Positions 1 through 64,000 of a stretch of 64,000 bases of DNA are shown here, piece by piece (within the stretch, counting starts at the first letter, position 1; every line of letters begins with the position of its first letter). The DNA is from Octopus bimaculoides (Eukaryota). The stretch is from positions 36,562,548 to 36,626,547 of the forward strand of contig NC_069003.1 of the NCBI RefSeq assembly GCF_001194135.2. Reading direction: 5' to 3'. The position numbers were made by a program, and so were the translations under genes. The notes under the pieces are model-generated. The model saw nothing but the letters and a program-made list of their open reading frames with translations. It did no database searches and had not been told where the DNA came from.

Positions 1-28
1 ATATATATATATGTTTATATAATTACTG

Positions 29-363
29 TCATATATAAATAGGTTTTGAAATTTCTACATAACTCCTGCTGCCTGATGTTTGCTTTGTAGCGATGTCAGG
101 ATTCTGACTGACAGCAACATGATATGGAGGGGGGGGTTCATTGAATTCACGAGACATTGTGGATAATGGTGTAGCGTTGGATATTTCACTGGCAAGTTCA
201 GGCTCCGATCTCCAGTGGATATTAAGTTTCGGAAATTTCCATGTTATGGTTAATCCAACAAAGAAAAGTAAAGCTCCGGTCAAACATAACCAGGTGGCCC
301 AGAGTAAACGAGAATATTTCGCTTTGAAAATAACTATTGTAATTCCACAGATTGTTGTCATAC
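29..363 (-). CDS. Terminal exon (end of TM3, TM4, cytoplasmic tail with PPPPY) of claudin-like gene
   Basis: Acceptor tttttatttctactttcag at 364-365; (G)MTTICGITIVIFKAKYSRLLWATWLCLTGALLFFVGLTITWKFP...EPPPPYHVAV...KPIYI then TGA at 31-29. The LLWATWLCLTGALLFFVG segment resembles the claudin-superfamily ECL2/TM4 pattern. Confidence 0.85.
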
Positions 364-427
364 CTGAAAGTAGAAATAAAAGGTATGAACAAATCATTTA
401 CATCACGTATATATATATATATATACA

Positions 428-650
428 CACCGGAGTAAGCACATAAATGTGCAACAAGGTGGAAAAAAGAGTACTCAAATACCAGAGGTAGAGTAATATG
501 CTTTATTTAAAAGCAGCAGAAATATAACAAAAGACTGTTACTTGGAGTTTCACGTTACCGTTCATCTAACAAACTGTCTGATGAACGGGAACGTGAAACT
601 CCGAGTAACAGTTTTTGTTATATTTCTGCTGCTTTTAAATAAAGCATATA
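428..650. mobile_element. Penelope-like element terminus in inverted (hairpin) arrangement
   Basis: Inverted arms 496-566 and 580-649 differ at 3 positions; each carries AATAAA and hammerhead-core sequence; the element abuts a (TA)n tract at ~408-425. Minimal hammerheads and inverted termini are known Penelope-like features. No RT ORF is present. Confidence 0.6.
571..614 (+). ncRNA. Minimal type I hammerhead ribozyme motif
   Basis: Stem I AAACTGT(571-577)/ACAGTTT(608-614); core CTGATGA(578-584); stem II ACG-GGAA-CGT; GAAA(595-598); short stem III CT-CCG-AG; cleavage triplet GTA (605-607). Confidence 0.8.
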
Positions 651-1476
651 TAGTTTGGTAAAGCAGCAATGTATGCATGTAGGTAAGTAGATATAGAGGT
701 AGATAGATATAGTGATGAAATAAGTTCGTAGATTTGGACAAACAGAATCATAAAAAGCAAATGAAGAGAAATTTATGAAAAATTGCTAAAAATACAAAAA
801 TTTATGAAGAAAACTAAAAAAGATTGTAGAAAAAAGCAGGACAAGAATCATAAATATATTGTGAAGGAATTGTGGAAGAAAGAGAGGGAAAGGGGGAAAA
901 TTAAGGGATTACAGAGTCATTATGAAGACAGAAAATTGTAAATTTATTGCAAAAAGAAAAAAAAAAGAGGTTACCAAGTTGTTATCTCAAGTCCTGCTAA
1001 ATAGTTACCTGCTTGTAACTACTTGTATGTGTGGACATAAGCATAGGTGTATGCATGTAGGTAGGTAGATATAGAGGTAGATAGGTATACTGATGAAAGG
1101 GTGGGATAGATGAATTAAGCTGGTAGATATGGACAGACAGACAAACGGACAGATATATAGATTTGTACGGACACACAGACAGACAGGTACATAGATGAAT
1201 AGGCAGACAAGACAGTTAAATAATTGGATAAGTATGTAATTAAATGAATCCAGATAGGTACGTAGATAGCTGGGCACAGATAGATTGTAAATTAAGTAAT
1301 TAAGTTAAATTAACAAATAACTGTAGACTGAGTGCTGTTGCAGCTGTACAAGTTGTTATTGTTTAATTGTGTTGTTTATGTTTAATAACATTGGTCAACG
1401 TGGACACATTGAAATATAAATGTGTGTGTGTGTGTGCACGCATGCATGTGTGCAAATATATATATATATATAAAAG

Positions 1477-1771
1477 AAAACAGGAAGTTGGAAAAACTCT
1501 TTAATATATTTATTCACCATTACACATGTTTCGTTTGCTAATAGGAATTACAAAGTCTTACATTTTGGGTAAACATGTGAGGAATTTCTTATGAGAGATT
1601 TTTTAGACAGATAATTAAATAACATCATTTAATTAAATATTATTTAATTTTCTGTCTAAAAAATCTTTAATACAGTTATCAAATATGTAAAACTTTGTAA
1701 CTCCTATTAGTAAACAAAACATGTGTAATGGTGAATAAATAATACCAAAAGTGTTTCCAACTTCCTGTTTT
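1477..1771. repeat. ~295-bp imperfect palindrome next to (TA)n
   Basis: Outer arms aaaacaggaagttggaaa...ttattcaccattacacatgttt... and their reverse complement; inner arms agattttttagacagataattaaataa / ttatttaattttctgtctaaaaaatct. Confidence 0.85.
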
Positions 1772-1831
1772 GTTATATAACTCTGCAAACAATATTTCCA
1801 GAATTTTCAACTCTAATATGTACCTCAATCA

Positions 1832-1873
<42 letters not shown>

Positions 1874-2144
1874 TCTAAACACCAACCTTTACCAGTTTCC
1901 TAGCAAGGTGATATCCCCCCTCTTGTCAGACATGTTTCACAGAAGACAGAAACAAACAAACAACAACTGCATGTATGATGGCAACACTTCTTTACAACTA
2001 TTGTGTGATGTCAAGGCAAGGAAGCACTAACACACACACACACACAAAAGCTTATTTCAGTTTCTGTGTACTAAATCCACACCGAACAAAATATGAGTTC
2101 CTGTTTGCTACAAACAAATGGTGAGATAAAATATAATTCATGCA

Positions 2145-2590
2145 ATCATCATCACCACCGCCACCACCATCATCATCACATCCTTCTCCTTATCATTTTA
2201 TCCTCCAGTTTTCCTGATGGGATTGACTCTACTGCATGTTACCCTTCATTTTGATCATTTGACATTTTATCCTCGTCTAATCTTCTCAATATTTCTTCCC
2301 ATGACTTCCTTAATGTTGTTTTGTCATGGCTGCCTAACACCATCAGCAATCAACAACACCCGTCTACCCATCACCCCCCCTCCTTCATTCTAACCACTTG
2401 TCCACACTTTCGCTGTCGCCTTTCTCTTTATATAAAGCCTGACATCTTTAATGTCGATGACCACATTTGTCCACTCATGCTCCATAAATGACACATACTT
2501 GCCTCATTTATCTCTCCAGTCCTCTTAGATCTTAACACATTCAATATTTATGACTCACTGTCAACCTGCAACAACACCACATCCTTTATA
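2145..2590 (-). mobile_element. Decayed RTE LINE 3' end with (GAT)n tail
   Basis: GQVVRM-like and KTW-E-I-like remnants on the minus strand, ending in a CAT/CAC triplet tract at ~2145-2180. Confidence 0.5.
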
Positions 2591-2999
2591 GTTTTGTTCT
2601 TGTTCAAATAATGAAGTCCTTTGTTAATAACAAAAATAACAACTCTCTGATCTTCCACATTTTTCTTAGGCTACAACAACAACAAAACATTCCGTGGAGT
2701 TGAAAGAACACTTTTGTGAAATCAGCACATTGGAAACATCGAGTGCGGCTGCATAAAGATGTCATATGGTAGAGATGGGATGTACAATAGAATAATCTTT
2801 TGGCAATAGGTGTAGGAAAGATACAATAACTTAAACAATAAAAAGTAATAAAACTATACAAACAAGCATAATAATTGAAGAAGCATTTTTATACAAGAGC
2901 CCAGAGATTGTATGTGTGTTCTACATATTTCATGCTATATAGGACACATACTGCTTGACATCATTTTAATATTTACCATTGAGTCAAATATTAAGCAGA

Positions 3000-3210
3000 C
3001 AGCAAGCTGGCAGAATGGTTAGCATGCTGAGTAAAATGCTTAGAGACATTTTGTCTGTCCTTATGTTCCGAGTTCAAAATCTGCTGAGGTTGAGCTTGCC
3101 ATATCATTGTTTCAGGGTCGATAAAATAAATACCAGTCATGCACTGGGGTCAATGTAATCAACTTAGTCCCTCCCAACAAATTGCTAGCCTCGTACCACA
3201 ATATGAAACC
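3000..3210 (+). mobile_element. SINE family B (core like ctttgcctttcatcctttcggggtcgataaa..gtaccag)
   Basis: gagctggcagaa head, gagttcaaa B-box-like segment and conserved core. From memory the core resembles the Meta-SINE domain; unverified. Confidence 0.75.
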
Positions 3211-3294
3211 CTGGTTTACCATTAACTCTTGAAACTGGTCATGTCTGGCCGTAATATCCTCCTTGATCTACTTGTCAAGCAGTGGTAGAGGATA

Positions 3295-3462
3295 AGCACA
3301 GACAGACAGACACACATACAACGGGCTTCTTTCAGTTTCCGTCTACCAAATCCACTCACAAGGCTTTGGTTGGGCCAAGGCTATAGTAGAAGACACTCAC
3401 TCAAGGTGCCACGCAGTGGGACTGAACTCAGAACCATGTGATTGGGAAGCAAACTTCTTATC
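3295..3462 (-). mobile_element. SINE family A, 5' part
   Basis: gggcttctttcagtttccgtctaccaaatccactcacaaggctttgg...gtgccacgcagtgggactgaac. Confidence 0.85.
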
Positions 3463-4169
3463 GTCTATCGCCTTCGTCTACATAGAAATGAACAATTTTG
3501 AGTACACTTTTTAGCTTGAAATTTATATTTCTTTTTCAAATAATTCAGAATATAATTTGGTATCTTATGAGTTTGCTCATCTGATGATTGATACAGCTAT
3601 TAAAAATCATGGAACCATTTTCAGAAAAACAAATTATACATAGAAATTAAATCCAAGACAGATAAATATAATGCTTGATCAGATTAGAAGAAGAAACACT
3701 GATATTTATTGATTTCCAACATAGATTGTTATTTTCCCACAAGCAATCATGTTATAATTGTTTGCAACTAATTTTGATTTCTTTGCTCTCGTCTGTTAAA
3801 AAGACTATGTTCGTTACAGTAATTGCAGGACTTAATTAAAGATTAAACTATCAAGAAAAAAAAAAGTTATTTTGCTTGGTCACAGATTAAAGTGCAACTG
3901 ATCCCGTTTTTGTTATAAATTAAAAATGCAAATCTTTCATTCATTTTTACATCTGATTTTCTATGCTGGCATGGGTTAGACGACTATATTATTAAGACAT
4001 AGTTTTACAACTGGATGCTTTTCCTGTCATTAGCCCTTAGCTCTTTGTAGAGTAAGGGATATCTTATTCCACACATCTTTGAAGGTTCAAAACTAAGGGA
4101 CACCCACTGACAGAGAAATGACAACAACATCATCATTTTAGTTTGTGATTTGGGGAGGAGAGTAAACAC

Positions 4170-4325
4170 ACACACACAACAGGCTTATTTCAGTTTTCAA
4201 TCACTGAATCAACTCATAAGGTTTTGGCCAGCCCAGGACTTCACAGTAGGAGCTGGCACAAAGTGGGATTGAACCTGAAACCACATGGTTGGGAAGCAAA
4301 CTTCTTAATCACACAACCATATCTG
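4170..4325 (-). mobile_element. SINE family A, 5' part
   Basis: Diverged copy with the same motifs. Confidence 0.7.
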
Positions 4326-7300
4326 CATCTCACAATCCTAGAGAATATGAAGAGTTGAAAGCACATTGAAAATATTAAATTAAGTCAACATAATTCAGTT
4401 TCCTGAGATTGCTTTTAGACTTCCAGTGTTTAAAGACATTCCACCAAACCCATACAACAAAACCAGGAAATCTATTCTATTAACATGGTGACTTAATTAC
4501 TAGAAATGGTAATTAGTTGCAACTGGAAGTAGAGACAGTGGCAGTAGTGTGGTTGAGTTGGGTTTACCAGTTATGGTGAATAGTTCTGAGAAGTTTGGCA
4601 ATTCCTTATATTCAGGCTGGCTAAATAATACACTGTTAAAGTTGGCGACAAATTAAGGCTTCACAAGAAGATTAATTTAAACTGATTTGTAGAGAGCATG
4701 GATAATTAGGTATAACGAGGTGTGTAAATGAGGACTGTATAAATAAATGCTGTAGGTTAATGAACTAATGAGTAATTAGAGCAGAGCAGACAGATAGACA
4801 GAGAGGATAAAGATAAAATAAGGCAAAACCTAAGAAAACTCGTAAATAAAGAACATTTGACAGTCGGCAGCGAAGGTAAAGAAATGAGAAAACCTCTTCA
4901 AAATGTAATCAATATTGAAGACGAGAAGTAAGAGATAAAAATTACTCATTCTCATTTGATATCCTAAAATGACTGATAAGATTTAATAACTGAAAATGTT
5001 TGTGAACTTTTAAACATTTTGATTTTACTCATAAAGTTTACCATTGGTGGCCCAAGGTGGTTATAGAGGTGATAAGAATAGCAAAATCAACCCCAGGAAG
5101 GAATTTATTTCCCCTTATAACTTTTGAATACAACAGTAAGTAAAATGCGATGAAGTTTTTTTGCGCCAACATAAAAGAATGTGAATTATATTTAGAAGAT
5201 GAAAGTTATGATTAAGTCTTTGTTGAAGGTATTAATGGCAAGAGTAAGGAAGTGAAAAAGGTTTAACGAAGGATTAAAAACTATGCCCTAAAAACCAGTT
5301 TGCTCAGAACCTGCAGCCATTTTGAGCGAAATAAAGCAGTAACGCATATATTACTTAACAGGAAAGGAATTTATAATCCAATCTTTACAAATAAAAAGAA
5401 AAGGTGTTTTGATGTTTAGGGACATCTGAATGCTTCTTTTAAAATGCAGTTAAACTTAACAGTAAAACGAAATCATTATTGGGACTATCGTATTAGTAAA
5501 TGACTTACAAATATGGAAGATAACTCTTGTTATCCTATTTGAATCATATAAATAGTTTTACAGTTGTATTTTCTGTCAATGACATTGGCCCTCCAATCAT
5601 TGTTACACCTATTATTTTTAACCCATTCTCATTTTAATTCTGTCACATTCAAACATTCCTTCCCTGTTTGCTGCTGGAAGTCAAACATGAAAGATAAACA
5701 CCTCATCCTTCCACACAATTTCATTTTACTTCATTCACTCTCAGTTTAACAGACAACATTTTACTTCTGCAATACTCCTTAGTATGACAGCAAATAGATC
5801 TAATTATTATATGGGAATAGTTACTAAAGACTGGACTGACTCATGCCACTTTCCTGGTCATTCCTTTTTTAGGTGTAGCTGAGCCTCACAATGCAAAAGT
5901 GTACATATTTCTGCTCTAATATGAAGATGTTGCAAATGAGTCAACTGTCTTTTGACCTACCAAAGAAATAAGATTAGTGCAGCTGATTCTTCCTTATTAC
6001 CATCACCGAAATGGGAAAAATAATGTTTTATGGAATTTAATCCAGACACTGGGGAAGAACTTGAAAAGCAGTGACTATTTCTAAAGTGGGATTAAGACAG
6101 AGTTATTATGGAGAAGTTAAAGAAAATACAGCTTAATGAGATTATTAGTGATTGATAATCTCATTAAACTATATTCCATGTAAATGGTTTTCTGGTTAGA
6201 AAACTAATTGAAATGATGAGTCACATATTGCATATATGAAGGATAAAATGTTATATTAAACGAATTTGGCAAAGGAATAAATGATGTTCATAACGGTAAA
6301 GAAGTCAACTTTTTTAATTTGAAATGGCTTACTAATTATATAAATTAATGTTGAAAAAAAAAAAAAAAACACGAAGTAAAGAAGAAGGTGCCAGTTGTCT
6401 GAGGGTAAAGAGTACAGAAACGAGAAAGGAAATTAAAAGTAAAAGAGTGAATGAACAACCCTGATAATCTGGTACGCTTGGGATCCGGGGAGGGCTACAT
6501 TTTCAAACATACCAGCGTATTGGGACTTAGGCTTAAATAAACAAAAACAACAGAATCAGATTTTTTTTAATCAGGTCATCAAAAATGTAATTCTATTTTT
6601 AGCAGCTTCAATATCTACAAAGTTCCTTTTCATCTGTAAATTATGTTTATAAATGTTGTATATTAAGGTTTCTAAACCATCCTACAACAAATAACGAGTC
6701 TCAGCAATATCCATGTCTTTGTGTAATTACTTGACATTTTCAATGATTGTTGGTCCTGAAACTGACATACCTTTCGATCACTTTGCACTAAACTTAAATA
6801 ACACTGCACTTACTTCCAAAAGTTTTGGTTGTTTTTTAAAGCATGTCACACATCATCACCTTTATTTGTCTCTGAATCAGATATCAACAGGTCTTTTGCC
6901 TTTTAATGTCACAAATCTGATGCGACTCTACATGATATTCACACAAAATAGCATTCTGGTTTTCACCTAGTTTTGAATACTATATTATTTCAGTTTCCAA
7001 GTGCAATGTGAGAGCTACATGCTTTCTTTTCACATCTGCCTCCAAAATGGTTCTTCTTATTAAAATTGGAAGATATTTTTCACAAATGGATAATGATATA
7101 ATATAAATACACAAAGGAAGGGCTGCAGTGTTGCCACCATTCTTTTCAATTTGAATGCAAACAGGAACAGAGAGATACCAGCAGCAAGTGATGGTACTTA
7201 GGGACAAAAATGGAAACAAAGAAAACCTGAAGAGCATCGAAAAGCATAAGACTACTTCCATGCCAGATTCATGAAACTTTGCTGTATTCGTGTTTTGTTT

Positions 7301-7714
7301 GTAAACATTTCCAACACATTTAGCAAATATTAAGGGAAAAAGCAAGTTATGATGATACACATCTTGTAACTGCTGGAGATGAAAGTAGTCTTAAATAAAT
7401 ATGTTAAGAATCTTAACAAACAGAGATTTTTATGAAATTTCGCTGATATTTTCTCCCTAATCTTGTTATTGAAGTCAGTCAGTTCTAAACTTGGAGGAGT
7501 TTTTTTTTTTTTTAAGTGGGAGTGGTTCAAGATAAGCAAAGAGAAATTTCTCTTTCTCTAATAAATTTCTCACATCTAAATTAATTTATTGCTCATTTTC
7601 TAATAGAATGTAATTGATAAGAGACAAAAATGAAAAGGTGCAGCAAAAAAAATAGACAAGGATACAAGTTCAGAGATCACTCCTTGATGTCATAGCAACA
7701 GATAAAATATGCCT

Positions 7715-7915
7715 GGTTGAAAGGATTATTATTTCTAAAGATAGATTCTGATTCGTTATGTTCTGAGTTTCAAAATCCCATGGAGGTCAACTTTACCTGT
7801 TATCTTTTCAGGGTTGATAAAATAAAGTATCAGTCAAGGACAGGGATTAATATAATCAACTCCCACACCCGACCTCTTAAAATTGCCGGCCTTGTGCAAA
7901 AGTATGAAACTCTTA
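7715..7915 (+). mobile_element. SINE family B
   Basis: gaggtcaactttacctgttatcttttcagggttgataaaataaagtatcag. Confidence 0.7.
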
Positions 7916-8782
7916 TTTCTACAGTACATTCACTGCATATGAATCAAAAATCTGGATGTTAAACGATGATGATGATGATGATGTGTGAGAGACTGTATTT
8001 GGTTAGTTAGAACAAAAAACAAATAGGATATTATGGCTGGGTATGGCAGGTTTAAATGCTAAATTGTTAATTGCGATATTGAAGTGTATCTTTAGAAGTG
8101 TGTTTGTGATGGACAAGTATTCGACAACAACTGGATATTAAAGAAATTTATAAATTTATATAAACACAATTTGTGTGTGAGAGAGAGAGAGAGAGAGAAA
8201 GAGAGCAGGTGGGAGGGGAGTAGTGTAAGCAAAAAAAAAAAAATTCTAAAAGCTGTATGCTGCTAACAATGGTGCGACACTCCAGTAAGAAAGACCTACC
8301 CTACCACATCGACATCCTTTATTTCAAATATTCTGATTTCATTTACTAAAATGGATGCTTCAGTGTAGCAGAGTGTCTTCAATTTCTTTCTGTTTTTTTT
8401 TTAAAGAATACATCTAGATATTACAGTTTGAGAGATGAAAAAAGAAAAGAAAAGAAAAAAGCTGTTAATCTATTCTGCTGAAGTGAGGATTGAATATAAG
8501 GTTTCACAGAGAAAGGGTTATTAGAAAGTATTTTTGAATGTGAAACAAAAGTCTGGTCTACTAATAATAAACAATGTGAAATTAAACCACAGGCTATAAA
8601 TATAAATGATTGCTCACTGAATTGGTTAAGTAACCGTTTTTAAAGAGAAAAATCTCAAGTATTGTTGTGAGAGATAAATAAACAACAACAAAATAACAAA
8701 CAAAATTTTAAAAAACCCCACAAGAAAGTAAAATGAAAAAGCGAATTGCTGAACGTTGAGCTAGTTTTATATTGATGTTCAG

Positions 8783-9010
8783 ATTACAGGAGCTGGTGAA
8801 GAACTGCACAAAGAACTATCACTAAGAAATCATATTGATCTCAAATCTCTGTCATCTATTTTTAACAGTAAATATATTCCAGAGGAAATTACTTCGGCAA
8901 GAAACACACGAGAAGCTTTCAAACTCCACAAGCAATCTAGGCCTGGCAAAGATGTCTTGAAAGATGTTGATAAAAACTCGGAGATGTTCAGCTTGTTAAT
9001 TTCTCAATGA
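8783..9010 (+). CDS. Candidate antisense terminal exon inside intron 2 (unassigned)
   Basis: The open frame starts just after an in-frame TAG, with two frame-compatible AG acceptors (8782, 8789). 75 non-repetitive codons ITGAGEELHKELSLRNHIDLK...SEMFSLLISQ*. No upstream partner exon was found. Confidence 0.3.
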   Translation: MTGAGEELHKELSLRNHIDLKSLSSIFNSKYIPEEITSARNTREAFKLHKQSRPGKDVLKDVDKNSEMFSLLISQ

Positions 9011-9035
9011 ATATAAATTGAAACAATAACCATCA

Positions 9036-9094
9036 TTGCCGCTGCCACCACCACCACCACCACCATTATCACTACCATCACCAGTGCCGCTGCC

Positions 9095-9125
<31 letters not shown>

Positions 9126-9308
9126 GTACTACAACTACTACTAGAGCTACTACCGCCACCATCACTACTACTACTGCCACCGCCACCATTACTACTATTG
9201 CCATCACCACCACAACTATCCACCATAACCATCCACCACTACCACTACTACTGCTGCTGCTGCTACTACTACTACTACTACTACTACCACTACCACTACT
9301 ACTACTAC
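9036..9308. repeat. Compound (CAC)n/(TAC)n triplet microsatellite
   Basis: Direct reading; it explains the poly-P/Y/G/V ORFs. Confidence 0.95.
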
Positions 9309-9934
9309 TCAGTGTCTATACAGTACAGTATAGACTGCCAGAAAAATGTCTCATAACAGGTTCAGACCACAACTGTTTTGAGGTTGGAAACAGTCAAAGA
9401 GGTCCGCATCTGCACCAGACTTTAGACATTTTATTTTATTGACCCAGAAACTGAAGACAAATCTGACCTCAATGGGATTTAAGCTCAAATGGACGTAACC
9501 AAATAAAACAAGGCATTTTGCCATCTCTAGATCAGTGTATGCTTAGAGAAAGATGTGCTTAGAGCAGTGTGTGTTTAGTGTGGTGATGTATGATCAGAGT
9601 AGTGTGTGTGTGTTGAGAGAAGTATGTACCTAAAATTCATTGCATACATCACAGATTGTGTATAGAGAGAGAAAGCAAACAGTGACCTGAAATGCTTACA
9701 GTAGGAAGACAACTGCACACATTGTGCTTATATAAAATCAAACAACTAAATATAAAGAGAGATTTTTGCAAATGTTTTACTGGAAGTCAACATAATTCTG
9801 TTTATGTCTCACTGAATAAGTAATGGAAGTAATGGAACTAACATGGTAGTTTCACGGGAAATACTAAGTACATTAACAACATCAGGATACACTAAGGAGA
9901 GTAATAACAGAAGGATACACTAAGGACAGTAATA

Positions 9935-10128
9935 ATCCTTTCTACCAGAGGCACAAGGCCTGAAATTTTGAAGGGAGTGGGGTAAGTTGGTTACACTGAC
10001 CCCAGTGTTCAACTGGTACTTTTTTTATTGACCCTGAAAGGATGAAAGGAAAAGTTGATCATGATGGAATTTGAACTCAGAATGTAATGCCACTAAATTT
10101 TTGTCTGGTATGTCGACTCTGCCAGCTG
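9935..10128 (-). mobile_element. SINE family B
   Basis: ctggtactttttttattgaccctgaaaggatgaaagg...ggaatttgaactcagaa. Confidence 0.75.
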
Positions 10129-10129
10129 T

Positions 10130-10680
10130 CATGTCTCATGAATGAACCTTTTTTGGACCAAATAGTGACTGGTGACGAGAAATGGGTTCTCTATAAAATT
10201 GTGAAGCATCGAAGACAGTGGATAGGGAAAAGAGAAACACTGGCACTCCAGGCTTAAGTCAGCGCTAGAAGAAAAATGACCATCTTTGGTTTCAACATTA
10301 AAGGTGTTCTTTCATTAAGATAATCCTTGGCCACATTCCAAAGGTTGGAGCAGTTTGAATGGGAAACGATGCCCCACCCACCATATTCACTGGACATTGC
10401 CCCATCTGATTATCATTTATTCTGTAATCTTCAAAATCATTTGGATGGAAAAAGTATGAAATTCTGCCTTTAGACAGGCAGAACAGTACTGGAGGAATAT
10501 TTTTCATCACAGACAAGTGAATTTTGGAAGAGGGGCCTTGCAAGTCTACTAGATAGGTGGAAGAATGTTGTAGAAAATGAAGGAGAGTATATTTTAGATT
10601 AAAAAAGAAATCTGTTTATCTTAACTTTGAAAAATAAAAGAAATGTAAAAAAACTGCATTATTTATGGGATGACCCAATA
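10130..10680 (+). mobile_element. Mariner transposon fossil, 3' half with internal deletion
   Basis: Translates to NEPFLDQIVTGDEKWVLY and LEQFEWETMPHPPYSLDIAPSDYHLF...DRWKNVVENEGEYILD*. First and third catalytic D motifs are visible and the middle is missing. TIR-like end ttatttatgggatgacccaata. Confidence 0.88.
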
Positions 10681-11490
10681 CTAAGGATGGTAGTAACATA
10701 AGGATATAGTAAGGACAGTAATAATAGAAGGATATACTAAGTAATAATACTAATAACATGAAGATACGCTAAGAGCAGAAGGATGTACTGAATAATAATA
10801 GAAAGATAAACTAAGCAATAATATTAATAAGAGCAGAATATAAGAACAATTTCTAATATTTATGAAACATCCAATGGCAGTTTTCTGTAAACAAATCACT
10901 GGGGGATAAAACACGAGATAAAATACCGATATTGATGTTTATGAAATGAGTTTGAAGATCTACTCATGTTGAGATAATATCAATAAAGAAATCTCTAGCA
11001 GTAAATCCCACTTTATTTCCTTATTTCATCTTTTATTTGTGAATAAATTCACACATTCCATTTTAATGGCAACCGTTACTCATAATGTTATTCTAATAAG
11101 GAAGAATTATCCAAACAGGGAAAAGAAATTCTTCTCTTGTAATATTTTTTTACTTCATTAAATTCACTGATGATAGTAGACTAGTTCAGTTAATTGTAAT
11201 TTTAAATACATAAAATAATATTTGGCCATGATATGAAGAAAGTAGAAAGTGGAGTTGGAGGAGATAAGTAAAAACATTGAATTCAATAAAATATTTTTCA
11301 AAACTGATGTTGTTCCATAAAAGACATAAAAGAATGCTTGAAATATTTTCATTGGAGGATTTTCACCTCTTTTTGTATTACATTAATGCTAGTGAGAATG
11401 CTGATTAGCACAAATAACCCCCGGATTAGGGTAGCAGCAGCAGCTAAAGGGATTAGAGACTAAGGACAGTATTAATTAATTAATGAGGGT

Positions 11491-11535
<45 letters not shown>

Positions 11536-13521
11536 AAAATGAGGGAGAAATGTTAAGAAGAAGTAGAACTTATGTTGCACAGACGAGACAGAGAATTAGG
11601 GATAAAAACAGAGTGAGAAAAGCGTTGAAACTGAGAATGGAAAGCAGATTAATAAAGATATTTATTATTAGGAATTAATAGGGACATTTTATGGGAAAAA
11701 AATTGTTTGTTTTTAATATGATATTGTCTGGGCGGTATTTTATATGCTATGGTAGTGATTACAGCTTTTAAATGCAGAGAGTAAAGGGGAGCAGAGATGA
11801 AGTAGGTAAGCAGTATTAAGCAAGCCGCAAGACGAGACAAATATTTGTCCCTGCAGTCAGAAACGGATGAAAGAACCAATCAACAATAAACAGAAATATC
11901 TTGAATGCTTTACAACACAAGTTTGATATTTGTTGTTGCTAACATTTTTTGTAAATGAGAACATTTCAACAAGGAGCAGTGAGCAGCAAGAAACATTTCA
12001 GAAGAGCAAGAAACATTTCTGGAACCTCTTGAAAACAAATGACAATTGTTAAAAGAATTTCTCCCTAACCCTTTCAACACCCATTCACTTTCGTTGTTGT
12101 TGTTGTTGTGCATGCACAAACTGTTAGTCACTGGAAGTGAGAAGGCATGGCACGCTGATTGACTTGGAGGTAGAAGAAAAGAAAATTAGCCGATAATGAT
12201 GAAGCCTGTCATCTCTTAGATTTTGTTGTTGTTGTTTTCTTGCAGTAAAATTAATCAATAATGAATAGATTTTTTAAAAAAAGGGAAAAAATATGGAACC
12301 AAAAATCTGTTTCTTGCAGCCATTAAAGTGAAAAGGTGGCCCAAAGCTGAAGAGGGAAACTTTCAAATAAATATTCTACAGCAGCCACATGGAAGATGTC
12401 TTCCATTGTTACTGGAAAGTTATTCTCTCTCCCCTTGACTCCCTATTCTTTCTCTGAGCCCCAATGATGTAGTTTGAGAAGCAGTTATTCCTACTGAACA
12501 AACAAATATGCATGCGTGTGTGTGTGCGTGCACACGTGTGTGTATTATATATGTGTGTATGTCAGAAGCAGTTAGTCTTATTAAAACAAGCAAACAAATA
12601 TATATATAGAGAGGGAAAGGGGTGAGAGGGGGTGGAAGAAAGGGGAGGTAGGTAGAAAGAGAGAGAGATAGAATGTGTGTGTGTGGATGAGTATATATTT
12701 CTGTCCTTGTTCCAAAAGGCAAACTAAATCGTGTATCTTTTGTGTACAGAACTGCTGGGTGATGGAGGAGTCAGACAACAAATTGCTATAGAAGAAACAA
12801 TGTAGATTACACCCTGCAGACAAATGTAAAGTGTTGAAATTCACACACACACACACACACAAACAAACACAACTTCATTTCAGAAAAACTGCTTTCTAAG
12901 CCAGAATTATTCATCTTTATAATTAACATATTTATGTAAATATTGATTTATTTTGGCCCAGACACATATTAACCTTTGCAAATCAGCTGATATAACAGAC
13001 TCTACCCACTTGTATAACTGGTATTTACTTTATTGACATGAACAACCAAAATGTTGTTGACATAGTGTGAACTGATGACAGTGAAGGAATTTAATGCGTC
13101 ATCATTGATCTTGTCTTGATTTCAATGACGAGTGTGTCCCAGTTGTTCAACCAACAGAATCACCTACTCATTGAATCACAGTTTTAAGTGGCTGAGTATT
13201 CCATGGACACTTGTACTCTTAAGGTATCCTCAAGCAGAATCTGTACGTCCAGTTCACAAGTTCACACACACATTCTCTGGACCCATTTCCACTCCCAAAG
13301 CTTAGGGAGAGCTTTTTAACTAAACGTCCAACCTGCATCAATACCTAGGGATTGCACTTAGCCATTTCAGTGACTCCCTCCACATCTCCATACTACAGAA
13401 GTCCTGATTAGGACTGTCCTAGGGTTAAACAAGAGAAACAAAGACAAGAACTGGATCAGAATGAAGAAAGATGGCGGAGAAAGAGACATTGGTGACACTG
13501 TAAGAATGGAACAAGTCTGAC

Positions 13522-13698
13522 ATAGGTATGGCTGTGGGGTTAAGAAGCTCACTTTGTGGCCATATGGTTTTTGGTTCAATCCCACTGCATGGCCCCCCAG
13601 GTGTCTTCTAATATAGCACCAAGTCAACCAATGCCTTTGAATGAATTTGGCAGAGGAAAACTGAAAGAAGTCCATCATGTACATATACACACACACAC
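13522..13698 (+). mobile_element. SINE family A, 5' part
   Basis: ggctgtggggttaagaag...ggttcaatcccactgc...ggaaaactgaaagaagtcc. Confidence 0.75.
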
Positions 13699-14289
13699 GA
13701 TCGTCACCAGGCTATTTTTTTTATTGCATATAATACTCGAGTTGAACCAATTATGGAATAACATTTTGTATTTGGAACTGTGCAAAAATATCTCTTCTCT
13801 CTTACAGAAGACCATTTACTAAATTAATCACTTAACAAAATTCTACTTTGTCTTAATGTTACACTACAATCTATCACTTCTGTGGATGAGATCAGAAAAA
13901 GAAAAGAGAATAATTATGCAATTAATTGGACAATTATAAACATTTATAGCCCATTCTTCGATAATATTCCAAGCTAGACATAGTACACTTCAACAGCCTA
14001 CTCATCTACACATCTGACACTTGAGAAGAATTCTTCATAAACAGAGATATCACACGCTTGAATATTATTCCCAGTGATAGACCACATATTTCAATGACAT
14101 TTCTAGATATCACACACTTCAGTGACTCTCCTAGATAGATTTTATACAGATTAAATGTATGTCTGAGTTGATAGACAGGATCCATTGGATAGATAAATAT
14201 GATATATTTGAAAGCCATTACAGATTGTAATGAAACTGGAGTTGAGTTAGTAAAACCAATTAAATGGCCACAACTGAGAAGCGTCTCAC

Positions 14290-14760
14290 AATGCTGTACC
14301 AAATGCTTCAGTCTCCCATTAGCTTTGGTAGATTCTCAGTTTCATGTGTGTCTCTGTCAATGACAAACAATGGGGTTAAGTGATCATTTGTCCTCTATTA
14401 AGGAGCAGAAATCTTTCCAAAGTAAAATATCTGAAATGGTCAGTTGTCCAGCGCAACAGCAGTGGCCAGCAGAGCTTATGCTGCAGTGAGCACTAATAGT
14501 ACAAGATGGGTGGAATGTGTCCAGAAACATCCTCCTTGTGTTCACAGCATATTTTGAACCCTGATAAGAATCCTGGTGACTGAACCATCAAAGAGATTTT
14601 GAAGCTCTCTCTCTTCATAGTTCAAGTTTCAGTCACTCTCAACACATCCTGCATATGTCCATACACAAGTAACAAAAGTTAATGTGAAAAGGCAAGGTTG
14701 TTGTGTCTAATAACTTTAAACATGGGCAGAAGGCCTCCAGAGATGTTTTAAGAATAGAGT
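14290..14760 (-). mobile_element. Heavily decayed RTE LINE C-terminal fragment
   Basis: Remnants of the ILLYG-ETW / LRRI pattern on the minus strand, with many stops. Confidence 0.45.
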
Positions 14761-17699
14761 ACAACCAATTCTATTGACCCCTGTACTTGACCAGTCATCA
14801 TCATCATGTAACGTCCATTTTCCATGCTGGCATGGGTTGGACAGCTGAAGAGCTACCCTGGCTCCATGTCAGTTTAGGGATGGTTTCTACAACTGGACGC
14901 CCTTCTTAATGCTAGTGCTTGTTTTAAAAGTTTACAATAGCAGGGTTTGAACCAAAATTTAGAGCAGTCATATCTACCCTGTGGCCTGTAGGACTTTCTG
15001 AATGGCATGACTAATGAAAATTCTTTTTAGTGGTGAGTCCCACCTTAATGATGAGCCATGTGCCATGCAGCCCACATCTTGAAAAAGGTTGCCCGTGCCT
15101 GCTCTAGAGGGACATAACAAAATACAGCAACACATTTTGTCTGGCACCTCTGCATGGTTCCATTAACTGCAATATTAAAGAGACAACCACTCACCAAATG
15201 TTTTTCAACAGGTCATGTCTCTAAACTGACACAATGATAACAGCAACAAGAACATTCCTTTCCAGTCTTTTCATTACCAAGACATCCCCTCCTCGCTTTC
15301 CCCATCCACCACACCTCTACACCTCTAGCTTTCATTAACATGAAGTAGCTTTAGGAATTCATGCAAACCCATCTAATATTATTTTAAGAGATTGCTACTT
15401 AACTTCTTTTAAGCATCCCCCCTCCCCCAGCCCTTGAGAAAATTTAATATTTATTGGACTGACTGGAATAGCTTAGCAGGGAATTATCACTTATTTTCAA
15501 ACAACTATTAAGAAACCAGTTTAAGACATCTTGTTTATTTAGACTGAATGGTGTCAGTTCTTTTCCAAATGAAGTGAATAATCTCAGAGCAAAGAATGTC
15601 AGCCCGTGATCCAGTCAAGAAATGAAAAAAAAAAAAAAAAAATCTGTACATTTCCTGTGCCAAAGTGAAAAAAAACCATCTATGACTAAAGTTTTGAATG
15701 AGAACACTGCAGAAATTCTGATCAAATATTTGATTTTATGAGTCCTAAAGAATTCCTGAGATGTTATAACTTTTATGTTTGTTTTACATAAAGAAACGAA
15801 AAAATCCAGTTGGATATTTTGATTATTTTCATAAGAAAAAAATAATTACTAAGAGTTAAATATTTTAAATGATTGTCAAGTTAAATAGCAAATACTGGAG
15901 ATGGCAGAGATGATAAGAAGGAAGAAACCAACTAGCAAGATGTAAAAGACACCTCTTACAACCACCATTGACCCTGTAAAGTTAGCAATACCTCTTACAG
16001 TCACTATTTGGTCTGTCAAGTCAACAACAACACCTTTTACAGTCACTATTCACCATGTGAAGTCAACAAAAACCCCTTCTTACAGTCAGTGTTCATTCAC
16101 CGTTTCAATAAACATATTTCTCAATGAACCAATGAGGGAGCCTTTACACAATCACTTCACTAGCTAGAAATAGCAGCCATATCTCCCTGAAATTATATCC
16201 TAATGGGTAAAAATGAAAAGGATTCATTGAATAATGTGATCTTGAATCCATTGTGGCTAGGAAAAAGACAGAATGGTCATAAATGGAATAGGGTTGATCA
16301 TAGATCTCATTGACCAGGGCTGAAAACAACAGATTGCCTTTCAAGTCCTACCATATCAACTCACACAATTACTACTAAGTATGAAGACTTGTCTGGTCAC
16401 TTCAGTTCCACAAGGAGATCCGTCTGCATGGAGTTCTCTCCATCAGCCTCAGACACACTGTGAAGGAACAACAACACTTGTGACACTCATTTCCTTACAG
16501 ACTCAAAGGACATGTGTAAAATATGGTGGCCCAACAAGGATTTGAAATTAGATTGCAAACTTGTTTCAGTGAGAACTTACCATTCCGCCATTCTACCACC
16601 ATAACCCAATCTGCTTAAAGAGAAGTTATTAACTTTTATACTTTGCCCTAAATTTATGAAGAAATTACTCTTTCCGATTAAATATTTAATTTCTTCACTT
16701 CAGCTGAGAAGATGAACAGAAAATAGTAGTAAGAAATATGAATGAAAGTATTTCAAATATTTTAATAACAAAATATAAATGGAAGCATTTTAACTTTTGA
16801 GAATTAATATTCCTGCCTAAAGATATTAACATAAAACTCACATTAATCTTGTTTAAAATGAATCGTATATGAGTTATTTACTCTATGGCTTTTAACTCTG
16901 TCCCCACTTGAGTAGCAAATTTGAAATTTTTATAGCACCCAAGGTCATCCATAATTATTCCTGATAAATTATTAATCTAAAGAAATGAAATTAATATTGA
17001 ACAAACCTCACTGTCTTATAATATTTCACTGCAGGCAAACAAAGGACATCTAATACACACACACACATACACACAACTGCCACCACCACTGTCGTCCTCA
17101 TTTAACATCCATGTTCCGTTCTGGCATGGATTGGAGGACAGTTTAACAGGATTTGATGTATTCAAAGACTGCATCATGCTCCAGTGTCTACTTTTGCCTG
17201 GTTTCTACAGCTGGATGCCCTTCCTAATGCCAACCACAATCATTGCTCATCAACTGAGAAAGCCATAATTCTTGTTTTATATTTCATGGTTTTTGATGAC
17301 ATTTTTATGGTTGATGCCCTTTCTATAGTCAAGAAACTTATAACATATACTAAATGATCCAAAGAGACTGACTATTAAAATTCCCCATTTCTCTCTCAAT
17401 TTTTAGTCCGTTACTGCCTTCCTCAATAATTCACTTCCATTGTGCCTTATGGAATCCCTCTCTTATTTTCCTCTCTGTTTTTTGACATGACTTTTACAGT
17501 TGAATGCTCCTTAATATTGGCAACCACTTTACAGCATGGTCCTTGTATATTCTGTCATGCCACCAATACTTGGCTGCCTCCTCACTTCTTACATTTTATG
17601 GTTTTATTATTCAGAGCTGTTGCTCCTCTCCTAACTAGATTGCCTTAGCTCTGCCCAACACACCTCTCCTAACCTTTTAATGAAATCTATTAACCTTGG

Positions 17700-17845
17700 G
17701 TTGGTACCTTTTTTACTGACCCCTAAAAGGATGAAATGTAAAGATGACTCCAGTGTGATTTGAACCCTGATCTCAGAGAATCAGAACAAGTAGCATGAGA
17801 TATTCTATCCAATGCTCTACCAATTGTCATTTTGCTGCCTGGACA
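17700..17845 (-). mobile_element. SINE family B
   Basis: Diverged core in reverse. Confidence 0.6.
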
Positions 17846-18094
17846 TATCAGGGTAAATGGAAGTGTTTAAAATGAAAGAATGTTACCAACGGAGAGATAT
17901 CATTTTAATGTGTGATTGGATGTTAAATATTTCTGAAAGTTAATGGTATTACCATAGCAATTATTCAAAACATTAGTGAATAGAACAGCACAGAGGTTTT
18001 GTTTCAATGAAATGTTACTGCTGACAATGTTTCTTTTGTCTCACTCTGCCTTCATTTATGTTTTAGCATTATGTTTGATAGATGTCCTCCTTTC

Positions 18095-18246
18095 ATGTTG
18101 GGTGGGTGGTTGGCTGGTTGGTTGGTTGGTTAGCTGGCTAGCTGGTTTGTTGGTTGGTTGGTTGATAGATAGATAAATAGATAGATGGGGGGGGGGCGTG
18201 GATAGATAATAGAGATTGATAGAGAGATATAGATAGATAGACAGAC

Positions 18247-18288
<42 letters not shown>

Positions 18289-18310
18289 GAGAGGGAAATA
18301 GACAGATAGA
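18095..18310. repeat. (GGTT)n and (GATA)n microsatellites
   Basis: Direct reading. Confidence 0.95.
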
Positions 18311-18566
18311 CACAGAGAATTAATATTTTAAATATGTACACTAATAGCACAATAATTTAGGAGTAATATATACATGCTAAGAAAAAAAAGAAAAAAAAAC
18401 AGAGAAAAGAACACCATTAATATAAATGAATATAACTGAAATGAGTGAAATAATAAATTTCATTAATGTTTGTATCAAAATGTCGACAGCTAAGCAAAAA
18501 GTTTTGTTTGTTTGGATATAGTTTTGACATATTTTTGTTATGGGCTGAAGAGGATTCTGCTGACAA

Positions 18567-18895
18567 TACACACACACACACACACACACAATATATATAT
18601 ATACACACACACACACAATACACACATACACAATATATATATATACACACACACAATACACACATACACAATATATATATGCACACGCACACACAATACG
18701 CACACATACAATATATATATATATACACACATACACACATATATACACACACACATACACACATATATACACACACACATACACACATATATATATACAC
18801 ACAATAAACACACAATATATATACAAACACATACACATACATATACACACACACACACACACAAATATACATACATACAAATATGTATGTGTGTG
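18567..18895. repeat. Compound (CA)/(TA) microsatellite with higher-order period
   Basis: Repeating caatatatatatatacacacacacacaatacacacataca-like units. Confidence 0.9.
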
Positions 18896-20163
18896 TAACG
18901 ACAGGCTATTGTAGTGCTCTAAGCCAGATGTTGACAAATAGAAATCTCAGTGGGGAGAAGTAAGAGTTTAATTTACTACAAAAGGAACTTTCCAGAAGGT
19001 CAAGAAACCAAAATAAAAAACAAAAGAATTGCTGCAAGTAACAACACAACAGAAGAATTATTAAAACATCTGACATATTTCTCCTGGGATTATTATGAAA
19101 ATATTTGGAAACAATTTACTTATCGTAACAAATCCACTGAACTCAACATAATAAATCTCAGTTGTATAATTTAAAGAGGCAACATGGATTGAACTGTGTT
19201 AAAAATTGCCTCCGCAGTTTAAGTAGCTTCATACAGGGAGTCAATTTACGAGAGACACATTATATACAGCTTTTGTATTGTAACAGACATAAAACAACAA
19301 CAACAACCACGACAAATGTTTGTTTCAGTCAGTTGCATGAATAAATTAACATAGATTATCATAAGTTTGCCAGAATGGCTAAACATTCTTTGTCCCCAGT
19401 AACAAGAAGCACACACACACACACACACACTATGCCAGGCAGAAATTCCTGACTTCCAGTTGTTTACACGTTCCTTTATGGGGGGACAGGGACAGTAGAA
19501 ATGTTTAGACATTGACAGCCTAGGAAATAAGGTAGGCTCTGCAAGGATGTCACACTGCCCAGACAAGAGACGGCATTATAACAGACAGGAAGAATTGATT
19601 ATGGCATGCCATTGGTTCAATATTTAATGATTAATGAATTAACAAATAAAAATTATCCATTCCTTGTGCAAAGAATGTGCAAGGAATGTGGATATAATGG
19701 TAGATAATGCAAAGCAACGGAGGAGGTCATTTTAACTCTTGTGTACAAAGAAATAAACTAAAGACTATAAAATTACATAAATGAATGTCACTCTACTACA
19801 ACCTGCTCAATACCAATGCATTTATAACAGACCCCAGCAAATATTTGAGCAATGAGAACAGATAAAAGACATGTAATGCTACGAGAGGAGAAAATAGATA
19901 ATTCTATTTGTAAGAAGGAATATCCATGATACTTGTTTACACAGTAGAAAAACACAGAATACTTCTAATTCCATTCCACTTATATATCCATTCAGTTTTC
20001 TTGCCAGAGAAATTGCAACATATTATTTAGTATCAATATTTCCAAGTTCAGAATCTTCCACTATTTTTAAGGTTTAAGGGATTATAATCCAGATAATGTT
20101 CAGATTTTCTGATGTTTTCTAGCAAATAGTAATACATATAACTGCGTAATTGGACATGGGTTG

Positions 20164-20214
20164 ATACTAAAATCATGGATTAATACTAAAATCATGGATT
20201 AATACTAAAATCAT
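20164..20214. repeat. 19-bp tandem repeat, ~2.7 copies
   Basis: Unit atactaaaatcatggatta. Confidence 0.9.
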
Positions 20215-20862
20215 AAACTGAAAGTATTCTGATTTGTTTATCGGAAACTACTCTGAAATTAATTTGAAGGAAAGAAATTGTGGAGTTTTTGCCATAAGGA
20301 TTTTAAAATTTTGAATAGTCTCAAGATTCAAACATTTTTTTTTTTCAAGAATTACAAGCTGTTTCTTTTGGAATATACAACATATCTGTTGCCAGTCCAA
20401 TCCACTCAACCATTTCTAACTTCTGATATCATTTTTGTTTTTCTGCTCTATAATACTAACATGTCTATATCTATATATATTTATAGATATAAGAAAAGAA
20501 ATGGAGCAACAATTAACAATTAGAAGTTGATCATTGGTATTAAATGGTCATAGTTTATTACAGAGATGTACTTGCATAGCAAGTAACCTGATCTGAGATC
20601 ATGTGCTGAAACAAATGGTCATAGTTTAATTGTAGTTAAAATATCATTTACAGCTGTTTCATGCATGCGTGAAATGTTCATATTTCTGTGTGTGTGTGTG
20701 TCTGAGATGTTCATACTTTCATGTGTGTGTGTGTGTGTGTGTGTGTGAGGTATCTGTACCTATATATATCTGTGTTGCTCTTCAAAAGACACTTTCAGTT
20801 AAAGGGTAATGAGTTAAACTGTGAGCTAAGAGAAGAATGTTTAGTGGAGAGAGGTGGTAGCA

Positions 20863-20901
<39 letters not shown>

Positions 20902-21994
20902 CACACACACAATATGCAGATAGCTGCAGTGATTTGGTGTTAAAGTGGGGAGGTGGGGAGGGCATTAGTTAACAGTGGTGGTGGTAATGGTAAGGAAATA
21001 ACTGGAAGCTTTGTTTGTTTTTTTTTATATATTGAACTAAAATTTATTTATAAAAGATTCTCAGTCGTTTTGTGCTTACACCTTGGTACAAGTAATTGTT
21101 GCTAAATACAGAAGACTGAACCTTTTATATTTTTTGATTTTATAAAATATGGACAAATAATAGATGACGTGAGCTGATAAGAGAAAAAAAGAAAAAAACC
21201 AAGAAGGTAAAGAGTTGAAGGGTGAGACAAGAGCAGAGGAATGAATCACCTGAAAAAGCCTGGGAAAAGCAGTGTAGAGGAAGTGAAAACATGAATGGCA
21301 GAGAAGGTATTAGATATTTACAGCAGATTAGAGAAAAGGAGTTGAAGAAAACAACAATTATTATAGCTTAGTTGTCAACAACTGTGGACTTTCCACACGA
21401 CCAGCGAGTTTTTATAGAAATGGTGGTGAGAAAATTTGTTCAGGGATTTTACAGCTGAATGTTTTACTAATCTCTAGAATAGATGAGCATACATTTAACA
21501 TTACTAATTCTTTTATCCTTTTACATGTTTCACTCATAAGACTGTTGCCATGCTGGAGTTTTGCCTTGAAGGGTGTTTGTTTAACAAGTATTTCTAAGAA
21601 ACTTTTTAGATTTTTTGTCAATATTTTAGTTAGCAGAAGTACATGCGCCACACCAGAATAGCAGATATTCTCACAAAAAACACAACTCTTAACATCTGAA
21701 AAGAAACAGTCCTGACAATAAAAGTCAATAGGTTTTTAATGATTTCCTTTTCCTTTTTCTTGTTTTCAAAGGTAGTCTTCATCTATTTTCCCAGATAAAG
21801 TTTGGATCAACCAAAGCCTTTGGTAGAAGACACCCAATATACTGCACAGTGGGATGTGAGATTAACCCTTTTCATGTCAATCCACCTGAGATTATCTCTG
21901 CCTCATTGATAAATACTTCCACCTTTAACCCATCAGCATTTGGATTATTCTGTCAATGCAATGCTTATTCATACAAATGCATCATCGCTTTGGT

Positions 21995-22200
21995 GGTGGC
22001 AAGCAGGTAGAATTGTTAGCATGCTTAACAGTATTTTGTCCATCTTCACAATCTGAATTCAAGTTCTGCAGAGGTCGACTTTTCCCTTCACCCTTTGTTG
22101 GGGGGGGTCAATGAAATAAGTACCAGTTATGCACTGGGGTCGATATTATCAACTAGCCCCTCCCCAAAAATTTCAGGCCTCGTGATTTTAGTAGAAAGGA
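21995..22200 (+). mobile_element. SINE family B
   Basis: gaggtcgactttcccttcaccc...aaataagtaccagttatgcactggggtcgat. Confidence 0.8.
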
Positions 22201-24064
22201 TTATCTTACAGCTTAGAGATTTCAATGGTGTGAATATTTACTTCTAGAATGACATTGTAGGGTAGGTGTAAGAGGTTAGATCTAGTCAGTTTGTATGTAA
22301 AACAGGTGGAATATTTTTGGCTGGATAAAGCCGATTTAGATGCTAAAGGGGTAAAGTAATCTAAAAAGTTTCCATTAAAATTCCATGCTAATTTATTAGC
22401 ATGGAACTTAATGATGATGATGTCATTTCACTAAATTCTTCGTTACTTTTTAAAATTAATTGAAGCAAAGGCAGAGTAGTTCAGCAGAAATATGGTAACA
22501 AAAGAGTTAACATGAATTCTAATGACTGTAAAGTGAACTTTTTAACCATTCAACCAGGCCTGTAGTTGGAAAGGTCAGCTACAACATCAAATAAAACATA
22601 CTTAATGCCATAGCCAATGGAAATAGAGTATTGCATAAACAAGTTCAAATAACAACATAAACAAGCCACCAACTCCATGATAATAATCCCTAAACAAAAT
22701 CAAGAAAATCAGCAGACATTTTATATCCACCTTAAATTACAAAACAAGCCACAAATCTCTGTTTCCTATAATTACTAGCCACCACCACTGCCACCATTGT
22801 TACCATTCCCATCAGGACACCCACTAAAATAACTTCATACAACACACCCATCTACCAACAAGTAAGCACAAGTATCATATACTACGCAATTATCTAAAGA
22901 AAGAAAGAAAGAAAGAAGACAGAAGCACACAATGTTAACACATATCTACCTTGCACTTATATCACAATACCACAACAGTTTCTTCAAAAATACAAGGAAA
23001 AATTTAACAACAACGAAATCACAAGCTACAGACTCAACAATTTCTTCCAAATTCACTGAAAACCTACAAAAGAATCCAGAGAGTCACATCTACCACAAAC
23101 ATCCAATCGGTTGTATGTTAACACTGCTGAATCACAAAGACACTAGAAATGAACAAAAATAATTACAGTTCTGTAACGAAACAGAATCACAATTAGCCAG
23201 AATCTCAAAGGCTGTACGTTTGTCTTTGTACGTTATCAATATCAAAGGTTACCAAAGGATCTGCAATTTATCAAAGGCTAAATCAATACTTCAACAAGCC
23301 AAACATCCCTCTTTCTGACACTCAAGATGGCTTCTCACTCCTACATTTAACTACCAAACTGCTTACTAATGTCTGGAGGTCAAACTCGTTTATTCAGTCA
23401 GAGATAACCTTTGGAACAACAACAGCAACAACAACAAAATAATCATCAGAATTGTTGCAAATGGACTAACTCTAAATTGCCAGCCAAAGGCTTCAAATTT
23501 CAGCACAAGGCCTGTAATTTTAGGAGGAAGGTGGGATAGGTTTGATTATATTGACTCCACTGCTCAATTGGTATTTTGTTTTATCAAACAACGATGGAAG
23601 TTGACTTTTTACTGAGATGTTTTCAGTGATTATAGGAAGTCAATTATTTATTCTCGTAAACAGTTTATTTAAAAGTAACCATAGCAATCTATTAAAATAG
23701 TCTTAAAAAGAGTTAATAAAATTGTAAAATGAAAGCAGAGCTTCAAAAACAGACGACAGGCTTGTTAGAAAACATGGGGAATATTTAAAGACGGAAATAA
23801 TAAAAGATACTTTGTTTAGATGAGTTGATGAGGATGAAATTAGTTTTGAAATGTTTTTTTCACATGCCTCAAATCATTCCCTTCCCAAGAGGAAATAAAA
23901 TAGTTTAATGACCTTTTCAACATACAATTATTTAAATTTGACCGCCTGTTTGTTCATTTTACATCCACTTCCTATAATCACTGAAAACATGTTACAAAGT
24001 TTTTCAAAGTGAAAAAAATAAAATTTCTTGAGCAAATTTTAAAATTAGAGAAGTTGTTACTTAC

Positions 24065-24241
24065 CAGCAAATGCTTGTAAAAGAATTGCCAATAATTTCA
24101 GGAATCTAATAATGCATCTGTTTGTTTTGGATTTACCCAAATACCAAAGCCAAACCACTAATGTAATCACAGAAGCACCTCCAAGACAAGATCCTAAAAT
24201 TTCCAGTGTGTACGCATAAGGTAACCATTCTAGGGGATAAT
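24065..24241 (-). CDS. Internal exon (TM2, intracellular loop, start of TM3) of claudin-like gene
   Basis: Acceptor ccttcttttttctttttcag and donor GCTG|GTAAGT; 177 nt, phase 1/1, open: (D)YPLEWLPYAYTLEILGSCLGGASVITLVVWLWYLGKSKTNRCIIRFLKLLAILLQAFA(G). Joins in frame to both flanking exons. Confidence 0.88.
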
Positions 24242-25129
24242 CTGAAAAAGAAAAAAGAAGGAGTCTATAAGAATGGTTGCTGAAGAAAAAGAAATTTCAA
24301 AACAACAGAAAATAATTCCAACTTCTGAAAATAAAACATTAATTCTTTTGGTAACATATCTCTGTTGAAATATGCTGACTTTGTTTCAATTAAGTTTAAA
24401 GATAATGATGAATTTGTCGTTATTAAGCTGATGTATGGGACATAAATTAGCGTGAAAATTTGGTGAAAGGTTTTAATTTAAAATCCAAGAACCTTGTTTG
24501 TATCAAAGAACTATGGATAGTGCGAGATGGATTGGTATGAAAACGGTTAACAAATATAACTTCAGAGTTATAGCAAAATATTTTGGACCCTTATTTCAAA
24601 TGCTGGCTATTCATAGCAATACTTTTTGCTATGAAATATATTCCTGAAAGGATACTGGTAATGGTGATGAGAAATCTGGTTAAAATCCAGCCCACAGGAA
24701 ATGATTCTCAGTATATTTATAGTTACCAACACACATATATATATTACACTAAGGTATTACCTGGCACATGATGAGTAACTTCTACCACCAGAGGGAATAT
24801 CAGGAAACATACCATACATACAATAATTATAATTTAACATTAATCAACTTTTTTAGTGCTTATACAAAATAATGAAATAAATACTAATCCCTGTACTCAG
24901 ATGTGAAAATCTCTGTAAATACCAAACAGGATTTTGTCAGGGATTAATGACATCAGTAAACAACTGACCATTTCTGTCCCCTGATAAACACATCAAGAAC
25001 ATGTTTATTAGTATCTGGGCTGACCGTTGAAGATGCAGCAAACAACCTAACCATTTTTGGGAGAAACAGCATATTCGAATATCATTACTGATTTTGTCAT
25101 TGGAACTTTTTCTGTGACAGAACCATTGA

Positions 25130-25172
<43 letters not shown>

Positions 25173-25182
25173 NNNNNNNNNN

Positions 25183-25226
<44 letters not shown>

Positions 25227-25284
25227 AGAGAAGGAAAGAGAGAGAGAGAGAGCCAAATGAACAAGAGATAACAGTGGGTTCAAA

Positions 25285-25480
25285 TTTTGGCATAGGCCAG
25301 CAATTTTTAGGGAGAGGGGACAAGTCGACTACATCAGCCCCAATGCTCAACTGGCACTTATTTCATTGAACCTGAAAGGATGAAAAGCAAAGCTGATTTT
25401 GATGGGATTTGAACCCAGAATGTAAAGAGCCGTAAGAACGGCTGCTAAGCGTTCTGACGTGTTAACATTTCTGCCAACTT
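25285..25480 (-). mobile_element. SINE family B
   Basis: Core and head in reverse. Confidence 0.75.
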
Positions 25481-26174
25481 CCCACCTTTGAACGGGAGAT
25501 AACAGTTTGATAAGAACAGAACACTTAACCCACATCATGGATATTAAAATGGCCAGCAAAGGAGATAGATCAACTCTTTTTACAAGTGGGCAATGGTTGT
25601 AACAGGAAGTCACAAAATACAGTTCTGAGGTGAATGCAAATAGGTTCCACTAGTTCTAATTAGAAGACTAAAGCAGGAAATTAGTGAAGTCGAGTTGTCA
25701 CTAACAGACACAAGTGATGAGAGTTAAGTGTGTTGGCACCTTTAAGATTGCTAAACAAGAAACTCAACATAAATATTATTTTCTAAAAAGAGAAATATGA
25801 ATATGTTGGCTGTCAAATTTTCTTAATATTTGTAGAACAGAAGTTTGACCAAACAATTAAAATAATAATATTAATCAATGACTAATATATTTTTTTCTTA
25901 TCATAGCATTTTTTTTCCTTAATTTTTTGGATGTCACTCAGCCATTAAATATGTTAACACTAATTTAAACTTTCTGCTTCATTTTTTTTTTCACGAGGGT
26001 GCTATTTAAGAAAAAATTATTTTCTGAAATTTTCAACTGTTCTGTGCAGTGTACCACTAAGTCAACTTTGTGACAACTGTGCCAGAAAATATGTGACATT
26101 TGTGCCATTAACTACGTGACAGTTGTGTCAATATGTGGCAGTACATAATGATTATTAAACTCAACTAAAGTAGC

Positions 26175-26590
26175 TACAAAACCTGAAATTTTGAGGGAGG
26201 GGGCTAGTCGACTACATCGACCTCAGTGCTTGACTAGATCTTATCTTATCGACCCTGAAAAAATGAAAAGCAAAGTCAACCTTGAAAGAATTTGAACTCA
26301 GAATATAAAGATGGACAAAGTGCCACTAAGCATTTTGTCCAATGTGATAATAATAATAATAATAATGGTTTCAAATTTTGCCACAAGGGCAGCAATTTTG
26401 GGGGAAGGGGCAGGTTGATTAAATTGACCCCAGTGTTCATCTGGTATTTATTTTATCAACCCCGAAAGGATGAAAGGCAAAGTCGACTTCAGTGGAATTT
26501 GAACTCAGAAAGTAGCAGCAGACAAAATACCGTTAAGCATTTCATCTGGTGTGTTAATGAATCTGCCAGCTCACTGCCTTATCCAATGTA
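26175..26590 (-). mobile_element. Two tandem SINE family B copies separated by (AAT)n
   Basis: Copies at ~26175-26340 and ~26365-26585, with (AAT)n tracts at ~26347-26365 and ~26589-26609. Confidence 0.8.
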
Positions 26591-26895
26591 ATAATAATAA
26601 TAATAATAAAACCTGAACGTAGATGCTGGAAATAGAAACAATTACTATAATAAAAGATGCTTTGGAAATTATCAAAAGACCTGCAGACAATGACATAACC
26701 AAAACCCCAGGGTTTATAGATACGTATAACAGATAAAAAAAATAGCACAGCAAGGTACCACACACATATTCCATGTAGGGTACTTTCAATACAGTAAAAA
26801 TAACAAAACTAAAACAAAACACTGCACATAGCCAAGGCAGACAAAACTGTGCTTGGTAGCGCAGGGAAAATAGAAAATAGAATAAAAAATTCTGC

Positions 26896-26929
<34 letters not shown>

Positions 26930-27309
26930 GTATTGTAGAAATAAGAATTTACAAATTCAGTTGATTTAGATAAATTTCAGACACATAAGATGGAGAAATA
27001 TACACAAGTGGGTAATTATTTTAAAGAGGGTGTTTACTAAGAAAAAACAAAGAAAGAAATAATGCTTCACTTCATCTCCCGGGATAACTTATTGTCAGCT
27101 AAAAACATGACACGTTCCACAATGTTAGGTCGCAATGATAACAAAATATGCGATGACTAAACATCTGTCGGTGTTCAAGAAAGAAAGAAAAAAGGAAATA
27201 AGGGATTTGGCAGAAGTTGACAAAATACCAAAACAGGGGAAGTTTTAGATTAAGGTTTCTTTTTGTGAGTTTTTATCTTAATCAGATGATAAACAAGAAG
27301 CGCATATCT

Positions 27310-27470
27310 TATCTTTTATTTGTTTCGGTTATTGGACTGTGGCCATGCTGGGGCACCGCTTTGAAGAGTTTTAGTCAAACAAATCGACCCCAGGACTTAT
27401 TTAGCGATGATGGGAGACAAACACAAACATGTATGTGTGTGTATGTGTGTTGTTATTATCCCTCATTTAA
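27310..27470 (-). mobile_element. SINE family A, tail part
   Basis: ttgtttcggttattggactgtggccatgctggggcaccgc...aaatcgaccccagg. Confidence 0.7.
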
Positions 27471-27559
27471 GGTCTGTCTTTGATGGTGGCATGGGTTGGG
27501 CAATTGGACAAGAGCTGATAGGCCAGAGGACAGCACCAAGCTCCACTGTTATTTTTTTT

Positions 27560-27740
27560 GGTATGTTTGGTGTGAAAGTGCCACGTGTTGTTGTTGGTGA
27601 AGGATTCAATTGACAGAGGAAGAGCTGGATCAGAACAAGAGACAAGAGAAGACATAGAAGTGAGATCAGGTTTGAAGATGTTGTGCTCAAAATAGAAATG
27701 CTGAAAGACAAAGACGAGTGGCAAGAAACTTGTTTAAGGA
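27560..27740 (+). mobile_element. Decayed RTE LINE 3' end
   Basis: GRPRKTW-EV / KDKDEW-like remnants. Confidence 0.4.
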
Positions 27741-28884
27741 AAAACATCCAACTGATGATAATAGCATGAAATAAATAAAATAAAAGGACATTAAAACATG
27801 CATGATGATGATGATGATGATGATGATGATTGTACGTGGTTACTTGGTGACCTTGCTATTGCTGGTGCCACATAAAATGTACTTAATACACTTAGTAAAG
27901 TGGTTGGTATTAAGAAGAGCCGGCAGCAGGAGAAACCAGGTCAAAACAGACCCTGGTGCTCAACGCAGTCCCCGTTGCCTGCCAGGTCCTGTCAAACTGT
28001 GTGGTCCATGCTAGCATGGAAAATAGGCTTTGAATGATGATGATGATGATGATGGTAGTGATGATGAGTGGTGCTCAATATTTAGCAATATAGGCAAAAA
28101 GTCCACACATATCCACACATGTGAAATAGCAGCTCAATTAGTAAGAAGCCAGAATGAAGCTTCGTTGGTTTTACTTGATGTTTTGTCAGGCTCAAGTTAC
28201 ATACATTTTGTTTTTTGTAAGTTGATATAATAAATACAACATACAATAATATACTTAAGTAAATAGCAAAGGAGTTGAATGACAGAAACAAATTGAAATT
28301 TAGTTATTGTCAATATTTTCTGTTCACAGCTAAATCAGCAATCATAGGAACATTCATACTTCTTTTCCTTCGTCTACTGAACAAGCAAACAGAAACACAC
28401 ACACACACACGATTTCAAAATGATTTTTCCAAATGTTTTACTTCTTTGTTGAATCGGATTTTCAGTAAGTTAGTAACATAGCTGTAATATTTATGATGTA
28501 AAAGAGATGGCAGTAGCTACAGTAGTAGTAGGAATGGTTTATATATATATATATATNNNNNNNNNNNNNNNNNNNNNNNNNNNNNNNNNNNNNNNNNNNN
28601 NNNNNNNNNNNNNNNNNNNNNNNNNNNNNNNNNNNNNNNNNNNNNNNNNNNNNNNNNNNNNNNTATATATATATATATATATATATATATGAATGAAACT
28701 ATTTCAGCATTTGTTTGTTTATGACTATGAAGAACTGTTCTTTAATTCACACCATTGCTTTATTACAGGAATTTCTTCAACAGTGATTTATGGTGTTATT
28801 GGTAAAAATATAAGAAATTGCATGAAGAAAGTAAAGAAAGCAAACGAGAATATTTGGGACATAATTCTTGGATGAAAAATCATG

Positions 28885-29290
28885 TCTTTTATCTTAACTT
28901 GCTTTAGTCATAGGATTGTGGCCATGCAGGAGCAATACTTTAAAGGGTTTTAGTCAAACAAATCAACTCCTGTATTTACTTTTTATGTGTGGTACTTATA
29001 TTGATCTCTTCTCACAAATTGCTAAGTTATGAGGACGTAAACAAATTAAAACACTGGTTGTCATGTAATGATGGTGGTGTTGGGGGTGGGAGACAAGCAC
29101 AAAGGCACACACACACCCACATATATGACAGGCTTCCATGCAGTTTCTGTCTACCAAATTCAGTCAGAATGCATTGGTTGGCCTGGGGTAATAGTAGAAG
29201 ATACTTGTCCAATGTGCTGCACAGTGGGACTGAATCTCAAGCCACATGGTTGCCAAGTGACCGTCTTGACCACACAGCTATGTCTGCACT
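28885..29290 (-). mobile_element. SINE family A, near full length
   Basis: Same head, body and tail motifs in reverse. Confidence 0.8.
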
Positions 29291-30785
29291 TAGCAATGCC
29301 AGCGTCTATGTCCAATAAATCTTCAAAATGGTAAGATTACTTTCTGTTCAATGCAAATATGGCAGCAGCAGCAGCAGAGAAAGAAATTAATATGTTTTCT
29401 GAATCAACCCCAGAATCAATGGCAAAAAAAAGAAGAAAAAAACTTTTGAAAAATGAGAAAGAGAAGGAAGAGAGAAAAACATTGAAGAGGAAGAAGAAGG
29501 AGAGAGAAGAGGAGTAAATATGAAAATGAAAGCGGAGATTGAGAAGCAGGAAGAGCAAAAGGAAGAAAGGGAAGTGTAGGGTATGGTTGGAGGGGTTATT
29601 GGGGAAACTGAAGAAGACTGAGTGTGTGTGTGTGTGTCTACATCAGTGTGTGGGATATGTGAGGGTGTATTTGTGTGTGAGTGTGTGTGTAGAGGATGAT
29701 GGTGAGAGTATGTCTTTGTGTGGGTGAGAATATAGATGTATGCATGAGAGAGAAAGAAAATAAACGTGTGTGTGTGTGAGTACAGTATAAGGAAAATAAC
29801 ACAAACAAAATGAAAAGAAAATGAAAAGACTGAATGAAACTAAACATATTTCCTGAACACAGAACAGGAGTAACAAGAAGAAACCAATGTTGAAGTAACA
29901 TTGGAGAAGCAGAATTATGAAGTCTTTTTACATTTAGTTTCAGTTAAACTCACCAGGGGAAAAAAAAAAACCTTTTCATCGTTATATATAACATTTCAAC
30001 ATATTTTACATCAAATAATTGTTATAGGAGGTCATTAGTAATCGAGGGGCGGGGATATGTGTAGGGCAGAGTCAGGGGGTTAGCCATTGAAACTAATTGG
30101 AGCATCGTAATCTTTCCAATAGAGATTATTGTATAGAACACCTGCTGCTGACAGATTCTTAAGGAGTAGGTGAAGGTCTTCTAGAACTGAAAAAATTATA
30201 AGAATCCTCAGAAAAGTTCCGCAATGAAACAATGGTCAGGTTGCAAAATTCCACAGAAGTCTCATTTAAAATTAACTCTAAACAATAAAATAGAAGTTGT
30301 TGTATTTGGGGATGGTCATATTGCCAGTTTAGCCAAAATATATAAACAGAATAAAATAGAAATTTCTCATCTAATTGTGCCAAATGGTTAAGTTCACTTT
30401 GCAACCATGAGGATCCAGTTTCAAGCCTGCTGAGTGGTATCTTAGGCAAGTATAATATTGTAAGGCCTCAGTTCAACTTACACCTTGGGGAGATGGAGAC
30501 TGTATGAAAGCCCAATGCATGGATTGTAATTGAAATGACAGAACCTTGTAACACAATGTGTCAGATTGATTCTGCCTGAGAATACCATTACAAGTACACA
30601 TGAATCTGTGGAATACTCAACCAGTTTACATGTTCATTTAATGAACCTGGTTATTCAGGAGATCAAACAACCAAACACTGAGAGTCATAAATTCCGGCTG
30701 AGATTCATTTATTTTTAGAAATGCTTAAAGAGAAAAAAACACATTACATTATTACACGTGTTTATGTCTGGGTTCTTGTCAGGCA

Positions 30786-30830
<45 letters not shown>

Positions 30831-30948
30831 GTGAGTGTTTGGTATTTCCAATTTTACACCAACAAATTTCACTGTTTTCTGTACTAAAAATAATCAAATC
30901 AGATTTAAGGGTTTCAATGAAAGAGGATTATGTAATACTGTTACTAAG

Positions 30949-31045
30949 AACACAATGTTAATCAATTTTGGCCCTTTAATCCTGATTTAATCCCATAACA
31001 CAATGTTAATCAACTTTGGTCCTTTAATCCTAATTTAATCCCATA
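30949..31045. repeat. 48-bp tandem duplication
   Basis: aacacaatgttaatcaa(t/c)tttgg(c/t)cctttaatcct(g/a)atttaatcccat, two copies. Confidence 0.9.
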
Positions 31046-31247
31046 ATCTGTAGTTAAAATGCTTCTTTGTCTTTATTTTTTGTAAATCTTATTTTTTCCC
31101 GAGATTTTGTTAATAAATTTCTAAAAACTCACAGCTGTACCCTTTCAATCCAAACTTAAACAGGTAAAAGTCTTAAAAAGTAGCTTAGGATTCACATAAG
31201 CCACCTAAATTGTATGTTTTTAATAAAAATTTTAAAAAAATATATCT

Positions 31248-31492
31248 TTTATCGTTTACTTGTTTCAGTCATTAGACTGTGGCCATGCTGGGGCATGAAG
31301 ATTTATAGTCAAATGAATTGACCTCACTCCTTTTCTTTTTTTAATTTTTTAGCCTGGTACTTATTCTATCAGTTTCTTTTGCTGGACCACTAAGTTATGG
31401 GGACATAAACACATCAACACCAGTTGTCAAGCGGTGGTAATGGTGGGAAACAAACACACACAAACACACACACACACTGTATACATACATAC

Positions 31493-31576
<84 letters not shown>

Positions 31577-31734
31577 AGCTTCTTTTAGTTTCCATCTCCA
31601 AAATCCACTCATAAGACTTTGGCCAGCCCAAGCTATAGTAGAAGACACTTGCCCAAGGTGCCACACAGTGAGACTGAACCTAGGACCATGCGGTTGAGAA
31701 GCAAAATCTTACCATACAGCCACACCTACGCCTA
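31248..31734 (-). mobile_element. SINE family A, near full length
   Basis: Reverse complement of the 45563 copy with an expanded (TA)n. Confidence 0.85.
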
Positions 31735-32275
31735 TATGGTTAGTTTAACTATAAATAAAGGAATCAGAGGAAGGAGTCTCATAAATTGATGAGTCAGAGA
31801 TGAAGGTTTTCATCTACTGACTCCACAGTCCTTATATTAACTTCCTAACGAGGTGCTGTGTTGCTGTTGTGTGGTGCTTAATGAGTTACACTGTTGTGCT
31901 TTCATAAAATGTTCAGGAACTCTGAATTGTTATGTTTGACATGGAGAGAGATGTAAATAGCTCAAAGCATTTCATGGCAAGAACAACATAGCTACTACAT
32001 ATGTAAGCAGTAAGAGGAGTATGAGAGAGGGGGGGGAGAAAGAGAGAGAGGGAGAGAGGGAGAGGGAGAGATATACAGGGTTGTATGTATACTTACCAAG
32101 CATAAGACTGTTAAGTGATCTCCACAGAGTTCACTCTCAGTGTCAAGAAACTTACTTGCAGAGTGGCTAGAAGCAATTACAACACAATAGAAGGAAGTGT
32201 TTACTCATTGCAAATAATATTACGCTTCGGATTTCTGGCCAACTACTGTATATCGTTAAGTCTAATTAAAAAAGG

Positions 32276-32311
<36 letters not shown>

Positions 32312-34129
32312 CACACTTTGTTGAAAATATATTTTTAACTTCTCAGTCTTTCATATTTTTTCTTGAATAACATTTCTGAGAAATGGAACAAATTCCCTGA
32401 ACTGACAGATATACCAAACTATCATATTTTTTCATAATCAAAGGAATGGCAAGTGAATTTCCACATACTTTTGCACAAGTTATCACATTAATGTAACTGT
32501 TCACTTGGTAATGGCAGTAATAATCTTTAAACTGTCAGATATTTCTCATAAGAAATAACATCTCCCCAAGCTTAAAAAAAAAGAAGGAAAAATGAAAAAA
32601 AAAGAAAAAGAAAAAAGAAGAAAAACCACCGATGCAGTCACTATTAATGTTTATAATTTTCTGAAACTAGTGACCTCGTCTCTTGTATGGAATACAAATA
32701 ATCCAAAATGCTACAAGATTCTGATGGAATTAAAGTTGTTGTACTCAATATTAGCAAAGTGTAACGACCAAACAACATCCAGGTTAAACTCATTTCTAAA
32801 AGGTCATCAAGCTTAGAATCAAAGCAGTTCATTGGATTTGAACTGCAGAGATCTTTAGTAATCACCTACCTCAACAAACTGGTGGCCTTTTTTTTCCCCT
32901 ACAGCTCCTACAAGGCCATCATCCAAGCTATGTCATCTCTACTGCTGTTGCAGCGACCTCTACTCGCTGGCCTTGGATGGTCATATGTCTTGGAAACCTT
33001 ATAAATTCTATCCAAGACACATGGTTTTCTCTTGAGGAGAAAATAACACTTTTTGCACTCCCTTAATTACTGGTCCTTTTCAAAATCCAAGTAAACTTTA
33101 CAGTCAATTATTATTTTCACCTCTTTCAAACTATATTGAAGATTATATTCCTAAGAAATTCATTTTTCCAAATAAACAAACAACTCCATCTGTCTTGACA
33201 AAGAATCTGCACCTTACTCTGCCCCCCCCCCACTGCCATCTTCTACAAATGTGTTAAAGTTATCAGAACAGTTGTTGTAGTTCCTAAACAAACTGACTAA
33301 CCCTAACCCTATACACTGAAACTCCTCATAATTACACTGTTTCACCCTTCTTTCAACCATGCTGTGTCTCACTGCTGACTGACTCTATACTCCAAGCAGA
33401 ACATGGCTGATTCACCATGAAATAGTCCTGCCAAGCACTTTAACTGCACCAATTTAAAATATTCCTTCATCCTTCATCCTTCTGTTGTAACTGGGATGTA
33501 GCGACTGTGGAATATGACCCCTTCATCTCACATGAAATGATGTACAAAAATGTGCGTATGTGTGTGTGAAAGAGAGAAAGAAAGAATGTGTGAGTACCAC
33601 GTGTGTGGGGATGTGTATGTGTCTGTATGTGTGTGCAAATGGGTGTCTGTACATGCGTTACTGTGTTAATGCGTATGTGTGTAGATGTGTGTGAGTTGAA
33701 AATTCAACCTTCTTGTACCGATGGAATCAACTTTTGATGTTGTTAGTTATTTCTTCTCAAAATATAATCTGCAACATATTGTATGCTTCTAGTTTTTGGC
33801 TCCATTTCTCATTAGGCTATTTATGCATGAACATATGCTCAGACAAGGACTGAACTCACAACTTTTTATTGTATGCACACTTCTGGCACTTTTATTCACC
33901 ATGCTACACACATAAGTGGAAACGTACTGTTAGTATATTGTGATTCAAATAGAGATACTTGGGTTCAATCTCAGACCAAGAATATGAAATATTCATGGCA
34001 CTTCCTGACGACAAACAAAAACTAAAATTATCCAAATGAAAGAAAAACTAGAAACATAAAGTGAAGAATGTCTCTGAAAATTCCATGGAACTAAAAAAAA
34101 AACCCCCGGAATCTCAAAAATTAGGCATA

Positions 34130-34315
34130 GACACAGGTTGGCTGTGAGGTTAAGAAGTTTGTTTGCAACCATTTGATTTAGGGTTCAGCCCCACTATGTG
34201 GCACCTTGGGCAAGTGTCTTATACAATAGCCCTGGGCTGGTGAATGGATTTGGTAGAAGGAAATTGTGAGGAATCTCATTGTGTGTGCGTGTGCATGTGT
34301 GTGTGTGTGTGGGGT
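34130..34315 (+). mobile_element. SINE family A, 5' part
   Basis: ggctgtgaggttaagaag...ggcaccttgggcaagtgtc. Confidence 0.75.
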
Positions 34316-34550
34316 TATGTTTCCTTGTCTTCTTGACATCATGTGAGTGTTGTAAATTAACGTCATTCATTTCTAAATTTCTAATATGTTGCAAAAACAT
34401 GTCTGGTCACAGGGATATATCACCTTACTTGGAAACTGATGAGGGCTGGCAACAGAAAGGACGTCTGGTCATTGAAAATCTGTCTTAATAAACCCTGTCT
34501 GACCGATGCAAGCTTGGGAAAGTGGACTTTAAATGATGATGATGATGGTG

Positions 34551-34582
<32 letters not shown>

Positions 34583-34889
34583 GATGATGATGACTAGTCT
34601 GATTTACAAACAAGATTTGAGAGCTAATTGATAGCCAAAATGCAAATAAAATAAAAAAAGAATACCCACCAATCAATAATTGAGAATTTAGAAATGATCT
34701 GTTTTTCAGATATAATATCTGGAATTCATAAATGTTTGGAAGAAAGAAATCGAAGCTGACATTAATATTTGCAATGTTTAAAACATGAAGATATGAAAGC
34801 ATTAGTTTCCAAATAAAGACAAAATGTAATCAGTGTCTGTAGAGTGTAATGGGGTAGAAAATTAGGGTTGTAAGGGTTAGGAAATTAGG

Positions 34890-35195
34890 GTTGCTGTAGC
34901 TCAGTGGTTAGGGTGTTGCCCTCACAATCTAGTGATCACAGGTTCAATTTCCAGACTGAGTGGCATGTTGTGTTCTTTAGCAAATCACCTCATTTTACAG
35001 TGTTCCAGTCTACTCAGCTGTAAATGGGGTCACCCTCCAATGGAGCAGCCTTCCAGCCAGGAGGCAATGTTGGCCTGCTCCTTCTAGCCAGTGCGGTGGC
35101 GTCATTTGATGGCTAAAACAATGCAAAAGCGCATTGTGACCAGCAATGTAGAACAGCATCTGAAAGTTTGATCAATCACATGATCATGTGATGTG
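34890..35195 (+). mobile_element. tRNA-derived SINE family C
   Basis: A box tagctcagtgg, B box ggttcaatttcc, followed by a non-tRNA body; a related diverged copy lies at ~49205-49390. Confidence 0.7.
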
Positions 35196-36747
35196 AATAA
35201 GTAGATCTAATCGCCAGCAGGAATTTAGGCTTTCAAAAGTTTCAAATCACACAAAAATAACAAAAAAAAAAAGAAAGAAAAAGAAAAAAAAGAAAAAGAA
35301 AAAAAAGAAAAGAGAAAAAAAAAACTACAATCAAGTCTTTGTTTAGTTTTGGTTCCATCATAGAAATCATGATTGGAAAGTATGTTCCCAGTTTTCTAAA
35401 CCACTAGAAAAATGTTTAACTCTATCAAGTAGATACTTGTGTGTGTGTGTGTGTGTGTGTGTGGCTTCCAAGTGCACTCAGTAGCAAAAGCACTCTATAA
35501 AATACTCTACATAAATAACAACCCATCCCTACTCAAGTCATCCTGCCACTGCAACATGAAAAATAACCAAGAGCTTCCTGTCCTCATTGCTATTAACAAT
35601 GTGGAACAATTCAGAAGCAACAGTTGGGACTATCTCGGCTATGGAGGGACACAATCACCTGGTATTTGCTCCTTGAGAGTATCCACAACAATTGTTCATG
35701 AATGCATGTTTATAATAAAAATGGTACATCATAGCAAATGGTTTTCAAAGACAGACAACAGGCGTGAGAAAAAGAATTAAGAAATTAATCCAATAGAAAC
35801 AAGTAACAGGCGTGATGCCCCCTTTGTGCCCTGATGATTTGGTAAGGTTACTTTTAGCATTATCAGGAAAAGCTGCTTGTTCTAGCAGCAATCATTTCTG
35901 TGAGGTTGCATTTTTATCAAAGAATTTATTACCAGAATAGCAACAGATGCCCCTCAGTTGTTACACTGAACAAAACTAAAATTAATTGAAACAGTTGTCC
36001 CACTTGGAGTCGCCTATCTTTCATTTAGCAATATTTCATTATGGAACCTCTCTGTAGCTTTCTTTTCAATGTTACCAACAGGGAATTGTGTCAGTGTTAT
36101 TCCTGACACAATTCTCTTCAATAACAATGCCTTGGGAACCAGTATACTTCACATCTCCCATTCTCACAGCACCAAATATCTGTAAAACCCCTACACCCAG
36201 TAGCTTTCCCTTCTAAACAAACCTGGTGCCTTATTTTCTTCCTATTTTCCTGAATTCTTCAACCCATTAGAAGACAATCATTTAGATGTAATGGAAGATA
36301 AAAGAAAGAAATTAAAACAGAAGGAATGAAGACTCTGCAAATGATTGACCAGCTCTGAGGGTAGAGTAAAGAGAGAGATAGTGCCATAAGATTTAAGATA
36401 CTTAGATGGAGTGAAAGGAAATCCAAAGATGGAAACATGGGAACGTCCAGGGATGTTAAAGTGATGTGTAATAGATTTTGGCAATCCATGGCAACTGAGT
36501 TGCATGTCCAACAAAGATTTCTTGAATTGATTGGTTAACCTTTGATAAAGTTGACATTTTGATGACAATGCTGTTTAATAAGTTTTACTTGAATAAAATT
36601 CTTCAGACATTGCCCAAATAACAACTACCTTTACTGGCACAAAAATTAAAAGTCATGAACTTGTTGTGACCTTTAATCTCTACATCTGATTTACATAGAT
36701 ATTGAGTGCTGTCTACTTTGTAAGACCAGCTGCAAATTAGAATATCT

Positions 36748-36935
36748 ACATCATCATCATCATCATTTAATGTCCATTTTCCATGCTGGCATCAGTAGGA
36801 TGGTTTGACAGGAAATGGCAAGGCTGGAGAGCTGCGCCAGGCTCCATTGCCTGTTTTGGCACAGTTCCTTACAGCATGATGTCCTTCCTAATGTCAACCA
36901 CTTTACAGAGTGTACGGGGTGCTTTCTATATGGTA
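36748..36935 (-). mobile_element. RTE-tail short repeat ending in (GAT)n (representative copy)
   Basis: catcatcatcatttaatgtccattttccatgctggc...cttcctaatgtcaacc. Other copies at ~3925-4130, 14796-14915, 17085-17240, 39110-39310, 40790-41030, 49680-49860 and 62715-62960, and in opposite orientation at 27790-28050 and 34420-34592. Confidence 0.75.
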
Positions 36936-37192
36936 CTAGCTTACACACACACACATACACGAAAGGAAGTTCCTTTCTCAATAAACCTTTATTTATTATC
37001 CAGAGAGACAATTTCTATCATACAATTGCTTTCCTCCAGCCCCAGAGTCCAAGGAAAGCCCCATCAACCCTAATAAACCTATGAGAAATAACTTTTACTG
37101 CCTAAAAACTACCTTGTACTGTCAGCTTATTTGTAAACATAGTAATAATGTTTTATTATGTATCTGTTGAGGAAGGAGAGAGCATGATGCTA

Positions 37193-37230
37193 TAATAATA
37201 ATAATAATAATAATAGTAGTAGTAGTAGTA

Positions 37231-37269
<39 letters not shown>
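37193..37269. repeat. (AAT)n/(AGT)n microsatellite
   Basis: Direct reading. Confidence 0.95.
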
Positions 37270-38098
37270 GAGAATTAAATCCAGAGGATAGTTTTTTTAG
37301 CAGTGGTTGGTAGANNNNNNNNNNGGTAGACCTCATCAGTCCACCTCCTCCTCCTCCTCCTCTTTGTCATAGTCCTCTCATTGTTGGTAAACAGCAAGGG
37401 GGGGGGGTGAATCGTTGCCTTATCTGTCAGCTGTTAGCAGCTTACATGACAGGCAAACTTGTAGCTTGTGAAATAAGAGAAGTGTAAGCTATTTGAACAT
37501 CTATTCCAGTCAGGCAGACCAGTATCAGTCTCTTCTACTCCATGTTCCCAACAACCAAATTCTTTAATTACATTCATTGCTATGTCATCATTCCCCACTG
37601 GGAAATAAATCGACAAACAGCTACAAATAATCACCAGTTTCTTTTTTGTTTTGCTTGTTTGTTTTTGGCTTTATTAGATGTCAGAAGCATCGAGAAGGGG
37701 GGAGGGAAGGAAAGTCCAAACAGACAGACAGAAGAATAACATGTAGTATTAAAGCAAAAATTTCTTTTGAGGAGAAGGAAAAAATATTGAAATATAATCA
37801 TAGAACGGGGCAAGACTGACATACATTCTAAACACTGTTGCTGAAGTATTTCAAAATGAATTAAGGGAATCTAGATGTGGAGTGCATGAAGAGGGAAAAA
37901 ATAAAGAAAACATTTATTTAATAAAAGCAATCAAGAAGCAAAAAAGAAATTTCTTCTGTAAACGTATGAGAGACAAAAAAAATTTGAAATGTTTGAATTT
38001 AATAAACAGCAACAGGGAGGAATAAGTGAGAAATTGAGATTTCTAAATTGTTAATGATTTTGCATGCAGAATAATAAAAGAGATTTGGAAAATGTAAG

Positions 38099-38315
38099 GG
38101 AATGGCTAGCTGTGCGCTTAAGAAGTTCAGTTGACAATCAAATGGTTTGGGTTCAGTCCCATCGCATGGCACCTTGGGCAAGTGTCTTCTACTATAATCC
38201 CATGTCAATCATTGCAAGTGGATTTGATAGATGGAAAATGAAAGGTGGCTGTTTCCTAACCACATCGTTCAAGGTTCAGTCCCACTGTGCAGCACCTTAG
38301 GCAAGTATCTTTGAC
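38099..38315 (+). mobile_element. SINE family A, 5' part with duplicated head segment
   Basis: ggttcagtccca...gcaccttgggcaagtgtc occurs twice (~38150 and ~38273). Confidence 0.7.
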
Positions 38316-39641
38316 TATACAAGAGGGAGGGAGGTAAGGGTGGGGACAGCGGCAAAGAGGGTCAAAGTTTCCTCTGACGTACCCTACCTGTTAATTAAGG
38401 TTGGGCATCAAAACTGTCCTCACTCCCAGGCCCTGAGAACTCTTGCTAAGCCGCTGATGTGTGGGCTCTTGTTTATAAATCAGAATTTGGTCATTAATGT
38501 TATCCACTGAAGTAAAGGATTTTCAATCCAGAATGATTTTTGCTCGTTTGTTTTGTTTTTTATGTTACCAGGAGGGGCGAGGGGGGGGGGGAGTTTTATT
38601 GTTGCCAGATGAAGTCTTTTGGAAAAAATGAAGGAGGATGTTTTCTAAGGATAGAAAAACAGGGCAGCAGGACTGTACAAGAAAACATTCCACACCACCA
38701 CTACCACCACAACCACCACTGTCATCATCATCATTTACTACCTTGTGTTGTATTAATCTATTTGATTTTTATTTGCTTTGATTTGTCAGCTGAAGCAAAC
38801 TGAATCTATCCCAGTCAACTCTCACAACTTTAGCAAAAATGGTTCAAACATAAAGAAAGATGGATAAAAATAATGAGAGAAGACAAAAAGAAGAGTTCTG
38901 ATATCAAAACTTATTTAATTATTCTAAAAAGAATAATTGGATCACATCAAATCCAAATTTGCATGAGAACAACAACAAAAAACCTGACCCGGTTAAAGAT
39001 AGCAGCAGAGTTTGCTAGTGGAATTCACTCATGAAGAAACAATATACAGATCACCATTGTCATCATCACCACCACCACCACACCACCACCAACATCATCA
39101 TCATCTATATCATTATCATCATTTAACATTCAAGTTCCAGGCCAGCATGGGTTCGAAAGTCTGACAGGATGTGATGGGTCCAAGGACTGCATTGTGCTCC
39201 AGGGTCTGATTTGGTATGGTTCCTAGAGCTGGATGCCTCACCTAAAGCCAATCACTTTCACAGTGTATAGTGGATGCTTTTTTCATGCCACTGGTACTTG
39301 TGAGGCTGCCTTTCAGCTTGCAAGACTATGAAAGCAAAGACAATGAGGAGCAGCTCTATGCGCTGAGGGAATGGAGAGTTAAAGTATGAGAAATAATTAT
39401 GAAAAAATCATTGATGAAAGTAAATGAATAATAATTGACATTGGTGTATTGTTTGCCATGTGTTGTTACTTAAAGAGAGTTCACAGAACATAACAGCATG
39501 AAAACACATGGAGACTATCCAGTAGATTAGTTAAACATGCTCTTGTCAAAATAATTCACTAATGATTATTATTAGCAATAAAAGTTAATTTTTTGATGTC
39601 AATTCATGTATAGACATGCAAAGTTCAAAAGTTATCCATGT

Positions 39642-39698
<57 letters not shown>

Positions 39699-41032
39699 CG
39701 CGTGCAATTTGATAAATTTGTGGGCTTGAATATTCATGACACATGGCAAGTTTTAAAAAAGGTAAACCAAGTGTTGTAGTGTGCAGAATGGTCACAGAAG
39801 ATAACAGTGTGGAAACAAGCAGAACATTTCCAGTATAATAATTCAAATATTTTCTGAACAAAATATTTCACAAATAGTGCCAAAAGCAACAGCTTTAATT
39901 GGTTGAAAGATAGCCAATGAAAACAGTCTTTCAACTATGTTCTACTAAAAGGGTCATGTGACCCTGTTAGTAAACTGATTTCTTGTTTCACAGTAACTGC
40001 CAATGATGTGGGTACGTGTGTGTGTGTACATTTGTATAAACTTTAATAACAATCCCTGTAATAAATTTAATGAAATATCAAGTTTGGTTTCCTTATTTTA
40101 TGAAACTTCAGAATTTGCAGTTGATCAAGAAATGCTTTGGCTTTTCATGGAATAGGGAAGTCACTGGGAGTTTCTTAGGACAATATGCCCCCCCACTCCC
40201 TGCCCTGTCACTTATTCCTCCCCGCCCCAACAAAGAGGAAACATTATTGATATGTTATCCACTTCTACAGGATGGAAAAGAATATAGATGTTGAACAAGA
40301 TGGAATTCAGAAACACTGAACTAGTGTACAGAATATGTCCATTCTCTCTTCTCTGTCTCATAAACTGTCAACATTCATTTAAAAGACAAAGGTCAAAGAA
40401 ATTTATATAATGAAGAGGGAAATGACATCACGGCTAATTTCAAGTTTTCTTGAGAACATTTGAGAGACAAGTGGAGAGCAATTAGATGCTATTCCAAGTG
40501 GTTGGCTTATTTCTCACATTTTGGATGCCAAGAATCACACATATAATAAATGGCATCATTATGATTAAATCAGGCTGTCTTTTATTAAACAATGAAGGTT
40601 GGTAAATGGATCTTCATTGGTTTTGATGAGGAATATTGGCCAGTGTTTGATCAACTAATCTACGGACTCCTTCAATTATAATATTAGTGGCTGAGTATTC
40701 CAATGTATTCTCTTATATACTGTGCTTGTGTGTTTATGTTGTTATATCTTCTTAATATTGTACTTGGAAACTGGCAATGATTGGCCTACCATCAGCATTA
40801 TCATCATTTTTAATGTCTACTTTTTCATGCTTGCAAGGGTCAGATGGAATTTATTGAGGCAGATTTTTAATGGCTGGATGCCCTTCCTGTCACCAACCCT
40901 CACCTGTTTTGAAGTAAAATAATACTTCCCATGGTCAGACAATGTTGTCATCAGAAGAATGGAAACAAACAACACTGCTTGTATGACAATGGTGCTTGTT
41001 TACAACAATCAGATTATGTGATGCCAAGGAAA

Positions 41033-41200
41033 CACACACACACAACAGACTTCTTTCAATTTCCATCTACCTAATCTGCTCACAAGGCTTTGGTTGAGCC
41101 AGGGTCTATAGTAGAAGACAGTTGTCCCAGGAGGCGCACAGTGGAATTGAAACTGAGACCACATGGTTGATAAGTAAGCTTCTTAATCGCACAGACACAT
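41033..41200 (-). mobile_element. SINE family A, 5' part
   Basis: Family motifs in reverse. Confidence 0.7.
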
Positions 41201-42779
41201 GTGAAAAACTATTTTACAGCAACTCATTAATGAACGATGGAATAAATAGCAAATTGTTTACTGAAATACGTTTTGGCTATGAATGAGAAGTGTGGCAATT
41301 TACACAAATCTTCTTTATCTCAGATGCAGAAAACTGACACAAGTTTAAATTGAGGCACCACCAGAAACCCTACATGCACTCTTCCAGTCAGATGCAAAAG
41401 TTTGGGGCAATGACACTTAATGTCGGCACAATATACACACACATATATTCAACAAGTTTCTTTTCAGTTTCTATCAACCAAATCTACATAATGTCTTGGT
41501 TGACCAGGAGCTATTGAAGAAAACACTTGTTCCATTGTGTCACTCAGTTAGATTAAACAAAGGAACAAAAAATATATATAAAAAGTCTAGCAGTATATTT
41601 TATTTTCTGAAATTATTTACACCATTTAGCTTTAATTCCAGCCCATCTACCTCACACCCTGCCTTATCTATTTTTATACAGACTTTTAGGAGACAGACAG
41701 TATTGTTCTATTTTGAATTCCATGTCTAGTGGAAAAGGAAAGACTATTAATTTAACTCCATTAAAGTTCTGGTTATATTTACTGGAGTAAAGCATTAAAT
41801 TAGGAAAATAACGATTTAACGTAATCATGCTAAATATCTGATGGCATGATACTAACTAATTAAAAGAGGCTAATTACTCCCCGATACAAGCATAATCACT
41901 GTTTACAAAATGTTTCTTTGCTATGTACATCTATCGAAGAGTTCGTTTGAATAGATTTCAGGGTCACTGAGTAGGGACGAATCTCTTTTGATGTAAACTT
42001 GAGACAATGAGTGGAACATATATAAACAAGTTAGTGCCCCAGCATGGCCATGGTCATGATAAAAGATAAAAGAAGCAATAAAGACTGGGTATACATTTTC
42101 ACCTCATCCCTCTCTTACTCATTATCATCTTCATACTTTATAACTTCCTTTTTTTCAGGTCTAGAAATACATTTACAGAGTGTTCATTAACCCTAATTCT
42201 ACCGGAAAAAACTCTGGTTCCATGATATTAAACTTCCTGTGGTAAAGAGATGTAAATAAGAACTTTTACATCAAAATTTTATGTCATTCTATGTTTCAAA
42301 CAGCAGCTTCATGAAGACAGAGTTAGTTTATTAAACTCTGCATATTTTTCAAAATTAATTGAAACAAAGGCAGTGTATTTGAACAGGAATGTTGTAACAA
42401 AAGGGTTAAATTATTCATAAGGACTCTATTTCTGTCAGAGACTTCATAACCTGCCAAAATTTACTGTTGTCATTGTCATTATCAAAAACCTCTGCAGATA
42501 ATGTAGGGATCACTTAAAAATAAATGTAAATAAGGGATCCAGCTGTTTTACAACTGGATGGATGCCTTAACTGTCACTAACTGGATGTCCTTCTTGTCAC
42601 TAACCGTTACCTATATCCCAAATGAGGGATATCTTATTCCACATATCTTTGAAGGCACAAAGCCAGGAGACAACCTATTGACTAGAGAAGTGATAAGAAT
42701 GTCACCATGAGTAGCTGAGAGATTTCTGGAGAAGTGCAAATGTCAAAAAACACAGAGACACACACATACGGAAAAAAAG

Positions 42780-42968
42780 ATACATAAATACATACATATG
42801 TGTGTGTGTGTGTGTGTGCAGGTATGTACAGAAAAAGCTTCGTTTTGTATCCGTCCATCAAATCCACCCACAAGACTTTGGTTAGGCTATATAGAAGATA
42901 TTTGCCCTCAAGACCACATTGTTGGGAAACAAACTTCTTATCCACACAGCTATGCGAGTACTTAGCCA
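42780..42968 (-). mobile_element. SINE family A, 5' part
   Basis: Family motifs in reverse. Confidence 0.65.
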
Positions 42969-42982
42969 TGTCTGTACCAAAT

Positions 42983-43200
42983 TACAAGGGGGTGGGGCTG
43001 AAAAGTTCCTGGCTTTAAGGGTGTCGCGAAAGGCCTGGTTGGAGGCCCAATCATCTGAATTCTTTTACAGGGCTTAGAAAACCTGAAGGACCACTGTAAT
43101 AAGTGTGTGAATCTGAGAGGGGAACATGTTGACTAAAATCGTAATTAACTGATCCTCCTGTATTTTCTTTTAGTCAAACTTTTCAGCACCCACTCGCATA
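42983..43200 (+). mobile_element. Mariner-derived MITE (~215 bp)
   Basis: Imperfect TIRs ggggctgaaaagttcctggct / agtcaaacttttcagcaccc with TA at both ends. The interior encodes a transposase C-terminus LLQGLENLKDHCNKCVNLRGEHVD*. Confidence 0.75.
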
Positions 43201-43293
43201 GGACGGTAAAAGCTGACATTACACTGTGATGATGCTGAAAGAGAATTACAGAATAAAAGTTATTGAGAGAAACACTCTCAAATATACACTCAC

Positions 43294-43588
43294 CTTGTTT
43301 ATTTATTATTTCACCATCAGTTGCAATNNNNNNNNNNNNNNNNNNNNNNNNNNNNNNNNNNNNNNNNNNNNNNNNNNNNNNNNNNNNNNNNNNNNNNNNN
43401 NNNNNNNNNNNNNNNNNNNNNNNNNNNNNNNNNNNNNNNNNNNNNNNNNNNNNNNNNNNNNNNNNNNNNNNNNNNNNNNNNNNNNNNNNNNNNNNNNNNN
43501 NNNNNNNNNNNNNNNNNNNNNNNNNNNNNNNNNNNNNNNNNNNNNNNNNNNNNNNNNTTATAGCACACATAACAACTGACAGAATCAT
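43294..43588 (-). CDS. First coding exon of claudin/PMP22-like tetraspan gene (partly in N gap)
   Basis: ATG at 43588 (ACAATG context) gives MILSVVMCAI, then N gap 43328-43557, then IATDGEIINKQ. It ends at a strong donor CAAG|GTGAGT (43293) in phase 1, matching exon 2. A possible acceptor gtttgtgtttctcaag lies just upstream, and an in-frame TAG at ~43641-43643 bounds the frame. Confidence 0.65.
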
Positions 43589-44499
43589 TGTGAATATTTC
43601 ATACAAAAACAACTTGAGAAACACAAACTGGAATGTTGTCTAGTGATTTCTTTTTTTAATAATGTAGATAATCCTCGTTATTGTTCAGGGTTAAGATAAT
43701 ATTGTTTTAAACAATGTTTGCATTGGTGATTAGGGATTTTGCGTCAATTAGTAAATAAATATGTAATTGAGTGGTTATCTCAATTTAGCATTCAGAAGTA
43801 TAAACTTCCTGTGACATCATTCATTGATGCTGGACTTAATTTACTGGTTTAAAAAAAACAAAAAAACTTGAAATTAACCCAGTTAAGGTAATGACATTGT
43901 TCCACGTGATATAAAATCTTGTTTGTTAAAATATAATTCCCATGATAAGTGCTCAGTGCCAAAGAGAGAACGGTTAAGGGAACTGTCCTTCAGAATAAGG
44001 ACAATCCTTCAGACTGTGGATCACCAGGAACATCTATAAAAGAAAAAGAACCAAAAATTAAATAAATCCGTTTTATAGAGAATGATTGAACACATTTAAT
44101 ATTGAGGACAGCAAAGTAATTCAAATGTTACTCAAAAGAATGAAAGACTGTTTCTCTTAGAAACAATATCTAATGGCTATTAGCACCTTGATTAGCTCTT
44201 ATTCAAGTTATTTCTCATAGACTTAACACATTCAACATATCAGACACTTTTGCTTCAATCACTACAGCTTTTTCCATTTTCCAACAATGCATGAAGGTAC
44301 TACAAAGTCATAAAGCATTCACACCACAAAAAACGATTTATCTTAAACCAGGAAACATGATAAATAGATGCTTTGTAAGGTGGAAGCTATTCTTGGCAGA
44401 TGATGTGCTTCACTATCAGTTTGTAAGATGGTAGGCTATAGGCAGTAAACAATGTCTAGGAAGGAAGTTGGATGATTTACAAGTGAATGCTTATCCAAT

Positions 44500-45100
44500 C
44501 AACATGGTCAGAATTATTAGGATTACAGACAATAATAAAAGACAGCTACATTAAAAATGACAATCTAGTGTAATATTCAGAGTGGGTTTGTGTAAAAAGC
44601 AAAGCTAGAGTTGGATAGACACCAATGTGACGATATAGTGTTGAGAGAGTAGCAAGATTGAAGGTTGAGAAATAAAAGAAGCAACAGAAGAAAAAAGGAG
44701 GCCTAATTAGAATTACTACAACTTCTTCGGCTGAGATATTTAGAAATGGTGGTAAAGTAAACAGGATTTCTAAACGTATTCATTTCACAGAATACAAGAC
44801 AATGAAGAGTAATAGTTTAAAAGAACAGTAGGTCTGTATAAAACGACACCAGTATACAGTTACAAAGATGAATATTAATATAGTCTGGACAGAATACAAG
44901 TCTATCTAAAGTACCTGTGGCAATACGAAATAGACTCAGTGCAACTCTGCAAAGGGATTAATGATAGAAAGAATATCCAGCCAGAGAAAATATGCCATAT
45001 TGGAACATATTGGAATCCATTCTGGAGGACTCTGCAAGCTGCATCACGAGTCTAGCTGCTGAGGAGAGCCATTAACTCTGAATAAGAACTCATACAGGGT
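44500..45100 (+). mobile_element. Possible very old LINE RT remnant
   Basis: AEIFRNGGK resembles the PAELFK-GG motif; the rest is too decayed to confirm. Confidence 0.3.
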
Positions 45101-45422
45101 AGAAAGGACTCTTTAGTCTTACTCATGGAAGATCCTCACTAGTGGTGGCCACATGATAAAACACACAATCTACATCATAAGACGTACATAACACCAAAGA
45201 TGGCCAGTTTTCTCTGTCAGTGCATGTGTGTACAAGATGGTACAGGCTGTGATGGCACACCCACTCCATGTCAGTTTAGAAAACAAGCGTAAAATGATGA
45301 CAAAAATGATAACAAATTATGAAATTTCTCAACAATTATGGTTTGTTTGTTTTACATTATTTGGGTTAATCCATTCTCCAGTTGTTTTTAGATAACAAAA
45401 TCACACACATACATACGTGCGT

Positions 45423-45459
<37 letters not shown>

Positions 45460-45562
45460 TGTAAGTAATAAAATGAAAATAACAACAAAAAATGACAAGA
45501 TAAAAGTATGTATGTGAGAGAGAGAGAGTATATGCAGTCACTCCAATATATATATATATATA

Positions 45563-45975
45563 TAGGTGCAGGAGTGGCTGTATGGTAAGTAGCTTGCTTA
45601 CCAAGCATATAGTTCCCGGTTCAGTCCCACTGCGTGGCACTTTGGGCAAGTGTCTTCTACTATAACCTTGGGCCGACCAAAGCATTGTGAGTGGAGTTGG
45701 TAGATGAAAACTGAAAGAAGCCCATTGTGTATATATATATTATATATATATATGTATATATGTGTGTATGGGTGTGTATATGTTTGTGTGTCTGTGTTTG
45801 TCCCCCAACCATTGCTTAACAACCGATGGTGGTGAGTTTACATCCCCGTAACCCAGCAGTTCGGCAAAAGAGACCGATAGAATAAGTACTAGGCTTACAA
45901 AGAATAAGTCCTGGGATCGATTTGCTTGACTAAAGATGGTGCTCCAGCATGGCTGCAGTCAAGTGACTGAAACAA
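45563..45975 (+). mobile_element. tRNA-derived SINE family A, most complete copy
   Basis: Head taggtgcaggagtggctgtatggtaag...ggttcagtccc, body ttgggcaagtgtcttctactata...aaactgaaagaagccc, internal TA/TG microsatellite, tail ccagcatggctgcagtc...gactgaaacaa. Confidence 0.85.
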
Positions 45976-46059
45976 ACACTACACCTGCTTCCTTTTTAAA
46001 CCCAGTTTTTCTCTCAGTTCATTTCTACTCCATACTTCATGCCCACTACTGACACCAAA

Positions 46060-46560
46060 TGACCATCGGAGAATACGGGTCTCATTGCTTTGTGGTCGTC
46101 ACAAGTCTTCTACATTCAAGGTCCACATCTCACGACCATGCAGCAACATCACAGTTCTAAAACAAACATCATACAATCTGTCCTTCACGCTGAAGGAGGA
46201 AAGACCTTTGTTGCCAGCAGTGGTAATAGCTCCCTCAACTTTTACCAACCCATTCTTACTCTGGATACCATACTCTCTGAATAACCACCTCCCCTCCCTA
46301 ATTATGTCTCCTAGGTAACAGAAGGCATTGACTGGCCTTTAAAGAGAATCTATTTCTAGACATGACATAGCATGTATTGCCCTGGTGCATATGTTGCATA
46401 AAAAGCTTACTACCTTCACTGTTAGTCTGAGATGCCAATACATTTCTGCTAGGTTCATAGATGGGCGCAGCATTTGCAGTTTATACCTTACTCCTTTTTT
46501 AAACACTGAGCAAAGCCATTTCCCTAATGATATAGTAGTGGCCCTGTCCATTTTCCCTAC
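46060..46560 (-). mobile_element. RTE LINE RT C-terminal fragment
   Basis: GKWLCSVFKKGV, VNAFCYLGDII, SRVRMGW-KLRELLPLLATK, RLYDVCFRTVMLLHGREMWTL. Confidence 0.75.
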
Positions 46561-46719
46561 TAATTAATAAGCTTAAATATACATCTAACCATCTCTCTAA
46601 CCATCCATCTATCCCTCTATCTAACCAGGTGTAATAGTAAAAGTTTACTGTTGTTTACAGTCAACAAAAATATGTAAAGATGAAGGAAAATTTGATCTCT
46701 CTCTCTCTCTCTCTCACAT

Positions 46720-46895
46720 AATGGCACATGGTACGGTTAAGCTGTTTGCTTCCCAACCACATGGTTTTTAGTTCAATTCCACTGCATGGCATCTTGGCTT
46801 AGTGTCTTCTACTATAGCATTGAGCCAACCAAAACCTTGTGAGTAGATTTGGTAGTCAGAAACTGAAAGAAACCTCTGTCTCTGTGTGTGCGCGC

Positions 46896-46900
<5 letters not shown>
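46720..46900 (+). mobile_element. SINE family A, 5' part
   Basis: cccaaccacatggttttt...cactgcatggcatcttgg...aaactgaaagaaacc. Confidence 0.75.
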
Positions 46901-46929
<29 letters not shown>

Positions 46930-47597
46930 TCATACATATAACATGCACAAAAGTCCCGGCCCTTGAGTCAATTTGTAACTACTGTCGAAGAAAAATAAAA
47001 ACTCGATTTGAGTTCTGTCTGTCCTGTTAATATTACCTAATTTTACAAATACTATCATAAACCTAGTTGTGCGTGTGTGTGTGTATGTGTGTTTTCTCAG
47101 TAAAATGTAAGAGGGAAGGGAGAGAGTAGAAAGAGAGCAAACAACAAAGAGAAGACAGAAAAAGAGAGGTAAATGGGAGGAGAGAAATAGAGGGAAAGTA
47201 AGAGGAAGGGCTACTCACAGGCAGCCATAAAAACAAGACCCAGGCATTTATCCCACACTTACACCAGTTAAAAGCAGGCTCAATCGAACACACAGATACA
47301 TAAATACACAAATATGAGCAAAAGAAAACAAAGACATTTAATTTTATAATATCTGTAATTTTGTGAATGAAAATATGGACGAATAAATTTATTAATAAAG
47401 AAAAGATGCTCAGAGAAGCAGGCAATATTATCTTTTTATTCAGACAGTGAATGTATTGTTTCTTCTAACATGTTAAATATAGACATTTAGTAAATTTTTA
47501 TTGCAGGGTTGAAAGAAGCTATGTTCGGTCACTTGGAATAAAGAACTTCAAGACAAGTCTGAGACGAACGATTAGCGATTTAATGTTTTTTTTTTTT

Positions 47598-47800
47598 TTT
47601 TACTTGTTTTAGTCATTTGATTACAGCCATGCTGGAACATCGGCTTGAAGGGTTTAATAGAAGAAATCGACCCCGGTACTTTTTTTTTAAAGCATGTTAC
47701 TATTTCTATCGGGTACTTTTGCCAAACCGCTAAGTTACGGAGACGTAAACAAACCAAAACCGGTTGAAAAGCGGTGGATGGGTGGGGAAAACACAAGCAC
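47598..47800 (-). mobile_element. SINE family A, tail part
   Basis: tacttgttttagtcatttgattacagccatgctggaac...ccgctaagttacggagacgtaaac. Confidence 0.75.
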
Positions 47801-48104
47801 AAATATATCATTGGGTTAGCCCACCCCCATGTTGTCTCTGAAGATGTTATCAGGTTATCAGCTTTACATTTTGTGAGCCCTGAAGAGGCTTATTAGGCCT
47901 ACTTCGGCATGAAATCCGCGGTTCCAAAGCAGACACATAATAGAAGAATCAGGACTCTGTGAGACTTTTGCTTTCCGTGCAGCCTTTCGTTTTTTAACGT
48001 CTATGGTTAAATCAGATACACGGCACTGAACACCTTGGGTACATAGCACTGTACCACAGTGAACGATTCTGAGCAAGACGCTTCGAAGTACACACACGCA
48101 CACA

Positions 48105-48760
48105 TACTAACATACACACACACGATGAGCTTCTTTCAGTTTCCCTTTTCCATTCTTTCATGGATCACTCACATCACGGCTGGAAACAAACGACACCACT
48201 TCTTTGGTGGTAATACTCAAGATTCTTCCAAGTACATACGTACCTACGTATGTACTTGGAAGAATATTGAGTACGTACGTACAATGGGCAGCTTTCAGTT
48301 TCTGTCAATCAAATCTTCTCACAAGGTTTTGGTGAGACAGGAGCTTAGAGAAGAGACATGCCCAAGGTACGTGCACACTGGGACTGAACCCAAGACACAT
48401 GATTGAGAAGCAAGCTTCTTAATCACACAGCCACGCTTGTTGGAGTTCTTTTTTTTTAATAAGACAATAACCAACAAAATATAATTTATTAAACAAAATC
48501 CAGATTCACTTTTTATATGTCGTCATTGAAATCGTTTTAACGCCCACGTTTCCATTCTTTCATGGATCACGCTCATCACGGCTGAACATGGTTTCACAGA
48601 AGATTGGAAACAAACGACACCACTTGTTTGGTGGTGATACTCGTTTACAACTATAACACAATGCCAAAGAAACACTAACACACATCCATATGTATGATGA
48701 TTGGACTTCTTTCATTTTCACCAAATCCACTCAGAAGAGTTTGGTAGTCTTCAGCTATAG
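48105..48760 (-). mobile_element. Rearranged SINE A and RTE-tail repeat cluster with local duplication
   Basis: ttccattctttcatggatca...ggaaacaaacgacaccactt occurs twice (~48148 and ~48550), interleaved with family A segments. Confidence 0.6.
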
Positions 48761-48982
48761 GAAAAAGTATGAACACACACACCACACACGTACAAAATTC
48801 TAATGTTTCACACAAATTATTCAGATTGAATAGATATACACATATATTACACATAAATATATACTGTGCACAGAAAGAAGCGATGATCAGAGAAATATGA
48901 TGGGAAACAGATTTTTCAGAAAAGAATGTAATAAAAGTTTGCTTTATTAAACATAAAACCATACACACATACACACCTCTCT

Positions 48983-49015
<33 letters not shown>

Positions 49016-49854
49016 TTGTAAAATCAAACAAGGCTAGGTCATTCCAATAATTTATTGTATTCTGCCAGCTTCAATGTCTACGAGCGATGTTTGAAATGGA
49101 AATATAAGTTTTGAAAATATGTATAATTTAGCAAGCGAAAATAGTAATATATAGAAAGTCATTTCTCATTAAGCACGGGAACAGTGAAGGGATCTGGATT
49201 AGAGTTTAGGGTGTTACATTCATGATCGCTAGATCGTGCTTTCAATTCCTGGACCAGCCGGCGAGCTGTGTTGTTTGGGTAAAACACAGAATTTCACATC
49301 GCGCCAGTCTATTCAGCCTTGGGTTCCAATAGTAGCTGAAAAGACTGTGCGACAACAGACTGGCGGCCCATTGAGGTGGACGGTTTTGTAATCTTAGTCC
49401 TGCATATTGCCATGAAAACCCAGGGTCAAGCCCTGGTCTTGAGTTCAAACGTTCATGAAAAGACCAAAGTCTAAGAAGGAAATATGAACGGATGTTTCGC
49501 CATTTACTCGCATGCTATACTGACTGTTGACAAAATACGATACATTTGGTAAACAAACTTTGACCAGAACCTAGCCTGACAATGCACGATGTGCCATTAC
49601 AAGTTTATATCAAATTCATTAAATACTTGTTTCAGCTTAATTTTCTTTAAAAAAAAGTAAAACCTATCTGTTCATTTGCTTTTACGTCTCATTTTCCATG
49701 CTAGCATGGGTTAGATGAGTCACTAACCCTGACTGGTTTTTCTAGTAAGAGATCTCTTATTCTACACATCTTAGAAAGTGCAGGTCCAGCAGACGACTCA
49801 TTGACAAGGGAATGATAACAATGGGTTGAGGGATTTTCAAAGAAGTGCAAATGC

Positions 49855-50000
49855 AAACACACACACACACGGCTTCTTTCAGTTTCCGTCTTCTAAACCA
49901 CTTATAAGGTAAGGTTGCCTAGGGCTGTAGTGGAAAAACTTAAGCCAAGGTGGCATGCAGTGGAACCCATGGTCAGGAAGCAAACGTCTCAACCACACAA
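49855..50000 (-). mobile_element. SINE family A, 5' part
   Basis: acggcttctttcagtttccgtc...ggcatgcagtggaacc. Confidence 0.65.
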
Positions 50001-50084
50001 TCACAATCTGATGACAGTAAGAGCACCAGAACTTCGAAGTTACTGTCAACCTTTTCTTTATAAAAAAAAACACACACACAAATA

Positions 50085-50113
50085 AACCTATATATACACA
50101 AATATGTCTTTAC

Positions 50114-50152
<39 letters not shown>

Positions 50153-50355
50153 CAATGTTAAATCTCTGAACGAGATATATATATATATCCTCATGGATAT
50201 ACAACACACACACATACATATCTATATATACATACATACACATATGTACATTTGTGTATGTATATACATGTGTGTGTATATACATATATAACATGCATCT
50301 ATACACATATACTCACACACACGTGTGTGTGTATGTGTGTGCTCGCGCGCGCACA
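50085..50355. repeat. Compound TA/CA/TG microsatellite
   Basis: Direct reading. Confidence 0.9.
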
Positions 50356-53034
50356 TGTACACTGCATTACATCTGAGACTAACCCTTAACATTTATAGGA
50401 TCTACGTTTATCTAATTGTAAATAGATGCTGTCTGATAGGAATTGATAAATGCTTCTTTAGCTTCGAAAGGTGAGTTCAACTCGACTCGTGGGTATTCTT
50501 AGGGGGTGAGCATCGTCTGTGCGAAAGTGATTTTCTCCAGATATTGGTACATGTAAACGGATCACAAATTTTGTCTCTTTGCCACTCAGTATATTTGGCA
50601 CAAAGCATCACATTTCTTATGTAAACACACAAACTGCCGAGCTGTATGTACTCTATGTACCAGGCTTGTACACGATGTCTTTTGTGTTAGACTAGGACAT
50701 TCAAAAAGGAACGAAGAAAGAAAAAAAATTAATCTACGTATTTGCATTACAGATTGTTAATTTACTCTTAAAATTCTTTATAAAATTAAACCAACAGCTT
50801 CTTGTTTGAAAGAAGAATATGGGTGAGCAGTAATTGAACGGACCTCTATCATATTCAGACCAAATATTTAATAACACATTTTTAAAATCTTCACTGTGTC
50901 ACATTAAATATTGAAGTAAATTTAAATGTGCCTTGGGCGTGTAATAAACAAAATAGTTGCAACACAAGTTACTACAGAGCGAGTAACACGTGTGGTGGTG
51001 GATCCACTCTGCAGATAGTAACACCATCTACATCCACCCTTACATAACAGATTATTTTAAGAAAAAGATATAAAATTGTGCCTTTGTTACCTTCCACAAC
51101 AGCATGAAGATAAAGAGAAATGGTTAGGACCTAGAATTGAAAATCAGCATGCTGTGAACTTTATCTTTTCATAAATGGAAAAAACATTAAAAACTGCGCA
51201 GACCAAATTTCAGTTCTCAGCAAGAACTGCTCTGCGGGCGTCCTTAATATTTATTCTAAAAATAAAAATAAAAACCCCCCAAAAACATGAATATCATTGC
51301 TGCTTTCGAAACTTCTTACTTATTCAAGAAATTCATTAATGCACCTTGTGTTAGATTTTAATTTACTACGAGATATACTGTATGTTGTTGTTGTTGAGAC
51401 CCAGAACAATCCTGATGGAGAAAATCTACGATCAAAGGCATTCTAGCCGTGCCCAAACATCCAGACATACGTATGAGGACTGCATTATTTAATATATAAT
51501 TCCTCATTTAAAACAGTGCGTGTGTGATTTGAGGAGAACCTGGCTGCTATTTCTAATAGGTTGGAGCGATCACGTCGACTCGTGTATTTGTGAGTGTGTG
51601 TTCGATGAAATAACTATAGACAGGCTTCAAACACTGACAGGCCTCACTTAATAGACAGAACAACTGACAGAACGAAAACATGTAAAGTTAAAATAAACAA
51701 ACATCTTCGGAAAATATCCCAACTTTGGAGAAAAAGAAATTAAAATCTAACGTAAAACTAATTTTCGCTGAGTGAATGAAAAAAAAATCTGTAAAAACCA
51801 ACTTTAGTGTGGCGAAAAACAAACAAGAAAATACGTGAACGTTGTAAATGTAAAGAACATGTTCTGAGAGAATAAACAAATAAAAATCAATAAATCTACA
51901 TAGATATAATAACATATATAAAGATGTGATGAAAATATATAAAATACATCCATACAAAACCCTATCAAATTTACTAATAAATATCTTTACTTACTGTGTC
52001 GTTAAAGTTAAATCCATCCGGTCACAGTGTCGGTTATTACTCCAGACCACACACAGGTAGGAAGGACAAGTAAAACTATTCACCAATGTATTTCAGTAGA
52101 AATGAACTTTTATAAGGGTTTCCAACGCTAAAATTAGTAAAGAACTCTTTGAAAAAGTTATACTCATGAGTCAATAAACTGCCGAGTGCTTATCTATGTA
52201 AGTGAGAAGGTTTTTCTGATCGTCATCGGTGTGGGCCCCCGTTAAACCTGACCCGCAACATCACAGCCGCCCGACACTAACTTTTCTCCTTTCAGGGCAA
52301 CGTTGAATTCTAAGACACAACTAGTTACCTCCCCTGAAAGCAATTAACTCCAAATGCAATTAACTTTGAATTCTTCACTTCTCCAACATTTTCCCTGACA
52401 GAACGGCTCCACAATGACTGCGTTGTAATTTATTTTCCTTTATAAATATAATTGTAGATTTATAAATTTTCATTTCATCTCATAATTGCATTAAGAAAGA
52501 GAAACTGAAAAAGTTAATGACGCTAATTTTTATAATTTCAGATGTTTCTAAAGTTAATTTTCATATAATTTCGTTATTTCTCCATATTTACACTGACGGT
52601 AGAGGACCACAGTAACTTCGTTCATTAATTTTTGTTCAATAAAATATTAAATTTACAAATCTTCATTTTATCCCAGAGTTACATTAAAAAAGAGCAGCTG
52701 AACGAGTTGGTGACGCTAACTTTTTACAAGTCTCGATTCGATCGACCCGGCAATAAATCTCCCCCAGACACATTCCACTCAGACATGCATAATAATTCAC
52801 GGAAATATTGGTTGCTGATGAATAAACGTAAAGCTGAATATTTAGATGTGAGTGCATGGCTTATTGTGACGGTTCTATTCCATTGGAACATTAAATGTGA
52901 ACGCGTGTGGAGAGGGATACCGTAACGACGACACGCTCTTGCCTGACCGGTCGATTTCAAAAGAAAAAACAAAACAAAAAAAAATATGAAGGGATCAACT
53001 CAGAACATTTAATATCTTTCCCCTTTCGTGAAAC

Positions 53035-53280
53035 CCCACCACCACCACCACCACCACCACCACCACCCTAACTTTTTGTTTTTAAATGTTAAAACAAACA
53101 AACGCACGCACGCGCACACACACACACACACGTACACACACGCTAATACAAACGCACACACATACACACACATACACACAAGCATGCTTACATATATATG
53201 CGCGCACACGCACACAAATAGACACATTCACAAACGTACGAATACCTACGCAAACACACGTACACACATATATGTTCATA
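53035..53280. repeat. (CAC)n and (CA)n-rich tract upstream of tRNA
   Basis: Direct reading. Confidence 0.9.
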
Positions 53281-53303
53281 TCTATTATGCACTGCACGCA
53301 GGA

Positions 53304-53387
53304 GTCAGGATGGCCGAGCGGTCTAAGGCGCTGCGTTCAGGTCGCAGTCGGGTCTTCCCGGCGTGGGTTCGAATCCCACTTCTGACA
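53304..53387 (+). tRNA. tRNA-Leu-CAG: tRNA-Leu (anticodon CAG), intronless, long variable arm
   Basis: GTCAGGATGGCCGAGCGGTCTAAGGCGCTGCGTTCAGGTCGCAGTCGGGTCTTCCCGGCGTGGGTTCGAATCCCACTTCTGACA. Acceptor stem GTCAGGA/TTCTGAC, anticodon stem CTGCG/CGCAG, variable arm CGGG-TCTT-CCCG, intact A and B boxes. Confidence 0.96.
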
Positions 53388-53393
53388 AGCTTA

Positions 53394-53403
53394 TTTTTCT
53401 TTT
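53394..53403 (+). terminator. Pol III oligo-T terminator of tRNA-Leu
   Basis: TTTTT begins 7 nt after the tRNA 3' end and is followed by a further T4 run. Confidence 0.75.
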
Positions 53404-53554
53404 ATTTGTATTGCCAAGAAGCTTGTTTTGCAAACGTGGTTTCGTGTTCATTCTCAGTGCGCGGCTGATCAAATCTTTGTGAAGAAATTTCGGAGAAACT
53501 TTCTGAAAGCCCGTTCTATATACATATATGAGTGTGTGTGCACGCACTTACAAT

Positions 53555-53640
53555 TGGAACAGAATTGACGCTGGCAGCCAAACTGACCAGAGCCCCGCAG
53601 AGGTCGACTTTGCCTTTCATCTTTTGAGGGTCGATAAATG
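53555..53640 (+). mobile_element. SINE family B, truncated
   Basis: cgcagaggtcgactttgcctttcatcttttgagggtcgataaa. Confidence 0.7.
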
Positions 53641-53669
53641 CCTCTACTCTGACCAGTTCTGATGAATAT

Positions 53670-54545
53670 AAAACAACTCAGTCGTACTCAGGAAAATTTC
53701 CAAGTCCGACAAAGTCATTCTACTGAAGGATTTCAGTTCCAGGGTCGGAACAGGGCATAGAAAATATGAATAGCAATGATCTCATGCACAAAAGTGATCA
53801 CACAACATGGATGCACCCGGGGTCAAAAGTTTGGCATTGTTGGATTATATTATCATTCTGATATCTATGATATTTGTAATGCCAAATCTTCTCATGGATC
53901 GGAGTGTTTGACAGACCATTGCTTGGCGCGAGTAAAATTCCGAATAATAATTAGAGAGAAAAGAGCCAGCTGGGATTTCTCGGCGCCTAAATGTCGGTAA
54001 GATATATGATCCCTACTGTGAGGGAAGAGCTACTGAATCGTTTATCCAGCATCGAAGATAATACAACCTGAGAGAAGGTTCGAGACTAGAGTTTCCAATG
54101 CGTTACTGAAACACTGAGATATGCTGCAATTAGTCATAAGGGCTGGTTTGACGAAAATGATAGAGATTTCTGCCTGCAAAGTGCAATGCCCACAGCGTAT
54201 TACTGCAAGGAGGACTATCAGTCGTGCAGCAGAAACTCCCATTCTCCCATTATAAAAATATAAAATCTTTATTGCAGCGATTACTTAGGAAGATGCGGAA
54301 CACCTGATGGGGAAGCTTTGCTTGTGATACTCAAGCTGATGTCGATGCAAGTGACAGCCAGAAGCTCTATCATCTTATGAAGCAAGCTTATCGGCCAAAG
54401 AGTTCTGCATAGATTGCTTTGCTTTCCAAGATGGGCGCCACCTTAATTATTAAATCAACAGAAATCACAGGTGACCGCATTGAACATTTTTCTGAACTTC
54501 TAAACCGTGAAGCGATTGTGGATGACGCAGTAATTGACACTAGTC
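53670..54545 (+). mobile_element. RTE/BovB-like LINE fragment: endonuclease and linker
   Basis: Frameshifted motifs SKSDKVILLKDFSSRVG, TWMHPGSKVWH, GSECLTDHCLARVK, HKGWFDEND, IEHFSELLNR. Confidence 0.8.
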
Positions 54546-54547
54546 TG

Positions 54548-54740
54548 ACATACATACATGCATACATACATACATACATACATACATACATACATCTGTG
54601 TGTACGTATATACACACATACATATATATGTACAACCATGCAAACATAAATCTATATGTATATATAAGTACGCATGTATGATGTGTACATATGTATATGT
54701 GTATGTGTGAGTGTGTGTGTATACAAACATACATACATAC

Positions 54741-54788
<48 letters not shown>

Positions 54789-54805
54789 ATATGTATATGT
54801 ATATA
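54548..54805. repeat. (CATA)n/(TG)n compound microsatellite
   Basis: Direct reading. Confidence 0.9.
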
Positions 54806-55231
54806 CGCGCGTGATATAGAATTAGTTTCATTTAAGCGATTTAAGAATTTCTTAACATTCCATTTCTTTTGACTAGGCACGATGTTATTTTTGTGGAGAA
54901 GAGGATATCCCCTCTCAACGGAATGGTTCGCAAAGGGAGCAGCAGACTTTGGTACCAAATGATAGACCGAGGATAATGAAACCAGTTGATGGCGAGATAA
55001 GAATGTCGCCAGAGAATTTCAAAGTCAAGTTTTGTTTTATTTTTTTTTTTACGACAGAATTAATCCCTCGACTAAAAAAGTATCAGGGTATCGATATCAA
55101 ACATTCATTGTAGATTATTAGAAATTACAGTAGGAAATACGATATATGCAACATATATAATTTAAACTCTGTATGTGTGTGTGTATATATACAGATGCAT
55201 ACAGACATACACGTACACACATACACATGTT

Positions 55232-55302
55232 ATAGGTGTAGGAGTGGCTGTGTGGTAAAAAGTTTGCTTCCCAACCATGTAGTTACGGGTTCAGTCCCTC
55301 TG
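55232..55302 (+). mobile_element. SINE family A, head only
   Basis: taggtgtaggagtggctgtgtggtaaaa...gggttcagtccc. Confidence 0.7.
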
Positions 55303-55499
55303 TATTTTCTTCATAAATTTTGGTATTTTTTTCATAAACTAGGGGATGGCTACTGATATTAAGCTTAAGGATTATATAATGTACAAGTATAAAGAAAGAA
55401 TTAAAGAAAAAAAGGACTCTTTATATTGAATGTTATCGAGTGGAAATAGGGGGTGCTGCAGTTCCGCAGTGCCTATACACGAGCCGCCACTGCTCCATT

Positions 55500-55740
55500 C
55501 ACTCCGCTGGTATTTTCAGGCAGCTCACCCAAGTTCAGCATGGAAAATGCATCTTTCTTTAAAAATATCCATTCCTTTCTTTACTTGTTCCCTCAAATTG
55601 GTGGCGATAACAAGCATTGCTTTCCTAATTGACCTTCCATATATTACATGCCTTCAATAAGGACTTCATAGAGTCCTTAAGCTGTTGTCTTGGTTTCTGC
55701 TGGGAATTTTCGACAAACAAGTTCCCCGTATCCGAAGGTG
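55500..55740 (-). mobile_element. RTE/BovB-like LINE 3' end
   Basis: Minus strand YGELV...PRQQLKDSMKSLLKACNI matches the BovB C-terminal pattern. Confidence 0.65.
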
Positions 55741-55744
55741 GTGG

Positions 55745-56385
55745 TGGAGGGGCTGAAAAGTTCATTGGCTGATTATGAAGGACTTATGTTAAAGCTGTGA
55801 AATCTTGCAAGCATTAGTTTCAACCCTTCTTATTAATAACTGCATTGTTTCTTTCTAGGTAAACTGACATCTGACTGCTTAAAGAAGATTTCAAAAGTAA
55901 CGAGTAGCGGCTTCTCTTCAAAATGGATAAAATTTGGCATCGTGCTGTTATCAAGTACCTGCTGAAAAAAGGGTTTAGCCCCAAAGACATTCATGTTGAC
56001 ATGGTTGTTACATTAAGGGATTGCACTCCAGCTTTATCAACAGTATAAAATTGGGCAGTTCAATTTGAGAAAGGAAGGGAGAGTCTTGAAGATGACCAAA
56101 GGTGTTGATGTCCTGCAACTGTCACCGCCGAGGAAAACATTGATCGTGTTCGCCACATGGTGATGGATGATAGGTTATTGACTATAAATCAAACAGCCAA
56201 TGCTATTAGCGTATCCTGTGAGAGAGGTGAGAATATTCTGCGCAATGAACTTGGCATGACGAAGTTTTCTGTTCAGTGGGGGTCACGTCTTCTGACTCTT
56301 GGTCAGAAGCGCACTAGGTTGATCACATCATGGGAAAATCTGACATTGTTTGAGGCGGATTTCCTTGAACATTTCCTAAACCAGA
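55745..56385 (+). mobile_element. Mariner transposon fossil, 5' half
   Basis: TIR-like gaggggctgaaaagttc; ATG 55923 MDKIWHRAVIKYLLKKGFSPKDIH...GRESLEDD...RLLTINQTANAISVS...ILRNELGMTK (HTH regions) with two in-frame stops. Confidence 0.88.
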
Positions 56386-56419
56386 AACGTTGCTTGGTTG
56401 CCAAGCATATGTTGTACAC

Positions 56420-57100
56420 AGAACTGGAGACTTACCGAACGGGTTCCCCCAAGGACCCGTCTTCTCGCTCACTGTTTTCAGTCTTTACCAACACAAACTT
56501 GTCACAACACTACAAAACGTACATATTGACTCATACATCGATGATATCACATTCCTATTCTCTCACTGTTGCGGTAATAACTCTTCCAACTTTATTTTAA
56601 ATCACTCGAAAACTTTTTCCCACAACAATAAATGCACCAAATTCTCAGCCAGTCTTCCTTCGAACCACCAGACGATATGAAATACAAGTAAAAATTACAC
56701 TCATACACCATTACTCATAAACATAATACATACATACACGCACGCACGCACACGCACATACACACACAATACATCATAGAAGTCGACGTATTAAAGAAAG
56801 CCAGGTCATATTCGATTACTCACCGTTACGACGACATTTGAGCAACAGGAATCAACGACTACAATGCCATACAAAACAATGCATTAGATTTATTATGAAA
56901 CTACGTCAGTCCTGGCTTGGGCTTTTTTTTCTTTCTGTATGATAAACTGTAATAAACGACAGCTTACACAAAACACTGAACCACACATCCACCCAAACAG
57001 GTTTCACATAGATTACACCTACAGACCGCCTACACAACGAAACAGAAAAAACTAGAAACCAAAGACCGTCTGGATTATGCCAGGGACATGGTGTGTTGTT
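56420..57100 (+). mobile_element. I/Jockey-type LINE reverse transcriptase fragment
   Basis: GFPQGPVFSLTVFSLY...SYIDDITFLFS corresponds to GVPQGSVLSP and YADD motifs; decays downstream. Confidence 0.7.
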
Positions 57101-57344
57101 GAAGCATATTTCAATACTTTATTGTGTTTATGTAATTTTCAAGTTCCTCTCATTATATGAAAAGTTATCTCCAAATACCCAAACGCCTACCTGTACTACA
57201 TCGCCAGAACACTTTCTCGGTCACCCAATTTGGACTAACATTAAAGAAAATACATTAACACAAAGTAGATGTTACATCGATAGCCCCAAACATTATGCTA
57301 GGAGGCAATCCCTATCACCTTCGGCTGCCGCCGCCACATTTGGT

Positions 57345-57844
57345 AATAATAATGGTTTCAAATTTTAGCACAAGGCCAGCAAGTTTGGGGGAAGCAGGTA
57401 AGTCGATTTACAGCGACCCCTCAGTGATCAACTGGTACTATTTTATCGACCCCGGAAGGATGAAAAGCAAAGTCGACCTTGGCGGAATTTGAACTCAGAA
57501 CATAAAGTCGGACGAAATACTGCAAAGCCTTTTGTCCGCCGTGCTAACGATTCTGCCAGTTCGCGGCTTTCATAATAATTAATAATGGTTTCACATTTTA
57601 GCACGAGGCCAGCAATTTCGGAGGAGGGGTAAGTCGGTTACATTGACCCCAGTACTCAACTGGTACTTATATTTATTGACCATCGAAAGGATGAGAGGCA
57701 AAGTCGACCTCCGCGGAATTTGAACTTAGAACGTCAAGTCGGACGAAAATGCCCTTCGCGAACATAGGAAGATGGTGGGGCGATCTTCACGACGGAGTTG
57801 GCTGACACCCGTATTTCAAATTTCAGCACAAGACCAGCAATTTT

Positions 57845-57893
<49 letters not shown>

Positions 57894-57985
57894 GTCACTT
57901 ACATCGTTCCCAAAATGACGAAAGGCAAAGTCGACATCGGTGGTAGTTGAACTCATGACGTAGTGAAGCGGAAGAAATGCAGTAA
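57345..57985 (-). mobile_element. Three tandem SINE family B copies with CpGs largely intact
   Basis: Copies at ~57345-57570, ~57580-57745 and ~57815-57985 (the last interrupted by (GA)n). The first two are preceded by taataataatggtttca; the third has only atttcaaattt. Confidence 0.85.
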
Positions 57986-57994
57986 TTGCCGCGC

Positions 57995-58440
57995 TTTGAC
58001 TGAGTTCCCATCACCCCGTCTTCACTGCGACCCCTACCCAGATTAAGGGATGCACAGAAATAGACTGGACAGTGAAGTGAATGCAACATACCCAGACTGT
58101 CATGCTGCAATCCCATAATCCATTACTACATGTCAACCTGGTCCTCGGGTGTAACTGGATCTATGCGTCGGGTGATTATCGGACTAGTTGGATGAGAGCT
58201 GACTTGTGACGTCACAACAATCAGGTATAACAGACTGGTGAATGGTAAAGGTAGAACATATGCGGCCTCTGGCTATACAGCCCCGACCCCAAACACAACC
58301 AGCGCCAAGTTGGAATGTGCAGTAATGCCACTCAGATTGGCATTTCTGGAACAATGGAACCGTGAGTGGCTCCTTAAATGTGAAAATGGTTTGAGTACCA
58401 CAGACCAGGATCTACCATGACAAAACATTGATAAAGTTAG
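57995..58440 (+). mobile_element. Possible LTR-retrotransposon (Gypsy-like) protease remnant
   Basis: IKGCTEIDWTV*...LHVNLVLGCNWI resembles the ILG-DWL end of retropepsin domains; there are stops and no catalytic DTG is seen. Confidence 0.3.
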
Positions 58441-59938
58441 CGAAAACTCAAGTTTAATTAATCAGCAGAGAAGAGACAAAGTAGATAAAACGCACGAAGA
58501 CACAAACTGCTTTTGTCTGCGTGAGGAGAGCAATGGCGGTGGATATGTAATAAATAAATAAATAGATAAATAAAGTCATAAAAATGTGGTGAGCAGAACG
58601 GCGAAGGCTGTGGTGTAACCTGAAACTTGGGAGACACAAATATAAATATTGATTCGTAGCAGACACATTGCTTTAATGTCAAGCCGAATGGCAGCGCACA
58701 CAGCAGAGATAAGCTCGTAAATACCCCATCACACACACACACACACCGCAGGCCGGCCGGCTGGCTATAAATTACTTAAAAACGAAGACTGGAATGTGGC
58801 ATTTAACCCTAGAATTGTTCTCTCAGCAATAACAAGCCTTGAATCCTCTCTCCTCCCATCAGCAGTAGACTGGATACACTGGAACAAAAGAAATGCAAAG
58901 CCGGGTTCTTAAAACTTCCCATTCAACTCCTCTTTGCATAACACCAGACGCAATTATGACATAAGACGTTCAAACCGAGTGATTTTGCGCTGCGAGCGTG
59001 TAATCGGAACCTTTGAAAACAACAGCAACAATAACAAAAATCATTTAATTCCTGAATATTTTAAATTGGTGAAAACAATTTCTTCTCTTCTCTTACAAGG
59101 AGAAGAAATGAAATAAAATTCATGTTTCTTCTCTTCGAGAAGACGAAATTTATATTCAGCAAAAAACAGTTTTAACTTTAACCGAAGCTAATATCTGTAA
59201 AATTCTTCTTAAATCTAAAATGCAGACTCTAATCACCTCGGCAATTAATTTCCTGTCTAGCATGCGTGATTTCGGAGAAGAAAAATAAAAGTATGTTTTA
59301 AAAAATCAAAGAAGTTAGAAGCGAAAATTGCTGGCCCACTGAATAACAGCTATTTTGTGACGAAGCCATCAAGGAGACAAGTGTTCTCCTTCACCTTAAA
59401 CATTACTAATTTTGGAAGGCTGCCAGCAGCTGAAAATTCTATGAATTGTCGAAAGAGTGCTATCATATTCCCACGCTCCAATAACTGTCGCTTATCTCCA
59501 GCTAGTGTCGTCGTCGCTATCGTTTTCTTTGTCTTGTCTATTCCTGCCCAACTACACAGCTCCCTCCTCCCACATAACTATCTATCTATCTATCAATCTA
59601 TCTATCTGCCAGTCTTAAAATATATGCTTCGAAAATGGATTCTTTTAAATTCTTATGCTTATTATTATTATTATTATTATTAATTCATTTGCTTTGCCTC
59701 CGTAATAAAGGTTCCACATAAAATGCAATGATTTCTTTCAGTTAGGACATGAAGACGTTTTGTAAAAAGGATTTAATTTTTTTCGGAATGATTAAATGGC
59801 CCCATTGTCTTAAGGGCAGTTGTGTTATCCCTATCGAAAGGAATAATTGAAAAATAATAAATGAATAAGTAACATAAATAAAATACTACTCAATGAACAG
59901 TTTTTGTATCGTTAAAAATAGAAAATTAACGAAAAAAT

Positions 59939-60240
59939 CTGGGATTCCCAACGTTACCTGGGGTTTTAGACCGGAATGTTACCGATTTGTTAAACGAAAA
60001 TCAACAGAAAAGTTCCCCTTTTTTTTTGAGAAGCGGGCCGCATGAGACATGACTTTATCATCAGGCGGGTTGCATTATTAAAACAAATCCAAAGTAATTC
60101 TTCGCTAGGCATGCCATTCAGAAAGTCTCGCGGGCCGCACTTTGCTTAGGACTCGTTTATACTATTACGGAAACAATAGCTTTTATCTGTTACAGAATTT
60201 ATTTGCATTCCAATACCTCACCATAAAAGGATTTGACATG
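59939..60240. mobile_element. Possible hAT-type MITE remnant
   Basis: Starts ctgggattcccaac and has two GCGGGCCGCA subterminal-like motifs; no clear second TIR. Confidence 0.25.
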
Positions 60241-60539
60241 CGCGCGCGCATTCCTTCTCTTTTATTGTGTTTCTGTTATATACACAAATATGAATAGACA
60301 AACGCAAATTAGATGTCTATTCCATGATACGTATGGAGAACGTCCCTGATTACTTTGGCATGGCCACAGACTTAGGGTTGAAACATATAAAAGAAATGGG
60401 ATAAAATCGTTTCATTATTGATGCCATATTTTGTGATACACCAAAAAAAAAAAAAAAAAAAAATTGTTGGGGCAGCACAATCAATCGCTACTTTGATTTA
60501 GTTGATTTCCTCGATTTCTCGTCTGTTGAAGTGAACTCT

Positions 60540-61215
60540 TCAAGTTATTACGGAGAGTAGACTGTTCATCGAAGTTGCTATGTAAAATCTACGGCCATAC
60601 GAAAGAGGTCGTTAGTTTCGATGGCAACATATTCTTATCTTCGGCAGAGTCCGGCAACACCATGTGCTTGCTCCGACCCTCTTTCACATCTTATTTCTGA
60701 TTAACGATTCCAAGTCTTTTCTCCAATGTCATATACATTCACACCCGATATGACGATAAATTGTATAATATAGACTACTTCTGTGTCAAGACGAAAATAA
60801 TTCGTGTCCTTCTCAGAGAAATGCTATTTATAGACGATGCAGCTCTCGTTAGTTTTACATGACAGCCACTAATGCATCATGGATCAATTCTTAGAAGCAT
60901 GCACACAGTTTGCTCTAATCATTAGCATAAAGGAAAATTGCTGATGTATCTTAGGATACTGTCTACCCTCCTTTATTTCTGTTAACGAATCTACACTCAG
61001 AGAAAGAAAGAACTTTCGATATTCTGGCTTCAATCAAACCAACAACTTGTCGCTTGAAGTCGACTTTAATTCACAATTCAGAATCGTAGCTATTGTGATG
61101 GCTAAATTCTCCGACAGAGTTTGGAGAACAAAAACTTTACACTGAGCACATGAAATGAGGATTTATCAAACTTGTATCTTCAGCACTTTCCTATATGGTT
61201 GATGGGCGATCTACG
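60540..61215 (+). mobile_element. RTE/BovB-like LINE reverse transcriptase fragment
   Basis: HVLAPTLFHILF, TRYDDKLYNIDYFCVKTKIIRVLLREMLFIDDAALV (decayed FADD), MDQFLEACTQFALIISIK, RIYQTCIFSTFLYG. Confidence 0.82.
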
Positions 61216-62959
61216 TTAGATGTGAGTAAGCCTCTCAAAGGAGAGATATGAGGGAACGAAAATGAACTTTTCATTTTCTTCTATGGACAAAGGACGCTGA
61301 TGATGACAATGACCTGTAATAAGTAAAAATGACATTATACTTTCCGATAGAGAGAGAGAGAGGGAGAGAGAAAGAGATAGAGAGGGAGAGAGAGAAAGAG
61401 AGAGGTGTAGTTAAGTGTGGAGAGAAAAAGAATTTGATGGGCGTGAGTAGGATGAAGAAAAAGAAAGAGAGAAAGGAAACAGTGTTAATGGGTGAATGTA
61501 AAATATGTTGAAACGAAATATATATATACGGACTTCCTAATGATGGACGTAGGAAGGAAGGGAAGATGAAAAGAAGAAGTATTTAAATGGTAAGAAGGTT
61601 AAGAGAGAAGAGGCGGGTGTTGGGGNNNNNNNNNNNNNNGGGGGGGGGGGGGTTAGAAGCGTTTGTTAAAGTTAGAAATTCTTTCCGCAAAGAAATTCTC
61701 TCGGATTTTCGGAATACTTAAAAAAAAAGAATTTACAAATCAACCCGTGAGAAGAATGAAATTTCTCAACATATCTGTGTTTCATTTAATCTACTACGTT
61801 TGGAAGTCTTTCTTCTTGAATTCAGCAGATTAAATGAAAACATCACTAAGCTGATGAATTTATTTCGGCTCATGCCAGGCATAATTGAAAAGATCTCTGA
61901 TCAAACGCATTAACAATCGCCACTGTGCCATTTTTTTTTTCATTGTTAATGGAACAACCTTTCTTTATTTAAAACAGTAAGACGAAATTTCAGGAAATTC
62001 AACTGCTATTTCTAGCAGNNNNNNNNNNTGTTGGTTTGATGCAGTTTTTGGGTATTGTATAAATTACACAGGTGAGAACCTCCTAAATCTCTCTCCAGTT
62101 CTGACCTTTTAATCTTAACAAGTTAGAAAGTACTTCTTTACAAAGACAGTGAGAGAACTTGGGTGTCACCCGTGCAAGTATGGACCTGTTAGTTTGTAAC
62201 CTGCTTTCAAGTTTTAGGTATCTGTCGACACAATCAGACCGTGACATTCTCACGCTCCCCCACCCCACCCATTTCTTAATCCAGTAGAGTATGGATAATG
62301 TAACGGCAAGAAACAGGGAGGGGCTGGGCTGCACTGGTACTTGGCTATTAGTCATTTTCAGTGTAGATAGGTGTAAAGGGAAATGAAACACCTTGCCAAA
62401 GGACACGACACACAGCCCAGTCTAGGAATTTTAATGCATCATCTTATGATCAGGAGCCCAACACCATGGCCTTTACATTATGTGTCTCAACACACTCACA
62501 CATATATATGTTTGCTTTAATATATACTTTTGGTAAATAAAGAACAAGACCTTTTATGTAGGTATTCTATGGAGAGAATATTGCATCAATTGAGGTAGTC
62601 TCACAGAACACAGTACCATTGGCAGAAGAAAAACCAATTTAAAACCTAGTAGAGTTCCAAAATCATCAGAACGACACTAATGGGTTTTGCACTGAATTTG
62701 AGACATGATGAAAAGGAAACATGAATTTCATCGCCATCATTCAACGTCCATTTTTCTATGCTTGCATGGATGAGACAGAGTTTTTTGAGGTAGGTTTTAT
62801 GCAGCCGGATGCCCTACCTGTTGCCAACTCTCACCTGTTTTCAAATAAGATGATGTCTCCGCATAACCAGACAGGTTTTCCATAGATTATAAATGAACAT
62901 TGCTTATATGACAGTAATGCTCGTTTACAACCATTGTGTGATGTCAAAACACACGTGTG

Positions 62960-63118
62960 TGCGCATACGTGTATCAGGCTTTTTTCATCCAAATTCACTC
63001 ACTTTGGTCAGTCCGGGTGGGGGCTATAGCAAAGGACACTTGAACAAGGTGCCATGCAGCAAGGTTGAACCAGAGACCACATGGTTGAGAAGCCAGCTCC
63101 TCAACCACCCTGTCACAG
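62960..63118 (-). mobile_element. SINE family A, 5' part
   Basis: Family motifs in reverse. Confidence 0.65.
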
Positions 63119-64000
63119 ACTAAGCATCTAATAATCATTCATTAATTTTAAAGTCAGGTGAAACAAAATAGCAGCCACTGCCAACAGCTTTTCCATTCTT
63201 CCAAGTGTTTAACAAAGCTGTTTATTCACAGCAGCAACTTTCTGTCTTCTTCGTATAAGGTTTCTTAAAACAACAGGAATTTAACCAAGAACATCAATGC
63301 TCTCTCTCTCTCTCCCTTTCTCGATTCCCAGTAGTAGCCTGCTGTACAACCTGCACTCTCTACTTGTTTCACATGAACAGCAGTAAAAAATACATCTTCA
63401 AACTGTTATTTGCTGACAATTGCATTTTTCTCCCAAACAGAAATAGTGATGCAGTAAATTGCTAACTATTTCTCTGAAGCTGCCAAAACATTTCAACATA
63501 CAAGATCTTTCTTTTCTTTTTAAATGAAAGAAAACAAAAAAGTAGGAAACCAGCCACGGCCATTAGAAGAAGCTTAGCAACCCTCAACAAGGATGATTCC
63601 CCAATCAACCACACTGCAGAACAGGTTTCATATCCCTACCTTGGTTGTGTCATATTTAACATCACATTATTCTGTCAATTACCCAAAACTATTAATTGAC
63701 AACATTAAGTTTGAATTTATATTCCTCGAATTGTGGTTAATATTTATAAACAATTACATTCTAATATTCACTGTAGCTGTTGAGAATTTTGTCTACTAGA
63801 AGCAGAAATAATGTAATCAATGATGTTTACTTGGCTGTTAATTATTTAAAACTTATTTTGCTCCATGCTAATTAACTTTTAGCTGCATATAATTGAATTC
63901 CAAGATTATTACTATTTTAAGCATTTTAAAGCAATCTAATTTGACGAGGACAGGCTTTCTTCTTTTCTCTTACATAGCTTTATTGTTTTTGTAAACGATT

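Follow-up and report, generated by a model that had tools for sequence, protein, structure and literature searches.

A coleoid-restricted gene in Octopus bimaculoides encoding a probable claudin-fold/LHFPL-like tetraspan protein with an invariant PPxY motif

Structure of the gene

The window analysed here is a stretch of 64,000 nt from the Octopus bimaculoides chromosome CM046623.1, and it carries the gene LOC106873969 on the minus strand (Table 1). The gene comprises three coding exons with donors GTGAGT and GTAAGT, acceptors formed by a polypyrimidine tract followed by CAG, and junctions of phase 1/1. Read directly from the window, this structure confirms the one described in an earlier note on this DNA. 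The introns of 19,052 and 23,701 nt given there likewise match the assembly, although both lengths are estimates because three assembly gaps fall within the introns. No further exon, paralogue or copy of the missing part of exon 1 was found elsewhere within the 64-kb window.

Table 1 Features of LOC106873969 in the window
Feature	Position	Strand	Description
Coding exon 1	43294..43588	-	Start codon ATG (43588..43586); TM1; greater part of extracellular loop 1
Readable ends of exon 1			31 nt 5' (MILSVVMCAI) and 34 nt 3' (IATDGEIINKQ plus 1 nt); true exon length ~205 nt
Assembly gap, 230 N	43328..43557	.	Within exon 1; orthologous sequence 140 nt
RefSeq 7-nt start exon	32097..32103	-	ATGCTTG then gtaagt; XP_052831930.1 model
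Coding exon 2	24065..24241	-	177 nt, phase 1 at both junctions; last part of extracellular loop 1, TM2, basic intracellular loop, start of TM3
Coding exon 3	29..363	-	Remainder of TM3, very short extracellular loop 2, TM4, cytosolic tail of ~67 aa
PPPPY	122..136	-	PPxY, WW-domain ligand motif; within block SNATPLSTMSREFNEPPPPYHVAVSQN
Y-V-E-I	50..61	-	YxxPhi-type motif; Y[VM]EI in all orthologues
C-terminal I-Y-I	32..40	-	Hydrophobic-x-hydrophobic-COOH, candidate class II PDZ ligand
TGA stop	29..31	-	End of exon 3

Exon 1 is interrupted by an assembly gap, and its readable N-terminus, MILSVVMCAI, is shared with all orthologues. The same three-exon gene is present gap-free in O. vulgaris and O. 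sinensis, with which both flanks of the gap align at >90% identity. The intervening sequence there is 140 nt, rather than the 230 N of the O. bimaculoides assembly, and in O. vulgaris it encodes TTVVATGFQVAGMCIPMWWTYDIYDRHYYCGLFKIPWKTCHEGRCTV. With 140 nt, exon 1 measures 205 nt (68 codons plus 1 nt), so that one uninterrupted reading frame links the two flanks. That the frame also seems to hold across the 230 N is due solely to the difference between 230 and 140 being divisible by three. The protein is thus 238 aa long, as is P0023, and the length of ~268 aa calculated earlier from the nominal gap was wrong. The motifs of extracellular loop 1 fall in the gap and are unreadable in the O. bimaculoides assembly.

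RefSeq lists the gene as uncharacterised, with a model of 172 aa (XP_052831930.1) that matches the translation of exon 2 at 100% identity over that exon and lacks TM1 and extracellular loop 1. The model is shortened because the gap hides exon 1. Its 7-nt start exon is probably a workaround for the hidden exon and lies outside the conserved protein. That this start exon, which begins at 32103 and encodes ML-, is a real alternative first exon is unlikely: O. vulgaris has GTG in place of the ATG and GTAGGT as the donor, and the surrounding region is conserved no more than intron. An older gene model has 110 aa and covers exon 3 only. The earlier suspicion that automated annotation might miss or split the gene is borne out by these two broken models, but the gene is not unannotated, and O. 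sinensis and O. vulgaris already have full-length models. XP_052831930.1 needs to be replaced by the 238-aa model after gap filling. Literature searches with the gene and protein identifiers returned nothing relevant.

Conservation and transcripts

Codon differences between O. bimaculoides and O. vulgaris in exons 2 and 3 comprise 17 synonymous and one non-synonymous change, which indicates purifying selection between octopus species; intron identity is ~85–93%. At the protein level, identity is 84% between Octopus and Argonauta and 74–77% between Sepia and octopods, and the three-exon structure is common to the orthologues and the paralogue. The Logan run collection lists spliced transcripts in 83 of its blocks, and Sepia esculenta RNA-seq is among the runs that were read. 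The Sepia RNA contigs carry an intronless coding sequence whose alignment to the window breaks at both exon junctions, and the acceptor of exon 3 (nucleotide 388 of the coding sequence) is the exact point at which Sepia RNA contigs part from DNA contigs. A non-functional locus, made of chance reading frames and chance splice sites or left by a pseudogene, might be suspected from the fact that most of exon 1 is unread in O. bimaculoides; the codon ratio, the cross-species identities and the spliced transcripts effectively refute it. LOC106873969 is a genuine, conserved three-exon gene under purifying selection.

Topology and predicted fold

Hydropathy analysis reveals four hydrophobic segments, at about residues 1–27, 77–100, 110–141 and 145–170, and the loop between TM2 and TM3 is basic (four K/R, no D/E), in agreement with the earlier description of a tetraspan protein. 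Four transmembrane helices are accordingly predicted, in an orientation, which we infer, that places the N- and C-termini in the cytosol, the arrangement also expected of claudin/PMP22 proteins. AlphaFold2 placed helices at residues 2–27, 76–106, 113–141 and 146–176, in the order TM1, four strands, three helices; runs with three and seven sequences reached a pLDDT of 41 and 51, respectively, with a pTM of 0.29 for the latter. The loop of ~47 aa after TM1 is predicted to form a β-hairpin-rich extracellular loop 1, and extracellular loop 2 is nearly absent (~6 residues), too short for a fifth strand. A Foldseek search of the PDB with the poor model (pLDDT 51) gave a best E-value of 0.24 and TM-scores of 0.19–0.27, which are not significant. 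Its top ranks, none of them significant, were occupied mostly by claudin-fold structures (TARP gamma-2, LHFPL4, MP20 and a designed claudin fold).

Extracellular loop 1 of the family carries the motif PxWW...Y-x-G-L-[FW]...PWK...C-x4-C. In the orthologues this reads WW-x(9-10)-Y-C-G-L-F-K-I-P-W-K-x(1-3)-C-x4-C, and the paralogues have GLW or GIW. The loop 1 signature of claudin/PMP22 proteins is W-x(17-22)-GLW-x(2)-C-x(8-10)-C. The W, the GL[FW] and the two cysteines of that signature are present in the family with different spacings, the corresponding region of the window protein lying in the gap.

A coleoid family and its relatives

Searched exhaustively with HMMER, 1.84 billion representative proteins yielded relatives from coleoid cephalopods only, as anticipated by the earlier proposal of a lineage-specific protein. 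The gene defines a small coleoid-restricted family with two ancient paralogue groups, both of which predate the octopus–cuttlefish split; the window protein matches the paralogue P0006 with an E-value of 2e-19. The paralogue is no tandem neighbour: in O. vulgaris, the two genes share a chromosome but lie ~19.7 Mb apart.

Pfam scans of the window protein, its orthologues and a full-length chimera returned no family at E ≤ 10, except Claudin_3 (PF06653), which matched the Argonauta orthologue with an E-value of 1.5 (9.3 bits, against a gathering score of 28.7). Claudin_2 (PF13903) matched the cuttlefish paralogue with an E-value of 0.065 (13.4 bits, gathering score 29.1). The claudin/PMP22 membership put forward earlier is not upheld, as HMMER comparison of the protein and its orthologues with PMP22_Claudin (PF00822) and Claudin_2 was negative. 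A true junction protein of this family, forming paracellular strands, would fit the four transmembrane segments, the W...GL[FW]...C...C pattern of loop 1, the C-terminal tyrosine followed by an aliphatic residue, and these sub-threshold Claudin_3 and Claudin_2 scores. However, neither PMP22_Claudin nor Claudin_2 matches at any useful threshold, the cysteines form C-x4-C and lie 7–9 residues past GL[FW], in place of a C-x8-10-C immediately following GLW, and extracellular loop 2 has just ~6 residues. In claudins, extracellular loop 2 is required for trans and cis contacts. We regard this reading as very improbable.

The nearest curated family is, marginally and by profile score, LHFPL, which is reached through the paralogue only and at threshold. 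Against the L_HMGIC_fpl profile (PF10242, gathering score 25.2 bits), P0006 and P0007 score 25.4 and 26.9 bits, margins of 0.2 and 1.7 bits, with a match that is collinear over TM1–TM3. The window protein, its orthologues and the cuttlefish paralogue have no match to this profile. Comparison of the family with the solved LHFPL4 and LHFPL5, taken from their PDB alignments, gave non-significant hhalign probabilities of 0.2–0.3, in shallow alignments (Neff ~2 and 1.3) of low sensitivity. BLASTP against LHFPL4 and LHFPL5 gave a non-significant best E-value of 1.3, and hmmsearch runs of two profiles of the family against PDB sequences returned nothing or chance matches to ribosomal mL60. Literature searches combining LHFPL and cephalopods returned nothing relevant. 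Most likely the family represents a strongly diverged claudin-fold tetraspan lineage, closest to LHFPL. The gene product is a lineage-restricted tetraspan, probably of claudin-fold/LHFPL-like type, and not demonstrably a claudin.

Motifs of the cytosolic tail

The PPxY motif pointed out earlier is real and, in the alignment, invariant in octopus, argonaut and cuttlefish and in both old paralogue groups. PPPxY is retained in all seven sequences (7/7), which represent two paralogue groups and at least three genera, and P204, P205, P206 and Y208 do not vary between the groups. A block of 27 aa around PPPxY is invariant from octopus to cuttlefish, and the block SNATPLSTMSREFNEPPPPYHVAVSQN is unchanged in 4/4 aligned orthologue sequences. 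Group A has one PY motif and group B has two (SPPPY and PPPSYEEI). A conserved [LP]PxY in a cytosolic segment, as in NEDD4 adaptors and targets, is therefore present, the cytosolic placement following from the predicted topology. PPxY is an established ligand of NEDD4-family WW domains and can also serve non-ligase WW proteins. The paired PY motifs of group B, followed by acidic residues, presumably resemble those of NEDD4 adaptors.

The I-Y-I C-terminus, likewise noted earlier, is encoded as described; KPIYI is invariant among the orthologues and does not occur in the paralogue group. The paralogue group keeps PPxY while lacking the C-terminal motif, which makes PPxY, and not the PDZ ligand, the ancestral constraint. 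Cuttlefish variants ending ...KPIYIWLVNKEMRK... were considered as products of A-to-I editing of the stop codon or of read-through, and this was rejected: all DNA and RNA contigs carry TGA, and the W in the cuttlefish C-terminal extensions is that of a gene caller reading TGA as W.

Proposed function

The reading that we favour, with somewhat better than even confidence, is that LOC106873969 encodes a coleoid-only four-pass protein of 238 aa, probably claudin-fold/LHFPL-like, whose PPxY would recruit WW-domain proteins. The invariant motif would dock WW domains on the cytosolic side, most probably those of NEDD4-type HECT ubiquitin ligases. The protein, possibly together with membrane partners held by the transmembrane bundle or extracellular loop 1, might then be ubiquitinated and sorted by endocytosis. 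In the paralogue group of the window protein, Y[VM]EI and the free I-Y-I C-terminus could add sorting or PDZ-scaffold contacts.

Two other functions would draw on the same motifs. LHFPL5 serves the hair-cell transduction channel, LHFPL4 serves GABA-A receptors and TARPs serve AMPA receptors, the last using a C-terminal PDZ ligand. The octopus protein could similarly assist a channel or receptor as an auxiliary or chaperone subunit, anchored by I-Y-I to a PDZ scaffold, with PPxY merely tuning its turnover. LHFPL is the sole curated family reached, through the paralogue; TARP gamma-2 and LHFPL4 rank at the top of the non-significant Foldseek matches; and the C-terminus is invariant in the orthologue group. 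However, the link to LHFPL is marginal and was not reproduced by profile–profile comparison, and the paralogue group keeps PPxY without the C-terminal motif. We consider an auxiliary subunit unlikely, at perhaps one chance in several.

The WW domains of YAP and MAGI bind PPxY, and MAGI has both WW and PDZ domains. Binding of PPxY and the PDZ ligand to non-ligase WW proteins (Yorkie/YAP, Kibra, MAGI), with the tetraspan tethering Hippo or polarity scaffolds, would agree with the invariance of PPxY and with its presence on the same tail as a hydrophobic C-terminus. The PPPSYEEI of group B, with its presumed resemblance to NEDD4-adaptor motifs, weighs against it, and we hold this possibility to be somewhat less probable than that of an auxiliary subunit.

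Recruitment of WW-domain proteins, most probably ligases, by a membrane tetraspan remains our preferred reading. In its more ambitious form, for which we see a slim chance, the protein would be a coleoid innovation: a stripped-down claudin-fold tetraspan, nearly devoid of extracellular loop 2, with ancestral, invariant WW recruitment to a membrane complex. In the paralogue group of the window protein the tail would be bivalent, binding WW and PDZ domains together, for example those of MAGI-type scaffolds. Such a tail would, if real, link ubiquitin-dependent turnover with a junctional or synaptic complex peculiar to cephalopods. The invariant PPxY on a tetraspan makes the protein a candidate for a membrane adaptor, specific to this lineage, that serves NEDD4-type ligases or other WW proteins. 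In other respects this is an ordinary uncharacterised gene, and no new principle is indicated.

Comparison with known tetraspans and adaptors

LHFPL proteins resemble the octopus protein in having four transmembrane segments and a long extracellular loop 1 with two cysteines. The octopus P-x-W, 10 residues, Y-C-G-L-F corresponds to the almost identically spaced P-Y-W, 11 residues, Y-F-G-L-F in LHFPL5 (PDB sequence). The cysteines are spaced C-x4-C in the octopus protein and C-x10-C in LHFPL, and extracellular loop 2 has ~6 aa, whereas the TM3–TM4 loop of LHFPL4 and LHFPL5 is much longer and contains cysteines. The octopus tail carries PPxY, unlike that of LHFPL, and our literature search found no paper connecting LHFPL proteins with PPxY motifs.

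The claudin fold is a left-handed four-helix bundle with a five-stranded sheet contributed by extracellular loops 1 and 2. The octopus protein shares with claudin, PMP22, EMP, MP20 and TARP proteins the tetraspan topology and a loop 1 predicted as four β-strands. Its W...GL[WF]...C...C-like signature and its C-terminal tyrosine with an aliphatic residue (compare claudin -YV) are claudin-like. It differs from all of these proteins in its cysteine spacing, its minimal extracellular loop 2, the PPxY of its tail and the lack of an HMM match.

As a small multi-pass protein with a cytosolic PPxY, it is comparable to NDFIP1/2, LAPTM4/5, TMEM127, LITAF and connexin-43, an analogy of mechanism only: it has no sequence homology or Pfam match to the adaptors of NEDD4 ligases, and its transmembrane segments differ from theirs in number and arrangement. 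In connexin-43, too, a PY motif occurs alongside a PDZ ligand at the C-terminus, the last residue being isoleucine.

Structure of the window gene

The window (36% G+C, with six N runs) contains three minus-strand exons of LOC106873969, joined in phase 1 at both junctions, which encode a conserved four-pass membrane protein with an invariant PPxY motif in its tail. The layout proposed in the earlier note was confirmed in the sequence in its coordinates, splice sites and junction phases, and the PPPPY and I-Y-I motifs both lie where it had placed them. Its figures for the two introns, 19,052 and 23,701 nt, are correct as arithmetic, but three assembly gaps fall inside them. GenBank CM046623.1 (assembly GCA_001194135.2, Octopus bimaculoides) is 100% identical to window positions 1-42103.

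Features of the window gene and of its surroundings
Feature	Position	Strand	Remarks
Exon 1	43588..43294	-	ATG ATT CTG ..., 230 N, ... AAA CAA G; donor gtgagt
Exon 2	24241..24065	-	acceptor ttttctttttcag; donor gtaagt
Exon 3	363..29	-	acceptor tttctactttcag; stop TGA 31..29
PPPPY codons	136..122	-	exon 3
I-Y-I codons	40..32	-	exon 3, directly before TGA
RefSeq start exon (XP_052831930.1)	32103..32097	-	7 nt, ATGCTTG/gtaagt; encodes 'ML'; spliced to exon 2
tRNA-Leu(CAG) gene	53304-53387	+	~10 kb upstream of the window gene's start codon; Rfam 54.6 bits; also called by ARAGORN
AC-rich tandem repeat	18566-18880		inside intron 2; 76-nt period, ~4 copies; yields spurious minus-strand ORFs (151-186 aa, rich in C, V, Y, I)
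Similar low-complexity ORF	54500-54958		

The three exons are a real gene on five grounds. The translation of exons 2 and 3 is 100% identical to the RefSeq 'uncharacterized protein LOC106873969' (P0001, XP_052831930.1), and the three-exon layout is common to O. vulgaris, O. sinensis and the paralogue. The 239-aa orthologue P0003 has an uninterrupted 720-nt CDS in short Logan contigs (2.3-3.0 kb), whose alignments to the window end at both exon junctions; SRR31864756, one run behind these contigs, is Sepia esculenta RNA-seq (PMC11917092). Two Sepia contigs that are 99.5% identical, one retaining the intron (L008) and one intronless (L012), split exactly at CDS nucleotide 388, the exon 2/3 junction, and the intron side of the split is a pyrimidine-rich tract ending in CAG. 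Finally, the 171 codons of exons 2-3 differ between O. bimaculoides and O. vulgaris by 17 synonymous and one non-synonymous codon differences, the introns being ~85-93% identical.

The orthologous CDS spans ~70.6 kb in O. vulgaris and O. sinensis, against 43.5 kb in the window; the introns carry many insertions and deletions relative to these loci, and the aligned blocks keep 85-93% identity. A 1,193-N gap (positions 42104-43296 of L007, the locus that reaches past window position 1) adjoins the window, starting 28 nt past the stop codon, and the 3' UTR is therefore lost from that point. Cuttlefish transcripts have ~2 kb downstream of the stop.

Exon 1, protein length and annotation

Only 65 nt of exon 1 are readable in the window. 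In O. vulgaris (OX597836.1) and O. sinensis (CM016881.1) the locus is gap-free; both sequences align to the two gap flanks at >90% identity and have 140 nt at the place of the 230 N. With this insert, exon 1 comprises 205 nt (68 codons plus 1 nt), which leaves the frame unbroken and the junction in phase 1. With 140 nt in the gap rather than 230, the protein is predicted from the orthologous sequence to be 238 aa long. The ~268 aa of the earlier note was thus wrong, and its reading frame across the gap held only because 230 minus 140 is a multiple of three. The full-length orthologue P0023 (XP_029650076.1; O. vulgaris / O. sinensis), also of 238 aa, differs by one residue over exons 2-3. No second copy of the missing centre of exon 1 was detected by tblastn in the rest of the window.

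RefSeq gives the O. bimaculoides protein a length of only 172 aa. The 7-nt start exon of this model seems to stand in for the unreadable first exon, because the O. vulgaris counterpart (GTGGTTG/gtaggt) keeps neither the ATG, which is GTG, nor the donor, which is GTAGGT. Exon 3 alone is represented in P0024, an older model of 110 aa. The expectation that automated annotation might miss or split the gene was borne out for this assembly, but the models of the sister species are complete. In three cuttlefish proteins (P0004, P0009, P0012) an extension, WLVNKEMRKNRKIPLPK, follows IYI; RNA editing or read-through was considered and rejected, as TGA is present in every contig (L008-L017), and the extensions are the gene caller's Trp for the TGA stop.

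A cephalopod-restricted family

Word-indexed searches returned cephalopod proteins only, and when 1.84 billion representative proteins were searched exhaustively with an HMMER profile, just four matched at E ≤ 0.001, all cephalopod. The tetraspan encoded by the window gene is restricted to cephalopods; it was already catalogued, as an uncharacterised protein. The family comprises two paralogue groups: group A, with the window gene and its orthologues (Octopus 238 aa, Argonauta hians 235 aa, Sepia 239 aa), and group B, with O. vulgaris P0006 (246 aa; E = 2e-19 with the group A profile), Argonauta P0007, and P0008 and P0014 of Sepia/Acanthosepion pharaonis. As both groups are found in octopods and cuttlefish, the duplication is older than the split between them. 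In O. vulgaris, the orthologue (L019, 47.96-48.04 Mb) and P0006 (L020, 28.20-28.26 Mb) lie ~19.7 Mb apart on chromosome OX597836.1.

Topology and the conserved tail

Hydropathy analysis gives four segments (~1-27, 77-100, 110-141 and 145-170), with a basic TM2-TM3 loop. The positive-inside pattern would place the tail in the cytosol. AlphaFold2 confidence was low (pLDDT 41 with three sequences, 51 with seven), with the same order of elements in both runs: TM1, four short strands (29-61) and three helices, the last two only ~4-6 residues apart in these low-confidence models. Among the residues that vary in neither paralogue group are P26, W28, W29, G41, P46-W47-K48, the C-x4-C pair C50 and C55, and P204-P205-P206-x-Y208. 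Octopus-cuttlefish identity is 89% in TM1, 68% in extracellular loop 1, 82% in the intracellular loop, 50% in extracellular loop 2 and 79% in the tail, where 27 residues, SNATPLSTMSREFNEPPPPYHVAVSQN, form an invariant block and the ending EISKPIYI is likewise invariant.

Y[VM]EI and the free I-Y-I end, restricted to group A, may contribute sorting or PDZ contacts. Group B tails lack the IYI end and carry two PY motifs, ISPPPYCDPPPSYEEI, the second of which overlaps YEEI in P0006. PPxY is the only tail feature common to both groups, which argues that it is the ancestral constraint. It would dock WW domains, and the commonest partners of PPxY on small membrane proteins are NEDD4-type HECT ligases; the outcome could be ubiquitin-dependent sorting of the window protein itself or of its partners. 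In a rival reading, the protein would tether Yorkie, Kibra or MAGI. Overall, the sequence observation of the earlier note was essentially right, apart from the length, and its interpretation only in part; the useful outputs are a corrected O. bimaculoides gene model and a testable PPxY hypothesis.

Relation to known tetraspan families

The earlier note had read the protein as claudin/PMP22-like, and a true junctional claudin is one alternative to the sorting role. The profile test that the note had proposed was negative: PMP22_Claudin and Claudin_2 gave no match up to E ≤ 10 with the window protein, its orthologues or a full-length chimera; the sole sub-threshold traces were Claudin_3 (E = 1.5) and Claudin_2 on a cuttlefish paralogue (E = 0.065). 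'Claudin/PMP22' is therefore not supported as a family assignment.

Structural comparison with Foldseek gave no significant match (best E = 0.24, TM-scores 0.19-0.27), and nine of the 12 top ranks, none significant, went to proteins with the claudin fold (TARP gamma-2 in seven chains, LHFPL4/GARLH4, MP20 and a designed protein of this fold). No match was found by hmmsearch across all PDB sequences, and comparison with LHFPL4 and LHFPL5, drawn from PDB alignments, gave an hhalign probability of only 0.2-0.3 and BLASTP E > 1. The one curated family matched was L_HMGIC_fpl (LHFPL): two proteins of group B scored 25.4 and 26.9 bits (cut-off 25.2 bits), collinearly from TM1 to TM3. The window protein is probably a tetraspan of the claudin fold, highly divergent and closest to LHFPL, with membership in LHFPL or claudin/PMP22 not demonstrated. 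An LHFPL- or TARP-like auxiliary subunit is a further alternative to PPxY-dependent sorting. Judged by eye, the P-x-W ... Y-x-G-L-F spacing of LHFPL4 and LHFPL5 is nearly that of the octopus proteins.
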